Assembly: GCA_030431555.1 (NCBI GenBank)
Contig: JAUIIP010000002.1
Coordinates: 1-60,098, forward strand
Direction of reading: 5' to 3'
Length of the DNA stretch: 60,098 nt
Origin: a bacterium
Lineage (GTDB): Bacteria; Bdellovibrionota_C; UBA2361; SZUA-149; JAGRAN01
In this document: one piece after another, positions 1 to 60,098 of the stretch
How the letters are laid out: each line of letters begins with the position of its first letter
Numbering within the stretch: the stretch's first letter is position 1
Translations under genes and position numbers: made by a program
Notes under the pieces: model-generated
Databases searched by the model: none
Told to the model about the DNA's origin: nothing
Seen by the model: only the letters and a program-made list of their open reading frames with translations

Positions 1-67
1 AAAATAAGGCTGCTGCGAAAAGAAATCGACGGCACCTCACATTAAGCCAACTTCACATATAAGTTAA

Positions 68-577
68 CTAATCGGCCGCCGCAGCTTGGCTGTCGGATGA
101 GTCGGATCCTACCAAACCGTTTGTGCTGGCTACCGCATCCGGATTAGTCGAGCTGAGCATCAACACGCCATTACAAGCGAGCTCCAGGCAAAGCAAATCC
201 CTCGGCCCAAGCTTAATTCTTCGACGCTCTTCTTCACTGCGGCCGGACACAATTCTCAGCCAGCTTATTTCCTCGCCGGAAAGAGAACCACCGGGACCTT
301 TGGGCTTGTCGCGGTAGAGCTTAACAAGCACATCCCCTTCCGAACCACGAAGGATGATATTTTCGTCTAATGATTCTACGCCGTAGAGAAATGCTCTAGC
401 AGTTGCCCAGAGACCGCCGACCGCTTCGATCGGGACGAGCAAATCACAAGCACCTAAGGAATCCGGCGCCAGCTGACCATTAACAACTGGCACGTAATAC
501 ATTCTAAGTCCGCTTGGCTCAGGCAGCAATTGCAGCCGACCAAAAGACTTCGAAATCATAAAATTCATTGTTGCCAT
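68..577 (-). CDS. Hypothetical protein (169 aa), downstream of the T4CP gene on the same strand
   Basis: Intact ORF in the same orientation, 100 nt after the T4CP stop. No motif recognised. Confidence 0.5.
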   Translation of the reverse strand: MATMNFMISKSFGRLQLLPEPSGLRMYYVPVVNGQLAPDSLGACDLLVPIEAVGGLWATARAFLYGVESLDENIILRGSEGDVLVKLYRDKPKGPGGSLSGEEISWLRIVSGRSEEERRRIKLGPRDLLCLELACNGVLMLSSTNPDAVASTNGLVGSDSSDSQAAAAD

Positions 578-677
578 GCTGGAAAAATCCTACTTGGTTC
601 CAACCTTATCTAACGGTTTTGGAGTATAGCCTTGTTAAAGCGCCCCACTCAAGTCCGCTTGTATCACACAAGAGCAA

Positions 678-3053
678 TCAAGCGTTCTTATCTCCGGCAT
701 CGACGATAACATCGCCCTTACTGCCGAATCGCAATCCACCCTTTTTAGCATTTTTTGCATTCCCGGACTCCTTTTCTGAAGCCTTGGGATTGTTTTGCTT
801 CGGGCCGTTCGGAGCACTGGAAGCAGCATCTTTTCCTACATTTTTGCCGCCGTTAACCTTAGGCTCCTGTTTATTAGATGCAGTAGCCTCCTTCTCGGAG
901 CTATCGGACGGCTTACCTTTCTCCTCGACCGCTTTTTGCGCGGTTTCAGGCTCATTCTTAGCCGCCGGCGTTGGATCTGGTGACTCTCCAACAAAAGTTC
1001 GGGCCCGGGGACGTCCCCGGAATCCTCGCATCAAATTAAAGCGGAAATTACCCTGCTCATCTTCTTCAGCGGGTTTCTCCTCTTCAGACTGCGGTTTCTG
1101 CGGAGAATTGCCATTTTCAGCTGCAGGTCCAGCAGGAGCCGAGCTCGTTGCGGAGCTGCCGCTCGGCACACTGCTCGAACTTGATGCGGTGCGCATTGCC
1201 TCAAGCTTGCCGGCATCGCGCTCGGTCTCGGCCTGCTCAACCGAGAGAATGTGCTCGTCTACCCACTCCGAGAGTCCAATTTCGTCGGCCTCAATTGACT
1301 CGTATCGTACAAGATATTCCCTGCCCTCCCACTGAGCAGGTAAATCGGAGTTAAACCAAAAGGCCCGGCCCTTGCGAAGTCTGCCGTCGCCGAGATCGAA
1401 CCAGGCCAATCCCTTTTCGGCCGACATCTCATGCTTCAGTTCTTCTGGACTTACCAAGGCTTCCTCGTCATCTGACAAAGTAACTCCATCGCGAAACTGG
1501 TCACTGCTCATTCGGTTCACCTGAACAGTTTTCGTAATCTCACGTCCCATCACACCAGAGGTGAGTCCCGTCGCCAGAGTCTTCTTCTGCGTCTTAATCT
1601 GTCCAATCCACTCGGACATATCTTCAGCAGTTCTGTTGTCACCGATACGCATGATGACCTTCAAGTTCACATTTGCCATCACACGCTCATAAAACTGCTC
1701 GGACAGCCCCATCGACGTATCCATCAAACCGCCCACAGACTGTGCTCCGAACATCAAAGCAAATCGCCCCTTACGAGCAAGTTCGAACAAGTTGGCCCAT
1801 GTTGGCCCGAAAGTAGAAGCTCCCTCATCGACGATAACCATGTGAGGGTCTTCAAGGGTGTAGTTTCGATTCGAGGTAATCTCACCAATCGAGACCTCTA
1901 AGTCCTCACGGAAAACTTTCACCATTCGCGCCGCACTCTCTGCTTCCTCCAAGCGCGGCAGCATGTAGTAGATCAACTTTCCTCGGAGAATTGCATCCGT
2001 CAGCGACAGATCCGCACGAGGGACGCAAAACATCTCCCCTGCCTCTGAGTTCGCAATTGAGTGCAGCTCCGAAGCGATACCCCTAAGGTTGTCAGTCAAG
2101 CGCGCCGAATCCAGACTGCCCTTTGCAGTTCTGTAACTTCCGGCAAGATGCCCTAGCTCTACTAAAGCCTGCTTTGATCCCTTCTCATGAAGAAGCGCCC
2201 GCAAACGAGGATACGCCAGCTGAAACGCTGATAAGGCAACTGCAATATCTCGCACAGACCAAGCCAGCCCAAAGCTTTCCATCGCACGAACGACTCGATA
2301 AACAGCGTCGGCCGCCAAACGGTCATAGTGCTTGGTTGTGCTTTGATCGGATGTCGGTGGAAGGCCGCAGCGCAGTACTTTACGCGCCTTAACGTCAGCA
2401 CGCTGAGTCGTAAATACGAAGTTATACGAGCAAACCGGGTCGAAAGGGTCGACAACAATAACGTCTTCTATGCGGCCTGTCAGCAAAGCCATCATAATAA
2501 TGTCAGCCAAAGTGCCCATGTCGCGCTTGGCATCGATGAACGTGAATCCGCTAGCGCGGCCACGAGCCATCTGCTGACACATCAGGCTTTGAAGCCATAA
2601 CGTCTTACCGACACCCGTCTTGGCAAAGACCGCGGCATGAGTGCAAAGGTCATCGTCAGAAACCCACAGTGGATCACCTGAGTTGAGTTCGAAGCCCACC
2701 AGGTATTTGTTGATCATTTTCTTTTTGCGTTTACGGGCTTCCTCAAGCGCCTCCTGAAACGCAGTGCGGCGTGGAGGAAGGCCAAGCACCGGCTTGCCGC
2801 CTCTGCGCTCTGATTCCGCCGCGCGTTCTTTTTCGATCCAATCGGCGTTGCTCTTTACCACCGACATAGAAACTAAGGCTAGAAGCGGCACGATACCGCC
2901 GGCGAAACCTAGACCGGTAGGCGAGGTGCCTCCGCCGAATAATAGCGCAACGAACGGAGCCGCCAGAAAGACCGCAGCGCCGCCCACAATCAAATTGCGC
3001 TGACGCTTTGCAAGCTCCTTCTGAACATTCTCTTTCTGATACTCTCGAGCCAT
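678..3053 (-). CDS. Type IV coupling protein (TraD/VirD4/TraG-family ATPase)
   Basis: N-terminal TM helices. Walker A AKTGVGKT, Walker B-like MVIVDEGAS, and an FIDAKRD motif typical of T4CPs. The last ~200 aa form a low-complexity S/K/E/P-rich tail. Confidence 0.85.
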   Translation of the reverse strand: MAREYQKENVQKELAKRQRNLIVGGAAVFLAAPFVALLFGGGTSPTGLGFAGGIVPLLALVSMSVVKSNADWIEKERAAESERRGGKPVLGLPPRRTAFQEALEEARKRKKKMINKYLVGFELNSGDPLWVSDDDLCTHAAVFAKTGVGKTLWLQSLMCQQMARGRASGFTFIDAKRDMGTLADIIMMALLTGRIEDVIVVDPFDPVCSYNFVFTTQRADVKARKVLRCGLPPTSDQSTTKHYDRLAADAVYRVVRAMESFGLAWSVRDIAVALSAFQLAYPRLRALLHEKGSKQALVELGHLAGSYRTAKGSLDSARLTDNLRGIASELHSIANSEAGEMFCVPRADLSLTDAILRGKLIYYMLPRLEEAESAARMVKVFREDLEVSIGEITSNRNYTLEDPHMVIVDEGASTFGPTWANLFELARKGRFALMFGAQSVGGLMDTSMGLSEQFYERVMANVNLKVIMRIGDNRTAEDMSEWIGQIKTQKKTLATGLTSGVMGREITKTVQVNRMSSDQFRDGVTLSDDEEALVSPEELKHEMSAEKGLAWFDLGDGRLRKGRAFWFNSDLPAQWEGREYLVRYESIEADEIGLSEWVDEHILSVEQAETERDAGKLEAMRTASSSSSVPSGSSATSSAPAGPAAENGNSPQKPQSEEEKPAEEDEQGNFRFNLMRGFRGRPRARTFVGESPDPTPAAKNEPETAQKAVEEKGKPSDSSEKEATASNKQEPKVNGGKNVGKDAASSAPNGPKQNNPKASEKESGNAKNAKKGGLRFGSKGDVIVDAGDKNA

Positions 3054-3069
3054 AAACCTTTAAGCAATC

Positions 3070-5289
3070 CTACGCCGTTGCGGCCGGTGGAACCTCCGAC
3101 GGTCCGTCTTTGAGTTCATTAATCCTGCGCTGAACGGCAGCGTCGAACGCATCGACGTCTGTGACTATTATAACATCCCTCTCCTTCGGGGCGTCGTTAT
3201 AATAGTTGCGCTGCCACACGTCGCCCAGCAGCTGCTGGAACCTACGCTGCCTCAGAGGAACTAAGGCATCCATCGGAACAACTTCGCTGTGCTGGTCCTC
3301 ACCTACCTGAAGAGTCAAAACTCCCTGGAGCAGACCGTCCACTGGCACGGCATCATCACCCACCCGGGTAGAAAGCCAGTTGTACTTGGTCAGCATCCTG
3401 CGCACGACCAGCCACTGCACGGCAATATCATGATCTGATTCGCTGTCGGCGAGCTTCCTGGTAACCCCCGTACCTTTCAGACCGCCAGCGGAAACTTCCT
3501 CTGCTTGGCGCTTGAAACCCGGCAACCCAGCCGAGGTGCTGAGCGAAGCAGTCCGGTCTCTAGTTGTTTCGATCAGCTCGATGATGCGTTTTTGCCTAAA
3601 CTCGCTGACTCCATGCAAACCGACCCGCAGCAAGCCTCGCAGCGGCATTAACACAACCGACTTATACGGCACTCCCAGCCATAAATGAGATGACACACTT
3701 GTGCTGTGCTCCTCACCTTCCATTCCTACGCCGCCGAGCACAGACCTAACCTTGGAAGCGAGGGAATTTCTCCATATTGAGTGCAATTCAGCAATATGCG
3801 CATCGAGCGCAACAAGGTGAGCTGTCTCTTGACGGACATCTTCGGCCGCATACAAAACTTCAAGCCAATCGCGCAGGGCCCGACTGGGCGCCTGCATCGT
3901 CATCGGAAGAAACGTTCGGCCGAAGTCTCCGTGTCGCCGAGAAGAATAAATAGCCTGCCTTATCTGATACCTCATATCGCCGTCGTAATCTCGAATATAA
4001 GACGGCATTGAACGCATCACTGCACGTGCCTGTAAATGCGGGAACAGCGAAACTTGGGCGTAGTTTCCGTCGTCAATCTCTTCGAAGGTAAGAACTTTGC
4101 CCGCTTCTATCGCAAGCACTGCTGTCGCAATAGCTCCAGGAGGAAGCGCAGCAATTGCCTCGGCCTGTGCCGGAGTTAGTCCGTTTAGCAGTATTTTCCC
4201 GAGAGGAGAAAGGGATTCCGAAACATGCTTGATAGCCTTATCGTGACGCCTGAAATGGGCCTCCTCGTCGCCCAACTCCCCTGTGCGCTCGATCATTTCC
4301 TTGTAGCGACACAGTGTCTGATGCGCTTCTAGAGCAGCAGCAAGGTTCGTCAAAGCCGCCTGCTCAATTGTTGGGCAGTCAGTCGACACTATACCGATTG
4401 GCTGAAAATCTTCCTCAATAGAATCCAAATCTACCGTTTCTTCAGCAGCTCGCTCCTCCGGTACTAAGCTCGGATACTTCGGGTAAGCAAGAATGACCTG
4501 GAGCAGTCCCGTATTAGTCTCGTTCGCTGCAGCGTATTGTTTCAAAACTGAGTAAGCTTTGTGCTTGGCGGCAACCGATTTAGGCACCTGCCTCGGACAG
4601 GCCAGGCTCGGACATGCGAAATCAGTTCCGCTGAAACTGCTATTAGGTTTAAACTTTCCCCAGATCCCGGAATAGTAGGGTCCTTTGCCCGGATTACAGA
4701 TGCCGAGCATGTCGTCAGTCGGAGTTGGTCGAAAGAAGCGGCGCGCACCGAAGTATGCAACAACCGCGGCGATTAACCACAACTTCCAATAGGCGATAAA
4801 GAGAAAGCCGATTCTAAGCAGCGCGCCCGCGACGGCATATCGTGCAGACTGAACCCACAATGTCATGTCGAACGAGCTATCCGACTCGATCGGCGGCGCT
4901 GAGCCGACAATTACGTCGATGACCCATTCAGAATAAGCCAAGTATGTTTGAGCTTGGGACTCCCCAAATAGAGAATCGGCAAGCCATTCATAGCGTTCGC
5001 TGATTTCAATTTTGGTTCGCTCCTGCCATGATCGCTTGACTGGCTTGTTTGCAGGAGTTTCTTCGGCATTGAGTCGATCAGCAACTCCAGCAAGCCCTGA
5101 ACCGTCGCCGGTAGCGGCATCTTCTACGTAAATGGAGTCGGACGGAGCAATCACGCGCAGCGCAGCGAATAGAAGTGCTATAGCAGCGCAGGCAATAAAG
5201 AACGTACGCAGGAAGGACCAGCGTCCAGCCAGCTCTTCGTCCGTTTGCTGTTTTAGCAGTGATATTCGTTTCGAATAATCGTACGCCAC
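3070..5289 (-). CDS. Large membrane-anchored hypothetical protein (739 aa) encoded directly upstream of the T4CP
   Basis: About three predicted TM segments in the first 200 aa, then a ~540-aa soluble domain. The gap to the T4CP start is 16 nt. No relaxase (HxDxxxHxH or HD) motif seen. Confidence 0.6.
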   Translation of the reverse strand: MAYDYSKRISLLKQQTDEELAGRWSFLRTFFIACAAIALLFAALRVIAPSDSIYVEDAATGDGSGLAGVADRLNAEETPANKPVKRSWQERTKIEISERYEWLADSLFGESQAQTYLAYSEWVIDVIVGSAPPIESDSSFDMTLWVQSARYAVAGALLRIGFLFIAYWKLWLIAAVVAYFGARRFFRPTPTDDMLGICNPGKGPYYSGIWGKFKPNSSFSGTDFACPSLACPRQVPKSVAAKHKAYSVLKQYAAANETNTGLLQVILAYPKYPSLVPEERAAEETVDLDSIEEDFQPIGIVSTDCPTIEQAALTNLAAALEAHQTLCRYKEMIERTGELGDEEAHFRRHDKAIKHVSESLSPLGKILLNGLTPAQAEAIAALPPGAIATAVLAIEAGKVLTFEEIDDGNYAQVSLFPHLQARAVMRSMPSYIRDYDGDMRYQIRQAIYSSRRHGDFGRTFLPMTMQAPSRALRDWLEVLYAAEDVRQETAHLVALDAHIAELHSIWRNSLASKVRSVLGGVGMEGEEHSTSVSSHLWLGVPYKSVVLMPLRGLLRVGLHGVSEFRQKRIIELIETTRDRTASLSTSAGLPGFKRQAEEVSAGGLKGTGVTRKLADSESDHDIAVQWLVVRRMLTKYNWLSTRVGDDAVPVDGLLQGVLTLQVGEDQHSEVVPMDALVPLRQRRFQQLLGDVWQRNYYNDAPKERDVIIVTDVDAFDAAVQRRINELKDGPSEVPPAATA

Positions 5290-5765
5290 CGTTAAACCTT
5301 CTAAACCTGCTGGGCTTAATCTACCCGCCTGCTGCTACCCTCTTCGAATGTGCTCGTGTGGATTCGCCTAATATTATACTCATTTGGCCGCGCAGCCAGC
5401 ACCGCGAGGGAACGCCTCTGATAACGATCTGTGTTATGCTGTAAGTCGGTTAAAAGTCACCCTAATCTTTACCAATTTCTCCATATATAATCAGCAGCAA
5501 AATCATCAGGTGCTAGCTAATAGCTGATCCGATCAGTTAAGTCTTGTTATTTCAGGAACTTAAGCCAATGAGGGAAATCACCTAGCACCACTTGCAAAAC
5601 CGCTGTTAAGTCCCGACAAACACAAGCCTTAATTTATTTTTCAGATCCGCCGTTATCCTTAGGCGCACTTTAGTCGATTGTTCTTTCATAACAGGGGGTA
5701 GAAGAATTCGTTCCAGGCGCAGGTAAGCTAACGAAAAATTTGAAAATAAAGGTAGTGAGCGCAAT

Positions 5766-6602
5766 ATGTTTTGTAGGTTGATTAAGATCGGTTTTCGTAC
5801 AACTGCGGCTGCAGCCGCTGCGGCAGTGATGACTCTGCCTCAATACGCAGCCGCCGACGACTACGCAAGCGCGGAGCGCGTCGCCGCCGCAAGAGGCCAC
5901 TACGCAAGAGCCCGAACTTTGTTGGTTGAAGCACTTGCTGAATTCGAGCGTGGTCGCCGAATTGCCCGCCCAGATATTTTGCTCGACCCAGAGGAATGGC
6001 GTCTGTCGGTCGTAAGTAGAACAGAAGAATTAAACAGAGTTCTCGATCCTCAGCCGCGCGTCACTCGCAGCGGTACACGTTTCAAGGCCAACCGCATGTT
6101 GATTCAAACAGGCGGCCAACCACGCATCCCGGTCGATACCGGTGTCCGCAGCTCCAATACTTTCGGAGAAGAACAGCGCGCCGAAGAACTTCGACGAGCA
6201 CGGGAACTTGAAGCGGCACGACAAACAGTCAAAGAAAAGCCTGTCGAAAATGAAATACCAGTCGACAGTACCAGAAACCTTGTTCGAAGTATTATCGCCG
6301 AGACACCGCCAGCGCCTCAATTAGCTGACGATGCGCCCGCACCAGCGGAGCCAGCGATGAACGAAGAACCGATAGCAAACGCCGAAGCCGAGTCGGCTAC
6401 TCCGAAAATGCCGGCGCGTGCCGCACTTTCGGCACCGGCTGCGCCTGCGGCTGAAGCAGCTTCTCCGGAAATGGCGTTTGACGAAGAATTTGAAGACGAA
6501 GCGTTCCTTGAAGAGGACAACGAAGAGATCTCTAAAGCGATTGAAGACGCGATAAAAGCTCGGCTAAAGCGCATAGATGGCGCTGACGCTCAGCCGCAGT
6601 AG
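5766..6602 (+). CDS. Secreted acidic/Ala-Pro-rich hypothetical protein, first gene of the plus-strand Mpf operon
   Basis: Signal-peptide-like N-terminus (TTAAAAAAAVMTLPQYAAA|DD) and a low-complexity acidic C-terminus. Confidence 0.55.
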   Translation: MFCRLIKIGFRTTAAAAAAAVMTLPQYAAADDYASAERVAAARGHYARARTLLVEALAEFERGRRIARPDILLDPEEWRLSVVSRTEELNRVLDPQPRVTRSGTRFKANRMLIQTGGQPRIPVDTGVRSSNTFGEEQRAEELRRARELEAARQTVKEKPVENEIPVDSTRNLVRSIIAETPPAPQLADDAPAPAEPAMNEEPIANAEAESATPKMPARAALSAPAAPAAEAASPEMAFDEEFEDEAFLEEDNEEISKAIEDAIKARLKRIDGADAQPQ

Positions 6603-6744
6603 AAACAGGGTGTAGAGAACGCAAAAGTTTGCGATTCTACAATAAAATTTGAAATTGTGCGTCACCGTGACTCTGTCCGGCCTATGACGAAAGCGAGTAG
6701 ATGGACGGTGCACGGAAACGCGAACGAAGGACTGAAGACGGATT

Positions 6745-7152
6745 ATGCAGTTTGACGAAGGCGAAGTGCTGCCGGGTTTGAATGAACCATGGACATTCAT
6801 GGGCGCTAACCTGATGGAATGGTCAGTAGGACTGGTCGTGTTCCTGATCATTGGACAGTGCGCGAGATCTCCGGCCACCGCCATGCCGCTAATGTTGACA
6901 GGCTGGATTCTGACGACAACCACACTTGCATCCGTCAGACGATCCTTCCCTGACGAAGAAAAAGGAACTCGGAATGCCTGCATGACCGCACTCGGGTTTG
7001 CTCCTCCTGGAATACCCGCCCCTGCTGGTCTGCAGCCCGTTTGGAGCGCAGCGCCGATCAAGAAGCTAAAAGAAGACTCTAGGTTTGTGAAACTTGGTTT
7101 AGAACGCATGTTCCCGACTCACCAGCGTGCGCTGGAAGATCCGGAAATATAA
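6745..7152 (+). CDS. TraL/VirB3-like small inner-membrane T4SS protein
   Basis: Its position is immediately before the TraE-like gene. N-terminal LPGLNEPWTFMGANLMEWSVGLVVFLIIG resembles the TraL pattern of a conserved loop followed by a TM helix. Confidence 0.5.
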   Translation: MQFDEGEVLPGLNEPWTFMGANLMEWSVGLVVFLIIGQCARSPATAMPLMLTGWILTTTTLASVRRSFPDEEKGTRNACMTALGFAPPGIPAPAGLQPVWSAAPIKKLKEDSRFVKLGLERMFPTHQRALEDPEI

Positions 7153-7166
7153 AGGTGTGATAGGGC

Positions 7167-7919
7167 ATGGCAAAGAAAGCTATTAAAGATGATCTTCGAC
7201 AATTAGAGACCGTCGACGGTCGCGCCGGAGCGGACACGCTAAAGCTTTGGGAAAGCTACCGCGACCAAGCATTGATGTGGCGAGCTATTGCGCTGCTTCA
7301 GATGCCCGCTACAGCTCTGGCAATTGCCGCCGCACTCATAATGTACTTTTTTGCGGACACTATTATCGAAGTGCCTCAGCGGCCGCAGCCGGGCTACTAC
7401 TCACTGAAACAGCTTCCTGACAGCGAGTTCATCAGCGTGGCTACTGAAATTGTCAATCTGATCGCGTCATACCAGCCTACGGTTGCGCGAACTCAGTTTA
7501 GAACTGCGCGAAAATACCTTTGGGAGCCGGCACTGAGCGTCTTCGAAGAGGAGATGATGAACAAGGAACTGCGTGCGGTGGAAGAAACAAGCCGTTCCCA
7601 GCTGTTCTTCATCAACACAAGACAGGTAAAAGTCGAAAGATATCCAGACCTTGACGTTGTAGTCGTGCGAGTCCCCGGAACGCGCCAGAAGCTGATCGGC
7701 CGACGGCCGCTTCCACCTGATGAGCTGGTCTACTACATCAAAATGACGACAATCCCCCGAAACGTGCATAACGAGTATGGGATAGTGATCATCGACGTTA
7801 AGCGCCGACAAGCTACCAGTCGTGAAATCGACATCGAAGACCAGCAGGCAGCTTGGGAAGAAGCCGAGGCGCGCAAGAAAGAAGAAGAAATGAAGAAAGA
7901 AAACGAGGACAAGAAATAG
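7167..7919 (+). CDS. TraE/VirB8-like bitopic T4SS protein
   Basis: Single N-terminal TM (AIALLQMPATALAIAAALIMYFF) plus a ~150-aa periplasmic domain. Syntenic position between the TraL- and TraK-like genes. Confidence 0.55.
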   Translation: MAKKAIKDDLRQLETVDGRAGADTLKLWESYRDQALMWRAIALLQMPATALAIAAALIMYFFADTIIEVPQRPQPGYYSLKQLPDSEFISVATEIVNLIASYQPTVARTQFRTARKYLWEPALSVFEEEMMNKELRAVEETSRSQLFFINTRQVKVERYPDLDVVVVRVPGTRQKLIGRRPLPPDELVYYIKMTTIPRNVHNEYGIVIIDVKRRQATSREIDIEDQQAAWEEAEARKKEEEMKKENEDKK

Positions 7920-7937
7920 GCGAAGGAGAATGACCCA

Positions 7938-8771
7938 ATGGTTTTAAAGATGGTTTTTAGACATTCGGGATTAAACCGAGTGATTCGCGTCGCGAACCAG
8001 CTCACCTTGGCCGCTTGTCTCTGCTTAGTCTTTTGCAGCCCGGCGGAAGCTCGAGACGTACGATACAGCGGCTCCGAACAAACTATTTACGTGAAGCCGG
8101 GAGAGCCGACTCAAGTAAGTTTTCCGAGTGGAATCGAAGGCGGATTTCGCCGAAGAAATTCTGCCGTAAAAATCGAGCGTCAGGAAAACCACCTAATCGT
8201 TTTCGCTCAACCAGAACTTTCACCTGAGGGTGAGGCAATAATCGTTCACCTCGACGACAAGCGCACTTACTCTATTCGCGTAATGCCTTCGGACGACGTA
8301 AATGTTCGTGACGACCGGGTAAAGATTATCGACGACAGAGTTCCTGAAATAGACGTCGAAGGCCCTACCTACACTGAGTCCGAGAAGCCTTCGAAGTTCG
8401 CACCTCCCACAGTCGTAAGCGGTCTGATGCGCGAAATGATTCTCGTCGCAGAATTCGGCAAGAAGAAAGGTATTCCGGGCTATAGGCGCTCCAACCGATT
8501 TTCCGGAGAAACTGTTCTTCAAGACGGCACAATTATGGCGAAGGTCGACGAGATCTTCATGGGAACTGACCTTTGGGGTTACGTGATTGAGGTTGAAAAC
8601 CTGCTCGACACTACTCACCGGCTCAACCCCGCGACATTTCGCCTTGACGGAACACGCGCTGTGTCGGCTGAGCGCTGGGAGCTTGCTCCACGCCCCCTGA
8701 CTGCAGAGCAGCAAATTTCAAAAGAACACAGAGCAAAAATTTATGTGATTACGCGGTCAAAACGCCGCTAG
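7938..8771 (+). CDS. TraK/VirB9-like T4SS core-complex protein
   Basis: Signal peptide (LCLVFCSPAEA|RD), beta-rich sequence, syntenic position. AAGGAG lies 9 nt upstream of the ATG. Confidence 0.55.
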   Translation: MVLKMVFRHSGLNRVIRVANQLTLAACLCLVFCSPAEARDVRYSGSEQTIYVKPGEPTQVSFPSGIEGGFRRRNSAVKIERQENHLIVFAQPELSPEGEAIIVHLDDKRTYSIRVMPSDDVNVRDDRVKIIDDRVPEIDVEGPTYTESEKPSKFAPPTVVSGLMREMILVAEFGKKKGIPGYRRSNRFSGETVLQDGTIMAKVDEIFMGTDLWGYVIEVENLLDTTHRLNPATFRLDGTRAVSAERWELAPRPLTAEQQISKEHRAKIYVITRSKRR

Positions 8772-8795
8772 TGGTGGTAGAGGCAACGAGAGACG

Positions 8796-9983
8796 ATGAG
8801 CCAAAAGATCGAAGATTTAAAATTGATGTTTCAAAGCGACCGCCGAATTTGGGCGGGAGCCGGAGCGGTGATGCTGCTGATACTCATTTGGACGATGAGC
8901 AACACTGAACGCCGCCGCACTCCCAAAGGAACCGGAAACATCGAAACGGTAGACGCGAGCAATCCGAGCAATGGCGCTACGGAAGCCTACAATGACCTGA
9001 CGGTTGCTTTCCGCGAAGATTTAGAGACAGTCACTCGAGCGTCCGCTGAGAACCAGGCGGTCATCAAAAAGATGTCGCGTGAAATGTCAGAATACAAAGA
9101 CCGTACAACCAGCATCTTTCAAACCCTAGTCGACCGCATGGAAGAATTGAATCGTGAGGTTGACAGGCTAGCAGAGGTAACGGCTACGGCCGGCGCGCAG
9201 GCGAACATTGCCGTTGAGGCCGGCGGCGTCGGAGACGATGCAGTGGCGGTAGTTGAGCAGGATGATATCGAGCCCATGGGTTTTGAGACAACAGATGTTC
9301 CTGTTCCCCCGCCAGCTCCGCCCGATGAAAAAATGTCCGTAATCTCTCCAGGCGATGTTGTCCCGCTCAAGTTGCTGACAGGTGTTAATGCACCGGTGGA
9401 TGGAACCCCGTACCCGGTTGTTTTTAAAGTCGTCGGGCCAATCAATGGTCCAGACGGCTCATCGCTTGACGTGGGTGAAGCAAGGCTAATTGCCGCCGCC
9501 CAAGGCTCAGAAGCTGACGGCCGCGTGCTGTTTCGGCTGACAAACTTGGCGATGCGTCATAAAGACGGACGCCGCTCAGTTGTCAACGTCGACGGCTGGA
9601 TTGTCGGTGAAGACGGAGTTCGCGGTATGCGCGGTAAGCTCATCGACAAGCTAGGCCGCTTAATCGCTACTACGGCCGGAGTCAGTTTCGCTGCTGCACT
9701 GGGCGAAACCTTGACCGACAACGCAAGCAACGGAACTTCAACGATCGTCACGGAAGGCGGAGTTTACGATCTAAGCGGCAACGATGTTGACGCAGCAACT
9801 GCATCCGCACTTACTGACGCCTCAAACCGGCTCGGTGAGATCCTTCTGGAGCGATATGAAAAATTGGTCCCGGTTGTAGAAGTCCTAAGCGGCCGAGAAG
9901 TCATGGCCGTTTTCTCTTCCACCGCCGAAGTTGAGCTTTTTACACCGGATGACGAAGGTATTTACGCATCTTCTTTAGACTAA
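8796..9983 (+). CDS. TraB/VirB10-like T4SS core-complex protein
   Basis: N-terminal TM, coiled-coil, a Pro-rich stretch (VPVPPPAPPD), and a C-terminal TrbI-like region (GRVLFRLTNLAMRHKDGRRSVVNVDGWIVGEDGVRGMRGKLIDK). Confidence 0.7.
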   Translation: MSQKIEDLKLMFQSDRRIWAGAGAVMLLILIWTMSNTERRRTPKGTGNIETVDASNPSNGATEAYNDLTVAFREDLETVTRASAENQAVIKKMSREMSEYKDRTTSIFQTLVDRMEELNREVDRLAEVTATAGAQANIAVEAGGVGDDAVAVVEQDDIEPMGFETTDVPVPPPAPPDEKMSVISPGDVVPLKLLTGVNAPVDGTPYPVVFKVVGPINGPDGSSLDVGEARLIAAAQGSEADGRVLFRLTNLAMRHKDGRRSVVNVDGWIVGEDGVRGMRGKLIDKLGRLIATTAGVSFAAALGETLTDNASNGTSTIVTEGGVYDLSGNDVDAATASALTDASNRLGEILLERYEKLVPVVEVLSGREVMAVFSSTAEVELFTPDDEGIYASSLD

Positions 9984-10004
9984 GGATTAACGAGAGAGCT
10001 ACTC

Positions 10005-10475
10005 ATGAGTCAGATAGCTAAGTTGGCACCAAAGTTAATAATGAGCGTTTTACTTGTCGGCCTTACGAGCTGCTCAAGTCAAGTGTTCGACAACCTTAAC
10101 CCATACGCCGAGGAAGGTGTACCGATGGGCGAACGCAACTCGAATGCGCTGCGCGATGAAGTCGGCGGCGGCAGCGGAGGCGGAGCTGAGAAGGCGCGTC
10201 ATGCTCTTGAGGTTATGGGCAGCTATCGTCGAGCTCAAGCACCGCAGCCGACATACCCCGTGGTTCAACCTGCCGAAGTGCGACTAATGTGGGTGCCCGA
10301 CCACCTGAACCGCACGGGCGACCTTGTTCCGGCTCACTACTATTACCTTAAAGTCTTAAACGACCGCTGGGCAGTCCAAGACGCGTTTGATCTTGAAAGG
10401 CAGCTCAACGAGGGATCCAGCACAAATTCGTCAGCAACTCCTTGGGTGGAGCCTGGCAGCACCGGACCACAGTAA
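10005..10475 (+). CDS. TraV/VirB7-like outer-membrane lipoprotein
   Basis: Lipobox LVGLTSC. AEVRLMWVPDHLNRTGDLVPAHYYYLKVLNDRW resembles the TraV C-terminal motif. Syntenic position before TraC. Confidence 0.55.
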   Translation: MSQIAKLAPKLIMSVLLVGLTSCSSQVFDNLNPYAEEGVPMGERNSNALRDEVGGGSGGGAEKARHALEVMGSYRRAQAPQPTYPVVQPAEVRLMWVPDHLNRTGDLVPAHYYYLKVLNDRWAVQDAFDLERQLNEGSSTNSSATPWVEPGSTGPQ

Positions 10476-10495
10476 TTCAGGAGATCGCAGGCAAG

Positions 10496-10960
10496 ATGCA
10501 CAGAGGTTTTACGGCAATAATTCTTAGCTCAGTTTTGTGCTGTTCCTGCAGCAGCTATAAGGAGCCTGAGCCTATAGACGAGTATTACGAGGTGCCGTTT
10601 CGCCAATTGCCGCCTGAACCGGTCTACAGCCGACTGACATGGAGTCATCCGCCGCAGCCAATCCCGGCACCTTCTCAACAAAAATCTCCGTATATTCAAC
10701 CAGTTATAGAATTCGACTTTCCTGGCTCAAATCTTAAAGAAGCAATCCAGGCTCTTGCGCAGACTATAGGATACAGGTGGGATTATCCGCCAGGCGTTGC
10801 TTCGCGAAAGGTCTCGATTAAGCAAGTTGGCACAGTAGACGAGATTTTGAGCGAGATTGGAAGGCAGGCTGGAGTACGGACACAGCTGGACCATACTAGT
10901 AGAATGGTACGGGTATTACATTCGAACACCAGCCCGCAGCTGCCTAATGGCGGCAACTGA
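10496..10960 (+). CDS. Lipoprotein with an STN/TcpQ (PilL-like) domain
   Basis: I moved the start to the ATG at 10496 (AGGAG 12 nt upstream). Cys-rich lipobox-like SVLCCSCSS. The C-terminus NLKEAIQALAQTIGYRWDYPP...VSIKQVGTVDEILSEIGRQAGVRTQLD fits the STN/TcpQ pattern. Confidence 0.45.
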   Translation: MHRGFTAIILSSVLCCSCSSYKEPEPIDEYYEVPFRQLPPEPVYSRLTWSHPPQPIPAPSQQKSPYIQPVIEFDFPGSNLKEAIQALAQTIGYRWDYPPGVASRKVSIKQVGTVDEILSEIGRQAGVRTQLDHTSRMVRVLHSNTSPQLPNGGN

Positions 10961-11002
10961 GATAAGGTTTTCTAGGTTCGCTAAGGTTGGTGAAAAAAGA
11001 AT

Positions 11003-13726
11003 ATGAGTATTACACGGCTTACACGACAACGGCTCTATGACGACGAGGCGCTGTTTAACGAACTGCTTCCGTATGTCAAATGGGACGACAGGAATCAAGT
11101 GTTCGTACATTCGGACGCGTCGCTGTGGTCCGTCTGGCAGCTGAGCCCACTTCTACTTACGTCGACCTCCGACGCTTATGCTTTTCAAACCTGCGCAACA
11201 ATTCAAGAACTGATCGACTCACTCGATCAACGGATCTCACTTCAGTTTAACTGGATAACTACTTACGACGTAGAAGATATCCTTGACCGCTGCATCCACG
11301 ATTATCCGAAAGACGGAGTTGCTGGATGGATGGGTCGGCGCTGGGTAAAGATGATTCGCTCCGGCTCCAAGTCCACCGAATACGGCAGACGGGTTAAAAA
11401 GCGGCGCCTGCTTGCATGCTTTCGCTACGACCCACCATGGAGCGGACGCACACCAATCGATGAGCTCAAAGATTCGATCCGCGTGCTCCTGCAGGGCCCG
11501 CGAGATCCCAACGAAGAGAACGACAGAACTGAAGAGTTCACGCGCTTCGTAGACAAGTTTCAAGGTGAAATTGAAGGTAAGATTACTCGATTCGCAGATA
11601 TGGGTTTCCGTCCTATCCGAATTGACGGACAAGCGCTGATAGATCTGCTTTACCCGATCTTAAACCGCCGCAGCACGAAAGGCGGAAAATTCAAGCGTGG
11701 GCGGTACAACGCCGTGCCTACTCCTGAATATGATCCGGATGATATTTTATCGAACCAGATTTCAGATACTCCTGCTTACCACCCGGAAGACGGTTACATG
11801 GTAAAAGACGGAAGAGTCTTTCACTGCGTGAGCATGGTGAAACCGCCCAAGCAGTGCCTTCCGTTAATGACGATTGCACTGCAGAGTGTTCCCGTTGAGT
11901 CTATTTTGTCGGTAACCTTTTCAAGAGATCCGATTGAGCAGCAGCTCAAGCGCCTCAACCAGCTCGACAGCACCTTGGGTATGCGCGAGCGTTCGCCGCT
12001 GGGCAGAACGAACCAGAAGGTACTGCACCAAATTGCGACCGTGCGGCAAGCTCGAGAAGAATTGTATTCTAACCGCTCGCAGATCGTAAGAGTCGGCGTG
12101 CACCACGTTCAAATTACTCAAACTCTCGACGAGGCGCGTCGAGCTGCGAGTGAAGTTTTAGCGCTGTTCCCGTCGCTAAACGGAGCACGAGGAATGTCGC
12201 ACATGATCAGCGACCTTGGAGTTATACTCCATGCACTCCCCGCGTCCTACGATCCGTCGACCGACGGACCTGGCTGGACCGCGATGATGCGCTCCTCTCG
12301 AGCTGCGAGGCTCTTTCCACTGTGGGGAAACTGGAGCGGCAGCAAAAACCATCTATTCGTTCTACCTAGCTTGTGGAACCGCGAATTGGTGCATTTCGAT
12401 CTGTATGATTCAAACGTCGCACCGAACGTCATTATCAGTGGGGTGTCGGGTGCTGGTAAGAGTTACCTGCTCAACTTCTTGATCATTACAATGAACCGCG
12501 GCCATTTTTCGGAAAAGCCTGACGGCACAAGAATTCCGAAGCCTGCAATTACTTTCATCTTTGACAAAGGGATGCCTAACCAGCCCTGCGGATTTGAGCG
12601 CGTAGCAAAACTTTTCGGAGGTCTCGTCTATCAAGCGACTCCTTCTCGCGCTCCGGCAATGAACTTCCTGAGCCGCCTCGGCGATATGGATCCCGACAAA
12701 ACCGACGAAGACTTTAAAGATATTTTTGATGTCTGCGTTGATATTATTTGCGACATGGCCACGGAACAAAACACCGTGCTCGGCCGAGTGCAGCGCAACG
12801 AGATAATCGAATCCCTAACGGAAGCGCACTATCGCTATCGCCACGGAGCGCGGGAGCGTGAGTTTTTACTGCGCGACATTATGAAAGTTCTGAAGGAGCC
12901 GCCGCGCCCGAACGAAACTGAAGATAACTTCAGAATGCGCCAAGAGATCTCAATTCTTATGCGGGAATTCTATGGCGACGGAACCTATGCACGGTTCTTC
13001 GACCGCGCCGGAAGTTTGGAACTCGATCGCCGCTTCATCGTGTTTGATCTCAAAGGCCTCAGCCGAAACCCGGATCTCCAACGAGTATTTCTCAAAGTAG
13101 CGATGCTCTGGGCTGACAACGTCATGAATGACCCGGTTGAGCTTGATACTAGAAAGCTATTGGTATTTGACGAAGCACATGATCTGGTCGGTAAGACCGC
13201 CGCCGGTGTTGTTGAAGCAGCTTTCCGGCTCTACCGTAAACGAAAGGGTATCGTAATCGCCGCGTCACAGTCCGGTGAGGACTTTTACGTCGGGGAAGGC
13301 GGGCAGGCAATTATTCAGAACAGCTCGCACAAAATATTCCTGCGCCAAGACCCGTCTAAATTTCACCTAACTGCTCAGGCGTTTAACTTAAACCCACAGC
13401 AGGCTGAAACAATAATGCGCTTAAACACCGTAAAAGGCGTCGAGTCGCAGTTCTTTCTTCTTTCGGACATCGGAGAGGCTGCATTAGTTTTACCGCTTGA
13501 GCCGTCGTTCTACTGGGTATCAACCAACAACGGTGACGACAACCAATTGTTCGCAGCCCTGCTCGATGAGTGCGACGGCGACTTTGTTGCAGCCCTGCGT
13601 CGGGCGGTTGAAATTGCACCCAACGGAGCCGAAGATTTCGCACGACGACGACGCGAAATGGAGCGCGTAGTTGAAGATGAATCAGAAGGAAGATCTCTGG
13701 ACCTTAGAAGCGGTTTAGTAGCTTAA
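11003..13726 (+). CDS. traC: TraC/VirB4-family T4SS ATPase
   Basis: 907 aa. F-type TraC-like N-terminus (FNELLPYVKWDDRNQVFVHSDASLWSVWQLSPL). Walker A GVSGAGKS, Walker B LLVFDEAHD. Confidence 0.9.
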   Translation: MSITRLTRQRLYDDEALFNELLPYVKWDDRNQVFVHSDASLWSVWQLSPLLLTSTSDAYAFQTCATIQELIDSLDQRISLQFNWITTYDVEDILDRCIHDYPKDGVAGWMGRRWVKMIRSGSKSTEYGRRVKKRRLLACFRYDPPWSGRTPIDELKDSIRVLLQGPRDPNEENDRTEEFTRFVDKFQGEIEGKITRFADMGFRPIRIDGQALIDLLYPILNRRSTKGGKFKRGRYNAVPTPEYDPDDILSNQISDTPAYHPEDGYMVKDGRVFHCVSMVKPPKQCLPLMTIALQSVPVESILSVTFSRDPIEQQLKRLNQLDSTLGMRERSPLGRTNQKVLHQIATVRQAREELYSNRSQIVRVGVHHVQITQTLDEARRAASEVLALFPSLNGARGMSHMISDLGVILHALPASYDPSTDGPGWTAMMRSSRAARLFPLWGNWSGSKNHLFVLPSLWNRELVHFDLYDSNVAPNVIISGVSGAGKSYLLNFLIITMNRGHFSEKPDGTRIPKPAITFIFDKGMPNQPCGFERVAKLFGGLVYQATPSRAPAMNFLSRLGDMDPDKTDEDFKDIFDVCVDIICDMATEQNTVLGRVQRNEIIESLTEAHYRYRHGAREREFLLRDIMKVLKEPPRPNETEDNFRMRQEISILMREFYGDGTYARFFDRAGSLELDRRFIVFDLKGLSRNPDLQRVFLKVAMLWADNVMNDPVELDTRKLLVFDEAHDLVGKTAAGVVEAAFRLYRKRKGIVIAASQSGEDFYVGEGGQAIIQNSSHKIFLRQDPSKFHLTAQAFNLNPQQAETIMRLNTVKGVESQFFLLSDIGEAALVLPLEPSFYWVSTNNGDDNQLFAALLDECDGDFVAALRRAVEIAPNGAEDFARRRREMERVVEDESEGRSLDLRSGLVA

Positions 13727-13733
13727 GAGAGGT

Positions 13734-14048
13734 ATGATGAAGCTCAACAAGATTCACACATTGCTTGCAGTCGGAGCTCTGGCGATGGGCTGCTCTAACG
13801 AAAAGCCACCAGCTCCACCGGAAACCCCGGTCGTCACTGAAGTAATCGCTCATGTTGACGAGAACAGGGTGCCGGGAACAATCGAGAACGCGTGGGAAGA
13901 GACAATGCACAACCAGGTGCAGGTCCCAGGCAAGCTTGACCCGACAGGCACCTACTACCGCCCCCCTCACAAGACAATTGTGGAGATTAGACCGGGGCGA
14001 GTGCAGCCTGTGCAGTTTCCGAACACCAAGGACGAGCAGCAGCGCTGA
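13734..14048 (+). CDS. Small lipoprotein (paralog A), TraV-motif-like
   Basis: Lipobox LAMGCSNE. The WEETM ... GTYYRPPHKTIVEIRPGR block is shared with the next gene. AGAGAGG SD. Confidence 0.6.
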   Translation: MMKLNKIHTLLAVGALAMGCSNEKPPAPPETPVVTEVIAHVDENRVPGTIENAWEETMHNQVQVPGKLDPTGTYYRPPHKTIVEIRPGRVQPVQFPNTKDEQQR

Positions 14049-14074
14049 GAAAAGTGATTTGAGGATTGAAAGGG

Positions 14075-14407
14075 ATGAATATCATGGCCGGCATGCGTAG
14101 AACTCTAACAATTTTGTCCATGACGATTATGTTGTTTTCTATCGGCTGCTCCAATAAGGAGCTGCCGGAGCCGCGGGAATACGTGGAAGCACCAGCGCCT
14201 AAAGTTAGCGTTGGCTCTCAGCCGGCTGAGGTGCCGCCCGGCGTGGTTCGCTACTGCTGGGAGGAGCCTATGGTAACTTTTGAGCAAAACGGCCCCGGAA
14301 TTGATCAAGAAGGGCATTGGTATCACCCTTCCTATATTGCCGTGCGGCAAGTAAGATCAGGGAAGTGGCGGCCGTGCGAAGCAGAAATTGAACGTGAAGT
14401 GCGTTAG
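14075..14407 (+). CDS. Small lipoprotein (paralog B)
   Basis: Start moved to the ATG at 14075 (GAGGA 9 nt upstream). Lipobox FSIGCSNK. WEEPM ... GHWYHPSYIAVRQVRSGKW is parallel to paralog A. Confidence 0.6.
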   Translation: MNIMAGMRRTLTILSMTIMLFSIGCSNKELPEPREYVEAPAPKVSVGSQPAEVPPGVVRYCWEEPMVTFEQNGPGIDQEGHWYHPSYIAVRQVRSGKWRPCEAEIEREVR

Positions 14408-14428
14408 CGTTAAGCACGAGGAGAAGTC

Positions 14429-14863
14429 ATGAACGTAAATAAGGTTGTTAGTTTCTTACTACTCCGACCGGCGTTCACAGGCAGAAATGTGACGTCGCTT
14501 GGACTGGTTGCTCTGTTTTTTGCTGTATATGTTGCAGCAGGTGGAAAAATAACCACTGTACCGACGATGAAAACCGGCGGGTCTTTTGGCAGCGTCGAAA
14601 ACGTCGTAACCGACAAGAAAGACGCAGAGACAACTGCCGCTCAAAGCGAAAACAGCGCCGCCCAGCCTACCGGCCAAGCTGTATCGACGAGAATCGATTC
14701 GCTGTTTGGCTCGAGCGGAAACGCGGGTTCTTCGGCTAACACTCGTCCCGCTGCGGACAAAGCTCCCGCGGCGGTAAAGCCTGCGGCCGGCGGCGATAAA
14801 GGGCTCGATGACATAGAGGCAAGATTAAAAGGTCTTGGCTCGACTAGAGGGAACAGGCAGTGA
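14429..14863 (+). CDS. Bitopic membrane protein with a disordered Ala/Ser/Gly-rich C-terminal half
   Basis: GAGGAG lies 6 nt upstream. One TM (LGLVALFFAVYVAAGG). No known domain recognised. Confidence 0.55.
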   Translation: MNVNKVVSFLLLRPAFTGRNVTSLGLVALFFAVYVAAGGKITTVPTMKTGGSFGSVENVVTDKKDAETTAAQSENSAAQPTGQAVSTRIDSLFGSSGNAGSSANTRPAADKAPAAVKPAAGGDKGLDDIEARLKGLGSTRGNRQ

Positions 14864-15663
14864 ACGACGATTCGTTTGAAGCTGACGAATTTTTTCAATC
14901 AGGCAGTAGTTCGCAAACTACTGCCAGTCCGCGCAGCAGCACAGCTGCCGACAATTCCGCGCGCCCTCAACAGGAAAATCTAAGCCGCGATTACTCGGAT
15001 GTCCGCGATGACATTGACGACGATCGACCACTCGATTCTGAAGTAATAGAAGTTCACGGAACCGCCGAGAACATTCAGAAGGTCGGATCGCCTACCGAGA
15101 ACCGCGATCGAGCACCCATCCGATATTATTTTTATCCAACATGGCGCTCGCAGCTTTTCCCGCTTCTTGGATTCGGCGTCCTTTGCATCCTTGCCGTAGT
15201 CGGCTCAAAGTACCTTACGTGGACCATCATCGCTGGCGAACTGCTTTCAATCGGCAGCACGACTTACTATTTGCACTTGCCGTTACTGGCCCTTCTGCCC
15301 GGGTTCTTTCTTGGTAAAATTCTGATCTATATCTACGACTCGAAATACATCATTGACGAGCGAGGCGTTGAAGCTCAAGTCGGACTAGTCTCTTTAAACC
15401 TTAGGCAGCCTAGACTGCGATACGAAGATATTCGCGGAGTCGAGCCGAACCAGACAATTCTTGAGAGAATTTTAGGTATCGGCAGTGTGCTGATCGGAAG
15501 CGCAATGACTCAAGATGTAGAAATTGTAATGGAAGGAGTAGCGAATCCAAGGGCGATTCAGCTTCTACTTCAAGGTGAACGTGATAAGAGGTTATCGCTG
15601 CTCAGCGGATCAGGCCGAGACAGCGAAGGCGCGAGGCAGGCGCTAGGTGTTACAGGTGATTGA
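14860..15663 (+). CDS. Membrane protein with a bacterial PH (bPH_2/YdbT-like) domain
   Basis: GTG start overlaps the upstream stop (GTGA). About three TM helices, then YIIDERGVEAQVGLVSLNLRQPRLRYEDIRGVEPNQTILERILGIGSVLIG, which is typical of bPH_2. Confidence 0.6.
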   Translation: MNDDSFEADEFFQSGSSSQTTASPRSSTAADNSARPQQENLSRDYSDVRDDIDDDRPLDSEVIEVHGTAENIQKVGSPTENRDRAPIRYYFYPTWRSQLFPLLGFGVLCILAVVGSKYLTWTIIAGELLSIGSTTYYLHLPLLALLPGFFLGKILIYIYDSKYIIDERGVEAQVGLVSLNLRQPRLRYEDIRGVEPNQTILERILGIGSVLIGSAMTQDVEIVMEGVANPRAIQLLLQGERDKRLSLLSGSGRDSEGARQALGVTGD

Positions 15664-15678
15664 TAAAGGTTTGTTGTT

Positions 15679-17706
15679 GTGGACGGTAAGAAAAAGAAGA
15701 TTTTAGCCATAGTCGCCGGAGTTGTAGTACTCGGCTTCGCAGCGAGCAGCGCTTTAGGCTCCGGCACCAAAGGTCAGGGCGAACAGCGCGCACCTGGATC
15801 AGGCGCTCCTGCCATAAACAGTCAGTTTGGTGCAAGCGGCGAATCCTTGGACACTGACGAAGTCCTGATTAGGCTTGCAAGCTACGAGCAGCGCATTCTG
15901 AACCTGGAACAGGAGGAACGTCCGAACGTAATGGTTCCTACCGCCAATGCGCTCAGTAGCTACCGCGGTGGAGAGACGGTAGCGAGTGTCGAGGACAGAA
16001 TCGCCAAGAACCAGCAGACGCGCGGTGAAGCAGTTTCTCTCGCGGAACATAAAATGATCAAAAAGCAGCTCCGCCAGCGAATCGAAGAGCTGGAGACGGC
16101 TCTGCAAACCTCGGAAGAGCTGATTGTCGAGCTAAAGAAGGTGCGACCTTCGACGGCTCAGCTGAAAGGTTTCGCTGAAGAGCGCGCAAAAAACCGAGAA
16201 ATCATCACAAAGCTGACGGAAAAGATTAGCGAACTTGAGCGCGACATAAACCAGCCTCGGGTTCACGATATCGATTCAGCCGACTCGCGCATGAAAGCAG
16301 AGCTCGCCGAGGCGCAAAAGGAAATCATGAAGCTCACCGATCAGCGAAACAGGTTGATTGACAGGATGCGCGCAATGAAGGCGGAAACGACTCAGCATCG
16401 CGAAGCCTCAGAATCCGAACAACGCACCGTTTCCCGCCTTAAGTCCGAACTTCGCCAGGTTCAGGACGAATATAAAGCGAAAGAAGATCAGTTGCGCGCT
16501 TACGAACGACAACTCAATGACTACGAACGCGTCCAGCAGGAACTGGCTTCCACCAACAGTAAGCTCGCGGAAGCACAGCGTGGCAACGAGGCTTTAAAAT
16601 CAGAAATTGCCAGACTCAGCACAGCTACCGAGAACAATGCCTACTTGCGAAAAGAGCTGGAGACAGCCCAAAACGAGTTAAAAGAGCTAAGGATAGAAAC
16701 TCGTTCGAGCAAAGCCAAGCTAAGCAGTCTGACATCGAAGACTGAACGCATCGAACCGGCGCTGGAGAAAGCTCAAGCTGAAAACACAGAGCTTCGCGAA
16801 CGAAGTGCAAAAATGAAAGCACATTTGGCTGAGCTCAAGAGCAGACAGGAGGATTTCGAGAAAACACTTGCAACCCTCCGGGAGCAAAACTCTCAACTCA
16901 CTGAGTCATCTTCAACCAGAGAGCAGGAAGTAGCGACACTTAAGCAGTGGTTAAAGTCGTTAAGAGACGAAAAGCGTTCTCTTGAAACTGACAAGCAAGA
17001 CCTTTCTTCCAAGCTGGACAAAGCAACCGAAGCTCTTCGTGCTCTCAAAGAGAAGGTTGACAAGACGGATGAGATCATTGCCTCGAAAGAAGAAGAGTTA
17101 GGCAACACGACTCGTCAACTTAGCCGCACTATTCAGGACGCCAAACAGCTTGAGCAAAAGCTTGAAGACAAAGACAAGGCGCTTGCGCGAATACCGGAGC
17201 TGGAACGAGAACTTATCGATGCCAGAAACCAGCTGCTGCTCAAAGAAACTGAGCTTGCTAGGCTGAGTGGAGCAGGTAAAGTCGACCGCGCTCTGGTCAG
17301 TCCCCCGGCACGAAAGCCGGCAGACTCCGTGGGTATTCGACCTGCAGCAGATGTTTTGATAGTCGAGATCATTCCTCGCAAGGTTAATTTGCGAGTAGGT
17401 CCCGGGCAAGAACACTCGCCGCTGATGCAGCTGAGACAGGGATCGCGACTTACCGTTGAGAACAGACAAGGCGACTGGTATCGCGTAATGACGCCCGAAG
17501 GAAAACGAGCCTACATAAGGGCGGATGTCGTCCGTCCGGTTAACTCGCCGGCTCCCGCTCAGCGCGCAGGCGCACGGGGTCAGATTGGCACTTCCAAGAT
17601 GGAGCCGTTCGGCACTGTCAACCGCTCTCGAGGCGCTGTTAAAGAAACTTCCGACGAGGAGACCCAGGCGCTGGATTATTTGCGTTCGTCCATGCAGGGC
17701 CGTTAA
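15679..17706 (+). CDS. N-terminally anchored long coiled-coil protein with a C-terminal SH3b domain
   Basis: 675 aa. TM ILAIVAGVVVLGFAA, then ~450 aa of heptad-like E/K/L/Q-rich sequence. C-terminal VNLRVGPGQEHSPLMQLRQGSRLTVENRQGDWYRVMTPEGKRAYIRADVV is SH3_3-like. Confidence 0.65.
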   Translation: MDGKKKKILAIVAGVVVLGFAASSALGSGTKGQGEQRAPGSGAPAINSQFGASGESLDTDEVLIRLASYEQRILNLEQEERPNVMVPTANALSSYRGGETVASVEDRIAKNQQTRGEAVSLAEHKMIKKQLRQRIEELETALQTSEELIVELKKVRPSTAQLKGFAEERAKNREIITKLTEKISELERDINQPRVHDIDSADSRMKAELAEAQKEIMKLTDQRNRLIDRMRAMKAETTQHREASESEQRTVSRLKSELRQVQDEYKAKEDQLRAYERQLNDYERVQQELASTNSKLAEAQRGNEALKSEIARLSTATENNAYLRKELETAQNELKELRIETRSSKAKLSSLTSKTERIEPALEKAQAENTELRERSAKMKAHLAELKSRQEDFEKTLATLREQNSQLTESSSTREQEVATLKQWLKSLRDEKRSLETDKQDLSSKLDKATEALRALKEKVDKTDEIIASKEEELGNTTRQLSRTIQDAKQLEQKLEDKDKALARIPELERELIDARNQLLLKETELARLSGAGKVDRALVSPPARKPADSVGIRPAADVLIVEIIPRKVNLRVGPGQEHSPLMQLRQGSRLTVENRQGDWYRVMTPEGKRAYIRADVVRPVNSPAPAQRAGARGQIGTSKMEPFGTVNRSRGAVKETSDEETQALDYLRSSMQGR

Positions 17707-17723
17707 AATAGCCTATAGGACAT

Positions 17724-18224
17724 ATGCTGTTTAGAGGTTTTTTAATTGCAGCGCTCTGCTGCCCAGTCATCCTATTTCAGCCTGCGTTCGCGGCAGCGGA
17801 TCCACCTATTGCCAGTTCAGTAGTTTTTCCAATCTTAAATCCGAGACTATCCAGCAAATTCGGCTCGAGGCGGCATCCGATCAAGCACACCAAGCGTCAT
17901 CACAATGGAGTTGATTTGGCGGCACCGGAAAACAGTCATGTGCGCGCAATTGCTAGCGGTAGAGTCATATTTGCCGGCGTATACTCCGGATACGGTAAGC
18001 TTGTGTCGATCGATCATGGCGGAGGCTATGTTTCGATGTATGGGCATCTCCGTGAAATCCGCATTAACATCGGAGAGAAGGTCAAAGCCGGCGATTTGAT
18101 CGGGCGCGTTGGAAGCACTGGTCTGGCAACCGGACCACACCTACACTTCGAGTGGCGAAAAAACGGGAAGCCACTGGACCCGCTCAAAGCCTTCCCCTTC
18201 TTCACCGCCGAAGCCAAAGGGTGA
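17724..18224 (+). CDS. M23/LytM-family peptidoglycan endopeptidase
   Basis: Signal peptide. Catalytic motifs HHNGVD (HxxxD) and GPHLHFE (HxH) are intact. Confidence 0.85.
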   Translation: MLFRGFLIAALCCPVILFQPAFAAADPPIASSVVFPILNPRLSSKFGSRRHPIKHTKRHHNGVDLAAPENSHVRAIASGRVIFAGVYSGYGKLVSIDHGGGYVSMYGHLREIRINIGEKVKAGDLIGRVGSTGLATGPHLHFEWRKNGKPLDPLKAFPFFTAEAKG

Positions 18225-18378
18225 CAGTTCCAACCGTCCCCTTTTATCGAGCTCTACGTCACTTTGAGGCGCACTACAGCCACGCAAACCGTGACAGTTC
18301 CAACCGTCCCCTTTAATTCAGCTCTCCCTCGCGCTGAGGTGAACTACAGTCGGAAAAGGGGACAGTTGGAACTGTCAC
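18221..18378. repeat. Composite repeat: two ~70-nt imperfect direct units, each starting with the 24-mer GTGACAGTTCCAACCGTCCCCTTT (18221-18244, 18291-18314), plus an inverted copy (18355-18378, one mismatch)
   Basis: Read directly from the sequence. The second direct copy and the inverted copy can form a ~24-bp stem with a ~40-nt loop. The element overlaps the M23 stop codon and encodes the last ~21 aa of the convergent minus-strand ORF. Confidence 0.85.
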
Positions 18379-19806
18379 CAAGAGGTAAACATTCCAGCCT
18401 TCGGATTCCGTCGCGCGGCACCACGAGCTGCTTGCGGCAAGAATGGAAGACAGTGCGGTGTCCGTCGGCCAAATAACAACTTTTGGCTGCACCCTGCGAA
18501 AGAATTCTCGCCAAGTAGCCATTCCCTGCGACGCACCGTCATGTAGCGCAAGAATTCTCGGATCGTTAATTTCTACCCGGCTATCAACGCTGACTAGCCT
18601 TGTTGGATTTCCCGACTCATCGCTGAATCTGAAAATCAAATACGCGCCGTCGACCGAGCTGTTCAGAATTGGACCCTCCAAGTCACTCTCGAGCACGAAG
18701 TCCGCAGCCGCCTTCGGCACAGCCTGCGACACAAGGGGCAGCCTAAGCAATCCATCGACCTTCAAGCAAAAAAACAGCAGCAGTAGACCTGCCGCCACTG
18801 CGGGTGGAACCTTGGCCAGGGTGCGCTCAAAGTTTGTCGCTGCACTGCTCAGGTTCGCCATCGCTCCGATGCTGCTCGACGCTTGGGGCAGCGTCCACGC
18901 GATCAATGAAGCAGCGTAAATAACAGCAAACGGCAGCAGCGTAATGGAAGCCATGCCGACGATAACAAAAAACGTCAAAGCGACCAGCTGAGCTGCACCT
19001 AAGCGTGCGCAGTGGTAGTGCAGCAACGTAAACAATACTGCTAGAAGTAAGATTAAAAAACTCACTGGATAAAGATCAAATGACGCTGGCTGAAAAACCA
19101 GCATTGAACGATGTGCCAGAGACTCTGCCAATCTCGTGAGAACCGCAGCAGGACCGTGAAGCAAAGCCGGACTAATTGTGATAGCGCCAAGGCAAACCGC
19201 AGCACAAAGCCACAATCGTGAACTCCCGCTCTGCTTATCCTTGCCGCATAGGATTGAAAACAAACCGATCAAGCCAAATAAGACACTGGGATGAAGGTTG
19301 GTCCAGAAGGCGAAAACTGCTGCTAAGGCGATGCATGAGCCCGGCGTCAAACGAGCCTGACGACGGATTTGAAATGCCAGCGCTATCGTCAGTGAAAAGC
19401 AGACCCATCCAAGAACATGCGGCGCGAGTCCAAAATGAGCGTATGACGCCATTGCAGCGACTACCGCTGTCACGGCCCCGGCAAAAACACTTTCTGACAG
19501 ACTGACCAAACACAGCATCAGCACCGAAACAAACAGCATCGCTAGTACCAGCTTAAGCACGATCATCCCGGCGGCCGCGTAGCAGTTCCACACAGACGCA
19601 GCAATTACATCAAACATCCACGAATACGGCTGCCACGACTGCCCGGACGAGAAACGGTTCCATAAGTCAGTCTGCGGAACAGCGTCGGAGGAGAGAATCT
19701 TTCGGCCAAGGGCAATATGCAGCCAAATTTCGCTGTCAGAAATCGGGCCGCAGATATAGGCAGCCGTAAAAAATGCAGTCGAAACCAATAGCAGCACGCG
19801 CTTCAT
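18313..19806 (-). CDS. Polytopic membrane protein, GT-C glycosyltransferase-like (paralog 1)
   Basis: Start moved to the ATG at 19806, which overlaps the upstream stop as ATGA with AAGGAG 8 nt upstream. At least 10 TM helices plus a ~150-aa C-terminal soluble domain. First-loop acidic motif ISDSEIWLHIALGRKIL...PQTDLW. Confidence 0.6.
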   Translation of the reverse strand: MKRVLLLVSTAFFTAAYICGPISDSEIWLHIALGRKILSSDAVPQTDLWNRFSSGQSWQPYSWMFDVIAASVWNCYAAAGMIVLKLVLAMLFVSVLMLCLVSLSESVFAGAVTAVVAAMASYAHFGLAPHVLGWVCFSLTIALAFQIRRQARLTPGSCIALAAVFAFWTNLHPSVLFGLIGLFSILCGKDKQSGSSRLWLCAAVCLGAITISPALLHGPAAVLTRLAESLAHRSMLVFQPASFDLYPVSFLILLLAVLFTLLHYHCARLGAAQLVALTFFVIVGMASITLLPFAVIYAASLIAWTLPQASSSIGAMANLSSAATNFERTLAKVPPAVAAGLLLLFFCLKVDGLLRLPLVSQAVPKAAADFVLESDLEGPILNSSVDGAYLIFRFSDESGNPTRLVSVDSRVEINDPRILALHDGASQGMATWREFFRRVQPKVVIWPTDTALSSILAASSSWCRATESEGWNVYLLVTVPTVPFSDCSSPQREGELN

Positions 19807-21371
19807 ACCGGCTTCTCCTTGGCTGCCTTGCATAGGCTGGGCTCCAGATCGCCGAATTGCGAGAGCTTATCCATCCGAACAAAAACCGACCACCCGCTGC
19901 TAACACCACCATCGAAATAAACCCTGCACCAATCTGGGTGCTCCTCCAGAATCGACGCGAGCGGCCACTTACTGCGCCAAAGCACGACACCACTTCCAAA
20001 ATCCAAGTACGCTTTCCAATTGGAGCGCCCGTAAAGCGCCTCCTGGTAGGCCTCTACCACCCGATCCGCGTTTACGTTAGTTCGGCCGTCCAGCACTACT
20101 TTATGACGGGCATTGCCGTCAGCCGAACTAAAGCGGTATATAAGGTAACCGCCGTCGCCAAACACATTCGACACTTGCTCTTCGAGTCCGTGCTCCTGCA
20201 AAAACGTCACAGCGCCTTCAGGAAACGCTCCCGGTCGCACGATCTCTTGACTGAGCTCGATTGTCTTCTCCGCGACTACTATTAGCGCCAACACCACAAT
20301 GGCGACAGAAGGCAGACGGGCGACCGCACCTCTTAGCTTCATCAGCGCCTCTCCCAGCCCGGGAAGCTGAGGTTCAACAAATGTTTCGGATGTTACGGAC
20401 CAGTAGCGAGCAATCAAGGCGCAAAGTGCAATAGCGCCGTATGGAAGAAACTTAAGCACCGCCAAGCTTCCATATGCGAGCATACAACCCGCGGCGAGCG
20501 TAGGCAGCTCTAAGGCCGAAGGTCTCTCATGCACCAGTCGCAGCAAGAGAATCAAAAAGAGAATTAAAAAAGCGGCCGGATAGTCGGCAAACGTTGCCGC
20601 ACGAAACTCGACAATGTTGCGATGCGTAAGTGGATGAGTGAACTTGCCTAGAAGAGTCAACCACTCTCCGCCCGCGTAGGGAGTCATTAATGTTCCTAGC
20701 ACTGCGGCAAGAAACACGAACAAGACGGGGCGCAGATTGAGCGGCCGGTCGCGAAAATTAGCGACCCAAACAAGCAGGTAGCAGATCCCCACAATCGCAC
20801 TCAAATGTGTATTGGCCCACGCGGCGAAGACCAGCAGGACCCCAAAGAGATAAATTGCCTTAACACCGTTACGGCGAACCAGCTCGCCGAGCATCAGCAC
20901 GAGCGCAAACAGAATCCAGGTCACTGTCTGCGGTCGAAGAACAAAATGTGCGTAGCAGGCCGAGGTGGCCACGATCCCGATAATGCAGCCAACCACCGCG
21001 TCCCTCGCAATCAGGCTGAAACTCCAGCAGAGCGACACGGCGAGCAGCACCGAAAGTGCGGCTTTGCAGGCGAGCAGACCACTCATACCGTAGGCCTGCT
21101 CCAACCACGCATAGAGCACTTCGCTTGTCCACGAATACGCCCTCCACGGCTCCCCACTGCTGTAGTAATTCCAGAGATCGACGCTCGGCAGCGCCTGGTG
21201 GTGGATTATCCAACGGCCCACAGCTATATGCCACCACAGGTCAACATCTACCAAGGACCCGCAGATATATAATCCGGCTGCCGCCGCTGCTAGAACCCAG
21301 GCTGCTGCTTTCATCAATGGCTTGTCCAAAATGCCGACATTCAAGAGAAGTAGCCCGAAGTGAATATTCAT
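19803..21371 (-). CDS. Polytopic membrane protein, GT-C glycosyltransferase-like (paralog 2)
   Basis: Same architecture as paralog 1. Motif LVDVDLWWHIAVGRWII...PSVDLWNYYSSGEPWRAYSW is parallel to DLWNRFSSGQSWQPYSW in paralog 1. Confidence 0.6.
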   Translation of the reverse strand: MNIHFGLLLLNVGILDKPLMKAAAWVLAAAAAGLYICGSLVDVDLWWHIAVGRWIIHHQALPSVDLWNYYSSGEPWRAYSWTSEVLYAWLEQAYGMSGLLACKAALSVLLAVSLCWSFSLIARDAVVGCIIGIVATSACYAHFVLRPQTVTWILFALVLMLGELVRRNGVKAIYLFGVLLVFAAWANTHLSAIVGICYLLVWVANFRDRPLNLRPVLFVFLAAVLGTLMTPYAGGEWLTLLGKFTHPLTHRNIVEFRAATFADYPAAFLILFLILLLRLVHERPSALELPTLAAGCMLAYGSLAVLKFLPYGAIALCALIARYWSVTSETFVEPQLPGLGEALMKLRGAVARLPSVAIVVLALIVVAEKTIELSQEIVRPGAFPEGAVTFLQEHGLEEQVSNVFGDGGYLIYRFSSADGNARHKVVLDGRTNVNADRVVEAYQEALYGRSNWKAYLDFGSGVVLWRSKWPLASILEEHPDWCRVYFDGGVSSGWSVFVRMDKLSQFGDLEPSLCKAAKEKPV

Positions 21372-21611
21372 TCGAGCTTATTTTGCTGCATTTCCCATCA
21401 ACAGCTTCACCTTGGCTCTATAAAAAGTTGTCTTTCCAGGCTAAGCGGCTGTAATCACGTGGCTTTTATTAGTGCATTTAAAGAGTTTGTTTGCAACAAA
21501 TTGATCAGAGAACGCCATAACAGCAATTAGAAGAACCGCATCCGGTAAGGATGCTCTTGTAGAAGTTTGATGCGAAGGGCATCAATAATTAATTAATCGA
21601 GGTTATATAAG

Positions 21612-21998
21612 ATGAAAGCAATTAAGAAAGTAGCCATCGGCTACAAAAAGCTTTGTCGGAAAGCATACGTTGCTACAGCAACGAATTCTACTCCGTTGCT
21701 GTTTGTGTTGGGTATCGGTCTCTTGGCAACGGGACTGGTAGGCGCTTCTGAAGCACAGCTCGCAAACGCACCAGGTTCTGGTGTTGCAGCTGGTGACGAC
21801 AGAATATATGAAATCGTTAACCGCATCTTCCTTCTGATCGAAGGTAACTTGGGTGCGTTAGTGATGATCGCCGCCGGTCTCGGAGCAATCATCGCGGCTG
21901 CATTTGGTGCATACCGTGCCGCAGTTGGACTGCTAGTTGTAGCAGTTGGTGCATTTATTCTTCGCTCACTTGTCGCTATTTTCTTCGACTGGAAATAG
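21612..21998 (+). CDS. VirB2/TrbC/TraA-like T4SS pilin precursor (paralog 1)
   Basis: 128 aa. A ~48-aa basic leader with a TM segment ends ASEA|QLAN. The mature ~80 aa form two hydrophobic helices separated by a GAYRAA loop, the same layout as VirB2/TraA propilins. GAGG lies 9 nt upstream and a terminator lies downstream. Confidence 0.55.
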   Translation: MKAIKKVAIGYKKLCRKAYVATATNSTPLLFVLGIGLLATGLVGASEAQLANAPGSGVAAGDDRIYEIVNRIFLLIEGNLGALVMIAAGLGAIIAAAFGAYRAAVGLLVVAVGAFILRSLVAIFFDWK

Positions 21999-22065
21999 TC
22001 GGCGGCGAAGAAAATGCGGGAGTCGGTGGGGACCGACTCTCTCATTTACAACGAGTGGTTCAAAA

Positions 22066-22100
22066 CCAAAAAGTGGCGTTCTTCGGAGCGCCACTTTTTT
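22066..22100 (+). terminator. Rho-independent terminator after pilin paralog 1 (A-tract/T-tract flanked, potentially bidirectional)
   Basis: AAAAAGTGGCGTTC-TTCG-GAGCGCCAC followed by TTTTTT. It is preceded by a second hairpin, GAGTCGG-TGGGGA-CCGACTC, at 22020-22039. Confidence 0.75.
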
Positions 22101-22188
22101 GTACATCCGCTAAGCTAGACAGCATCCTGCCGCCGGTATAGATTCGGTCCTTAAGTTTCCCGGAACCAGATGGAGTAATCCGCGGCTG

Positions 22189-22941
22189 ATGACTTCCTTT
22201 GTCCTGGCTACTGCCGCTGCAACCTTTACAGCATATTTCGTCAACGCTCTTACCGCCTTCGGCGGCAACATTATATTCATCCCAATAGCCGCCCTAATAC
22301 TGGAACCGAAAGAAGCCGTGGTAGTTTGCGCAGGTCTCAATATGTTCGCAAACATATTGCTGGTTAAAGTCGACAAGAAAGCTGTTCCACGCAGCTACTG
22401 GTTTATACCTGTAATTTGTTTTACCTCAGGCACAGTCCTCGGCGCGTTAACGCTGAAAACCTCCCCTGAAGACTCGTTTACCCTCTTGCTTGGTATAGTG
22501 ATTGCGACTCTCGGCGTTTGGTTTCTAATGGGGCGGCCGATGGGCAAGCGAGCGGACATACGTGACGAGATACCCGAGCGCAGCACTCCGGCAGATTGGG
22601 CTGTTTCCGCTTTCTCCGGCTTTTGCGGAGGCTCAGTCGGCATCAACGGCCCTCCCCTGGTCTGGCACTTTGGAAGGATCTTCGCAAAAGAGGCGTTCCG
22701 CAAGGTGTTAGTCCTGCTTTTTCTTCCCGCGGCATTTTTGCAGTTCGCGACATATAGCGCCGTCGGGCTGGTCGACTCTAAAACTATTCTATTTATTCTT
22801 GTTTGCCTTCCTTTTATGTGGATCGGCACTTTGTTGGGCAACCGTGCTTTTTTTAAAGTAAATCTACCTTGGTTTAATCGAATAGTCGGTATGCTGCTGA
22901 TCGCAATTAGCACCAAGTTTATTTTTGTCGGGATAGCTTGA
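22189..22941 (+). CDS. TSUP (TauE/SafE) family anion exporter-like membrane protein
   Basis: 250 aa, about 8 TM helices. N-terminus AATFTAYFVNALTAFGGNIIFIPIAALIL is typical of the family. Confidence 0.65.
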   Translation: MTSFVLATAAATFTAYFVNALTAFGGNIIFIPIAALILEPKEAVVVCAGLNMFANILLVKVDKKAVPRSYWFIPVICFTSGTVLGALTLKTSPEDSFTLLLGIVIATLGVWFLMGRPMGKRADIRDEIPERSTPADWAVSAFSGFCGGSVGINGPPLVWHFGRIFAKEAFRKVLVLLFLPAAFLQFATYSAVGLVDSKTILFILVCLPFMWIGTLLGNRAFFKVNLPWFNRIVGMLLIAISTKFIFVGIA

Positions 22942-22949
22942 ATTGAAAA

Positions 22950-24182
22950 CTAGTCCAAAAAGCGTTCTCGCTCAGCTTCGCTCGGCATTCTGCACGCTTC
23001 AAACTTGCCGAACACCTTATACCTATTGCGTGCGATAAAATTATAGACGATATCGCGAATCTGCCGTGGTACAATCCATAATACTCCAGCAAAACGCCAC
23101 AGCCCGCCCATCCAGGTAAGAATTCTTAATACAGCCGCAGAACGCTCATAGCGCTCGCCATTTTCATCCAGCAGAACGATACTGTGCATTGATTCGGCAT
23201 CTTCGCCCAGCAGTTCTTTCGCGGTTTCGCCCTGAAGCGGTGCAAGCTTAAAGACCCCGCAAAAGTCCTCACTCAGCACGAACTGCACAAAGTTGTCGCA
23301 AAGTCCGCAAACGCCATCGTAGAAGATAATAGGCTGGCCACCTTCTGTCTTACGTCCGGGAAACCAGCGTGCATCAAACGTGAAAAAGTGAACTACCATC
23401 AAAGACAGGGTCAGCTCAATAAAGTCAAAAAAAGTCGCTATCCCTAAATGGAGCAGGAGCATTCCGCCCCAGGCAGCCAAACGACCCTTTGAGATAACGC
23501 ATAGCGGAAGGAACAAAATCTCAAGGGCCAAAGTTAACCAGGTCATTCCCATCCAAAACAGCATCGGCAAATCGCGAACAATATCAGCGAACCACCACTG
23601 ATAAGTGTTAGCGGTTCTGGTGACGTAATAAATTGCGGTGCCGTCGATCCAGCTCGGACTGGCTGCCTTGAGAACCCCGCTGAGAGTGTAACTAACTGCC
23701 ATCACCAGCCAGGCACCGACGAACAGAGCACGCGGCATGAACCAATCGTGGTTTAATCTGGAAGCCTTCGCCCCGAGTACTAGCGGCTCCCCGGTCGGCA
23801 CAAGTGCCGTTGCAAGCAGCAGCCAGCCCACAAAGGAAACACCTGGATGGCTGATGAAGTTATTCCTGTTAAACAAACAGGTCCAGCAGACCCAAAGCAG
23901 CACAGCGCAGGAGCGTCTAAAAATTCCCAATGTAAACAGAACGGCCAAAACGATCGTAGCCACGATCACCGAAAGGATAACTGGGGGTGAATCGTAAGTG
24001 TCTAGCGGGTTGTAAAGGTAGCCGTACGTCCAGTTCAGCTGCGGGTTCGCAACCATTGAGACGCTGCTGAACAGGTCAACCCCGTGCCATAACATCGGCA
24101 CCATACAAAAGATTATCAGCAAGCCAAGGAAAATCCGGGCAAGTGCAAATTGATACGGTGTATAGGACTCTAAGCGCCGCAT
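22950..24182 (-). CDS. HTTM (vitamin-K-carboxylase-like/SdpB-like) membrane domain fused to a C-terminal DCC-family thiol-disulfide oxidoreductase domain
   Basis: The N-terminal ~280 aa are polytopic (FALARIFLGLLIIF..., LFNRNNFISHPGVSFVGWLLL). The C-terminus IIFYDGVCGLCDNFVQFVL...FKLAPLQGETAKELLG carries the DCC/DUF393 CxxC signature. Confidence 0.6.
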   Translation of the reverse strand: MRRLESYTPYQFALARIFLGLLIIFCMVPMLWHGVDLFSSVSMVANPQLNWTYGYLYNPLDTYDSPPVILSVIVATIVLAVLFTLGIFRRSCAVLLWVCWTCLFNRNNFISHPGVSFVGWLLLATALVPTGEPLVLGAKASRLNHDWFMPRALFVGAWLVMAVSYTLSGVLKAASPSWIDGTAIYYVTRTANTYQWWFADIVRDLPMLFWMGMTWLTLALEILFLPLCVISKGRLAAWGGMLLLHLGIATFFDFIELTLSLMVVHFFTFDARWFPGRKTEGGQPIIFYDGVCGLCDNFVQFVLSEDFCGVFKLAPLQGETAKELLGEDAESMHSIVLLDENGERYERSAAVLRILTWMGGLWRFAGVLWIVPRQIRDIVYNFIARNRYKVFGKFEACRMPSEAERERFLD

Positions 24183-24661
24183 GAGATTGAATACCTAAAG
24201 TCCGGCTTCCCGTCAGGCTTGGCATTATGAAGCAGAATCGTAAAGCCTCTTATTGGTCTATCGATCGCCAGTAATTCGGCGATGACTCCCCCGCTGCAGA
24301 AACCGTGGCTAAGCACCGGCCCGTAGGTAGCGTCAGGTATCACCGGCAGCCAGTTGATGACCATAATGTAGCCGATATAACGAAAAAAACGTCCAGTGGG
24401 CCCCTTGTGGCGCAGCGTGTTCGTGTAATCAGCTTTAGGCACGACGCGTTGCGTTCCATCTTCAAAATCGAAGACAAATTCTGCCATGTAAGGAATAGGC
24501 TCAAAAGCCTTAGAGCCGCCGAACACATCAGGAAGCGGCGAAGCCCTAGTCGCCAAAGCGAGAAATACAAGGTCATTATTGTGAATGATGTATCCGGTCG
24601 ACTGCAGCAAACCAACTGCGGTCAGCAGATAAATCAACATTAGATGAACTTTTCGCTGCAT
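24170..24661 (-). CDS. Signal-anchored hypothetical protein (163 aa) that overlaps the HTTM-DCC gene by 13 nt (same operon, possible translational coupling)
   Basis: N-terminal hydrophobic anchor LMLIYLLTAVGLL. Overlaps the downstream HTTM-DCC ORF by 13 nt. No domain recognised. Confidence 0.55.
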   Translation of the reverse strand: MQRKVHLMLIYLLTAVGLLQSTGYIIHNNDLVFLALATRASPLPDVFGGSKAFEPIPYMAEFVFDFEDGTQRVVPKADYTNTLRHKGPTGRFFRYIGYIMVINWLPVIPDATYGPVLSHGFCSGGVIAELLAIDRPIRGFTILLHNAKPDGKPDFRYSISCGA

Positions 24662-24711
24662 TATTCGACTTCTGCCTTCACCCTCAGCTTGATACTATAC
24701 TGCCTAGACAA

Positions 24712-24733
24712 GCTGAAAGCACGCGCTTTCAGC
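24712..24733. promoter_or_regulatory. Perfect 9-bp stem / 4-nt loop hairpin or palindrome in the divergent promoter region
   Basis: GCTGAAAGC-ACGC-GCTTTCAGC lies between the divergent starts at 24661 (-) and 24755 (+). Confidence 0.3.
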
Positions 24734-24754
24734 CAACGCATATTTGCCCTTGAG

Positions 24755-26122
24755 ATGAAGAATTACTCGCTTCGGATCCCGTCGAAGCTGCCATTTATTG
24801 AAGTCACCTGGCGTGCTGCTGCGGCGCTACTGATAATATATGCGGTATGCTTTTTCTTATTTGCCGTATGGGTGGTCGACGACAGCGGCTACATGAACCT
24901 CCCGCCTGAGGTAGGAGACGGTCAGGCGTATGACAACATTGCTTATAATCTATTGCACGGTAATGGTTTCGGGCACGACTGGAGTATCCCGGAGTGGAGG
25001 GAGCCCTATCTCAAAACCAACAGCGACGGTTACTATGATTGGGTACTTGAGCACGACGCTCCGTATTCGCCGACAGCGTTTCGACCGCCGCTCTACCCCG
25101 TTTTGCTGAGCGGGATATATGCTTCTTTTGGACGCAATTTTGCCGCATGGCGCTACGCTAATATCGCGATAACCGTGACTGCCGCTGTATTGAGTGTGGC
25201 GCTGGTGTATCAGTTGGTGGGCATCATCCCTGCCCTTCTCTCAGCAGCTTTTGCGTTCTTCGATACAAGTCTGCTGTTCTACATCCACCGATTTATGACC
25301 GAACCTTTAGCCGCGCTGCTGGTCGTAATCCTGCTGTTCATCCTGCTTCGCTGCGCCGCCCACCCTAAAAGAATCCACTTCATGTCGGCCGGGACAGTCT
25401 TCGGCATTATGCTCCTATTAAGAAATCTTTTCCTGCTTTGGCTTCCCTTTATTCTGTGCCTGCTGTGGATTGCGGCACGGCGCGGCAGCAAAGCCGAAGA
25501 GTCTTTAACTCCGGTGTCGGGACTATTTTTATTTTTGGCTCCCGCGCTAATATTAAGCATCCCTTGGTACGCTAGAAACTGCCTCACCACACACGAGTTC
25601 ATGCCGACCGGCACCCAGGGAGCCCGGGTTATGGCCGTCGGATACTCAGATGCGATGTTTGAAACCGGAGGGAAGTGGACCTTCAAGAAGAAAGTCGAAA
25701 TCCTTTCAACATTCTCAGCCGCGGAAGTTCCTGGAATTGAAGGCGAAGTGTTAATGGCCAAAGAGGGACGACAAAGAACTGCGGATTGGATTTCAGTTAA
25801 TACTGCGAAACTTCCGCAGCTTGCCGCCATCAAAACAACATCCCTATGGTGGTCTGACGCGCAGGGTTATCAACGCTTTTTAATTGTGCTTTCATTACTT
25901 GGCCTGGTCTTCGTTTTCGGCTCTCCTGCATTCCTTGTGTTCTCCGCCCTGCTGCTCGCTAACACAGCAGCAATCGCTGTGACATGGAATGTTCCGCACG
26001 GGAGATTCTTGATACCTATCCATCCGCTGCTTTACTGTTTAGCTTCTTGCGGATTATACATGCTCGGCTCACCACTGCGTACAATATTCAAAATGCTGCG
26101 AAGCGGCAGGGAACAGTACTAA
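24755..26122 (+). CDS. ArnT/PMT_2 (GT39-like) GT-C membrane glycosyltransferase
   Basis: Start moved to the ATG at 24755, because the 24644 start would overlap the divergent gene. Polytopic. First-loop motif VVDDSGYMN...GDGQAYDNIAYNLLHGNGFG is typical of ArnT-like enzymes. Confidence 0.6.
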   Translation: MKNYSLRIPSKLPFIEVTWRAAAALLIIYAVCFFLFAVWVVDDSGYMNLPPEVGDGQAYDNIAYNLLHGNGFGHDWSIPEWREPYLKTNSDGYYDWVLEHDAPYSPTAFRPPLYPVLLSGIYASFGRNFAAWRYANIAITVTAAVLSVALVYQLVGIIPALLSAAFAFFDTSLLFYIHRFMTEPLAALLVVILLFILLRCAAHPKRIHFMSAGTVFGIMLLLRNLFLLWLPFILCLLWIAARRGSKAEESLTPVSGLFLFLAPALILSIPWYARNCLTTHEFMPTGTQGARVMAVGYSDAMFETGGKWTFKKKVEILSTFSAAEVPGIEGEVLMAKEGRQRTADWISVNTAKLPQLAAIKTTSLWWSDAQGYQRFLIVLSLLGLVFVFGSPAFLVFSALLLANTAAIAVTWNVPHGRFLIPIHPLLYCLASCGLYMLGSPLRTIFKMLRSGREQY

Positions 26123-26123
26123 T

Positions 26124-28220
26124 ATGAACGAAGACACCGCCGGAAGAGAGTCTTACGGTCCGATTGGCTGGCTGTTTGCGCTCACAGTATTTGTTAGCGC
26201 GTTTTTACTGTTTCAAGTTCAGCCGATGATGGCGAAGTTCATACTCCCCTGGTTTGGAGGAACTCCGTCAGTTTGGAGCACTTGCTTGCTGTTTTTCCAA
26301 ACTTTTCTTTTAGCTGGCTACGCTTATGCCCATCTACTGAACAGGAATTTATCACCACAGTATCAAGCCCTCGTTCATATTGGAGTGTTGGCCCTTACTG
26401 CCTGTTTCTTGAATATAATCCCCGGCGAAGAACTCAAACCACCAGGCCCCGACGACCCGGCTTTAAGGATTCTTCAACTGCTGATGTTCACGGTAGGTCT
26501 GCCGTATTTTGTACTCGCAACTACTGGACCCTTAATTCAAGCCTGGTTCAGTATGCGCTTCCCGACGCTGTCTCCCTATCGCCTGTACTCTCTCTCCAAT
26601 ATAGGTTCGCTCCTCGCACTGCTCAGCTATCCCATTTTGTTTGAGCCGAAGCTCTCAGCTCTGGAACAAAGTTCTTTTTGGACACTGGGCTACGGGCTGT
26701 ACCTGGCTGCCGGCTGCCTCTGCGCAATAGTTGTATTTCGCCTGCCTCGCGAAACACAGTCACCCGAGTCGGCTATGGATGAGATTAGCGTTGGGCCTCC
26801 CCCACCACATTTCGGATACTGGCTGCTATGGTTTTCCCTTGCAGCATGCGGCTCAACGCTGCTGTTAGCCATAACTAATCACGTTTGCCAGGATGTCGCA
26901 GTGATTCCTTTCTTATGGATAGTTCCGCTCAGTCTTTACCTTCTGACATTTATCTTCTGCTTCGAGAGCGACTTTTGGTATCGCCGAAGAATCTATCTTC
27001 CCGCCCTGGCATTGTTGATGCTGCTAATTTGCGATTACGAAATTACCGGCCCCTCGTCACATATTCTCGTAGCACTGGGAGTCTCCTTCCTAACACTTTT
27101 TACTGCGTGCATGGTCTGCCACGGTGAGCTGGCTAGAATTAAACCTCACCCAAAATACCTAACTTTGTTCTACCTGATGATTTCTGCCGGAGGCGCCTTC
27201 GGCGGCCTGTTCGTTAGCATCATCTCGCCAATAATCTTTCCGGCATTTTTCGAACTACACTTCGGGCTGCTTAGCTGCGCCGCACTGGTATCGGTCGTGC
27301 TTTACGTCGATCCCGAATCTACTATTTCCGGCGGGAAGCCGAAAAGAGCGTGGGCGGGCTTAGGCCTTGCGTTCGCAGCGCTGACGGCTGCTCTCGGTGT
27401 TAACGCAAATCGTATGGCTAGCGGCGCACTTGAGCAGTCGCGAAATTTTTACGGCATCCTTAGAGCGGTTGAGGTGGATGCCGATGATCCCGACCTGCAC
27501 CGCATTGCCCAATACCATGGCCGCATACAGCACGGTTTCCAGTTTTTGAAGCCCGAAAAGCGGATGATGGCAACGGCGTATTACCGAAGCGGAAGCGGCG
27601 GGAACGATGCTTTTAAAATAGCGCTCCGAGACGAACCCAAGCGCGTGGGTCTGATTGGAATGGGCACTGGAACGATGGCTGTCTTCGGTCGCCCTGGAGA
27701 CACTCTGCGCTTTTACGAAATCAATCCGCAGGTAGTCGATCAAGCGAAGCGCCTGTTCACTTATTTGGATAATAGTGCAGCGAATATCGAAATCATTTTA
27801 GGAGATGCGCGCTTGTCGCTTGAGAGAGAAGCCAGCCAAAATTACGATTTGTTCGTTATCGATGCATTTAGCGGCGACGCAATCCCCGCGCACCTGCTGA
27901 CCCAAGAGGCGTTTGCGATTTATCTGCGCCATCTTTCGGACGACGGTCTCATCGCAATCCACATTACCAATCACCACCTTGATCTGCGACCGGTAATCAG
28001 CCAAGCCGCTGAGCTGTATGGCCTGGAAACGGCGGTGAAGTATCTGGACAAAGGCGAAGGCGGACTAGAGCCGGAAACCAATTGGATGCTGCTAAGCCGC
28101 GAGGGATCGAAATTGGAGATAAGCACCTCGGACAATTCCCGCCTCGATCGCAATCAAGACTACGGTGAAATCCGGCTCTGGACCGACAATTTTAGTAATT
28201 TATTTCAAATTTTGAAGTAA
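26124..28220 (+). CDS. Membrane-fused spermidine-synthase-like (class I SAM/dcSAM-dependent transferase) protein
   Basis: About 400 aa of polytopic N-terminus. The C-terminal fold shows GLIGMGTGT, FYEINPQVV and DLFVIDAFSGDAIPAHLLTQEAF. The start is 1 nt after the upstream stop. Confidence 0.7.
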   Translation: MNEDTAGRESYGPIGWLFALTVFVSAFLLFQVQPMMAKFILPWFGGTPSVWSTCLLFFQTFLLAGYAYAHLLNRNLSPQYQALVHIGVLALTACFLNIIPGEELKPPGPDDPALRILQLLMFTVGLPYFVLATTGPLIQAWFSMRFPTLSPYRLYSLSNIGSLLALLSYPILFEPKLSALEQSSFWTLGYGLYLAAGCLCAIVVFRLPRETQSPESAMDEISVGPPPPHFGYWLLWFSLAACGSTLLLAITNHVCQDVAVIPFLWIVPLSLYLLTFIFCFESDFWYRRRIYLPALALLMLLICDYEITGPSSHILVALGVSFLTLFTACMVCHGELARIKPHPKYLTLFYLMISAGGAFGGLFVSIISPIIFPAFFELHFGLLSCAALVSVVLYVDPESTISGGKPKRAWAGLGLAFAALTAALGVNANRMASGALEQSRNFYGILRAVEVDADDPDLHRIAQYHGRIQHGFQFLKPEKRMMATAYYRSGSGGNDAFKIALRDEPKRVGLIGMGTGTMAVFGRPGDTLRFYEINPQVVDQAKRLFTYLDNSAANIEIILGDARLSLEREASQNYDLFVIDAFSGDAIPAHLLTQEAFAIYLRHLSDDGLIAIHITNHHLDLRPVISQAAELYGLETAVKYLDKGEGGLEPETNWMLLSREGSKLEISTSDNSRLDRNQDYGEIRLWTDNFSNLFQILK

Positions 28221-28327
28221 TTAGCTGTTTATCCGCCTTCGACTGGCGTAAGTACCAGCAAACGGCTATAATCCGCATCAGAAAAATGCGGGTTTACACG
28301 CAGCTTGAGAAATGGAGCTTGAATACA

Positions 28328-28726
28328 ATGAACACCTTTTCCCCTTTAGCTCGATTCACATTGTCCAAAGCGCGATACGCTGCTGCATGCCTTGAGGCGT
28401 ATCGACCGACTATTGCATCAGCTGCGCTGATCGCCTTTGGAATCATTTTGTTAGCTGCAGCTGGAGCAGACTTTTCACTTGCTCAATTATCCAATACTCC
28501 GGGCTCCGGAGTAGCTGCCGGCGACGACCGGATTTACGATATGGGCAGCCGGATGTTCGAGTTAATCGAAGGCAACTTAGGCTCGCTGGTCATGATCGTG
28601 GCAGGTTTGCTGGCGATTATAGCGGCCGCGCTCGGAAGCTATCGGGCAGCGACAAGCTTGCTGGTCGTTGCAGTCGGTGCATTTATCCTGCGTTCGCTAG
28701 TCGTAATTTTCTTTGATTTTAAATAG
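28328..28726 (+). CDS. VirB2/TrbC/TraA-like T4SS pilin precursor (paralog 2)
   Basis: Start moved to the ATG at 28328 (GGAG 10 nt upstream). The leader ends FSLA|QLSN. By my hand alignment, about 63 of 80 residues of the mature part match paralog 1, including PGSGVAAGDDRIY and LLVVAVGAFILRSLV. Confidence 0.55.
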   Translation: MNTFSPLARFTLSKARYAAACLEAYRPTIASAALIAFGIILLAAAGADFSLAQLSNTPGSGVAAGDDRIYDMGSRMFELIEGNLGSLVMIVAGLLAIIAAALGSYRAATSLLVVAVGAFILRSLVVIFFDFK

Positions 28727-28741
28727 ACGACGTTTAGCTGC

Positions 28742-29710
28742 TTAGAACGAATAATTCGTTAGCACTTCGCGTATTTCGCTGGCGGTGTCACCTGGACGAC
28801 CTTCGAAAGGACTGCCGGTGATCTTCTCGCAGGCTTCTATGTAGCGCAGCGCTGTATCAACACGAAACTCATCACTAAGCACCGGCGGCTCTCCGTCACC
28901 CATGTAGTCGTATTTCTCCATGAGGTGACGTCGCACAAACTCTTTGTCCAGCATATGTGGATCTTCACCTGCGGAAAAGCGCTCTTCATAGGTGTCAGCA
29001 ATCCAGTAGCGAGATGAATCCTGAGTATGAATCTCATCAGCGAGAACAATGAATCGCTCACCGTTCTCATTTACGCTCGTGCCAAACTCGTACTTCGTAT
29101 CGACCAGAATCAAACCGCGCTCAGCCGCTTTCTTTGTACCAAACTCGAACAGCTTCAGCGCGGCGTCCCTGACCTGGTTCCAAAGTTGGGGATCTACTAA
29201 ATCGGATTGAAGAATTGCCTCTTCCGAAATAGGCATATCATGCTCACCCTGCTCAGCTTTGGTCGAAGGAGTGAGCAGAGGTGAATCGAATCTTTGAGAT
29301 TTCTTAAGCCCCTCGGGCAGCGAAATTCCTGAAACAGCGTTGCCTTTTTGATAATCCCGCCAAGCACTTCCGGTCAGATACCCGCGCACCACTACTTCGA
29401 TTGGAATAATGTCGACCTGTCTTGCGATAAATACGTTCGGATGAGGAACATCAATTATGTGGTTCTGGATAATATGCTTAGTTTCTTCGAACCAGTGCGC
29501 AGTCATTGCGTTTAGCAACTGCCCCTTGAACGGAATAGTGGTCAGAATTTTATCAAAAGCGCTAAGGCGATCGCTCGTGATGAGAACACGCTTCGCACCC
29601 ACCACATAGCTATCCCTCACCTTGCCGGAAATCTTGTCTCCAAGATCGGGAATGTCGATTTCAGAAAGGGTATGAGCGAGCTGCTGCGTGACTATTTCTC
29701 TACTAAGCAT
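28742..29710 (-). CDS. purC: Phosphoribosylaminoimidazole-succinocarboxamide (SAICAR) synthase, long form
   Basis: GKVRDSY, ITSDRLSAFD, VVVRGYLTGS and LILVDTKYEFG motifs. Confidence 0.9.
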   Translation of the reverse strand: MLSREIVTQQLAHTLSEIDIPDLGDKISGKVRDSYVVGAKRVLITSDRLSAFDKILTTIPFKGQLLNAMTAHWFEETKHIIQNHIIDVPHPNVFIARQVDIIPIEVVVRGYLTGSAWRDYQKGNAVSGISLPEGLKKSQRFDSPLLTPSTKAEQGEHDMPISEEAILQSDLVDPQLWNQVRDAALKLFEFGTKKAAERGLILVDTKYEFGTSVNENGERFIVLADEIHTQDSSRYWIADTYEERFSAGEDPHMLDKEFVRRHLMEKYDYMGDGEPPVLSDEFRVDTALRYIEACEKITGSPFEGRPGDTASEIREVLTNYSF

Positions 29711-29785
29711 ATCGTCGATCTCCGAAGCAAAGGCCGGTTATTACCTCATGCTTGCTCTGTTTTCAAGACCAGACTAAGGGAGTAC

Positions 29786-29815
29786 AAAAAAACCCCGGAG
29801 CTGCGGACTCCGGGG
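29786..29815 (-). terminator. Rho-independent terminator of the ECF sigma gene
   Basis: On the minus strand: CCCCGGAG-TCCGCAG-CTCCGGGG followed by TTTTTTT. Confidence 0.8.
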
Positions 29816-29854
29816 TTAAGTATGTGAACCAATATTGCGAGGAATGTGAACTTT

Positions 29855-30496
29855 TTAGGCAGCTTGCTTCATTACCGAGGGACCGACAGAGATAATCTTC
29901 TCGTCGCTTCTGTAGTCCTCATAGAAGCGGCTCAGGCGCTTTCGCAGCATCAACCTTGAGCGGTGCAAGCGCGACTTCACGGCCGGAATGCTCAAATTAA
30001 GCAGCTCACCAACTTCTTTGTTGGAAAGACCGTCAATATCACGCAGCACAAATACAGCTCGGTATTCTTCCGGCAGCCGGCGAATCGCATCTTCGATTGT
30101 CCCCCGCATTTCATTGCAGAGAGCGCGCGAATCACACTTGTCCCTGAAACTAGCAGTCTGCGACAAAGCCTGATTCTCGAGCTGCGGAAGCATTTCATCG
30201 ATCGAAATCGCTTGGTGCTTTTTGCGCTTGCGCAGCTTCATAAACGCTGCATTAACGGTTATTCTGTATAACCAGCTTGAAAACTTTGACTTACCTTCAA
30301 AACTTTCGATTTTTCGGTAAACTGTCACGAAGACATCCTGAAGAACTTCCTCCGCATCCAACTCGTTGCGAGTCAAGCGCAACGCCAAGTTGTAAGCCTT
30401 GGTCTCGTACCTCGAAATAAGCTCTTCAAAACTCTCCTCACAGCCACCCGTAAATCGCTCTATAAGAACTGCATCCGTAACCGTCTCTGAGCGCAT
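29855..30496 (-). CDS. ECF-type RNA polymerase sigma-70 family factor
   Basis: Region 2 (LQDVFVTVYRKIESFEGKSKFSSWLYRITVNAA) and region 4 (VFVLRDIDGLSNKEVGELLNLSIPAVKSRLHRSR). AGGAGG SD. No adjacent anti-sigma gene. Confidence 0.85.
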   Translation of the reverse strand: MRSETVTDAVLIERFTGGCEESFEELISRYETKAYNLALRLTRNELDAEEVLQDVFVTVYRKIESFEGKSKFSSWLYRITVNAAFMKLRKRKKHQAISIDEMLPQLENQALSQTASFRDKCDSRALCNEMRGTIEDAIRRLPEEYRAVFVLRDIDGLSNKEVGELLNLSIPAVKSRLHRSRLMLRKRLSRFYEDYRSDEKIISVGPSVMKQAA

Positions 30497-30752
30497 AGCA
30501 CCTCCTGCGAAGTGAATCCCAAAATCCCCAAGAACCTTGAATCAAATCAAGTTGAATCCGAGTCTAGCCCAGGGCATTAGGGTAGATGTCACGGAATTGT
30601 AAAATTCGCGCCGCAGCTTTGTAATTTGTTGAAGTATCAGCACTAAGCCGGACGTGGGCCTAATCAGACCATAATAGTCGGGATTGCCGCTCATAGGCCA
30701 TAGCTCCAGGATATCTTTGAGAATTCCCGAACTTAGCGAGAGCCGACCAGGA

Positions 30753-31361
30753 TTAAAAACTTCCTACAAACTGCTTTAGGACCTCAGCCGTGCGCTGCGC
30801 CGCATTTACGTGGTTGTTCCTCCACTGCTGGCCTGAGCCAGGACCCACATAATTGGTGACCGCACACAAGGCGCCCCAGGCCACTCCCGAGCGCTTGCAG
30901 GCTTTAGCAAGTCCAAACAACTCTAGATTTTCAACTCCCGCACCGCTGAACTCAGACAAAGCCTGCGCCGCATCACGGTCATCAGCTATAGAAATTGTGC
31001 TGCTGGCAACCGCTTCCTCATCAGCAAGCGCGCTCAGTTTGGCTCTAAGACTTGGATCCGCATCTATCGTTTCCTCCGACGCAGCTGGTATATGCCCCCT
31101 AGACGTCGCCGCTAAATAATCCGCTTGGCATACCGCGTTTACACAGACACAGCTGCACAAAGGAAAATAGTCGCTGTAGCTTCCACAACTCCCAACGAAC
31201 AGCAGCTGAACGTCGGAAGAATCTTTCAGCCGGTTTGAAACACTGATCGCAGCGTTAACCAAGCCCACGCCTGTGAGCAAAAATTCTACGTCAGCGCGCT
31301 CAGCAAAAAGACGACGTAGCGCCTCAAGCTCCGGCTCAAATGCTCCCGCTATCAATAACAT
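30753..31361 (-). CDS. PNP_UDP_1-family nucleosidase, futalosine hydrolase (MqnB)/MTA nucleosidase-like
   Basis: 202 aa. LTGVGLVNAA, FVGSCGSY and GVENLELFGLAKAC fit the nucleoside phosphorylase/hydrolase fold. The specific substrate is not determinable. Confidence 0.5.
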   Translation of the reverse strand: MLLIAGAFEPELEALRRLFAERADVEFLLTGVGLVNAAISVSNRLKDSSDVQLLFVGSCGSYSDYFPLCSCVCVNAVCQADYLAATSRGHIPAASEETIDADPSLRAKLSALADEEAVASSTISIADDRDAAQALSEFSGAGVENLELFGLAKACKRSGVAWGALCAVTNYVGPGSGQQWRNNHVNAAQRTAEVLKQFVGSF

Positions 31362-33051
31362 TCTGTCCGTCCTTATCTTTGGCCTTCACAACCAATAGTG
31401 AATAATTCTTCCCTGCAAAGACCGCTTCATTGAGGCCTAAAGCGGGAAGCAGGTGGTTACTAATCAATAGAAAATCCGCCTGCTGCTGCCGAGCAAACTC
31501 CAGCTGCCCGGCCACGCCTTTACGGTTCCAAGCAGTCTTGATCTTTTCTCTAAACGCGCAATCCGAAGAAAAATCAAATTCTATTTCTAGAAAGTCGCGC
31601 AGTTTATTTAAATAATCTATGTATTGCCGAGCGAACTTGACATCGTAGCCGATCTCCACGCCATCGGAGACTTTCAACGTGGTCGAACGCTGCGCCAGCA
31701 ATCTAAATGAAACCTGGTCATCCGTATTGCAGTAGTCCAGGTTACTAACCGGTGGAATCATTACCAGCGCCGAATGCTCAAGGTTTTGCTTCGCGTAATC
31801 CGCAGCGTCTTTCCAGCGAGAGTAGTTGGTTCTGAGAGGAGAGGCTGAATATACTGCGTTCGTCTGGTCGATCCCGAACAGCACCAAGGCCGCGGCAATG
31901 TACCTGAGCGGGGCCTTGCTGGGGCGAAGAAAATTAAGCACGGCAGCAAACACCACTAAAAAGTGATAAGAGAGAAACGCCGCTAGCGCACAGAATTTCT
32001 CCAAGCGCTTTCGCTCCCCCCACACGGACTCAAGTAAAAATCCAATTCCTACTGTGGTCAGCATAGCTGCAATAACCGCAGCGCGAAGCAATTGCAGCCT
32101 GAGCGCAAGCTCGAGTTTCGCGTAAAACAGCAGCATGCCTACACTCGCGTAAAACAGGAAGACGGTTAGCAGGCGGGTGTATTGCCGCTGCACATCTGAA
32201 AACGCGGCTCTGCGAATCCACAAGAGAAAAACAATAAGAGCACAGCCGAGCCAGCTCCCTATGAAGAACACCTTCTCCCAGGTAACTGGATAGAAACTAA
32301 AAATTGAGTCAAAGTTTATAAGAAAATATTTGACCCAATCGATCTCAGCCGAAGGCGCTAATAATGAGCTCACCACACCGCTTCTGAAGTAGGCATACAG
32401 CAACGGACTACAAAGTAAGGTCATTAACGCAAGGTAAGCCGACGTCTTCTTCCACCCGAACTCAATCAGCATAAACAGACCCAAGGGAGCACAAAAGTAA
32501 TAAAGAAGCGGCGGGTAGAGCAGCGCGGAAACCGAAACAGCTGTTATTGCAAGCCAGCGTTTCTCTTTAAAGAGCAGCCAGAGCCCCAGGAAGCACAAGG
32601 CATATGAAATTTGCCGGTGCGAAAACGAGTACTCGAATAGGACCATCCGGCCCGCGGTAGCCTTTGACCAACCTAAAAACAAGATTGGCACAAATCTAAG
32701 CCACATCGATTTGATAAATAGACTTGAACAGACATAAACGCTGCAAAACAGCAGAACCCAAGTCACGAGCGTAATGTTCTTCATCACGTCTCCGTCAAGC
32801 CAAACGTCGGGAAGAGCAGGGGCAAACAGCCAGAAAAAATCGAAATGGGTATGGCGCAGCTCAGCAAACACATCGCGGGCGAACTGCTCGGGGTTCAGAC
32901 GTGCGTACAAAAATGTCGTGTAGATTATTAAATCCTGCCGCGGATAACTGTAGCCCGCTGTAAGCGCCTTTAAAATGGAAATTACTGTGATAATTACCGG
33001 TGGGAACAGCCACGCTTTGGCAGCTTCCTCTCTGGATTCTCTATCTTGCAT
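31336..33051 (-). CDS. Polytopic membrane protein with a C-terminal soluble domain (function unknown; polymerase/GT-C-like topology)
   Basis: 571 aa, at least 10 hydrophobic helices, then a ~170-aa hydrophilic C-terminus. Confidence 0.6.
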   Translation of the reverse strand: MQDRESREEAAKAWLFPPVIITVISILKALTAGYSYPRQDLIIYTTFLYARLNPEQFARDVFAELRHTHFDFFWLFAPALPDVWLDGDVMKNITLVTWVLLFCSVYVCSSLFIKSMWLRFVPILFLGWSKATAGRMVLFEYSFSHRQISYALCFLGLWLLFKEKRWLAITAVSVSALLYPPLLYYFCAPLGLFMLIEFGWKKTSAYLALMTLLCSPLLYAYFRSGVVSSLLAPSAEIDWVKYFLINFDSIFSFYPVTWEKVFFIGSWLGCALIVFLLWIRRAAFSDVQRQYTRLLTVFLFYASVGMLLFYAKLELALRLQLLRAAVIAAMLTTVGIGFLLESVWGERKRLEKFCALAAFLSYHFLVVFAAVLNFLRPSKAPLRYIAAALVLFGIDQTNAVYSASPLRTNYSRWKDAADYAKQNLEHSALVMIPPVSNLDYCNTDDQVSFRLLAQRSTTLKVSDGVEIGYDVKFARQYIDYLNKLRDFLEIEFDFSSDCAFREKIKTAWNRKGVAGQLEFARQQQADFLLISNHLLPALGLNEAVFAGKNYSLLVVKAKDKDGQNVIDSGSI

Positions 33052-33271
33052 CTCAGGCCCTAAACGTTACCGTCAGAGGTTAGATGGGATTTTAACTGCT
33101 GTCACCACCTTCATAGACGCCGATACGTATTCAACCGCCGTACAGGCGCTTACTCCAGCCGACCCAGCCGATGTAACAAAGAATAACAAGTAGAAGAAAA
33201 GGTTGAGTACGGGACCCCGTAACCAGCTTCACCCGAGGGCGACGCTGAACACGGCGAACCGTTCCCAACCT

Positions 33272-33310
33272 GCCCGGGGGTGATAACCTCCAAAATATCA
33301 CACCCCGGGC
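33272..33310 (-). terminator. GC-rich hairpin downstream of the island gene (possible terminator, no U-tract)
   Basis: GCCCGGGG ... CCCCGGGC is a perfect 8-bp stem with imperfect extension, 14 nt after the stop codon on the minus strand. Confidence 0.4.
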
Positions 33311-33323
33311 TGAGCCGAATCGA

Positions 33324-34247
33324 CTACTCGCGAATGAAGTAGCGGACTCCGGAGAAGTCCGTCGGCTCGGTTCCGCTTCCGGCGAAGCGAGCGATGACAC
33401 CGTAGGTGGGCTCTGTCCACTCGGGCCAGAGCACATCCTTCAGGTACTCGCGCCAAGTGAACGGCTTACCGTCACCCGCATGCGTGTAGAACGCGCCGCG
33501 GGCAGCGAGCTGCTCCTTGGTCATCGGCGAGCGGTAGTACGGATCCCACTTGTAGATCGCGACGAACTCGAACTTCCCGTAGTCGTTGTACAACGACGGG
33601 CTCGAAGTCCGCAGCGCATACACGGTGACACCGTTGACGAACGGGAAGTCGAGGATGAGCCGCTCGTCGTGATAGGACCAGAACTGGTCCATCAGACGAT
33701 TGTACTCCGCCAGATCTCCCGCCGCCTGCGCGTCCTCAGCCTCGGCCTTCGCCTTGTTGGCCAGTTCACGCAGCCGCTCGTGCTCGTTCCACCACCGGAC
33801 CGCAGCCGCCACATCGCCCTGGGAGAGGGTGACCTCGCCGCCCGGATTCATCATCCCGTGCAGCCGATCGACCTGCTCCTCAGTGGCCTTGCCGTAGTCG
33901 ATGTGGACATTGCCGCCGGCCTGAATGATCGTCCCGCTGCCCGTGTTGACCGCAGAGAACCCGCCCGAAGGCGTGTTGACCGTGGCCGTGGGGGCACCGG
34001 GGCGCGTGGCCGGATCCGCCGAAGTGCCGGTGGAAGCCGGGTCGGCGGAAGTCGAGGTGGAGGTGGAGCCGGAGGTCGCCGTCGAACCCGAAGGATCGGA
34101 CGACGACGAACCGAAGGGGATCGCTTCCGGCGGCTCGTACCCAGAGCTTCCTCCGAAGCGCCAGGTGAGCGCCATGGCGACGATGACCGCGATCAGCATG
34201 AAGATGATGGCGGTCGCCAACTTGTTCGTACGCATCCAGTTACGCAT
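33324..34247 (-). CDS. Membrane-anchored protein of unknown function with a Ser/Thr/Pro-rich linker and a ~200-aa C-terminal domain; actinobacterial-style codon usage
   Basis: The ATG at 34247 has AGGAAGG 7 nt upstream; the ORF track's GTG at 34286 is an alternative. TM LATAIIFMLIAVIVAMAL, linker SSSSDPSGSTATSGSTSTSTSADPASTGTSADPATRPGAP, and a C-terminal domain without any motif I recognise. Confidence 0.7.
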   Translation of the reverse strand: MRNWMRTNKLATAIIFMLIAVIVAMALTWRFGGSSGYEPPEAIPFGSSSSDPSGSTATSGSTSTSTSADPASTGTSADPATRPGAPTATVNTPSGGFSAVNTGSGTIIQAGGNVHIDYGKATEEQVDRLHGMMNPGGEVTLSQGDVAAAVRWWNEHERLRELANKAKAEAEDAQAAGDLAEYNRLMDQFWSYHDERLILDFPFVNGVTVYALRTSSPSLYNDYGKFEFVAIYKWDPYYRSPMTKEQLAARGAFYTHAGDGKPFTWREYLKDVLWPEWTEPTYGVIARFAGSGTEPTDFSGVRYFIRE

Positions 34248-34633
34248 TACATTGCCTTCCTGTCCGTTGTGGACGGTTGTGGACACCGAGACGCCGGCAA
34301 AAGCGCGTCGGCAGTTGATTGGGAGCGTCAGACTCTTGCCTAACTACTACTCCCTGGGAGCTGCCGAACTTGGTGTCCGACGAACAGGCTCCCTCCTGGT
34401 GTGAAAATTGAATAGAACCCTATTACGTGCGAGCACATAATGGGGCCCCGCTACTCATATGGCTTGGTTTACTAACCAAGAAATCAAAGATCCGCCGGGC
34501 GCTAGAGGCACCTCTGGCGATACACGCAGCCGTGCATATCACTGTTATGGAGCTTTGGTGAGATTTAGTGATGGATATTTGCGCCGAGTGCCGAATGATT
34601 ATTCTAGCGTTCGCAAATTGGCTTCCTCTGCAC

Positions 34634-36010
34634 TTACAACGGCTGAACTGCCAAGCCAGCCTTGAACTCCTCAATCGCTCCAAGCGCATTCTCAGCAGCA
34701 GCAAGCCGCCGATCTCGCTTCGAGAGGCGCCGCCCCTGCTTATCTTTCTTGGAACTATGAGTGTAGGACGGCATTAGTCCAAAGCTTATATTCATCGGCT
34801 GAAAGTCGCGGCGCTCAACGTCGCTGATGTAATTCATCAAAGACCCAATTGCGGTCTGAGCGGGGAACTGAACAGTGCTCTCCCCGTTAATCAACCTGGC
34901 GGCATTAATACCAGCGACGAGACCACCGGCCGTCGACTCTACGTAACCTTCGGTACCTGTAATTTGTCCGGCAAAGAACAAACCGGGTACCGAACGAAAC
35001 TCAAGAGTTGCATTCAAACATTTGGGTGAATCAATGAAAGTGTTTCTGTGAACCGAGCCTAGCCTAACGAATTCGGCATCCTGCATACCACTTAACGATC
35101 TAAAAATTCGCGTCTGCTCGCCGTGACGCATGCGGGTCTGCATCCCAACCATACTCCACAAAGTGCCCGCTTTGTCGTCCATACGCAGCTGCATAACTGC
35201 ATAAGGTTCTCGGCCAGTTTTCGGATCTTTTAAACCAACCGGCTTGAAAGCGCCGAAACGCAGGGTATCGGGGCCGCGCGAGATAACATCCTCGATCGGC
35301 ATACAGCCTTCGAAGGGCCGAAGATTCTCGACCATATCCGATTCAACTTCTTCATGACCGCCGAATTTTTCGGCCTGAGCTACTTCCTCTACAAACGTGT
35401 AGTATTGCTCCTTAGTAAATGGAATGTTGAGGTAATCATCGCCCTCGCCTTTGTCGTAGCGCGAAGCCCGAAACATTTGCTCCAAGTCCAGTGATTCGTT
35501 GAGCACTATCGGACTGATTGCGTCGAAAAAAGCCAAGCTGCTGGCACCGGTTACTTTTTCGATTGCCGAAGCAAGAGAGGGAGAGGTCAGCGGACCGGTC
35601 GCCACGATCAGCGGCGCTGCAGCGCCGCACTCCGGAAGTTCAGCGATCTCCCCTTCTCTTAAGCTAATCAGCGGATTCGAGCGAATTCGCTGGTCGACGT
35701 ACGCGGAGAATAGCTCGCGATCCACAGCCAGAGCACCTCCCGCCGGAACGGCACACTCGAGCGCGGCCTGCATAATCAGCGAGCCCATAGACTGAAGCTC
35801 CGCTTTAAGCAGCCCTACGGCATTGCTAAGATCCGCCCCGCGAAAGGAATTTGAACACACTAATTCCGCGCAAGAACCGGTCTTATGAGCTTTGGTCATC
35901 TTGGCCGGGCGCATCTCAAACAGCTCGACGCTCACACCTCGGCGCGTCAACTGCCAGGCCGCCTCACTTCCAGCAAGGCCCGCCCCAATAATTCTTACGC
36001 ACTTACTCAT
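34634..36010 (-). CDS. trmFO: Methylenetetrahydrofolate--tRNA-(uracil54-C5)-methyltransferase
   Basis: IIGAGLAGSEAAWQL FAD-binding motif, AELVCSNSFR, and overall length and layout typical of TrmFO (Gid). Confidence 0.9.
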   Translation of the reverse strand: MSKCVRIIGAGLAGSEAAWQLTRRGVSVELFEMRPAKMTKAHKTGSCAELVCSNSFRGADLSNAVGLLKAELQSMGSLIMQAALECAVPAGGALAVDRELFSAYVDQRIRSNPLISLREGEIAELPECGAAAPLIVATGPLTSPSLASAIEKVTGASSLAFFDAISPIVLNESLDLEQMFRASRYDKGEGDDYLNIPFTKEQYYTFVEEVAQAEKFGGHEEVESDMVENLRPFEGCMPIEDVISRGPDTLRFGAFKPVGLKDPKTGREPYAVMQLRMDDKAGTLWSMVGMQTRMRHGEQTRIFRSLSGMQDAEFVRLGSVHRNTFIDSPKCLNATLEFRSVPGLFFAGQITGTEGYVESTAGGLVAGINAARLINGESTVQFPAQTAIGSLMNYISDVERRDFQPMNISFGLMPSYTHSSKKDKQGRRLSKRDRRLAAAENALGAIEEFKAGLAVQPL

Positions 36011-36169
36011 GGAATATCATAGGTCTAATTAGGCAGTCTTTAACTCTGATATTAAATTCAAAGCCCCGCAACGCTAGACTTTTGTCTGCAAAAACCGATA
36101 GAAGGACTACCACAAATCGTATCATTCGCTAAACTTCCCACTACCGCTTTCACTGAAAGGAGAAAATCG

Positions 36170-37450
36170 ATGGCGATTGAGGTAACCATGCCGCAGCTCA
36201 GCGACACGATGAGCGAGGGCAAAATTCTTAGCTGGCTGGTTAAAGAAGGCGACAAAGTCGCGAGGGGGGACGCTCTGGCCGAGGTTGCCACCGACAAAGC
36301 GGACCTAGAAATCGAAAGTTTCAACGAAGGCACTCTGCTAAAGATTCACGCTCCCGAGGGAACGACCGTCACTGTCGGCTCCGTGATCGCGCATATCGGC
36401 GAGGAAGGTGAAAACGTTCCTGAAGTTAAGCAGGACAAGTCTTCTACCGAAGAGTCTGAATCCGAGTCCAAATCAGCTTCAACCGAAAACGAACCAACAC
36501 AGCAAGAGCGATCTTCGCAGGCCCCGCAGGCAAGTGCCGCGAAAGACAATGGCTCCGGCGATTCAACTGACTCTAACGGCAGTCGGTTGAAAATTTCGCC
36601 TCTGGCAAAGAATCTAGCGCTCTCACACGGGATTGATGTAACGCGCTTAGAAGGGAGCGGCGAAGGTGGCAGGATCGTCAAGCGCGATATTGAAGCTGCG
36701 ATTAATAAGCCGCAGGAACAGTCCTCCACTGCTGCCGCGCGCCAGTCCCAGCCTTTGCCGGCTGCCGCACCGGGATCCACAGCGCCGCTTAGCTCAATGC
36801 GCCAGACGATAGCTAACCGAATGGTTCAAAGCGTTAACGAAATTCCGCACTTTTTCATGACCACGAAGGTGCTGATGGACGAGTGTATAAAGGTGCGCTC
36901 CAGCTTAAAGCCGTTGCCGCAGTATGAGGGGATTACCTTCAATCATTTGATAGTCAAGGCTGCCGCGCTGGCGCTAAAGACCCATCCCAGAATTAACGCA
37001 GCCTATCGTGACAACTCACTTGTTCAGCCGGGAGGAATAAACATCGGTGTTGTCACGGCACTCGAAGATGGCCTGCTTATTCCGGTCGTGAAAAATGCGG
37101 ATCAGCTGGCTTTAGCTGACATCGTATTTGAGGCGCGCGGCCTGGTGCAGCGCGCCCGCGCCGGACGTCCCAAGGGCGAGGACCTAACAGGCGGAACGTT
37201 TAGTATTTCCAATGTCGGCAATCTCGCGGTTGAGAGTTTCACTGCGATCATTAATCCGGGCCAAGGTGCGATTCTAGCGGTAGGTGCGATAGAAGAGGAA
37301 CCTGTAGTCGTGGAGGGCGAGCTAGTTATCGCCTCCGTGATGCGACTCACTCTGTCAGTAGATCACCGAATAATAGACGGTGTCGTTGGTGCTCAGTTCC
37401 TCACCGAGATGAAGCGCCTGCTCGAAGATCCTGTAGTTCTGCTCGCGTGA
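36170..37450 (+). CDS. Dihydrolipoamide acyltransferase (E2 component of a 2-oxoacid dehydrogenase complex)
   Basis: Lipoyl domain (EVATDKADLEIES), E3-binding domain (ISPLAKNLALSHGIDV) and catalytic DHRIIDG. Confidence 0.9.
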   Translation: MAIEVTMPQLSDTMSEGKILSWLVKEGDKVARGDALAEVATDKADLEIESFNEGTLLKIHAPEGTTVTVGSVIAHIGEEGENVPEVKQDKSSTEESESESKSASTENEPTQQERSSQAPQASAAKDNGSGDSTDSNGSRLKISPLAKNLALSHGIDVTRLEGSGEGGRIVKRDIEAAINKPQEQSSTAAARQSQPLPAAAPGSTAPLSSMRQTIANRMVQSVNEIPHFFMTTKVLMDECIKVRSSLKPLPQYEGITFNHLIVKAAALALKTHPRINAAYRDNSLVQPGGINIGVVTALEDGLLIPVVKNADQLALADIVFEARGLVQRARAGRPKGEDLTGGTFSISNVGNLAVESFTAIINPGQGAILAVGAIEEEPVVVEGELVIASVMRLTLSVDHRIIDGVVGAQFLTEMKRLLEDPVVLLA

Positions 37451-39063
37451 GTCGACCAATGAAGCAAGACATGCGATTTTTCAAGATTGTTGACCGAGAA
37501 GGGCCTGAAGACTTCGAAACGACTTTGGCCTTTCAGCAGACGCTGCTGCGCAGCAAGGTTGAAGATCGAAACCTCCTGGACACGCTTGTCTTGGTGGAGC
37601 ACGAAGAAGTCTATACCGCGGGGCGCGGATGCGAATTTCAATCACCCAGCGATGAAGGCGCGTCGAAGGTTCCTTGGGTTGAAATCGGCAGAGGCGGCCA
37701 GGCTACGTTTCACGGTCCGGGACAGCTTGTTGCTTACCCTATCTTCGATCTGGAACACCACGGCCGAGACGTTCATGTTTTCCTGCGAATGCTCGAGGAA
37801 ACTATAATACGCACGCTGGCCGAGTTTGATGTAGTCGGTCAGCGCCGGGACGGCCTAACTGGCGTCTGGGTCAACCACAACGAGCAATGGAAGAAGATTG
37901 CCTCCGTTGGAATCGGTGTACGGCGCTGGGTGTCGCACCACGGTCTCGCGCTGAATGTTTCGCCAAACCTCGACTACTTTCGAGCTATCTCAGCCTGCGG
38001 CCAAGATGGAAGCGTTATGACCTCGCTTGAGGAAATTAGACGCTCGATGGACCGCGTAACGCCGAGCATGGCTGAAGTAAAACAGGCGTTGTCACTCGCT
38101 TTCGCCGACGTGTTCTCGATGGCACTCGACGAAGAGAAAAGCCTCCTTGCCGGACAGCGTCCCAGGTGGGTGCGCGCGAAAGCGCCCGGCTCGCCGGAAT
38201 TTCTTGAAACGCTCGATATCGTTAAAAGTAAAGGCCTGGTCACCGTCTGCGAAGAAGCGCGCTGCCCTAATATGGGCGAATGCTGGTCGCACCATACGGC
38301 GACCTTCATGATCATGGGCGAGCTGTGCACAAGGCGCTGCGCCTTCTGTTCAGTAAAAGACGGGCTGAAGGCAAACTTAGAGCCGCTCGACATATTCGAA
38401 CCGCTCAAGGTTGCCCACGCCGTCAAAGAACTCAACCTTAAACACATTGTCGTCACCTCGGTAAACAGAGATGATTTGGAAGACATGGGCGCTGCTCATT
38501 TCCACCGCACAGCCAAAGCTATTCGAGACGCAAATCCCGAATGTAAAATAGAGTTTCTAATTCCGGACATGCGCGGCCGCAGAGAGCTGGTTGAGTCAAT
38601 TCTCCAGGACGAACTCGTTCACGTTCTAAACCACAACATCGAAACCGTCCCTCGGCTATATAGAACTGTAAGGCCTGGTGCGAAATTCGATCGCTCTTTG
38701 GACATCTTGCGCTGGGCAAAAGAGATTCATCCAGCCGTGAAAACGAAGTGCGGCATTATGGTTGGACTGGGGGAACGCCGTGACGAAGTAATTGAAGTCA
38801 TGGAGAGGCTGCGAGAAATCGACGTGAGCATTATGACAATTGGGCAGTATCTTCAGCCTTCAAAGAAGCAGCTTCCCGTCAAACGCTACGTTACTCCCGA
38901 AGAGTTCGAAGATTACCGAGTTGAGGGACTCAAGCGGGGTTTCTCGTTTGTTGAGTCCGGCACATTCGTCAGAAGTTCTTATCACGCTTGGAAGCATACC
39001 GAGGAAGCTGAGCTGGCCGAGCAGCGCGCCGCTGAGTCCGTCCACACTCACGCAGCCTTGTAG
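37447..39063 (+). CDS. Fusion protein: octanoyltransferase LipB (N-terminal) plus lipoyl synthase LipA (C-terminal)
   Basis: RGGQATFHGPGQLVAYP (LipB) and CEEARCPNMGECW ... CTRRCAFCSV (LipA Fe-S/radical-SAM cysteines) lie in one uninterrupted 538-aa frame. Confidence 0.85.
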   Translation: MSRPMKQDMRFFKIVDREGPEDFETTLAFQQTLLRSKVEDRNLLDTLVLVEHEEVYTAGRGCEFQSPSDEGASKVPWVEIGRGGQATFHGPGQLVAYPIFDLEHHGRDVHVFLRMLEETIIRTLAEFDVVGQRRDGLTGVWVNHNEQWKKIASVGIGVRRWVSHHGLALNVSPNLDYFRAISACGQDGSVMTSLEEIRRSMDRVTPSMAEVKQALSLAFADVFSMALDEEKSLLAGQRPRWVRAKAPGSPEFLETLDIVKSKGLVTVCEEARCPNMGECWSHHTATFMIMGELCTRRCAFCSVKDGLKANLEPLDIFEPLKVAHAVKELNLKHIVVTSVNRDDLEDMGAAHFHRTAKAIRDANPECKIEFLIPDMRGRRELVESILQDELVHVLNHNIETVPRLYRTVRPGAKFDRSLDILRWAKEIHPAVKTKCGIMVGLGERRDEVIEVMERLREIDVSIMTIGQYLQPSKKQLPVKRYVTPEEFEDYRVEGLKRGFSFVESGTFVRSSYHAWKHTEEAELAEQRAAESVHTHAAL

Positions 39064-39080
39064 TAGGGCCGGACAGAGGT

Positions 39081-42000
39081 ATGACGACTTCGCAGCCAGC
39101 TCCTCGCCGTCGGGTTTCGGTGGCGCGGCTTATCATTGTGCTGCTGATTCTTGCAGCGATCCTTGCCGTTCGTCCAATCGTCAACGACAACCTTCGCACA
39201 ATTGTATCTGACGTATTTACCGAAGGGACCGGCTGCAAAACCACGATTGAAAGTGCGCGGCTGATATTCCTCCCCATTGGCGCAGAAGCTGAAAACGCCG
39301 CAATCCGCTGTCCGGGAGAAGACGAGAACAGCGGCTTTACAGCCGAGAAGGTAACGATCCGGCTCAACCCGCTCAAACTCCTCGCGAAGAAGATTTTTCT
39401 TCAAGACCTTCATATAACAGGCGCTAGAGTCAAAAGCATCGGAACTGAATCCTCGCTAATTAGAGTGGTAGAGTTTGTCACGGACAAACCAACGCCAAAG
39501 CCCCAGTCAGCGAGAAAGTGGCACTCATTTATCTCCTCCGGCTGGAAAGTCGAGCTTTCCGGCTTAGAAATCAGCTCCGCATCCGCATCGGATTTCGATA
39601 CACCGCCGCGCGGCGGCAACACCGAGCTATGGCAGTCGCCGGAGCTTATTATCGGTGTTGACGACTTTGTCTTTGCGTGGAAGGACGTTCGTTTTACCGC
39701 GACCCATACCGAACACAAATACGACTTCGCCAGACTTTTTGGACGCGCCGGTAGCTTCGGTATAAAACGCGGCGGCGCCGACGGCATTCTACTCGGGTAC
39801 CTCGACGCCGGAGTACAAATTGCAGACGGAAAACTCAAAGTTCTTCACGCCTATACCAGCTATGGCCCGCCTGCCGGCCAGCCTGAAGTTTCTCGACTAA
39901 CGGCTACAGGAGGGATGGACATTCGCGATCGATCTTACGACTTCCATGCACGCGCTGAACTTTATCCTCCATTTTTAGCGACTGTCATTCCCGGCGGTGC
40001 GAATTTTGTTAATAGCCAAGAGCTGAAGTCCACTATTGAGGGCGACGTTACGGGCAAATTAGCTGATCCGATCTTTAATGGTGGCTTCAATTTCAGGGTG
40101 TCGAAGCCGCTAGCTCTGTTCCAGCAGGAGGAATGCTCGCTTAAACGAATAGAATCCAAGATCAAAATCACCACCGACTATTTGCATTTGTATAACATTC
40201 AAGTCGATGAACTGATCACCAGTTCAGATGTTTCGTTGCAGCTTGAGGGAGACTACGCTTTCACAGCCGATCTTGATTACGCTGTACGACGGGAGTCGTC
40301 GCTAGTGGAAAAATGTTTAGCTGCTACCGATTACTCAGGTGAACAGTGGATGGACGTCACTTTACGAAATGCTGTGGCAAATTCCCGCGGCAATATTTCT
40401 GCCAGGGGCACGATGAGTCCGCTTTTTGCCGACGGCAGCATTCTTTCGCATTTCCACAACACGGATGTCAGCGACAAAGCCACCCTGCGAAGCAGCTTCA
40501 AGTACTCTGACGGGGCACTGCGAGTATCCTTAAAGGAGCGCGGAGACATCGCGCAGGTCCGCGAAACTCCTCTGCCGGAAGCAGATTCCGGAACCAGCCG
40601 ATCGACGGCTTTTCAGACAACTACGAATGCCAATATAGATTTAGCGCTGCTGTATGACTTTGCGTCGGGACGGCTTGAACTCGAACAGTGCCGACTCAAA
40701 CGATATCCGATGAGCAGGCTGCTTGCGCGGCTTGCACCATTCCTGCCCCAGCGCATCTTAGCCAACGCCAGTGATTTCGTAACAGACGAGACACTAATTG
40801 ATTTCAACTTAAAACTTGCAAGAAAATCGGCGAATGACCCGTGGGTTGGCGGTGGATCGCTCGGAGCTCGCCCGCTTGAGTATCACGGTTTCCCTATTGC
40901 GGGATTGGATGCTCCATTTTCAATTCGCGGCGAAAAGTTTTCACTTCCCGACATTTCAGCTTCCTCGAGCTTCGGCAAAATGAACGGCTCGCTCCAGCTG
41001 GGCAAGAATGATTCTATAGACGGCTCTTTTAGACTGGACGTGTTCGACCTGTCGTATGTCCCGTGGTGGAAGGACGTTATGCCGGACATCACTGCAGCCC
41101 TGCAAGGGATTGTGGAAGTTCGAGGCACAACTAATGACCCAAAAATCACGGGAGAGGTCCAAATTCAGCCCACAACTGATATGGACACCCCGATAGAACT
41201 TGTTTCATATGCATCATTCAAAACTAAAAAGGATGCGCTTGTTGGAACTGCGAAGCTATTCGGAGATCGCGGTTCGGCCGAGTGGTCCTATCCGCTGGGT
41301 TCGAATTCTAAAGCGCCGCTGAAGATCGATTTCAAAGCTGATGAGTTCCCTGTTGTCGCCTTGTTCCCGTCTCACATACGCAAATTACTTTCTGAACAGC
41401 CAACTAATCAAAGCGGCAGACTGACGGGACATCTCCGCTATGAAGCTCCGCCGCAAAGTTTAAGCCGAGGCAGCGGTGAACTGGTAATTGACAGTCTTCA
41501 CCTAAGCACACCTTCAGCACAAATCAAGAATGCGGAACCTACTCAGATCAAAATTGTTTCCGGAGCTTTTTCCATTCCTGACGCAGTTTTCCTGGCTAAC
41601 GATCGAGAGTTGGTAATCGGCGGCTCCGTCTCCCCCAACGATGGATGGAATCTGAGACTGAATTCTAATTGGGAGCTTGGCGCACTTACCTCAATGATCC
41701 GTGAGTTTGAGCAGCTCTCGGGTGATTTGGAAGTCTCAGCAGAAGTGAGCGGCCCGTTCGGCGATCCGAAGTTTGACGGTAAGTTGAAACTCAGAGGCGG
41801 TACCGTTTCGCTCAAGTTCGGTGATACTTTCGTCGGCGCTGATAGACTCGAAGCTGACGCGAGGCTGTCGGGAGACACGCTGCAGCTGCAAAGGCTCGAG
41901 GGCGAAATCGGACAGGGCCACATCGCCGCTCAAGGCCGACTGGATCAGCTGCTAAGCGCAAGCTCCAGAAACGGTGCGATTGAGATAGTTATGACCGGCG

Positions 42001-43040
42001 TCTCGGTCCAACCTTCAGACGTTCTCTCGGTGCGTTTCAGCGGCTATACGGACATAATTCTGCAGCCCAGCCTACCGCCACTCATTAAAGGCGAGATTGA
42101 AGTGCTCGGAGCTCTTTACGAGCGTAACGCGTCTTTGGGAGACGTTATTGAAGCCGCCCTCTCAATGTTGAGAGATCAGCAAGTTGCAAAAGCAAAGAGA
42201 AGTGTCGCAGCCGATCGCAACAGCGCTCGGCTTGACTTGCGATTACATGCCGACGAATCGCTTCAAATCGAAAGCGATATTCTAAAAGCAACCATGCGGG
42301 GCGATCTTCGAGTCGCAGGCACAACCTCACAGCCGGCCATAGAGGGTGATATCCAGGTGCTGGAGGGTTCGTTCGGCTTAAGTTCATCAAAGTTCGACAT
42401 TTTGAGCGGATCTATTTCGTTTCCCGACAACTCGCTGATCATCGACCCCGAAATAACATTCGCAGCGGAAACCGTCGTCCAAACTACATCAAGGGAGGAG
42501 CACAGAGTTCTCTTAACTATTTCGGGGACAGCTCGTCATCCTCAAGTCAACATGACCACCGACAGCGGGATGAGCGAGCGGGAAATCGTCGGCTTGCTCA
42601 ATATCGGCGGCTCGACAGGAAGCTTTTCCCTGCTCTCTTGGGATCAGGGACGCGATGATTATACCTACGCAGAACTGCTCAATCCGCGCAGCGACATCAG
42701 CCTTCAGGATCGGCTCAAGAGTCTGCTTGGTTTCAGCCGCTTCGAAATCGAGACGCGTAGGCGGGTAGAAACGAGTGAACTTGTTCCCCGGGTCTCAGGG
42801 TCTAGAGAGGTTACTCCCGACCTCTCATTCACCCTCTACTCTGACGTAGGCAACAGCTCCAACGAGCAGGGAGCCACGCTCGACTATGAGCTGACGCCGT
42901 ATCTCGGGGCTTTCGGCGAGTGGCGCAGTGAACCGATTACAAAGACTGAATCCTCGACTGGTGTTTTCGGGGGTGGAATAATTTTTAGAAGAAGTTTCCC
43001 TGGAACCGGAATAATTCCCGGCCAACTGGTGGAAGACTAG
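39081..43040 (+). CDS. tamB: TamB-like translocation and assembly module protein (AsmA-like, C-terminal DUF490-type region)
   Basis: 1319 aa. N-terminal signal anchor, a long beta-rich repetitive body, and a position immediately upstream of an Omp85 gene. Confidence 0.65.
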   Translation: MTTSQPAPRRRVSVARLIIVLLILAAILAVRPIVNDNLRTIVSDVFTEGTGCKTTIESARLIFLPIGAEAENAAIRCPGEDENSGFTAEKVTIRLNPLKLLAKKIFLQDLHITGARVKSIGTESSLIRVVEFVTDKPTPKPQSARKWHSFISSGWKVELSGLEISSASASDFDTPPRGGNTELWQSPELIIGVDDFVFAWKDVRFTATHTEHKYDFARLFGRAGSFGIKRGGADGILLGYLDAGVQIADGKLKVLHAYTSYGPPAGQPEVSRLTATGGMDIRDRSYDFHARAELYPPFLATVIPGGANFVNSQELKSTIEGDVTGKLADPIFNGGFNFRVSKPLALFQQEECSLKRIESKIKITTDYLHLYNIQVDELITSSDVSLQLEGDYAFTADLDYAVRRESSLVEKCLAATDYSGEQWMDVTLRNAVANSRGNISARGTMSPLFADGSILSHFHNTDVSDKATLRSSFKYSDGALRVSLKERGDIAQVRETPLPEADSGTSRSTAFQTTTNANIDLALLYDFASGRLELEQCRLKRYPMSRLLARLAPFLPQRILANASDFVTDETLIDFNLKLARKSANDPWVGGGSLGARPLEYHGFPIAGLDAPFSIRGEKFSLPDISASSSFGKMNGSLQLGKNDSIDGSFRLDVFDLSYVPWWKDVMPDITAALQGIVEVRGTTNDPKITGEVQIQPTTDMDTPIELVSYASFKTKKDALVGTAKLFGDRGSAEWSYPLGSNSKAPLKIDFKADEFPVVALFPSHIRKLLSEQPTNQSGRLTGHLRYEAPPQSLSRGSGELVIDSLHLSTPSAQIKNAEPTQIKIVSGAFSIPDAVFLANDRELVIGGSVSPNDGWNLRLNSNWELGALTSMIREFEQLSGDLEVSAEVSGPFGDPKFDGKLKLRGGTVSLKFGDTFVGADRLEADARLSGDTLQLQRLEGEIGQGHIAAQGRLDQLLSASSRNGAIEIVMTGVSVQPSDVLSVRFSGYTDIILQPSLPPLIKGEIEVLGALYERNASLGDVIEAALSMLRDQQVAKAKRSVAADRNSARLDLRLHADESLQIESDILKATMRGDLRVAGTTSQPAIEGDIQVLEGSFGLSSSKFDILSGSISFPDNSLIIDPEITFAAETVVQTTSREEHRVLLTISGTARHPQVNMTTDSGMSEREIVGLLNIGGSTGSFSLLSWDQGRDDYTYAELLNPRSDISLQDRLKSLLGFSRFEIETRRRVETSELVPRVSGSREVTPDLSFTLYSDVGNSSNEQGATLDYELTPYLGAFGEWRSEPITKTESSTGVFGGGIIFRRSFPGTGIIPGQLVED

Positions 43041-43041
43041 A

Positions 43042-45882
43042 GTGAGTCGACAACTAACGAAAAAGCTGTTTTCAGCATTATTGTGTGCAGCGGCGTACCT
43101 GATTGCTGCTTCCCCGGCCGGTGCAGATGAGATTACCGAACTTTCCACCGCCGCAGCGGGAAAGACCGTTGAGGCCGTTCGCTACTCCAGAGGAGAAACC
43201 GAAGTCAGTCAAGAACGGATACCCTCCGATGCTCGAATAGCGCCGGGCTCGACTCTGGACAGCAGCAGCGTAGCAGATGCCGTGCGTGCTCTATACCGTC
43301 AAGGTGTATACAGCCATGTTGATGTAACAAGCAGTCAGGACGAAGACACCGTTCGGCTTGTTTTTCACCTTACCCCGGTTCTGATTGTCAGGGATGCGGA
43401 ATTTTATGGTGTAACCGCTTATGAACCGCGAGAGTTGCGGCGGATTGCAGGACTGAGACGGGGCAAACGAGTTGACACCGGCAGCATCCTGCGAGCCGCT
43501 GCCAAACTGGAAGAAGCATTCCACCAAGCCGGCTATTACAACCCGATTATTGACGTTACGCTAAGGCAAAGCCGAGTGCTGTCGTCCGTACTAGTACGAT
43601 TTACTGTAAGCGAGGGGCGACGCTCAGTGGTCCGCACTGTAAATGTAAGCGGCACGATTCCCGACGAACTTTCAAGTACGTTGGACGCCTTTATGAAGCG
43701 TGCGAGAGGTGCTTTTGCCTCCAAGCGGCGAATTGAGGAACTCAGACGGGAGCTATTACGCCGGCTGCGGGAAGAGGGCTACTTAGAAGCTATTGTTCGC
43801 CTAGAAGGCCTGCGCTACCTGCAAGAATCCGGCGACGTGGCGCTGGAGCTTCTAGTCGAACCGAGGGAACCTATTCAAATACTCTTCAGCGGCAACTCAA
43901 ATTTCAGCAGCGAGGAATTGATAGACCTATTGGAACTCGACACCCGCACGGCTCCTTTTGGACCGAACGCGATACCCAACTTTGTGCGCGACATTAAAGA
44001 CCTTTACGAACGCAGCGGCTACTATCAGGTCCAAGTCTCTCATAAAGCGATGCCGGATGAAGGCACAAGGCGCACCCATAAGATCGAAATAGTTGAAGGT
44101 CCCAGGACTCGGATCGAATCGCTTTCGTTCGAGGGAAACAATTCCTTCGGTGAGGAGAAGTTGTCTTCACTTATCAGCACAAGCGAAGCCGGCGGTTTTT
44201 TTACCCCTTGGCGCCGCGGCTATCTGATCGATAGACGGCTTGAGAACGATATTGAAGCGCTGGAGAAGTTTTATCGGTCGAACGGCTTCTTCGACGCCAA
44301 AGTCACATCTGATGCCGAACTTTCGGAGGATGATGAAAGTCTCGCAGTAAAATTCATTGTAGAGGAAGGACCGCGAACGACCGTAAACTCGGTATTGGTT
44401 ACTTGGGTAGATGCAGCCAATCCTGAGCACGGAGACATCATCTCAAAGCTGTTGACGATTACTCCCGACATCAAACTAGGCGACGTTTTGTCAGTAAGTG
44501 CACTGGAGAGCGCTCGCAGTAGTCTGCTTTCGGACATTCACGCATTCGGATTTCCGCAAGCCAGGGTTACTCCAAGCTACGACGTTCAATCGGGAGAGGT
44601 TCAATTTCAAGTTTCTCTCGGACCTCAGGTGACTATTTCTGAGATCGTCATACGGGGGAATAGAGCCACACTGCACCCGGTGATCCGCCGAGAACTTCTG
44701 GTCGAACCCAACGGTCCGTGGAATCCCGAACTCATTCGCGAATCCGAGCACTCACTCTACAAGCTTGGCGTTTTTCAGAACGTCAAGCTCGAACCTGAGG
44801 ACGGCGTGCTCGATCAAGATACGGAATCGCTGGCTGTTTCCCTAATCGAACGAGACACCGGCGGCTTTGCGGCGGGCCTTAGCTACAACACGGAGGACGG
44901 ACTGGGAGTTCTTGCTGAACTATCCCAGCGAAATGTCTTTGGCAGGGCGCATCGATTCAGCTTGAGCACGGAGCTTTTTTTTCAAAACGGAGACAGATTA
45001 ATTGACGCTGCCAGGGGTCGAATAGGTTACAACTTGCCTCGCTTTATTTCACGAAACGGCGAGCTCTATTCTGAACTTTTCGCCCAAGAGGAAGTGGAAT
45101 TCTCACAGAGCTTTAGCTATGACCGCTACGGCGCTTCGACCGTTTATCGTCACGAGTTCTCTGAGGCGCTGAGCGGCAACCTCGGCTACACAATTTTTAA
45201 CGAGAATGTATTTGACGTCCCAGCCTCGATCATCGCGGGACCGAATGATGTCGGACACACTCTGTATTCGGGAATTCGAAGCGAGGTCATCTACGACAAG
45301 CGAAACGATATCTATAATCCGAGCAAAGGCTTTCAATCCAGAATCAGCGTCTACGCAATGCCCGAGGAGCTTGGTTCGGATGCCTCTCTTGTGGGCGTAG
45401 AGCTGAGTCAGTCGTATTACACCGAATTAAGTGAGTCGCTGGTTTGGGCCAATAACCTGCGTGGTGAGATTGTCGAGCCGGTGGGAAATACCGATGTCGT
45501 GCCGCTCGGTCGAAGGCTTTTTCTAGGTGGTCGAAACACCCTGCGTGGATATTCACCCAACTCAATCGCCGCCAAAGCGGATGACGGGAATGTTGCGGGC
45601 GGTGATGCGAGCTTGGTGTTCAACACCGAGCTTCAATATGAAATTGCTCAAGATGTGGTTTTACTCACCTTCTTGGATGTTGGCCAAGCCGTATTGCGCT
45701 ACGAGGGCGATTTCGGGGGCGACACGAAATCTTTCTTCGGAGATCTAAGATACTCGCCGGGCATAGGGATGCGTTACCGTAGCCCGATCGGACCTATCGG
45801 TGCCGATCTGGGCTTCGCGGTCAACCAGGAACGGGGTGAAGAATTTGCGCGCCTTTCGATCCATATCGGTGGAACGTTTTAA
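43042..45882 (+). CDS. bamA: Omp85-family outer membrane protein assembly factor (BamA-like) with multiple POTRA domains
   Basis: 946 aa. Signal peptide and repeated POTRA-like units (for example IEIVEGPRTRIESLSFEGN). C-terminal barrel with RLFLGGRNTLRGY and a terminal aromatic residue (GGTF). Confidence 0.8.
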   Translation: MSRQLTKKLFSALLCAAAYLIAASPAGADEITELSTAAAGKTVEAVRYSRGETEVSQERIPSDARIAPGSTLDSSSVADAVRALYRQGVYSHVDVTSSQDEDTVRLVFHLTPVLIVRDAEFYGVTAYEPRELRRIAGLRRGKRVDTGSILRAAAKLEEAFHQAGYYNPIIDVTLRQSRVLSSVLVRFTVSEGRRSVVRTVNVSGTIPDELSSTLDAFMKRARGAFASKRRIEELRRELLRRLREEGYLEAIVRLEGLRYLQESGDVALELLVEPREPIQILFSGNSNFSSEELIDLLELDTRTAPFGPNAIPNFVRDIKDLYERSGYYQVQVSHKAMPDEGTRRTHKIEIVEGPRTRIESLSFEGNNSFGEEKLSSLISTSEAGGFFTPWRRGYLIDRRLENDIEALEKFYRSNGFFDAKVTSDAELSEDDESLAVKFIVEEGPRTTVNSVLVTWVDAANPEHGDIISKLLTITPDIKLGDVLSVSALESARSSLLSDIHAFGFPQARVTPSYDVQSGEVQFQVSLGPQVTISEIVIRGNRATLHPVIRRELLVEPNGPWNPELIRESEHSLYKLGVFQNVKLEPEDGVLDQDTESLAVSLIERDTGGFAAGLSYNTEDGLGVLAELSQRNVFGRAHRFSLSTELFFQNGDRLIDAARGRIGYNLPRFISRNGELYSELFAQEEVEFSQSFSYDRYGASTVYRHEFSEALSGNLGYTIFNENVFDVPASIIAGPNDVGHTLYSGIRSEVIYDKRNDIYNPSKGFQSRISVYAMPEELGSDASLVGVELSQSYYTELSESLVWANNLRGEIVEPVGNTDVVPLGRRLFLGGRNTLRGYSPNSIAAKADDGNVAGGDASLVFNTELQYEIAQDVVLLTFLDVGQAVLRYEGDFGGDTKSFFGDLRYSPGIGMRYRSPIGPIGADLGFAVNQERGEEFARLSIHIGGTF

Positions 45883-46115
45883 TAGCCTGTAATGATTCGG
45901 CCGCTTCGGCGACAAACCACTAAAACCACTGCTTGAACGTTCAATATGTTTCGATATATTTATAAGAGCTGGAATGCTGTAACATGACGAGCTTAGTGTT
46001 AAATAAGCTGCTGGCTCACTTGTTCAGCTCTGATTTCATGCTTACATTAAATTTGATAGGGTTCCGTCAATTAAGGTCTATTCAGCACGGCTGAGGCACA
46101 GGAGAGAGTATAGTA

Positions 46116-46442
46116 ATGGCAGACAATGTTTTAGAAGTTAGCGACGACACCTTTGAAGAGGAAATCCTCAAAAGCGACACGCCGGTGCTCGTCGATTTTT
46201 GGGCTCCGTGGTGCGGACCTTGCCGCAGCATCGCGCCGGTTATCGAAGAACTGGCCGGTGAGTATGCAGGCAAACTTAAGGTTGCCAAGATAAACGTAGA
46301 CAACAATCCTAAGTCTCCGGCCAATTTCCACGTTCGCGGCATCCCCAATCTGATCATCTTTAAGAACGGTGAGCTCCAGGAACAGATCGTTGGAGCTGTT
46401 GCTAAGCAGGAAATAGTCAACGCGATCGAAAAGGTCCTTTAG
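46116..46442 (+). CDS. trxA: Thioredoxin
   Basis: WAPWCGPCR active site, 108 aa. Confidence 0.95.
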   Translation: MADNVLEVSDDTFEEEILKSDTPVLVDFWAPWCGPCRSIAPVIEELAGEYAGKLKVAKINVDNNPKSPANFHVRGIPNLIIFKNGELQEQIVGAVAKQEIVNAIEKVL

Positions 46443-46458
46443 TTATACATATTCGCAA

Positions 46459-46659
46459 GTGCACGACATAATTCTAAACGGTGAGCAGCGCCAGGTCGCC
46501 GCGCAAACGGTTGATCAGCTGCTTAACGAGTGCAACTTGGCTGACAAACGCGTGGCGGTTGAACTTAATCGCGCTATAGTTCCGCGGGAACAGTACAAGG
46601 CTACCTCCGTCAAATCCGGCGATCAGGTCGAAATAGTTCATTTTGTGGGAGGAGGTTAG
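46459..46659 (+). CDS. thiS: Thiamine biosynthesis sulfur carrier ThiS
   Basis: 66 aa ending VGGG. Immediately upstream of thiG. Confidence 0.8.
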   Translation: MHDIILNGEQRQVAAQTVDQLLNECNLADKRVAVELNRAIVPREQYKATSVKSGDQVEIVHFVGGG

Positions 46660-46696
46660 ATATTAAAGCCCTCCCCTTCATCAGGCAGTTCAGCAA

Positions 46697-47476
46697 ATGA
46701 AAACAGAAGACTCTTTTGATATTGGCGGCAAAACTTTCAGGTCACGCCTAATTGTCGGGTCCGGCAAATATGAAAGTTTTCAGCAAACGCGAGAAGCTAC
46801 GATCGCGGCCGGCGCAGAGATGATCACCGTAGCCGTTCGGCGAGTCAACATTACAGACCCCTCAAAAGAAAGCCTGCTGGAACACCTAAACGACCTTGAT
46901 ATAACAATTTTACCTAACACTGCCGGCTGCTATTCCCTAGATGACTGCTTGCGCACTGCCAGATTGGCCAGAGAAGCCGGCGTTGGTGATTTCGTAAAAG
47001 TCGAGGTAATCGGTGACGACAAGACCTTATTTCCCGACAACGAAAAGACAATCGAAGCGTGTAAGATTCTCTCGAACGAGGGCTTCATTTGCATGCCTTA
47101 TATAACCGATGACCCGATCGTTGCTAAGAAATGCATCGACGCAGGAGCTGCTGCAGTGATGCCGCTTGCAGCTCCGATTGGGAGCGGCCTAGGCCTTCAG
47201 AATCCATATAATTTGGCAATTATCATCGAGCAGTCGGACGTGCCGGTTATAGTTGATGCCGGAGTCGGCACCGCCTCAGACGCGTCAAGATGTCTAGAGC
47301 TGGGCGCTGCTGCAATCCTCACAAATTCGGCAATTGCCTGCGCTAAAGATCCGGTGCGAATGGCCTCCGCGATGAAGAACGCTGTTGTTGCCGGCCGCGA
47401 GGCGTTTTTGGCCGGTAGAATGGAAAAGCGGCTTTACGCCCACGCTTCAAGTCCAGTAGCCGGATTGATTAGTTAA
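46697..47476 (+). CDS. thiG: Thiazole synthase
   Basis: [23 protein letters not shown] and [12 protein letters not shown] motifs. Confidence 0.9.
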
Positions 47477-48126
47477 TGCCCGCCGGCATACACCTCATAA
47501 GTGATGGGGGAAAGCTGCGCCGCGAAGGTAGACTAATCGGCGTCTTGGCAAAGGCACTATCAGGAGCAAACGGCGCAATTGCCGCGGTTCACCTCAGAGA
47601 GCAGCCACACCCAAAACAAACCGCTAGCGACGAAGAGGTTAGTGAACTTGCACTGAGGGCACTGGAGATTTGCGAAGCTCATGGCGCAAAGTTAATAATT
47701 AACCGCAGACTGGACCTAGCGACCGCCGCAGACGCGCACGGCGTTCACCTAAGCGGGCCAGTCGACGTCGTTGGCTCCACCCGCGCACTTTGCACTTCCA
47801 ACTTCCTGATAGGCTATTCCGCTCACAGCGTCGAAGAGGCTGAAGCTGCGTGCGCCGACGAAGCCGATTACGTTTTCCTAAGTCCTATATTTGACCCGAT
47901 CAGCAAACAGGCCGTAACTGCACCACTGGGCCTGAACAGTTTGTCGCACGCCGCAGCCTTACTCCCCGGCAAAGTCATCGCCCTTGGCGGCATTGACGCT
48001 GACCGAGCTAAGGAGTGCAAAAAGTGCGGCGCCGCGGGTATAGCGGTCATAGGCTCTGTGATGTTAGCCCAAGACCCGGAAAAGGCCGCAGCCGAACTGG
48101 CCGATGCTTGGTTAGTCGGTAATTAG
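47476..48126 (+). CDS. thiE: Thiamine-phosphate synthase
   Basis: TMP-TENI fold pattern (VHLREQ..., IINRRLDLA, ADYVFLSPIF, ALGGI). TAATG overlap with thiG. Confidence 0.75.
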   Translation: MPAGIHLISDGGKLRREGRLIGVLAKALSGANGAIAAVHLREQPHPKQTASDEEVSELALRALEICEAHGAKLIINRRLDLATAADAHGVHLSGPVDVVGSTRALCTSNFLIGYSAHSVEEAEAACADEADYVFLSPIFDPISKQAVTAPLGLNSLSHAAALLPGKVIALGGIDADRAKECKKCGAAGIAVIGSVMLAQDPEKAAAELADAWLVGN

Positions 48127-48152
48127 CTCAGCCGCTAGCCCAAACTCTGCTT

Positions 48153-50009
48153 TTACTGCAGCGTCAACATCTGAGCGCGAGAACAAACTACATTCTCAGC
48201 CGCACCAGTAGTAACCTGCGTCGATATGAATCTACCGGCAAACAATTCGGCAACTTCCTCGATATCCTTCGGACCGGAACCTGGAGTTTGCGAAGCAGCC
48301 ATACCCAGCCAGGGTCTCGCCATCTGCAGCAGGAGTTCTGTATTTATGTACAGAAAGTAGTCACCGGCTTCCAGAGCCTTTTCAGGGTTCTCAAGCCCGC
48401 CGGAAGTCGAAGCTAAGTAAGACGCATCATTGTCCAGTGCCTTAGCAACCTTGTCGAAGGCGTAAGGATTGGAGGTCACAAAAACTGAATTATGACCCAC
48501 CATAGCACCTTGAACCGGAACAGGTTGGCCGCTGTTTATTTGGAGCCGCGGTTCGGGTCCGGACGTGTCGACGGATGCCATCGGCTGTGGGAGAAACTGA
48601 TTCATAGTCTCAGCCACTGCAGTCAGCGCCTCCTCGCCGTCAAGCGAACCATTGCCCAGAAACAGCCCCACTTCCGGCATCGGATTACCAGGGGCAACAC
48701 TGGCAACAACACCAAGCTCCTTATATCCGAGACGGTTAAACTCTCGCTCAGCTGTATCGATCATGGCTCTAAAACGCTTCGCATCGTCGCCAGCCTGCGC
48801 CTGATCCAGTGCATCTCCGTAATAGTCTCTGAAGAAATCAAAATAAAACGGAACTGTATCGAGTTGAAAGCGGAACGCCAGAAGTGAGTTTTCACCCACG
48901 AGCTTATGAAACAGACCCGAACTCGGAGAGTTAGTTCGTGACTCAATAAGCCGCCTGTAAAAGTCTCCTATCTTCGAGCCCGCTTCAGTCTTCATGCACG
49001 ACAGCGAATTGAACCCGCCGGCAAAATCAACTGACGCTCCCAGCACCCCAAGATCCTTAAACTGACTATTGATTTGACGGCGTAAATCTTCGGCTGACAT
49101 GGTTGAGGTAGGATCGGCATTCATTGCAGACTCAATAAACCCGTTGATCATCGTCTCAAGTTTGGGATAGTCGAGGTACATAAACAGCCCGGTCGCAGGG
49201 AGCAGGCTCACACCAATCGCCTTCCAATCTGAGCCGGAGACTAGCATCTTGTCCTCGTCCGCGGACTTGAACGCATCGATCTCAGAAGCTCCGAAAGTAA
49301 GGGCTACCGTCTCCCCCTGAGCGAACAAAGCACCTTTCATGCGCGAGTCAGCTGTCGCCCCAAATTCAAAATCATAAACTCCTTCAGCTCCGCTGCGCTT
49401 GACCACGGTTCCGTCACTATCTTCAAGCGACGCCTGGCCCTTGAGGAGTTCATTGTCTACGTATTCGCGCAGCCTTTCTGGGGTAGCAGTGCCCGCAAAC
49501 TTACCTTGGACCAGCGTATACGGAATCTTAGTGCCGTCGGGGGCCTCAACAGACTGCTCCAGTACAACCAAGACCGCTTCTGTCAGTTCGTTCCAACCGT
49601 CCGAAAGAATCTTTACGGCCTTCTCTGCCTTCGCGACTTCCTCCGGATCCTGTCCGGTCTCAGCTCTGGACTTGGCGGACTCGATTAGTGAGGGTTTAAG
49701 ACCCTGCATTTTACCCAAGTTCGTGGAGGCAAGCCGCTTCCAGAAGTTCTCTACGTAATTTACCGCAGGGTCGACATTGCGGGGGGACATATGCAGAACG
49801 GCAATCGCATCGCCACGCACACCGCTTAATACCGAATCTGAAGGGACCTCACCGCCTCCAGCTGGGAGCACCGCTCCTTCTCCTTGGTAGCTCGCTACTC
49901 CTAGCAAGCCGCCTCCGCCCGAAGCGGGGCCGCCCGACCTAGTTGCTACAAAAACGCCGGCTACAAGCGCGACTAAGACCAGTCCTATTAAGACACCCTT
50001 CGAGTTCAT
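48153..50009 (-). CDS. N-terminally anchored hypothetical protein (618 aa)
   Basis: TM LIGLVLVALVAGVFV followed by a large extracytoplasmic domain. No motif recognised. Confidence 0.6.
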   Translation of the reverse strand: MNSKGVLIGLVLVALVAGVFVATRSGGPASGGGGLLGVASYQGEGAVLPAGGGEVPSDSVLSGVRGDAIAVLHMSPRNVDPAVNYVENFWKRLASTNLGKMQGLKPSLIESAKSRAETGQDPEEVAKAEKAVKILSDGWNELTEAVLVVLEQSVEAPDGTKIPYTLVQGKFAGTATPERLREYVDNELLKGQASLEDSDGTVVKRSGAEGVYDFEFGATADSRMKGALFAQGETVALTFGASEIDAFKSADEDKMLVSGSDWKAIGVSLLPATGLFMYLDYPKLETMINGFIESAMNADPTSTMSAEDLRRQINSQFKDLGVLGASVDFAGGFNSLSCMKTEAGSKIGDFYRRLIESRTNSPSSGLFHKLVGENSLLAFRFQLDTVPFYFDFFRDYYGDALDQAQAGDDAKRFRAMIDTAEREFNRLGYKELGVVASVAPGNPMPEVGLFLGNGSLDGEEALTAVAETMNQFLPQPMASVDTSGPEPRLQINSGQPVPVQGAMVGHNSVFVTSNPYAFDKVAKALDNDASYLASTSGGLENPEKALEAGDYFLYINTELLLQMARPWLGMAASQTPGSGPKDIEEVAELFAGRFISTQVTTGAAENVVCSRAQMLTLQ

Positions 50010-50039
50010 CTAAATTCTCTCCTGATTGGCCAATAAATT

Positions 50040-50642
50040 CTATTCAACCGCTAATACGTCGCCGCTTTGCAGCTGCGGGTTGGGCTCGTCGCCCGAAATG
50101 ACTTCATTGTAGTCCAAGACATAGCGCTTTTCGCCGTCCGGTGACTTTCTAATAAGGGTCACAGTTCCAGGATTGGCGAACGGTGCAAAACCTCCACCCG
50201 TTGCTATTGCTTGCAGAAAGGTAACAGAGCCTTCACTGCGGTGCTCTCCCGGACGCTGGAACGCTCCGAGAAGGAAATACTTTACCGGCGCACTTTGCAC
50301 CACCGACACAACTACGGACGCGGCTGGAATGTATCTTTTAAGTTCCTGAGTAACGTTTTTGGTAAATTCTTCGATTGTAAGACCCTGTGCATGAATTTCG
50401 TTAATCAGCTTTATGGATACTTTACCGTCGTCTCTAACGAATACTTCACCTGAGACCTCCGGCTCACCCCATACCTGCACATTAAGCGTGTCACCTGAAC
50501 GAATCATATAAACAGGCGCCTTGCCGGAAGCGGACTGTAATTCGTCCAGCGGCCGGCTATCGACTCCTCCGGCACAGCCCGTCTGAAGTACGAAAAGAAT
50601 TACAACTATAACCGGCAATAAACGCATGCTTGCAGCTCCCAT
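50040..50642 (-). CDS. Polysaccharide export lipoprotein (Wza/Poly_export plus SLBB type, short PEP-CTERM-locus form)
   Basis: Lipobox LQTGC. IRSGDTLNVQVWGEPEVSGEVFVRDDGKVSI is the Poly_export signature. Confidence 0.8.
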   Translation of the reverse strand: MGAASMRLLPVIVVILFVLQTGCAGGVDSRPLDELQSASGKAPVYMIRSGDTLNVQVWGEPEVSGEVFVRDDGKVSIKLINEIHAQGLTIEEFTKNVTQELKRYIPAASVVVSVVQSAPVKYFLLGAFQRPGEHRSEGSVTFLQAIATGGGFAPFANPGTVTLIRKSPDGEKRYVLDYNEVISGDEPNPQLQSGDVLAVE

Positions 50643-52858
50643 TATTTGAGTCGTTTCCTCAGCTCACTGATCTTCTTTACCGTTTCGTCCGAGAGCTCGC
50701 CCGAGGCCTCGGCCCGGGAAAGTGCTTCAGATGCTCCTTCTTTATCATTTAACGCAAATTTTATCTCAGCCAGCCGGTAATATCTTGAGCCGAGCGACCT
50801 GCCCTCAGCCTCGTCAGCCGCCAATTCCAAAGCCTCCTCCATCAGCCCTGCCGCAGCACGGTGCTGGCCGCGTAGGAAATAAATCCAAGCCAAAGTGTCG
50901 GTAATACTACCGTCTCGCGGACGTTCCTCCTTCGCTATTTTGGAGTAGCGAAGTGCCTCATCTAAGCTGCCATCAAGTTTGTCGACCAGGATCCAGGCTA
51001 AATTATTGGCAGCTTGCGCATGACGTGGAGACGCTTCCAGCACCTTTCGGTAATAATCCGCAGCAGCTGCGAAATCTCCTTTAGATTGTCGTATTCCCGC
51101 AAGTAGCATCAACGAGGGAACATGCGAGGGATGCCGCTTTACCAGCGCCTTGTATCCATTTTCCGCAGCGTCCAAATCTCCCTGTGCCAGCAGAACGGAC
51201 GCCAGTAAGGCACGCGCTTCGGCCATACCGGAACGCTCCTTTGCAGCAAAACTTAGAAGGTCTTTAACCCGCTCCACGTTCTGCTCAGCGTTATCACGAT
51301 CCCTAATAAGCAGAGATGCAAGCAGCATACTGTACTCTGGCTTGGAGTGCTTACTCGACTCGAGATACTTTTCTATTTCTTCTCTTGCAGCGTTCTGCCC
51401 CTGCCGCTTGCCTACCAGCGCAATGACGCGCTGCGCCGGAAGAAGAATTTTGCGATCGAACTCTAACGCTTTACGGTAGTTTTTCAGCGCTGACTCATAG
51501 TTCCCCGAGCGCTCATCAACTACACCAAGCTTAACGTACCCTGAGGGGTTATTCGGAAATCGGGAAACCAGAGTTTGGTAGATAGTCCTCGCCTGTTTCA
51601 AGTCGCCTTTAATCATTAAAATGTCGGCATTAATGACATTGGCAGCTTGCTGTGACGGATAGCGCTTGAGCACATGGGAAACATGTTCCGCGGCTACTCC
51701 GTAGTTTTTCTTCGCAAAGGCGTCTCGGGCAAGAGCTAGTCGAGCGGCGACATCACCGGGATCCAGCGTCACCGCCTGACTCAGGTGCTCAATTGCTTCC
51801 CCTCTTCTACCCAATCTAAGCTCAGTTAAACCAGCTCGTCGAAATGCAGGCGCGAAATTACGCAGCAGCTGAATTGAGCTGACATAATGAGTAAGTGCTT
51901 GCTGATAATTCTTATTTGTCTCGGCGTCCCGCCCTTGAAAATAGGCATGAGCGCCCTCTGCCTCGGGCTCCTCGGCCAGTTCGGAAGTAAGTGCGCGCGC
52001 TTTGTCGTTTTCTCCTCGCAGCACATATAGGTCATAGAGTCGGTCCCGAGCCAGATGGCGCAGCGGATCCTTTTCCAAGGTTTCTCTGTATTGCTCAAAC
52101 GCCCGGTCTATCATTCCCCGACGCAGCAGGAACTCAGCAAAATAAAGCCTTAGTGCCGCCGCATCTGGTTCTTGCTGTACTACTTCTTGGATCGACTCCT
52201 GCGCTTCTTCGAATCGGCCCTGCGAAACATACAACATCGCCAACGCCATCCTTATAGTCGCGTTGCCGGGCGCGGTGGACACAGCCTTTAGTAAGTTCTC
52301 TTCAGCGGCCTTGGCGTCGCCCGCCGCAATTTGCACATCGGCGAGCTTGGCGAGTACTAAGGCGTCGCTGTCGTCTTCCTTCGCAAGCTTGGTAAGAATT
52401 TCCAATGCTTGCTCGATCTTGGATCTCCCGTGGAGGCTGCTCGCTTTGAGCATCAACCCCTCACGATCTGCCGGATCGGATTCCATAAGCTTGTTCAGCT
52501 CACTCTCCGCATGTTCGTATTGGCGTGCGGCAATCAGCATTGACGCTAAACGCAGGCGAGCGGTGCGATTGTCCGGATCGAGATTAGTAACCGCTTTGTA
52601 ACTCTCAAGCGCCTTTCTATATTGGCGCAGTCTGAGCTGAACCTCGGCGAGTTCTAGGACTGTTTCCGGATCGTCAGCCTTTATCTCCATAGCCTGAAGC
52701 AGCGATATTCTGGCTTCTTCAAGCTTGTCTTCCGCACGATATTCGATAGCTCGCTGCTTTAGCCGGGCGAATTTCTCCTCCGGCGTCTCTGTGCAGGCGA
52801 GACTGGACAGCAAGAGAACTAAAAGAAGGGAAGTCTTTAGATACGATGGCAGACGCAT
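50642..52858 (-). CDS. TPR-repeat lipoprotein (PrsT-like, PEP-CTERM-system-associated type)
   Basis: Lipobox SSLAC. About 700 aa of tandem TPR repeats. TAATG coupling to the export gene. Confidence 0.7.
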   Translation of the reverse strand: MRLPSYLKTSLLLVLLLSSLACTETPEEKFARLKQRAIEYRAEDKLEEARISLLQAMEIKADDPETVLELAEVQLRLRQYRKALESYKAVTNLDPDNRTARLRLASMLIAARQYEHAESELNKLMESDPADREGLMLKASSLHGRSKIEQALEILTKLAKEDDSDALVLAKLADVQIAAGDAKAAEENLLKAVSTAPGNATIRMALAMLYVSQGRFEEAQESIQEVVQQEPDAAALRLYFAEFLLRRGMIDRAFEQYRETLEKDPLRHLARDRLYDLYVLRGENDKARALTSELAEEPEAEGAHAYFQGRDAETNKNYQQALTHYVSSIQLLRNFAPAFRRAGLTELRLGRRGEAIEHLSQAVTLDPGDVAARLALARDAFAKKNYGVAAEHVSHVLKRYPSQQAANVINADILMIKGDLKQARTIYQTLVSRFPNNPSGYVKLGVVDERSGNYESALKNYRKALEFDRKILLPAQRVIALVGKRQGQNAAREEIEKYLESSKHSKPEYSMLLASLLIRDRDNAEQNVERVKDLLSFAAKERSGMAEARALLASVLLAQGDLDAAENGYKALVKRHPSHVPSLMLLAGIRQSKGDFAAAADYYRKVLEASPRHAQAANNLAWILVDKLDGSLDEALRYSKIAKEERPRDGSITDTLAWIYFLRGQHRAAAGLMEEALELAADEAEGRSLGSRYYRLAEIKFALNDKEGASEALSRAEASGELSDETVKKISELRKRLK

Positions 52859-52982
52859 ATTGCTTGATTATTGAGCCCGAAAACCACAAAAACTTAATCC
52901 GCAGAAGAGTTTAGACCAATAGCATACGATGTAACAGAAGCTTTTTGACCTTTATCACCACATGGTATTACTCATCTAAGTT

Positions 52983-53636
52983 ATGAAAAGAGAAATTGGG
53001 ATTGATTCGAGCGGCGAACGCCGACCTGAGCAAAGTAAAGCAGAAGCCTCGGAAAAGCACGATGGTTCGGCTAAGGCCGAGCTAGACCCGAGAACCTGGT
53101 TAGATGCTCACGGCGACTACCTCCACCGTTACGCCATGTCGATGCTCGGCAACCGCGCCGATGCGGAAGAGATGGTGCAGGACACGTTCCTCTCCGGCAT
53201 TCGTGCCCTTGACTCCTTCGAAGGTCGTGGTTCTGTAAGGGCCTGGCTGCGAAGCATTCTTCGCAATAAGGTGCTGGACCGTCTACGAGCCAAGAAGCGG
53301 CTTGACGTCCTGGGCGTTGAAGGAGACGCGAACGACCCGGACTACTTTAACAGCATTGGCATCTGGAAAACGCTAATAAACAAGTGGGATGTAGATGCCG
53401 AGGCGGTACTGCACCAGCGCGACTTTCTCTCCGCGCTCAGCGATTGCTTTAGCGGACTTCCCGAAAAAATGCGCGTAGTATTAACAATGAAGATTTTTGA
53501 CGGTTTTAGCTCAGATCAAATCTGTAATGTTTTAGAAATCTCATCGTCTAATCTGTGGGTTATTGTGCATCGAGCGCGCATCCGCCTAAGAGACTGCTTA
53601 AATCGCTCATGGTATCTCGCTGACAACAATTCTTGA
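52983..53636 (+). CDS. ECF-type sigma factor
   Basis: Region 2 (EEMVQDTFLSGIRALDSFEGRGSVRAWLRSILRNKVLD) and region 4 (VVLTMKIFDGFSSDQICNVLEISSSNLWVIVHRARIRLR). Confidence 0.85.
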   Translation: MKREIGIDSSGERRPEQSKAEASEKHDGSAKAELDPRTWLDAHGDYLHRYAMSMLGNRADAEEMVQDTFLSGIRALDSFEGRGSVRAWLRSILRNKVLDRLRAKKRLDVLGVEGDANDPDYFNSIGIWKTLINKWDVDAEAVLHQRDFLSALSDCFSGLPEKMRVVLTMKIFDGFSSDQICNVLEISSSNLWVIVHRARIRLRDCLNRSWYLADNNS

Positions 53637-53639
53637 CTT

Positions 53640-53918
53640 ATGCTTGGCTGGCTTTCCTGCAAGAAATACACGGAGTCCTTATCGCGTTCGCTCGATAAAC
53701 CGCTTGCGGCTCACGAAAAACCGATGCATTGGTTTCACTGGTTTATCTGTTTTAGCTGTCGAAGATTCCGCAAGCAGCTGCTAATTATAGAGCGGGCAGT
53801 AAAGCAGTGTAGAGACGAGCCGGAACTGCTAGAGGCGGCGGGTGCTGACGGTTTGTCCGAAGAGGCTCGCAGCGAGATTCGCCGTTGCCTCGAGCAGGAG
53901 TTGGCAGGTGAAAATTGA
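53640..53918 (+). CDS. Small zf-HC2-type anti-sigma factor without a TM segment
   Basis: Starts 4 nt after the sigma gene's end. Contains the H-x3-C-x2-C motif (HWFICFSC) plus an upstream Cys. 92 aa with no hydrophobic helix. Confidence 0.6.
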   Translation: MLGWLSCKKYTESLSRSLDKPLAAHEKPMHWFHWFICFSCRRFRKQLLIIERAVKQCRDEPELLEAAGADGLSEEARSEIRRCLEQELAGEN

Positions 53919-54068
53919 CTCTGTATTGTCAGTAGTTTAGCATCGTCACGCCTTATTTTTGTTCTTTTTTGTAAAAAATATGAGCGGCACCTCTAGTATT
54001 TCCGACAAATTTCGTTATAATACCGCCTCGCATGCAGCGGTTTTGAGGTAAGTTAAGCAATACCAAAT

Positions 54069-54085
54069 AGTTATATAATATAACT
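54069..54085. promoter_or_regulatory. Perfect 8-1-8 palindrome AGTTATATAATATAACT in the AT-rich region upstream of the chain-length-determinant gene
   Basis: Read directly from the sequence, 60 nt upstream of the 54145 start. Possible operator overlapping a TATAAT-like box. Confidence 0.3.
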
Positions 54086-54144
54086 CACGCAATATCTTAG
54101 GGAACTGATAACCCTGACACGAGACAAATCGAGCAATTAGTCGC

Positions 54145-55701
54145 ATGAAATCACTTAGTTTTTCTAATTCTCCTCAGAGAAACACAAACGAACTGCTGGC
54201 ATTAGTAGGACAAGCGATTAAGCGCTATTGGCGCATCGCGCTTGGACCTGCGGTAGTACTCTGCGGGCTAATCACGACTTTCGCCATTGCGGTGCCGGAC
54301 TATTACTCAGCCAGCTCACTTCTCTACATCCAGCCGCAGAGAGTGCAGACAAAAATTATTCGCGAGCCAGATGAACGCGAAATGCGTTCCAGACTCGACT
54401 CTATAGTACAGGAAATTCTGTCTCGTCCGCGCCTGAGAGCGATTATCGAAAAATTTGACCTTTATCCCTCGATGCGCGGCCCCAAGGGAATCGAGTCGGC
54501 GATTTACACTTTGCGCACAAAGATAAAGATTACCCCCGTGAAATCGCCTACCGGTTTAGAGCTACTGCAAACCTTTAGGCTGACATTCACTCACGGGAAC
54601 CCGGAGACCGCCTATCGGGTTACTCAAGCTGTCACTAACTTATTTATTGAAGAAAGCCTGCTGTCTCGCCGAACCGAGATTCAGAGCACCGAAGAATTTA
54701 TCGACGCACAGCTTTACGACGCACGTAAGAAGCTCGAAGAAACCGAAGCCAAAGTTCAGAAATTTATCAGCGGTAACTTCAAGCAGCTTCCGGAACATTT
54801 GAATGCTGCAATTGCACGCTTGGAGAATTTGCAGGCTCAGCTAACCACCAATGCTCAGATGCTTTCAGCGAACACCGTGCGTCGGCAGAACTTGGAGACT
54901 GAGTTGGCAAGTGCCCGCAGAAACGCCGGAGGCGTCAGCGCAGCCGAGACTTCTACCGATCCGAATGAGGCGGTTGCTCAGCTTGAATCTGCGCTCGTCG
55001 TTCTTCAGAGTAAGTATTCGGACGAGCACCCGGATGTTATCAAGACTAAGCAGCGAATCAACGCTCTTAAGAACCAGCTTGATCAAAGTGGGGTTTCCAA
55101 GACTAGGCCAACCAGCACTTCGCCGGTTGTGCGCTCGATTCGCAGCCAAATAACAGACGTAGACGCACAGCTTGCTGCATTGCAGAAAGAAAATGCCGGT
55201 CTAAAAAGGTCGATTGAAGAGCTGCAGAAAGACATCCAAGCTATGCCCCTCAAAGAACAGGAGCTGCTGAAAATCAAACGCGATTACACCAATGTGAAGG
55301 CTAACTATGAGCGCCTGCTCGCTGCAAAAGAAGACGCTTCACTGCAAAACAGCTTGATGCAGAGCCAGAAAGCTTCGCAGTTCAAAATCATTGAGCCGGC
55401 AGAACTACCTGCTTTCGCAGCCGGCCCAAACAGGAAGTTGTTTCTAGTCTCGGGCATAGCAGTATCGGTCGTGCTTTTCGTCGCGCTGCTGACACTGCTC
55501 TACTTCCTTAACGGTTCGTTTAAGGACAGAGACGAAATGGAATCCGAAACGGGACTAACGGTACTCGGATTGATTCCGCCTATGGCCACACCGGAAACAG
55601 TTGCTTATGAGAAGCGGCTCACTTCGGTCTCCGTATTTGCATCTGCGCTTTCGCTGGCAAGCGGAAGCCTGCTGATTGTATTCTTGATCAACAGAGTTTA
55701 G
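54145..55701 (+). CDS. Polysaccharide chain-length determinant (Wzz/GumC-type, PEP-CTERM-locus form)
   Basis: N- and C-terminal TM helices flank a ~400-aa coiled-coil periplasmic domain. The YSDEHPDV motif is typical of the family. Confidence 0.8.
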   Translation: MKSLSFSNSPQRNTNELLALVGQAIKRYWRIALGPAVVLCGLITTFAIAVPDYYSASSLLYIQPQRVQTKIIREPDEREMRSRLDSIVQEILSRPRLRAIIEKFDLYPSMRGPKGIESAIYTLRTKIKITPVKSPTGLELLQTFRLTFTHGNPETAYRVTQAVTNLFIEESLLSRRTEIQSTEEFIDAQLYDARKKLEETEAKVQKFISGNFKQLPEHLNAAIARLENLQAQLTTNAQMLSANTVRRQNLETELASARRNAGGVSAAETSTDPNEAVAQLESALVVLQSKYSDEHPDVIKTKQRINALKNQLDQSGVSKTRPTSTSPVVRSIRSQITDVDAQLAALQKENAGLKRSIEELQKDIQAMPLKEQELLKIKRDYTNVKANYERLLAAKEDASLQNSLMQSQKASQFKIIEPAELPAFAAGPNRKLFLVSGIAVSVVLFVALLTLLYFLNGSFKDRDEMESETGLTVLGLIPPMATPETVAYEKRLTSVSVFASALSLASGSLLIVFLINRV

Positions 55702-55711
55702 TGAGGGAATT

Positions 55712-56575
55712 GTGCAAGAAGCAAGCAAGCCACAAGCCAAAGTAATTAAGCTTAGCGAACCTGATACCGACAGGAACCGCCATAAAAAGGAAAACTCCCT
55801 TTATCAAGGAAGCATTCTTTTGGCAGACGGCGAAGTCGAGTCACCGGCTGCAGCTGAGCGCTTTCGAATCCTGCGCGCGAAAATCGAACGCTTGAATCTT
55901 CGGCGTGAAAACAACTATCACGTCCTTGCGGTGACGAGTGCCGTTGCGCAAGAGGGCAAGAGTGTTACCTCGGTCAATTTGGCGCGCGCGCTGAGCATCG
56001 ACCCGGCGGGTAAGACGCTGTTGATTGATTGCGACCTGCGCCGACCCACCGTCCACAAATTCTTCAACCTTCAGCAGGAACAGGGACTGAGTGATGCCAT
56101 CGCAGGCGAAGCGGGTATTTTCGACGTTATCAAGCCTGTCACGCCTAGATTGGACGTAATCACGGCGGGAACTCCAATTTCGGACCCCCCTCAGGCAATT
56201 GAGAGGCCGGACATTCCCCGATTCCTTCACCTGCTTAGAAGCAAGTATCGGTATATCGTTGTTGACTGCCCGCCGGCTCTGCTATGCTCGGAGCCAATAC
56301 GGCTAAGTTCAATCGTCGACGCGACTTTGCTGGTGGTAAGAGCCTGGCGAACCGAAAAACGCCTGGTTAAAGACGCCGTTGAAGTCATTGGAGAATCAAA
56401 GATTCTCGGTGTAGTGATGAACGACGCTGTTGACGCATCGAAGCCCTATCTCGATTACGGATATTACGGCTACCGACCGCGTCGCGTGGAAGGTGCACTA
56501 GACTTTGAATTTAACAATGACCAAGCCAACCCAAGCGAAGTACAACAAAGCGCAGCTAACGGAACAGCCGATTAG
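55712..56575 (+). CDS. Exopolysaccharide tyrosine-autokinase-like P-loop ATPase (CpsD/EpsG type)
   Basis: Walker A AVAQEGKS, Walker A' LLIDCDLRRP, Walker B-like YIVVDCPP. C-terminus with Tyr residues (YLDYGYYGY). Confidence 0.8.
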   Translation: MQEASKPQAKVIKLSEPDTDRNRHKKENSLYQGSILLADGEVESPAAAERFRILRAKIERLNLRRENNYHVLAVTSAVAQEGKSVTSVNLARALSIDPAGKTLLIDCDLRRPTVHKFFNLQQEQGLSDAIAGEAGIFDVIKPVTPRLDVITAGTPISDPPQAIERPDIPRFLHLLRSKYRYIVVDCPPALLCSEPIRLSSIVDATLLVVRAWRTEKRLVKDAVEVIGESKILGVVMNDAVDASKPYLDYGYYGYRPRRVEGALDFEFNNDQANPSEVQQSAANGTAD

Positions 56576-57185
56576 CGGAGACAAACTTATTCGGCTGCTG
56601 GTGCTGCTGGTATTCAGCTCAGCGCTGATGACATCGGGCTGTAGATTCTCGGCGCCCGGCGTCGAAGAGCAGGAAGTCTTGGCCCAAAAAGGCGCTTTTT
56701 CCGGAGGGGCGCCAGCTTGGTCTTCTCTCTCCAGCATCGGACGCTCGCAGGAGGGCTTGACCCCAACTCAATTTGGGACCAGGTCAATTCACGACAGCAC
56801 AGATCGTACTTTTTCTTCCAGCGACAACCTGCGAAGAGAAAGGCGGGCCAAGCTGGACTCGATGATGGAAACACAAGACACTAACGCGATTCAGGACGTT
56901 CGAGCTGGGTCACCGCTCGCCCGAATCACAGCACTCTGCCCATCGGTCGAGGAGTCCGTAACCGAAGCGATCACCACCACTGATCGCGATTCAAGAATTA
57001 AAAAGTATCGTCAACTAACTAGAAGCTGTCCCGACAGCGCAGACATCTGGCTATGGCTTGGTCGAGATTATAAATCCGCTGGGCGCACCTCAGAAGCTCG
57101 GCAAGCCTTGGAGCAGGCAAGCTATCTAGATCCCGCTAATGCGGAAGCAAAGCAGCTGCTGAGCGAAATCGGCGATAAAAAGTAA
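56517..57185 (+). CDS. Lipoprotein with C-terminal TPR-like repeats
   Basis: Lipobox ALMTSGC. The C-terminus WLWLGRDYKSAGRTSEARQALEQASYLDPANAEA is TPR-like. The start is uncertain (TTG 56505 or ATG 56517) and either overlaps the upstream gene. Confidence 0.55.
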   Translation: MTKPTQAKYNKAQLTEQPISGDKLIRLLVLLVFSSALMTSGCRFSAPGVEEQEVLAQKGAFSGGAPAWSSLSSIGRSQEGLTPTQFGTRSIHDSTDRTFSSSDNLRRERRAKLDSMMETQDTNAIQDVRAGSPLARITALCPSVEESVTEAITTTDRDSRIKKYRQLTRSCPDSADIWLWLGRDYKSAGRTSEARQALEQASYLDPANAEAKQLLSEIGDKK

Positions 57186-57188
57186 GCG

Positions 57189-58337
57189 CTAAGCCTTTGT
57201 CGGCTCCCAGGTAACCATTCGCTTTCCGCGCAGCAGGCTCAGCCAAGCATGCGCTATTGCCGCGTTGCTGAGCATAAAATACAGCGCAATTCTGCAGATG
57301 ATATTCTCATGCGCCGCGGGCAGATACCACGCGAAACCCGCGGCTAGCAGAAACACGTAAACCGCTCCAAGACCGGCGGTAAAGACCGCCACACTATCTG
57401 TTGTAGCTAGAAGAACGCCTACGCCAGCTATAAGAAAGAATGGTATCAACCAGCGAAAAAGCTTGTGGCTTAGGAATTGCAGAGAGAAGAATCCGTATTT
57501 CAACGGAATCATCAACGGCCAATAGCGAAAATAACAAGTCAAACCTCTTAGAACTGTTCTGACCTTTCGTCCGTATTCTTTAGAGGTTTCTGCTTGCACA
57601 CCGTATGAGCACGGGACGTCCTTGGCCAACACACTTCTAAATCCATGCCGAACGGCGTTAAGCGCCGTAAAAAAGTCACTGGGGATATCTTCATGCCAGT
57701 CTTCGCAGACGCTTCGACGCGCAGCGAAGCACGAGCCGCTCAAGCCAACCAGGGAGCAAACCCGTGACTCAAGCTGCCTAAGCCACATTTCGTAACGCAC
57801 GTAGAGCGCCTCCCCGCTCAAGCCTTCGGGCAGCGCATCGATACTGCTAACAGCTCCGATCCTATCGTCACGAAAATACGCCAGAAAGTTCGACAGCGCG
57901 TCCGGCTCCAACTGAGCCCGCACGTCGGTGAAAACTATTATCTCTCCCTCGGTATTTTCTATAGCAACCTGCTGACCGCTTTCCTTCCCCGCACGATCAT
58001 CTAATCGTATCAGGCGAACGTCCATATCGCGGTATTCACGGACTATATCGTCAGTCCCATCCGAACTCTCGTCTGAGACTATAACTATCTCAACCGAGCT
58101 GGCGTCCTGCTGATTTATCGCCAGAGTGTTAACAATCTTCTCGCGAATGAAACGCTCCGCGTTCCTGGCAGGTATAATAAACGTCACACTCGGCTTATCT
58201 TCCCGACCGCTGTCTTTAACCTTTCGCCTCACAATCAGCGACAAGATCAGCATTAATATCGGATATCCAATATAGGTATAGGCTACAAAGCCGAAACAGC
58301 CGACAACGAAGGCATTTGCGGGAAACATACTGCTCAT
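57189..58337 (-). CDS. Family 2 glycosyltransferase with membrane-spanning segments
   Basis: VTFIIPARNAE ... IVSDESSDGT (GT2 DxD region). N- and C-terminal TM helices. Confidence 0.8.
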   Translation of the reverse strand: MSSMFPANAFVVGCFGFVAYTYIGYPILMLILSLIVRRKVKDSGREDKPSVTFIIPARNAERFIREKIVNTLAINQQDASSVEIVIVSDESSDGTDDIVREYRDMDVRLIRLDDRAGKESGQQVAIENTEGEIIVFTDVRAQLEPDALSNFLAYFRDDRIGAVSSIDALPEGLSGEALYVRYEMWLRQLESRVCSLVGLSGSCFAARRSVCEDWHEDIPSDFFTALNAVRHGFRSVLAKDVPCSYGVQAETSKEYGRKVRTVLRGLTCYFRYWPLMIPLKYGFFSLQFLSHKLFRWLIPFFLIAGVGVLLATTDSVAVFTAGLGAVYVFLLAAGFAWYLPAAHENIICRIALYFMLSNAAIAHAWLSLLRGKRMVTWEPTKA

Positions 58338-59623
58338 GATTCACTCAAAACTTCTCGGACGATAGCTCGTCCACGCTCGATATCATCCTCAGAAACATAC
58401 TGATGAACGGGCAAAGTAACAATCCGCCGGGCAACTTCTTTTGCCGCCGGGCAGTCCCCCTCATCAACATAAGGCTTTAACTCATCAAACTCGACCAGAG
58501 CCCGGTCATAGGATGGGCTGGCGCCGAGTCCGGCTTCAGTCATGCGCTCCAGCAAATCGTCGCGCTGCTCAGCCGACCGAAGGATTACCGGATAGCGTGT
58601 GGGAATTACGTTCCCATCAAACTTCAGGCCTCTCTCGACAAACGGCTCGATTATATCCAAGTCTTCCAATCGCTCGTGCCAGCGGCGGGCATTAGCCAGG
58701 GAACGCCTGGTAATCTCCGGTGCGCTGCTGAGCTGGGCAATCGCCGCAGCCAACATCTGCTCGCTCAGCACCTCATCACTAAAGTCTAGTTCACATGAGG
58801 TCACTCCAAGCCCAAGGCCCGGCAGCGAAGCAACCTTAGCGTACCACTTTGGCTGCTCTAGTTTAGGAAGCACGGCAAGCATCAGCATATGCTTCAAAGA
58901 GCTCAGAGCAGAAGCGCTGACTTGTCTTGAACGCTGTAGTTCTCTTACCACACCCCTGATCGCCGAAGGATCGACTGCCGAATGCGTAGACCCTTCTTCG
59001 CTCGGAACTAGGACCGCACCGCCTCCGATGCCGCAGAGGGACTTCCCTCGCCCAAAGCTAAGCACGCCAAACTGAGTTCGCGCACCGACAGACATGTCAT
59101 CAACTGCGGACAGAACAGCCTGACAAGCATCGTCCACCACTATCCTAGACTCGCCGCTCCAGATGTCAGTCCTATCCGGCAGTCCGAACAAGTTAGAAAG
59201 GACGACTACTTCAGGACCGGCTGACGGTGAAAGAAGCAGCATATCCAGTGTCTCCGGCGTAACATCGGCCAGCCTCAGCCTCAGTCCGGCCTGCACCACC
59301 GCGGCCGCCACATCCGGGCAGGTATATGCCGAGACAACAGCGTGAGTGCACCCGTAACGCTCTTTTAGCTGCCCACACAGCAGTGCAAGGGCCTGTTTTC
59401 CGCTGCCGGCGCAAATTACTCGATCCAATCCAAGCGCTTGTGCGATAAGTCGTTCGGCGGCCTTAAGCCTTGTAGCGTAGCCGGAAGAGCCTTCATCTCC
59501 TCCAATCTCACTTGCGGCGTGCTTGATAAGACGGCGCGCGTGCTTTAAGTCGGTTGACCGAGGGAAATTACCGGCTGGCGCCAGCACACGTGACGGCTTT
59601 GGGCGTGAGTCTGTTCGTGCCAT
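58334..59623 (-). CDS. DegT/DnrJ/EryC1/StrS-family aminotransferase-like protein
   Basis: AYTCPDVAAAV, VVDDACQA and SFGRGKSL (PLP-lysine region). ATGA overlap with the GT2 gene. Confidence 0.7.
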   Translation of the reverse strand: MARTDSRPKPSRVLAPAGNFPRSTDLKHARRLIKHAASEIGGDEGSSGYATRLKAAERLIAQALGLDRVICAGSGKQALALLCGQLKERYGCTHAVVSAYTCPDVAAAVVQAGLRLRLADVTPETLDMLLLSPSAGPEVVVLSNLFGLPDRTDIWSGESRIVVDDACQAVLSAVDDMSVGARTQFGVLSFGRGKSLCGIGGGAVLVPSEEGSTHSAVDPSAIRGVVRELQRSRQVSASALSSLKHMLMLAVLPKLEQPKWYAKVASLPGLGLGVTSCELDFSDEVLSEQMLAAAIAQLSSAPEITRRSLANARRWHERLEDLDIIEPFVERGLKFDGNVIPTRYPVILRSAEQRDDLLERMTEAGLGASPSYDRALVEFDELKPYVDEGDCPAAKEVARRIVTLPVHQYVSEDDIERGRAIVREVLSES

Positions 59624-59633
59624 AATCGCAATT

Positions 59634-60098
59634 ATGCTAAACGCAATATCAGTCGACGTCGAGGAGTACTTTCACGCAACCAATCTTGACCCGTATGTGG
59701 GGCGAACCCGCTGGGACGAGATGAGCAGCCGTGCGCGGGAGTCGATTGAAGCTACGCTTGAAGTCTTCAAGCGTACGGAGACTCGAGGCACCTTCTTCGT
59801 GCTTGGCCACTTCGCAAAGCGCAACCCGGAACTGGTCAAGCTGCTTAGCGAGGCTGGCCACGAGATTGCTTCCCACGGATTCAATCACGACCTTGCCTAC
59901 CTGCTGTCACCGGATGAATTCTTCGAAGACGTAAGTAGCACAAAGCATTTGCTCGAAGATATTTGCGGCACGGAAGTGCACGGCTACAGAGCGCCGAATT
60001 TCTCGATTACGGAGAAGAACCCCTGGGCGTATGAGAAATTGGTCGAAGCCGGCTACAAATACGATTCGAGCGTCTATCCGGTTTGGCACCCACGCTAT
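59634..60098 (+). CDS. Polysaccharide deacetylase (PEP-CTERM-locus subfamily-like), 5' partial that runs off the window
   Basis: Absent from the ORF track because no stop lies inside the window. The ATG at 59634 opens MLNAISVDVEEYFHATN...GTFFVLGHFAKRNPELVKLLSEAGHEIASHGFNHD, in frame to 60098. Confidence 0.8.
   Translation, partial: MLNAISVDVEEYFHATNLDPYVGRTRWDEMSSRARESIEATLEVFKRTETRGTFFVLGHFAKRNPELVKLLSEAGHEIASHGFNHDLAYLLSPDEFFEDVSSTKHLLEDICGTEVHGYRAPNFSITEKNPWAYEKLVEAGYKYDSSVYPVWHPRY

What the first reader, a model, noticed from the sequence alone, without database searches (positions are those of the whole stretch)
678..18224. F/G-type T4SS core with a reduced gene set and a non-canonical downstream module
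The plus-strand operon keeps the classical traL-traE-traK-traB-traV-traC order, and a TraD-like coupling ATPase is divergently encoded. In F-type and ICE (G-type) systems this core is normally accompanied by TraW, TraU, TrbC, TraN, TraF, TraH and TraG. None of the six ORFs after TraC (104, 110, 144, 267, 675 and 166 aa) has the size or composition of those proteins. For example, there is no Cys-rich TraN-like protein, no ~940-aa TraG-like protein and no thioredoxin-like TraF. No relaxase or VirB11-like ATPase is visible either. This could be a minimal or re-purposed T4SS lineage rather than a standard conjugation machine.
Basis: partly seen in the sequence, partly recalled or inferred. Interest (0 to 1): 0.72.

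Follow-up and report, generated by a model that had tools for sequence, protein, structure and literature searches.

The report
Chromosomal F-like secretion machine in Bdellovibrionota
This is the main gene cluster of a conjugation-type (F-like) type IV secretion machine that sits permanently in the chromosome of a group of uncultured Bdellovibrionota, so it probably serves the cell rather than a plasmid; some of the parts that look "missing" are encoded at a second chromosomal site in a close relative.

Summary
A plus-strand operon runs TraL-like, TraE, TraK, TraB, TraV, an extra lipoprotein, then VirB4/TraC. A TraD-like coupling ATPase is encoded divergently. None of the six ORFs after TraC is a TraW/U/N/F/H/G homologue, and no relaxase, integrase, tRNA or VirB11 lies in the 60-kb window or the 7.5 kb upstream.

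This is not a mobile element. At least 80 species-level MAGs of uncultured Bdellovibrionota carry the cluster, with VirB4 58-98% identical. Housekeeping genes flank it, and its GC content tracks the host's (r = 0.98).

"Reduced gene set" is only partly right:
- One nested sub-lineage has TraU-like, TraF-like and TraG_N genes inside the cluster.
- A MAG of the window's own sub-lineage carries a separate locus with a TraF-like gene and five tandem TraG_N paralogues.

TraN, TraW and TrbC were never found.

Verdict: a multi-locus, vertically inherited F-lineage T4SS. It probably delivers macromolecules by cell contact, but its function is inferred, not shown. It is a new variant of a known kind.

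The parts
68..577 (-). 169-aa cytoplasmic protein, last gene of the coupling-protein module. It has the highest median identity to the window protein of any family compared (68%).
   Evidence: Alignment A7 has 77 invariant columns. Found downstream of the T4CP in 17 loci at 65-76% identity. No Pfam, NCBIfam or PDB hit. The single-sequence AF2 model is unusable (pLDDT 40).
678..3053 (-). TraD/VirD4-type coupling ATPase (T4CP), 791 aa, with two N-terminal TM segments and a roughly 190-aa low-complexity C-terminal tail
   Evidence: PF12696 7.6e-7; TIGR03743 SXT_TraD 1.6e-15. Walker A (GVGKT) and Walker B (VIVDEG) are readable in the translation. TM segments. 55-91% identical in 41 loci.
3070..5289 (-). 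739-aa membrane-anchored protein of unknown fold, first gene of the T4CP module. It occupies the position that MobH relaxase holds next to traD in SXT-like elements.
   Evidence: Conserved in 45 loci at 23-81% identity. Alignment A4 has invariant RRHGDFGR and NWLSTRVGDD motifs. AF2 model pLDDT 76.8. Foldseek against PDB gives nothing below E = 0.3. No NCBIfam relaxase hit in any of 29 members. Gene order in reference elements.
5766..6602 (+). 278-aa secreted protein, first gene of the plus-strand operon. It has a conserved N-terminal domain of about 110 aa and an acidic tail.
   Evidence: Found in 62 loci. The conserved domain is duplicated in L068. No family hit.
6745..7152 (+). TraL/VirB3-position small membrane protein, 135 aa
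   Evidence: Sits immediately upstream of TraE in 62 loci. One TM segment. No TraL profile hit, so the assignment rests on position only.
7167..7919 (+). TraE (VirB8-like) bitopic inner-membrane protein, 250 aa
   Evidence: PF05309 hit in 10 of the roughly 15 clade homologues scanned, best 2.7e-6. Family HMM against reference TraE 3.4e-6. N-terminal TM segment.
7938..8771 (+). TraK (VirB9-like) outer-membrane core component, 277 aa
   Evidence: PF23536 TraK_C 4.6e-4 for the window protein, and hit by 21 of 29 members; TraK_N in 3 members. TIGR02756 6.8e-4.
8796..9983 (+). TraB (VirB10/TrbI-like), 395 aa
   Evidence: PF03743 1.7e-18, 67.6 bits, above the cutoff of 35. Family HMM against four reference TraB proteins 1e-19 to 1e-30.
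10005..10475 (+). TraV lipoprotein (VirB7-like), 156 aa
   Evidence: PF09676 hit by 26 of 28 members. Family HMM against P. putida TraV 9e-6. Lipobox LTSC.
10442..10960 (+). 172-aa probable lipoprotein specific to this lineage, with only weak DotD/N0-like similarity
   Evidence: Found in 76 loci. PF16816 DotD 3e-4 for the window protein, but only 1 of 28 other members hits it.
11003..13726 (+). VirB4/TraC ATPase, 907 aa
   Evidence: PF11130 and PF19044 both above their cutoffs. TIGR02746 3.4e-54. Walker A (GAGKS) and Walker B (VFDEAHD) in the translation. 58-98% identical in 80 species genomes.
13734..14048 (+). Small lipoprotein, 104 aa, paralogue of the next gene
   Evidence: Both genes match one single gene in distant loci. 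The family is in 71 loci. The only resemblance to TraV is at the signal peptide and lipobox.
14066..14407 (+). Small lipoprotein, 113 aa, paralogue of 13734-14048
14429..14863 (+). 144-aa single-pass membrane protein with a low-complexity body and a conserved C-terminal 'LDDIE..LG' end
   Evidence: Family HMM finds it in 32 loci. The equivalent family 12 is in 43 loci. No known domain.
14860..15663 (+). 267-aa membrane protein with a bacterial PH (bPH_2/YdbT-like) domain
   Evidence: PF03703 2.9e-5 for the window protein, and hit by 18 family members, best 6.4e-13. TM segments.
15679..17706 (+). 675-aa membrane-anchored long coiled-coil protein ending in a peptidoglycan-binding SH3b domain
   Evidence: PF08239 9.9e-11. 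Only the SH3b part (residues 504-619) is conserved across 62 loci, and the protein length varies from 213 to 742 aa.
17724..18224 (+). Secreted M23/LytM peptidoglycan endopeptidase, 166 aa, with intact HxxxD and HxH motifs
   Evidence: PF01551 1.6e-36. Motifs HNGVD and HLH in the translation. Found in 55 loci.
18313..21371 (-). Two paralogous polytopic membrane proteins (506 and 522 aa, 9-10 TM). They are an insertion between the M23 gene and the pilin gene and probably not part of the system.
   Evidence: Present in only 4 loci. 30% identical to each other. No Pfam hit. In most loci the pilin gene follows the M23 gene after 100-380 bp.
21612..21998 (+). VirB2/TrbC-type pilin precursor, 128 aa, with a long leader ending ...A|Q and two hydrophobic helices
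   Evidence: Alignment A1 has 20 invariant columns. PF04956 TrbC/VirB2 is hit by 4 members, best 2.7e-4. The pilin gene follows M23 in 31 of 48 loci that have room for it. Hydrophobic segments.

Best explanation
The window holds the core locus of a type IV secretion system descended from the F-type (MPF-F) lineage. The system has become a resident, vertically inherited chromosomal trait of a clade of uncultured Bdellovibrionota.

Shown:
- Intact genes for VirB4/TraC, TraE, TraK, TraB, TraV, a VirB2-type pilin and a TraD-type coupling ATPase.
- A clade-specific accessory set: extra lipoproteins, a bPH membrane protein, an SH3b coiled-coil protein and an M23 peptidase.
- The whole set is syntenic across the clade.
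- No mobile-element hallmarks.
- In a relative of the same sub-lineage, VirB6-like TraG_N genes (five paralogues) and a TraF-like gene lie at a second chromosomal locus.

Inferred mechanism:
- TraC, the TraL-like protein, TraE and TraB form the inner-membrane platform.
- TraK, TraV, TraB and the extra lipoproteins form the outer-membrane core.
- The M23 endopeptidase, positioned by the SH3b coiled-coil protein, opens the peptidoglycan. It would replace the usual VirB1-type lytic transglycosylase.
- The pilin is polymerised into a pilus.
- The coupling ATPase, with its 739-aa membrane partner and its 169-aa cytoplasmic partner, feeds substrates into the channel.

The clade keeps the system with no relaxase or integrase nearby. 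Its most likely role is therefore contact-dependent delivery of macromolecules (effector proteins and/or DNA) to other cells, for the benefit of the bacterium (prey or host interaction), not self-transfer of an element.
For: F-lineage identity:
- Profile hits for the core genes.
- VirB4 scores best against TraC-F-type: 184 bits, against 113 for generic VirB4, 50.8 for G-type and 25.5 for Bacteroidetes-type.
- The closest plasmid TraC proteins are only 22-27% identical.

Fixation in the chromosome:
- VirB4 homologues at 58-98% identity in 80 listed species genomes (112 confirmed), all uncultured Bdellovibrionota, Bdellovibrionales or Oligoflexia MAGs.
- 298 protein clusters in metagenomes.
- Gene order is conserved from the T4CP to the pilin.
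- Flanks are housekeeping genes: menaquinone genes upstream; purC, TamA/B, lipoate and E2 genes downstream.
- No tRNA.
- GC of the T4SS region against its flanks gives r = 0.98 over 43 loci spanning 33-58% GC.

The machine looks functional:
- Walker motifs of both ATPases and the M23 catalytic motifs are intact.
- The 169-aa partner has 77 invariant columns.

Multi-locus organisation:
- L090 has the TraU-like, TraF-like and TraG_N block inside the cluster.
- L089 has the T4CP module and that block but no VirB4 operon beside it.
- The IT291 MAG has both the core locus and a separate TraF-like + five TraG_N locus.
Against: - Function is entirely inferred. No expression data, substrate or effector has been identified, and no member of the clade is cultured.
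- For the window's own genome, the second locus (TraG_N, TraF-like) could not be searched. It is shown only in a relative whose VirB4 is 76% identical.
- A relaxase could be encoded elsewhere in the genome. The 739-aa protein sits where MobH sits in SXT-like elements and has no recognisable fold, so a novel DNA-processing role is not excluded.
- The TraL-like and DotD-like assignments are weak.
- The T4CP module is absent from the neighbourhood in 8 of 44 loci, and the pilin gene in 17 of 48. The composition of the system may vary between lineages.
Confidence: 0.75

Rival explanations
1. This is a truly minimal F-derived T4SS. The window's organism has lost all F-specific periplasmic and mating-pair genes (TraF/H/G/N/U/W, TrbC) and works with the core plus the new downstream module alone.
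For: HMMs of the TraU-like, TraF-like, TraH-position and TraG_N families find nothing in the 60-kb window or in the other 78 loci within 10 kb of VirB4. The gap between the 739-aa gene and the 278-aa gene is only 476 bp here, whereas L090 has five genes at that spot. TraN, TraW and TrbC were never detected in any locus.
Against: A MAG of the same sub-lineage with the same downstream module has a TraF-like gene and five TraG_N paralogues at another locus. The sub-lineage with the adjacent block is nested in the VirB4 tree, not basal. A block that lies elsewhere in most genomes needs fewer events than four or more independent precise deletions. All well-studied Gram-negative T4SSs have a VirB6/TraG_N-type membrane component (my own knowledge, not tested here).
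Confidence: 0.2
2. This is an ordinary conjugative element (ICE or plasmid fragment) of MPF-F/G type, and its relaxase, integrase and remaining tra genes lie just outside the window.
For: The T4CP is present and closest to SXT-type TraD. The gene order 739-aa gene, T4CP, small gene mimics mobH-traD-small genes in SXT-like plasmids.
Against: Same-strain contigs show TPR, UbiE, UbiX, Mqn and SelU genes directly upstream and housekeeping genes for 38 kb downstream. No integrase, tRNA or relaxase was found. GC matches the host in 43 genomes. VirB4 is monophyletic against four F-type outgroups and 58-98% conserved across at least 80 species of one clade. No match above 27% identity in 72,556 plasmids.
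Confidence: 0.04
3. This is a DNA export or uptake machine, analogous to the F-type T4SS of the Neisseria gonorrhoeae genetic island (DNA secretion) or to H. pylori ComB (uptake). It would use an unrecognised DNA-processing protein, with the 739-aa protein as the candidate.
For: The T4CP is of the DNA-transfer TraD type. The 739-aa protein is arginine-rich and membrane-anchored, has invariant H/D/R motifs and no known fold, and occupies the relaxase position. The comparison with the Neisseria and Helicobacter systems comes from my own knowledge.
Against: No HUH or HD relaxase signature. Only one His and one Tyr are invariant. The profile of this family gives no hit to MobH (best E = 0.5 to unrelated proteins), and NCBIfam gives none. 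ComB-type uptake systems lack a T4CP (my own knowledge).
Confidence: 0.15

Closest known systems
MPF-F (F-type) conjugative T4SS, especially the SXT/R391-IncA/C-like branch (e.g. P. putida plasmid NZ_CP047313, V. fluvialis pIDH5335-2)
   Same: The gene order traL-traE-traK-traB-traV ... traC is the same. VirB4 has the F-specific TraC_F_IV N-terminal domain. The T4CP is closest to SXT_TraD. No VirB11 is present. TraG_N, TraF-like and TraU-like genes exist in relatives.
   Different: The locus is chromosomal and vertically inherited. It has no MobH or other relaxase, no integrase and no S26 signal peptidase. TraN, TraW and TrbC were not detected. The pilin is VirB2/TrbC-like, not TraA-like. An M23 peptidase replaces the lytic transglycosylase. 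Extra lipoproteins and the bPH and SH3b proteins are added. TraC is only 22-27% identical to the reference TraC proteins.
Rickettsiales vir homolog (rvh) T4SS (comparison from my own knowledge)
   Same: Both are chromosomal and vertically inherited within a clade, scattered over several loci and lacking a relaxase. Both have a tandem expansion of VirB6-family genes: five TraG_N paralogues in L092, and four to five in L091-L094.
   Different: rvh belongs to the P/T-type lineage (VirB/D4 nomenclature, with VirB11). This system is F-lineage by VirB4, TraE, TraK and TraV. Its hosts are free-living or predatory-phylum bacteria, not obligate intracellular ones. That the TraG_N arrays serve this T4SS is inferred from co-occurrence in one MAG.
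Neisseria gonorrhoeae genetic island F-type T4SS, the one well-known F-type system not used for conjugation (my own knowledge)
   Same: Both are F-lineage machines with a non-conjugative role encoded on the chromosome, and both have a TraD-type coupling protein.
   Different: The gonococcal island is a horizontally acquired island with the full F gene set and a MobH-family relaxase, TraI. Here there is no relaxase, the accessory genes differ, and the system is conserved clade-wide.
Predator T4SS proposals, e.g. Vampirovibrio chlorellavorus (PMC4451040) and the bacteria-killing X-T4SS of Xanthomonadales
   Same: Both propose that a conjugation-derived T4SS serves contact-dependent attack on other cells in a predatory or antagonistic bacterium.
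   Different: Those systems are T-type. The Vampirovibrio operons are partly plasmid-borne and have relaxases. No effector or immunity pairs or XVIPCD-type substrates have been identified here.

Membership tests
MPF-F (F-type T4SS) | VirB4 of the TraC type with the F-specific N-terminal domain | tested here: met
   PF11130 TraC_F_IV scores 48.9 bits (cutoff 28.1) and PF19044 scores 42.6 bits (cutoff 25.8). TIGR02746 is the best NCBIfam model at 184 bits, but that is far below its equivalog cutoff of 567. This is a divergent branch, not an equivalog.
MPF-F (F-type T4SS) | TraE, TraK, TraB and TraV core genes in the canonical order | tested here: met
   TraB is above the Pfam cutoff. TraE is hit in 10 of the roughly 15 homologues scanned, TraV in 26 of 28 members and TraK_C in 21 of 29 members, all at sub-threshold but consistent E-values. 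Family HMMs hit reference TraE, TraV and TraB.
MPF-F (F-type T4SS) | TraL (VirB3-like) | tested here: inconclusive
   The 135-aa membrane protein is in the right position, but no TraL profile, PDB or hhalign hit was obtained.
MPF-F (F-type T4SS) | F-specific periplasmic and mating-pair proteins TraF, TraH, TraN, TraU, TraW and TrbC | tested here: not met
   None is in the window. Relatives have only a TraU-like gene (2.4e-5 against V. fluvialis TraU), a Trx-like/TraF-like gene and a gene in the TraH position. TraN, TraW and TrbC were never seen. Genome-wide absence in the window organism is not testable here.
MPF-F (F-type T4SS) | TraG_N (VirB6-like) polytopic protein | tested here: inconclusive
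   Absent from the window. Present in the cluster in L024, L027 and L090 (PF07916 5.6e-6). Present at a separate locus in same-sub-lineage MAG IT291 (PF07916 42.3 bits, above the cutoff of 36.1; MAG link).
MPF-F (F-type T4SS) | TraA-type F pilin | tested here: not met
   The pilin family weakly matches TrbC/VirB2 PF04956 (4 members, best 2.7e-4), not TraA. The family HMM against reference TraA proteins gives E = 0.095.
Conjugative element (ICE or plasmid) | A relaxase (any MOB class) linked to the T4CP and T4SS | tested here: not met
   No relaxase family hit on any window ORF, on the upstream 7.5 kb or on the 29 members of the 739-aa family. A relaxase elsewhere in the genome is not testable here.
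Conjugative element (ICE or plasmid) | Integrase with an attachment site or tRNA, or replication genes, and a composition different from the host | tested here: not met
   No tRNA, no integrase or replication domains. GC is 0.524 against 0.521 for the rest of the window, and r = 0.98 across 43 loci.
MPF-G (ICEHin1056/ICEclc type) | VirB4 of the PFL_4706 type and the TIGR037xx ICE protein series | tested here: not met
   TIGR03744 scores 50.8 bits against a cutoff of 520. TIGR03752 gives E = 5.6e-4, weaker than the F-type TraB model. No other ICE-series hits.
MPF-I (Dot/Icm-like) | DotD, DotC and DotH outer-membrane lipoprotein set | tested here: not met
   Only the window's 172-aa lipoprotein (3e-4, below the cutoff of 27 bits) and 1 of 28 homologues touch PF16816. 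No other Dot/Icm families were hit.

The most novel reading that the evidence does not exclude
An F-lineage T4SS has been turned into a clade-defining cell-surface organelle of uncultured Bdellovibrionota. It would be a multi-locus, relaxase-free machine with its own peptidoglycan-cutting module (M23 + SH3b), new coupling-protein partners (739 aa and 169 aa) and an expanded battery of TraG_N/VirB6 paralogues, used to inject effectors or DNA into prey or host cells. That would make it an F-type counterpart of the Rickettsiales rvh system. To my knowledge it would also be the first F-type system recruited for a non-conjugative, organism-level function across a whole clade.
Probability: 0.35. Interest if true: 0.8.

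Novelty: new variant of a known kind. Interest (0 to 1): 0.6.

Why it matters
F-type T4SSs are regarded almost exclusively as conjugation machines. Known protein-delivering T4SSs derive from the T and I types (my own knowledge). This would be an F-derived system fixed in the chromosome of a whole clade in a phylum known for predation. It has no relaxase, lineage-specific accessory genes and probably an amplified VirB6-like gene set.

If the reading is right, it would:
- be an independent case of a conjugation machine domesticated for the cell's own use;
- show which F components are dispensable or replaceable, for example a lytic transglycosylase replaced by an M23 peptidase;
- supply a concrete candidate apparatus for cell-cell interaction in abundant but uncultured freshwater and wastewater Bdellovibrionota.

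Four full-text searches for T4SS or VirB4 in Bdellovibrionota, Bdellovibrio or Oligoflexia found no description of this system.

Tried and rejected
- PDB sequence-profile searches with the pilin, TraL-like and 169-aa families found nothing.
- Foldseek of the 739-aa AF2 model against PDB gave no hit below E = 0.3. The few PDE4 (HD-fold) hits at E of 1.5 or worse are not evidence.
- Local hhalign of the family alignments against thin alignments from four reference F-type systems gave only signal-peptide or lipobox matches. An earlier run timed out.
- hhalign of A4 against MobH, TraG and DUF4400 crashed. Protein comparison of A4 against MobH failed internally. None of these is used as evidence.
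The single-sequence model of the 169-aa protein was useless (pLDDT 40), so no fold search was run on it.
- The promoter and terminator scan was at chance level.
- The E2 gene comparison, meant to place L091 taxonomically, was uninformative: 32% identity, probably a different paralogue.
- I considered the DotD-like lipoprotein as a sign of an F/I hybrid and rejected it: only 1 of 28 homologues hits DotD.
- I considered the 267-aa bPH protein and the 739-aa protein as VirB6 substitutes. No similarity supports either.

Full report
**1. What is in the sequence**

On the minus strand, three genes are read in the order 739-aa gene, T4CP, 169-aa gene:
- A 739-aa membrane-anchored protein (3070-5289).
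- A 791-aa coupling ATPase (678-3053). It scores PF12696 7.6e-7 and TIGR03743 SXT_TraD 1.6e-15. It has two N-terminal TM segments and intact Walker A and B motifs.
- A 169-aa cytoplasmic protein (68-577).

On the plus strand, a tightly packed operon holds:
- A 278-aa secreted protein.
- A 135-aa TraL-position membrane protein.
- TraE. PF05309 is hit in 10 of the roughly 15 clade homologues scanned, best 2.7e-6.
- TraK. TraK_C is hit in 21 of 29 members.
- TraB. PF03743 scores 67.6 bits, above its cutoff.
- TraV. PF09676 is hit in 26 of 28 members.
- A 172-aa lineage-specific lipoprotein.
- VirB4/TraC. PF11130 and PF19044 are above their cutoffs, and TIGR02746 gives 3.4e-54.

HMMs built from the clade's own homologues hit reference F-type proteins: TraB (1e-19 to 1e-30), TraC (1e-24 to 4e-37), TraE (3e-6) and TraV (9e-6). 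The references came from four systems: the F plasmid, two SXT-like plasmids and a Manganitrophus plasmid.

**2. The six ORFs after TraC**

They are:
- Two paralogous small lipoproteins (104 and 113 aa). Both map to a single gene in distant relatives.
- A 144-aa single-pass protein.
- A 267-aa membrane protein with a bPH_2 domain.
- A 675-aa anchored coiled-coil protein ending in an SH3b domain.
- A secreted M23 endopeptidase with intact catalytic motifs.

None matches TraW, TraU, TrbC, TraN, TraF, TraH or TraG. This holds for Pfam and NCBIfam on the window proteins, for per-member Pfam scans of the small-lipoprotein, 144-aa and bPH families, and for family HMMs against the reference F systems.

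**3.

A 128-aa gene at 21612-21998 (+) encodes a typical VirB2-type pilin precursor. It has a long leader ending A|Q and two hydrophobic helices, with 20 invariant columns in the family alignment. Four members hit PF04956 TrbC/VirB2.

In 31 of 48 loci with enough sequence, the pilin gene follows the M23 gene, in most of them after 100-380 bp. In the window it is displaced by two paralogous polytopic membrane-protein genes on the other strand (18313-21371). Those genes occur in only 4 loci.

**4. Not a mobile element**

- Downstream, the window holds TauE, a DCC1-domain protein, purC, an ECF sigma factor, TrmFO, an E2 acyltransferase, a LipB-LipA fusion and TamB/TamA.
- Contigs of the same strain extend 7.5 kb beyond the window's left end. 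They show a TPR protein, UbiE, UbiX, menaquinone (Mqn) genes and SelU.
- There is no relaxase, integrase, replication gene, VirB11 or tRNA.
- GC is 0.524 for the cluster against 0.521 for the rest of the window.

**5. Distribution**

VirB4 has 298 cluster-level homologues in the large protein collection; the 120 best listed are 61-100% identical.

In the species-representative genome collection, 112 loci were confirmed. The best 80 have 58-98% identity. All 80 are metagenome-derived assemblies; most are labelled Bdellovibrionota, Bdellovibrionales, Oligoflexia or "Deltaproteobacteria", and the rest carry generic labels (bacterium, Pseudomonadota/Proteobacteria) or, in one case, Candidatus Dadabacteria.

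By contrast, the best of 72,556 plasmids is 22-27% identical.

Every gene from the T4CP module to the M23 peptidase is syntenic in most loci. Median identities to the window proteins are:

| Protein | Median identity |
|---|---|
| 169-aa protein | 68% |
| T4CP | 65% |
| VirB4 | 63% |
| TraV | 54% |
| TraK | 50% |
| TraB | 38% |
| 739-aa protein | 27% |

Across 43 loci whose GC ranges from 33 to 58%, the GC of the T4SS region tracks that of the flanking DNA (r = 0.98). This is what long residence in each genome predicts.

In a neighbour-joining VirB4 tree, the clade sits on a long stem away from four F-type TraC outgroups.

**6. Are the "missing" F genes really missing?**

Not from the clade.

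In L027, L024 and L090, five genes lie between the 739-aa gene and the 278-aa-like gene:
- A 211-aa gene.
- A TraU-like gene of about 355 aa. Its family HMM scores 2.4e-5 against V. fluvialis TraU.
- A thioredoxin-like gene in the TraF position.
- A gene of about 480 aa in the TraH position.
- A TraG_N protein (PF07916 5.6e-6).

In L089 this block sits beside the T4CP module with no VirB4 operon next to it. The system can therefore be split.

HMMs of the five families find nothing in the window or in the other 78 loci. In the VirB4 tree, the block-bearing sub-lineage is nested rather than basal. A block located elsewhere in most genomes is more parsimonious than many independent precise deletions.

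I then ran a profile search of the TraG-like family against 1.84 billion representative proteins:
- It gave three near-perfect full-length hits, then a tier of hits from 1e-49 to 1e-31.
- All four tier members I looked up lie in chromosomal tandem arrays of 3-5 TraG_N paralogues (3 visible on the truncated L093 contig). These are L091-L094.
- Array member P0193 has locus tag IT291_05275.
- VirB4 P0051 is 76% identical to the window's VirB4. Its neighbours are IT291_11390 and IT291_11395, on JADLFC010000187 of GCA_020845775.1. The array and the T4SS core are thus in the same MAG.
- That organism's core locus has the same downstream module as the window (L095, L096).
- Its second locus (L092) reads: TraF-like gene (413 aa, 7.7e-19 to the clade TraF-like HMM), a 660-aa gene, then five TraG_N paralogues. 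One paralogue scores 42.3 bits on PF07916, above the cutoff of 36.1.

"Reduced gene set" is therefore partly an artefact of reading one locus of a multi-locus system.

TraN, TraW and TrbC were never found. I could not search the rest of the window organism's own genome.

**7. The 739-aa and 169-aa proteins**

The 739-aa family has strong invariant motifs (RRHGDFGR, LPGFKRQ, NWLSTRVGDD). Its AF2 model is usable (pLDDT 76.8). It has no structural neighbour in PDB and no relaxase or other family hit in any of 29 members. Its position beside the T4CP mirrors mobH-traD in SXT-like elements, but nothing else supports a relaxase role.

The 169-aa protein has the highest median identity to the window protein of any family compared (68%) and 77 invariant columns. 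It has no hits.

Both are best described as clade-specific partners of the coupling protein.

**8. Mechanism (inferred)**

- An F-lineage envelope-spanning channel and a VirB2-type pilus are built by the core genes.
- Peptidoglycan is opened by the M23 endopeptidase with the SH3b coiled-coil protein, instead of a VirB1-type lytic transglycosylase.
- Substrates are recruited by the T4CP and its two partners.
- VirB6-like TraG_N proteins are supplied from another locus.

The system is clade-wide, shows strong purifying selection and has no transfer genes nearby. This points to a function for the cell. In a phylum known for predation, contact-dependent delivery to other cells is the most plausible role. 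A comparable idea was proposed for Vampirovibrio (PMC4451040). This step is inference only.

**9. Comparison and novelty**

The system works like, and descends from, MPF-F. It fails several MPF-F membership features: the F-specific periplasmic proteins at this locus, a TraA-type pilin and the equivalog-level score cutoffs. It fails all tests for a conjugative element.

The closest analogue in evolutionary logic is the Rickettsiales rvh system: chromosomal, scattered, relaxase-free and with expanded VirB6 genes. That system is of a different T4SS lineage (my own knowledge).

Four literature searches found no description of this system.

I rate it a new variant of a known kind, with interest 0.6.

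Noticed in passing
L091 7420-17045; L092 5003-17213; L093 2-9214; L094 361-13346: Chromosomal tandem arrays of 3-5 TraG_N (VirB6-like) paralogues of 680-980 aa each (3 visible on the truncated L093 contig). They are followed on the opposite strand by a gene of about 350-570 aa and one or two polysaccharide-deacetylase genes. GC ranges from 36 to 57%, so the arrangement is widespread. It was linked to this T4SS in one MAG only (IT291).
   Followed up: partly
window 18313-19833 (-) and 19803-21371 (-): Two 30%-identical polytopic membrane proteins (9-10 predicted TM, no Pfam hit) are inserted between the M23 gene and the pilin gene. They are present in only 4 of 80 related loci.
   Followed up: partly
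window 68-577 (-): A 169-aa protein with no known domain has the highest median identity to the window protein of any family in the system (68%, against 63% for VirB4): 77 invariant columns, with motifs GGLWATxRAFLYGVESLDEN and EEERRRIKLGPRDLLC.
   Followed up: partly
window 37447-39063 (+): A single 538-aa ORF combines a LipB/LplA-type catalytic domain with a radical-SAM domain. It appears to be a fusion of octanoyltransferase and lipoyl synthase, and it lies directly after an E2 acyltransferase gene.
   Followed up: no
window 22950-24182 (-): A 410-aa protein whose C-terminal 110 aa form a DCC1-like thiol-disulfide oxidoreductase domain. The N-terminal 280 aa have no hit.
   Followed up: no
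L068 5067-5738: In this relative, the first operon protein (homologue of window 5766-6602) carries the conserved domain of about 80 aa twice in tandem. This suggests a modular periplasmic helical-hairpin domain.
   Followed up: no
L049, L078, L052 (between the 739-aa gene and the 278-aa-like gene): The divergent intergenic region, about 120-800 bp in the other loci, is 4.0, 2.2 and 1.0 kb in these three loci. This implies lineage-specific insertions at the same spot where L090 holds the TraU-like, TraF-like and TraG_N block.
   Followed up: no

Follow-up and report, generated by a model that had tools for sequence, protein, structure and literature searches.

The precursor of the F pilin TraA consists of a leader (∼51 aa) and a mature helical hairpin of ∼70 aa, and the Bartonella Trw system contains tandem trwL copies. 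VirB2 homologs have been described in the literature as proteins of 100–140 aa with long signal peptides and mature parts of 60–80 aa that span the membrane as two TM helices. The mature VirB2 N terminus is QSAG, and Arg91, in the loop between the helices, is basic and faces the lumen. Processed subunits of this family polymerize into a pilus outside the cell, usually with phospholipid. In Anaplasma, virB2 is present in 8–15 paralogous copies. Here, a contiguous stretch of 60,098 nucleotides (the window) was analyzed, in which two propilin-like genes, designated ORF A and ORF B, lie beyond the end of an F-like T4SS operon (Table 1). The two products are probably propilins, paralogous to each other and distantly VirB2/TrbC-like, that provide the pilus subunits of the T4SS encoded by this operon, a very divergent, chromosomally fixed system found in uncultured Bdellovibrionota.

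Table 1. Positions of the features discussed, numbered from the first nucleotide of the window
Feature	Position	Strand	Remarks
TraD/TraG-like coupling protein	678–3053	−	Divergent from the T4SS operon
739-aa protein, function unassigned	3070–5289	−	Divergent from the T4SS operon
Divergent F-like T4SS operon	5766–18224	+	Pfam and NCBIfam matches, far under equivalog cutoffs apart from domain hits
T4SS operon genes, first part			278-aa protein, TraL-like (135 aa), TraE-position protein (250 aa), TraK-like, TraB/TrbI
T4SS operon genes, second part			TraV-like, DotD-like, TraC/VirB4, small lipoproteins, bPH_2 protein, SH3-domain protein, M23 peptidase
Two paralogous polytopic membrane proteins, 506 and 522 aa (mem506/mem522)	18313–21371	−	Between T4SS end and ORF A
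ORF A, 128-aa propilin-like protein	21612–21998	+	48-aa leader, 80-aa predicted mature part
ORF A leader	21612–21755	+	Residues 1–48, ending S-E-A
ORF A predicted mature part	21756–21995	+	80 aa, first residue Gln
TauE/SafE (TSUP) family permease	22189–22941	+	Pfam
410-aa membrane protein, C-terminal DCC1-like thiol-disulfide oxidoreductase domain	22950–24182	−	Pfam
163-aa protein, function unassigned	24170–24661	−	Overlaps the 410-aa DCC1-like gene
Gene pair: 492-aa GT-C/PMT_2-like membrane protein (weak match, under cutoff) and 698-aa fused MFS/spermidine-synthase-family protein	24644–28220	+	
ORF B, 132-aa paralog of ORF A	28328–28726	+	52-aa leader, 80-aa predicted mature part
ORF B leader	28328–28483	+	Residues 1–52, ending S-L-A
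ORF B predicted mature part	28484–28723	+	80 aa, site S-L-A|Q
purC (SAICAR synthetase) and ECF sigma factor	28742–30496	−	Housekeeping neighbours

ORF A and ORF B are anciently duplicated paralogs

Both open reading frames of the initial annotation are present, and the nucleotide strings that it compared between them occur once each, at 21771–21800 and 28499–28528. The start of ORF A is preceded by GAGG 9 nt upstream. For ORF B, the start at 28328 was preferred to the alternative at 28286, which lacks a Shine-Dalgarno sequence, because GGAG is found 10 nt upstream and the ortholog in locus L015 begins at the equivalent position. The products have the propilin layout ascribed to them, in which a basic N terminus and a TM segment form a leader that ends at a predicted S-E-A|Q or S-L-A|Q site.

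BLASTP comparison of the two proteins, the only copies of the family in the window, gave 64% identity over 118 aa (E = 2e-38). With cleavage set after SEA in ORF A and after SLA in ORF B, 63 of 80 residues (79%) are identical in the mature parts, in agreement with the four-fifths first estimated by hand. Third codon positions differ at 59 of the 80 codons, and 45 of the 63 identical residues are encoded by different codons. Synonymous divergence is saturated (pS 0.92) at a dN of 0.16, which together indicate an old duplication under purifying selection, as had been proposed. The description of the leaders as unrelated was an overstatement, as 15 of 54 positions (28%) are identical and both leaders contain a Y-x3-C-x2-A-Y motif and a TM segment.

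The two copies differ in their conservation between species. ORF A is 98.4 and 95.3% identical to its orthologs in L015 and L094, respectively, compared with 42–94% for neighbouring genes, and looks like the major, highly constrained copy. Its leader (97.9% identical between species) and its mature part are conserved to the same degree. Comparison of ORF B with its L015 ortholog gave 56% identity in the leader and 92.5% in the mature part, and ORF B is the second copy, with a fast-evolving leader. The loop region of ORF B carries a copy-2 signature, A-L-G-S-Y, that is common to L018, L020, and L022; ORF B is absent from L094.

A proposed VirB2/TrbC-like family linked to a divergent T4SS

The family to which ORF A and ORF B belong is large and unannotated (673 clusters at 50% identity, with no Pfam domain) and was found only in uncultured Bdellovibrionota/Oligoflexia-type MAGs. 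An x-x-A|Q sequence directly follows the leader TM segment in 74% of 168 members, and position −3 is A, S, or V in 109 of the 124 members that have it. Median lengths are 52 aa for the leader and 88 aa for the predicted mature part, a layout that, as read from sequence, agrees with the one published for VirB2 homologs. The helical hairpin expected of a pilin was returned by AF2, whose models for ORF A show a helical leader and a hairpin (pLDDT 81 and 87). In the mature-only model (pLDDT 86.9), helix 8–49, kinked at residue 30, is joined through loop 50–52 to helix 53–77.

Searches against pilin profiles gave sub-threshold similarity to VirB2/TrbC. The gathering threshold of the VirB2/TrbC family PF04956 (27.9 bits) was reached by no family member, and ORF A and ORF B gave no match to it in the Pfam search even at E ≤ 10. 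Sub-threshold PF04956 matches were nevertheless obtained with 41 of 133 members, compared with 8 for the next-best Pfam family; these matches are full-length and collinear (model positions 5–91 of 98), and the best score 15–20 bits (best E = 1.2e-4), all below the gathering score. Comparison of the 133-sequence alignment (A3) with a VirB2 profile by hhalign gave a probability of 54% (P = 1.3e-4) over 74 columns. With 55 sequences, the same register was obtained at a probability of 5% (P = 0.0077). In this register, the A|Q site of the family falls on the Ala47|Gln48 processing site of VirB2, and the loop residue, which is Arg or Lys in 157 of 161 members, falls on Arg91. No similarity to F TraA was detected by hhalign of alignment A1 (P = 0.32), PF05513 was not among the listed Pfam families matched, and none of the plasmid pilins was matched by tblastn. 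A profile search of PDB sequences and two Foldseek searches also returned no pilin, a result that is uninformative for an 80-aa hairpin.

Physical linkage of the family gene to this type of T4SS, raised initially as a question of co-occurrence, is evident in 42 of 77 reference-genome loci (42 of 64 MAGs), where the same divergent F-like operon precedes it. The linked gene lies on the same strand, and its start is usually 160–550 bp past the last operon gene, which encodes an M23 peptidase. At the other 35 loci, T4SS genes are missing from the surrounding 10 kb; in 15 of these, the upstream flank is <8 kb. In L003, homologs of the TraD/TraG-like and 739-aa proteins lie upstream of an orphan copy of the family gene. 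The observation that the operon in the window lacks a pilin gene of its own was upheld, in that no operon gene or other ORF of the window resembles the family or VirB2; the slot before the TraL-like gene is occupied by the 278-aa protein, which is Ala/Glu-rich and not a pilin.

These data are consistent with a scheme in which the precursor would enter the inner membrane via its long leader, with its basic N terminus and TM segment. Signal peptidase I would then cut after S-x-A, making Gln the N-terminal residue, and the 80-aa helix-loop-helix hairpin, with its basic loop residue, would be extracted by the T4SS and polymerized into a pilus or channel filament. The major subunit would probably come from ORF A. 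ORF B would supply another subunit, with a mature part that follows that of ORF A and a leader that is drifting.

The strong conservation of the ORF A leader and its Y-x3-C motif are not usually seen in a signal peptide that is discarded, and they leave room for an uncleaved, three-TM inner-membrane protein whose N terminus would form a cytoplasmic amphipathic helix. Such a T4SS-associated non-pilin might help in assembly, form a stator-like or channel-lining subunit, or serve in entry exclusion or an immunity-type function. The [YF]xxxC motif in 67 of 168 leaders, the conserved G/L/G positions of the leader TM segment, the modelling of the leader as a confident helix (pLDDT 84–89), and the failure to reach Pfam TrbC/VirB2 membership all fit this alternative. 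It is nonetheless unlikely, given that conservation at the leader end is highest in a canonical −3/−1 signal peptidase site followed by Gln, which aligns with the known processing site of VirB2, and that the divergence of the ORF B leader from a conserved mature part is the pattern expected if the mature part alone works. The operon, moreover, already has a gene at the TraL/VirB3 position and otherwise lacks a pilin, and arrays of up to seven paralogs suit surface subunits better than stoichiometric parts of a machine.

Genes inserted around the two copies

ORF A and ORF B begin 3.4 and 10.1 kb, respectively, from the end of the T4SS operon at 18224, as first reported. The remoteness inferred from these distances holds for the window but is a local outcome of insertions. 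The order T4SS-pilin(-pilin)-purC is found in L001, L006, and L013, and in relatives the two copies are adjacent, with the T4SS on one side and purC on the other. The purC/ECF side is syntenic in L001, L006, L011, L013, L063, L064, and L094, and these two housekeeping genes mark the ancestral position of the pair. The ancestral layout is T4SS-pilin-pilin-purC, into which two blocks were inserted in the sub-clade of the window: the minus-strand membrane proteins before ORF A, and the TauE/DCC/163-aa/GT-C/MFS-SpdSyn cluster between the copies.

The two membrane proteins of the first block, each of which matches the locus of the other, gave no Pfam or NCBIfam match. They are also present beside a pilin-family gene in L011/L015, L012, L094, L031, and L088. 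In the second block, the TauE/TSUP, DCC1-like, and fused MFS/spermidine synthase (NCBIfam) assignments of the initial annotation were recovered, but HTTM was undetected by Pfam and the GT39/PMT_2 match was weak and below cutoff. The start codon of the 698-aa gene lies 1 nt past the stop of the 492-aa gene, and the DCC1-like/163-aa pair is kept in L011, L012, and L094.

The second block had been read as a pilin-maturation or decoration island. A form of this proposal specific to the sub-clade would involve GT-C-like glycosylation, or modification by the MFS-SpdSyn or DCC proteins, of the periplasmic N terminus of the pilin. GT-C enzymes work on the periplasmic side of the membrane, and the mature N terminus would be located there. 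The cluster (possible HTTM-DCC/163-aa/GT-C/MFS-SpdSyn) does lie between or beside pilin-family genes in the window, L011/L015 (L011 and L015 being the same), L012, and L094, and the recurrence of the mem506/mem522 family near a family gene in L031 and L088 may be counted in its favour. However, a family gene with the cluster next to it was found nowhere but in the window and these three related lineages. The cluster is missing from ∼40 other T4SS-linked loci, in which the pilin gene directly follows the T4SS; modification genes and pilin genes do not co-occur throughout the genomes that carry the system. L094 retains the cluster despite having lost ORF B, and the identity of the first cluster gene (TauE, GDSL-like, or CitMHS) changes from one relative to the next. 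The 698-aa protein is one of ∼8000 members of its family, and its next-nearest relatives are mostly planctomycetal, yet no pilin-family member was seen in Planctomycetota, and its homolog in L095 stands alone, with the other cluster genes not nearby. The strands of the cluster are mixed, so that it is not co-transcribed with the pilin-like genes, and the pilins of cluster-bearing genomes have no distinctive acceptor motif compared with those of L006 and L013. A role of the cluster in maturing or decorating the pilin is therefore quite improbable; it looks like a lineage-specific insertion rather than a conserved partner. The adjacency of the two copies in relatives, the restricted and variable cluster, and the loss of ORF B together support the pilin reading and not the island.

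The alternative of secreted, membrane-active peptides, raised initially, is very improbable, also in a form in which bacteriocin-, toxin-, or holin-like peptides would act together with the neighbouring M23 peptidoglycan hydrolase. The proteins are small and hydrophobic, some genomes have several copies, and the gene is usually found immediately 3′ of the M23 peptidase gene, with isolated weak Pfam matches to holin and SieB models (1 to 5 members). However, the M23 and SH3 genes are conserved members of the T4SS operon, the only recurrent neighbours are T4SS genes, no recurrent double-glycine leader, dedicated ABC exporter, or immunity gene was found in the neighbourhoods examined, the sole specific and recurrent profile signal is TrbC/VirB2, and the extreme sequence conservation is unlike that of fast-evolving toxins.

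Comparison with described pilin systems

The proposed propilins resemble the VirB2/TrbC family (PF04956; A. tumefaciens VirB2, RP4 TrbC, pKM101 TraM, R388 TrwL), with which they share a size of ∼120–140 aa, a long TM-bearing leader ending in an A-x-A-type site followed by Gln, a mature helix-loop-helix of ∼80 aa with an aligned basic loop residue, and encoding with a T4SS, in addition to the collinear sub-threshold profile matches. They differ in scoring under the Pfam gathering value, the two copies of the window giving no match, and in their F-like partner machinery (TraC, TraB, TraK, TraV), which is not VirB-like. The family gene is the last of its locus, past the M23 peptidase, and not near virB3/virB4. 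An invariant Arg within hydrophobic helix 2 (F-I-L-R; 153 of 156 members) has no counterpart in the VirB2 alignment, and the family C terminus is F-F-[DN]. No TraF/TrbF-type cyclase peptidase was found among the operon genes scanned.

With the F pilin TraA (PF05513, MPF-F) the locus shares F-type machinery (TraL/E/K/B/V/C), a long leader, and a predicted mature helical hairpin, but sequence similarity is undetectable. The gene order also differs, in that traA is the first gene of F, before traL, whereas that place is taken here by the 278-aa non-pilin protein and the pilin-like genes come after the 3′ end of the operon.

The expansion of the family to as many as seven copies has a precedent in Anaplasma virB2. 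As with the virB2 paralogs of Rickettsiales and the tandem trwL copies of Bartonella, several diverged paralogs occur per genome, some of them apart from the remaining T4SS, and the hydrophobic helices are conserved while variation lies mostly near the mature N terminus and the C terminus. Those proteins, however, are bona fide PF04956 members from host-associated Alphaproteobacteria, whereas the present family comes from uncultured environmental Bdellovibrionota-type MAGs, in which the mature N-terminal segment is near-identical between the two paralogs of one genome, the opposite of antigenic diversification.

A family of small propilin-like proteins

Inspection of ORF A and ORF B confirmed two real open reading frames with the layout of propilins. 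The start assigned to ORF B is shared by its ortholog in locus L015 of a relative, which begins at the equivalent position, and the alternative ATG at 28286 has no Shine-Dalgarno sequence. The two products aligned with 64% identity across 118 aa (BLASTP, E 2e-38). When they were split after S-E-A (ORF A) and S-L-A (ORF B), leaders of 48 and 52 aa and mature parts of 80 aa each resulted, the latter being identical at 63 of 80 positions (79%), in agreement with the four-fifths estimated in the initial annotation, whose quoted DNA strings were located at 21771-21800 and 28499-28528. Its description of the leaders as unrelated was overstated: they are identical at 15 of 54 positions (28%), and both carry Y-x3-C-x2-A-Y followed by a transmembrane (TM) segment. 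A [YF]xxxC motif was present in the leaders of 67 of 168 family members. Different codons were used for 45 of the 63 identical mature residues, third positions differed in 59 of 80 codons, and the pair gave a saturated pS of 0.92 with a dN of 0.16.

Neither protein matched NCBIfam. Homologs of ORF A numbered 337 in a database clustered at 90% identity, all of them unnamed and none with a Pfam domain. An exhaustive profile search covering 1.84 billion proteins extended the family to 673 clusters at 50% identity (E<=1e-3), 469 of them at E<=1e-10; its best 150 matches were all core members, with no bridge to other families among them. Matches in the reference-genome collection all came from MAGs of uncultured organisms with the labels Bdellovibrionota, Bdellovibrionales, Oligoflexia, 'Deltaproteobacteria' or the like.

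The order of parts is uniform, consisting of a basic N-terminus, a TM segment, a cleavage-like site, an acidic variable segment of ∼20-25 residues and an almost invariant core, E-G-x-[FL]-G-A-L-[IV]-M ... G-x-Y-[RK] ... L-V-V-A-V-G-A-F-I-L-R-S-L-V-x-x-F-F. An x-x-A|Q site, usually with A, S or V at -3, occurs in 74% of the family, and median lengths are 52 aa for the leader and 88 aa for the mature part. AlphaFold models revealed a helical leader and a helix-loop-helix hairpin; the mature-only model (pLDDT 86.9; helices 8-49 and 53-77) is the helical hairpin that had been expected for a pilin. The arginine of F-I-L-R, midway along the second hydrophobic helix, was present in 153 of 156 members (residue 118 of ORF A and 122 of ORF B).

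In some genomes the gene is multiplied, as arrays with a maximum of seven copies, as tandem duplicates fused together or as duplicates that are identical. Loci L004/L046 (CAZDWZ010000019), L087, L077 and L091 hold 3 to 7 paralogs mixed with other small unannotated genes, with no T4SS gene within 10 kb; in L004, genes for a bPH_2 protein and a pair of RND efflux proteins are close to the array. Two matched stretches were found in each of the proteins P0123, P0130 and P0159 (275-308 aa), which seem to have arisen by fusion of tandemly duplicated pilin-like units. The two copies in L076 are 100% identical in DNA over the compared region (pS 0), which points either to a duplication in the very recent past or to a repeat in the assembly. 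In P0058, a Gly-rich insert of ∼35 residues with two Cys (…GGGVCTDDFCIGGGIGSGGHGGGFRQGGGGF…) lies between the predicted cleavage site and the core and would form a surface-exposed extension.

Coordinates and gene orders of features in the window and in loci of relatives
Feature	Locus	Position	Strand	Details
T4SS operon, divergent F-like	window	5766-18224	+	upstream of ORF A; 278-aa protein, TraL- and TraE-position genes, TraK-like, TraB/TrbI, TraV-like, DotD-like, TraC/VirB4, small lipoproteins, bPH_2 protein, SH3-domain protein, M23 peptidase
T4SS operon 3' end	window	15679-18224		675-aa coiled-coil/SH3 protein and M23 peptidase
TraD-like coupling protein	window			divergently transcribed from T4SS operon
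mem506/mem522	window	18313-21371	-	paralogous polytopic membrane proteins (506, 522 aa)
ORF A	window	21612-21998	+	128 aa; GAGG Shine-Dalgarno 9 nt 5' of ATG
Slot just 3' of ORF A	window	22189-22941		TauE
Cluster between ORF A and ORF B	window			TauE/TSUP permease; membrane protein with C-terminal DCC1-like domain; 163-aa protein; weak PMT_2/GT-C-like; fused MFS/spermidine-synthase-family (MFS-SpdSyn)
ORF B	window	28328-28726	+	132 aa; GGAG 10 nt 5' of ATG
purC and ECF sigma factor	window			3' of ORF B
Slot just 3' of ORF A ortholog	L011	3461-4576		GDSL-like; also L012
Slot just 3' of ORF A ortholog	L094	4741-6573		CitMHS transporter
Second copy (P0058)	L006	6327-6830		Gly-rich insert
Identical copies	L076	2079-3261
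Orphan copy P0096	L003	7237-10414		3' of TadE-domain protein
Orphan copy P0002	L010/L016	4601-6164		MAG HKST-UBA19
Gene order	L001			...TraC...SH3-M23 -> family gene -> purC(-) -> sigma(-)
Gene order	L006			...SH3-M23 -> copy 1 -> copy 2 -> purC(-) -> sigma(-) -> PNP(-)
Gene order	L013			copy 1 -> purC(-) -> copy 2

Linkage to the T4SS and the genes between the two copies

Since the family-specific NCBIfam scores of the T4SS genes all fell far under cutoff (184 bits for TraC-F-type against a cutoff of 567), the window T4SS is, as judged from its sequence, a very divergent system. No other ORF in the operon or elsewhere in the window was found to resemble the small-protein family or VirB2. The SH3 protein and M23 peptidase that end the operon are kept across linked loci and may take over the task of opening the cell wall, for which a VirB1-type lytic transglycosylase is usual. 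Scanning the whole window against Rfam yielded no family, and between 17.6 and 29 kb promoter-like sites were fewer than in shuffled sequence and terminator-like sites were at the chance level.

Linkage was assessed by searching the window proteins against all fetched loci, a family gene being scored as linked when the same T4SS genes lay within 10 kb on the same strand. By this measure, 42 of 77 reference-genome loci were linked, from 42 of 64 MAGs, so that the family is physically tied to this type of T4SS in many genomes. The linked gene usually begins 160-550 bp 3' of the M23 gene, the last of the operon. The 35 unlinked loci included 15 with <8 kb of upstream flank and 8 from MAGs in which another copy is linked.

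The window retains the outer frame of its relatives (M23 ... purC, sigma, PNP) with extra genes within it, which indicates that a pilin-like gene or pair directly after the T4SS is the ancestral arrangement. The pilin-like genes had been described as remote from the T4SS; this is true of the window but is a local, derived condition, as they directly follow the T4SS in L001 and L006. The neighborhood of the T4SS in the window, L001, L006, L013, L063 and L064 includes purC, ECF sigma, PNP_UDP, GIDA, 2-oxoacid dehydrogenase E2, lipoyl synthase and TamB, and it spans several distantly related MAGs. Given this conserved housekeeping neighborhood, and with no relaxase recognized in those window genes that were scanned, the T4SS seems to be a chromosomal system passed on vertically and not a conjugative mobile element.

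Two orphan copies were found in other settings. P0096 lies directly 3' of an 844-aa TadE-domain protein, with homologs of the window's coupling protein and 739-aa protein 6-10 kb upstream on the same strand. P0002, 71% identical to ORF A, adjoins an HvfC/MbnB(DUF692)-type pair, a peptide-modification-like cassette.

The genes between ORF A and ORF B had been proposed to form a pilin-maturation or decoration island, a proposal that the distribution of these genes does not support. Outside the window, a family gene is adjoined by the DCC1-like, 163-aa, GT-C-like and MFS-SpdSyn genes in no loci but L011/L015 (MAG HKST-UBA19), L012 and L094; the cluster genes occupy both strands. In L094 the cluster is kept and ORF B is gone, the 698-aa MFS-SpdSyn gene stopping 9 nt before purC. 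The gene in the slot just 3' of ORF A varies among these related genomes, which indicates repeated gene replacement at a single spot. About 8000 proteins make up the family of the 698-aa protein. Past three close relatives, its nearest members share ∼47-52% identity with it, and most of those with names are planctomycetal; near a homolog in a cultured planctomycete, no other cluster gene, T4SS gene or family member was found. A PDB sequence search with the GT-C-like protein gave no match. The cluster looks like cargo that would have entered the interval from the T4SS to purC at a site tolerant of insertions. Sub-clade-specific modification of the pilins by the cluster is very improbable, the sole hint in its favor being that the mem506/mem522 family recurs beside a family gene in L031 and L088. 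The idea of a decoration island, tempting as it was, is unsupported. The L031 and L088 homologs lie outside the sub-clade that has the rest of the cluster; mem506 and mem522 themselves had no Pfam or NCBIfam match, and a PDB sequence search with mem522 was empty.

Constraint and co-evolution of the paired copies

Paralog pairs were found in many genomes. In L018, L020 and L022, leader and core carry copy-specific signatures, A-A-F-G-Q-Y-R-A-A-L-G...A-I/V-G-S-F in copy 1 and A-A-L-G-S-Y-S-x-A...A-V-G-A-F in copy 2, so that the loop reads AFG.YR in one copy and ALGSY[RS] in the other; ORF B has the copy 2 signature A-L-G-S-Y. Leaders in these three loci are 46-48% identical between orthologs and 31-33% between paralogs. 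Both observations place the duplication before the divergence of the three species. The 25 residues preceding the core behave in the opposite manner, with 23-25 of 25 identical between paralogs within a genome and 19-22 of 25 between orthologs; the window pair is identical at 18 of 25, with saturated pS. Recent gene conversion as the cause of this within-genome similarity is excluded for the window pair by its overall pS and is unlikely for L018, L020 and L022, where paralog pS is 0.6-0.7. Given that ortholog pS is similar, older conversion events may have contributed. Concerted evolution of the mature N-terminal segment at the protein level, with no recent conversion, is therefore what these comparisons indicate.

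ORF A, leader included, is 98.4% identical to its ortholog in L015 and 95.3% identical to that in L094, and neighboring genes in these loci are 42-94% identical to those of the window. With neighboring genes 49-94% identical despite the 98% match of ORF A, L015 represents a related species and not the window's own. Over their full length, ORF B and its ortholog in L015 are 78% identical (56% in the leader, 92.5% in the mature part); L094 lacks ORF B. We infer from this disparity that ORF A is probably the major, tightly constrained subunit and ORF B an accessory one.

It is conceivable, if doubtful, that the paralogs depend on each other within a single filament, which would make the T4SS pilus heteropolymeric, or that they are alternative ways of building one surface structure. 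This reading draws on the near-identity of the exposed mature N-terminal segment between paralogs of a genome, set against its differences among species and the near-saturated synonymous divergence, and on the leader and loop signature that each copy retains. The T4SS may further be an organelle of contact with prey or host that defines the lineage, and not a conjugation apparatus, in view of its position beside housekeeping genes across a broad clade of uncultured Bdellovibrionota, the lack of a detected relaxase in the window and the arrays of as many as seven copies. The co-evolving pair and the role of the conserved T4SS in the lineage are the chief points of interest, and the pair lends itself to studying whether two subunits can make up a T4SS pilus.

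Relationship to VirB2/TrbC pilins and F-type systems

ORF A and ORF B did not match PF04956, the threshold of which is 27.9 bits; the best family members scored 15-20 bits. By the curated definition, the family is not a member of PF04956, and formal membership is not established. Among 133 diverse members, 41 nevertheless gave sub-threshold matches to this model, the best with E 1.2e-4, whereas the next commonest Pfam family was matched by 8. The PF04956 matches ran end to end, over model positions 5-91 of 98. Comparison with a VirB2 profile built from an alignment of authentic PF04956 proteins gave P 0.0077 for a 55-sequence family alignment and P 1.3e-4 (54% probability, 74 collinear columns) for a 133-sequence alignment. 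The family A|Q aligns to A47|Q48 of VirB2, the mature form of which begins QSAG; E-G-x-F-G aligns to L-G-P-F-G; and the loop arginine aligns to Arg91, which is lumen-facing and needed for pilus formation. The arginine of F-I-L-R has no counterpart in the VirB2 alignment.

Similarity to F TraA (single sequence, hhalign) was not found. A narrow Agrobacterium-type VirB2 HMM matched no window ORF, ORF A and ORF B included, and no pilin match was obtained when 72,556 plasmids were searched by tblastn with the best TrbC-scoring member. Foldseek against the PDB with full-length and mature-only models returned nothing below E=2.5, which is uninformative for a bare helical hairpin, and the family profile matched PDB sequences only through chance TM similarity, equally uninformative for an 80-residue hairpin. 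Literature searches on the T4SS of this lineage and on the MAG names found no relevant reports.

The layout and T4SS context, the absence of another pilin candidate and the remote but in-register similarity to VirB2 together make it probable that the family works as the VirB2-type pilin of this T4SS. The pilin interpretation of the initial annotation accordingly stands as the best functional reading, albeit a predicted one. What is new is a putative divergent family of VirB2-like pilins, the partner of an F-like T4SS that is itself divergent and is fixed in the chromosomes of uncultured Bdellovibrionota, a system that appears to have been inherited vertically next to purC in many such genomes. 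An unnamed family without a Pfam domain, all of whose members are 'hypothetical', thereby gains a name and a testable role, and a very divergent F-like T4SS gains a candidate for its missing pilus subunit.

The arrays have a precedent in the expansion of virB2 paralogs in Anaplasma, which has 8-15 copies. As compared with F-type systems, the window machine is F-like, yet its predicted subunit is VirB2/TrbC-like rather than TraA-like and is encoded at the far end of the locus, a case suggesting that subunits of the VirB2/TrbC-like kind can serve F-like machines.
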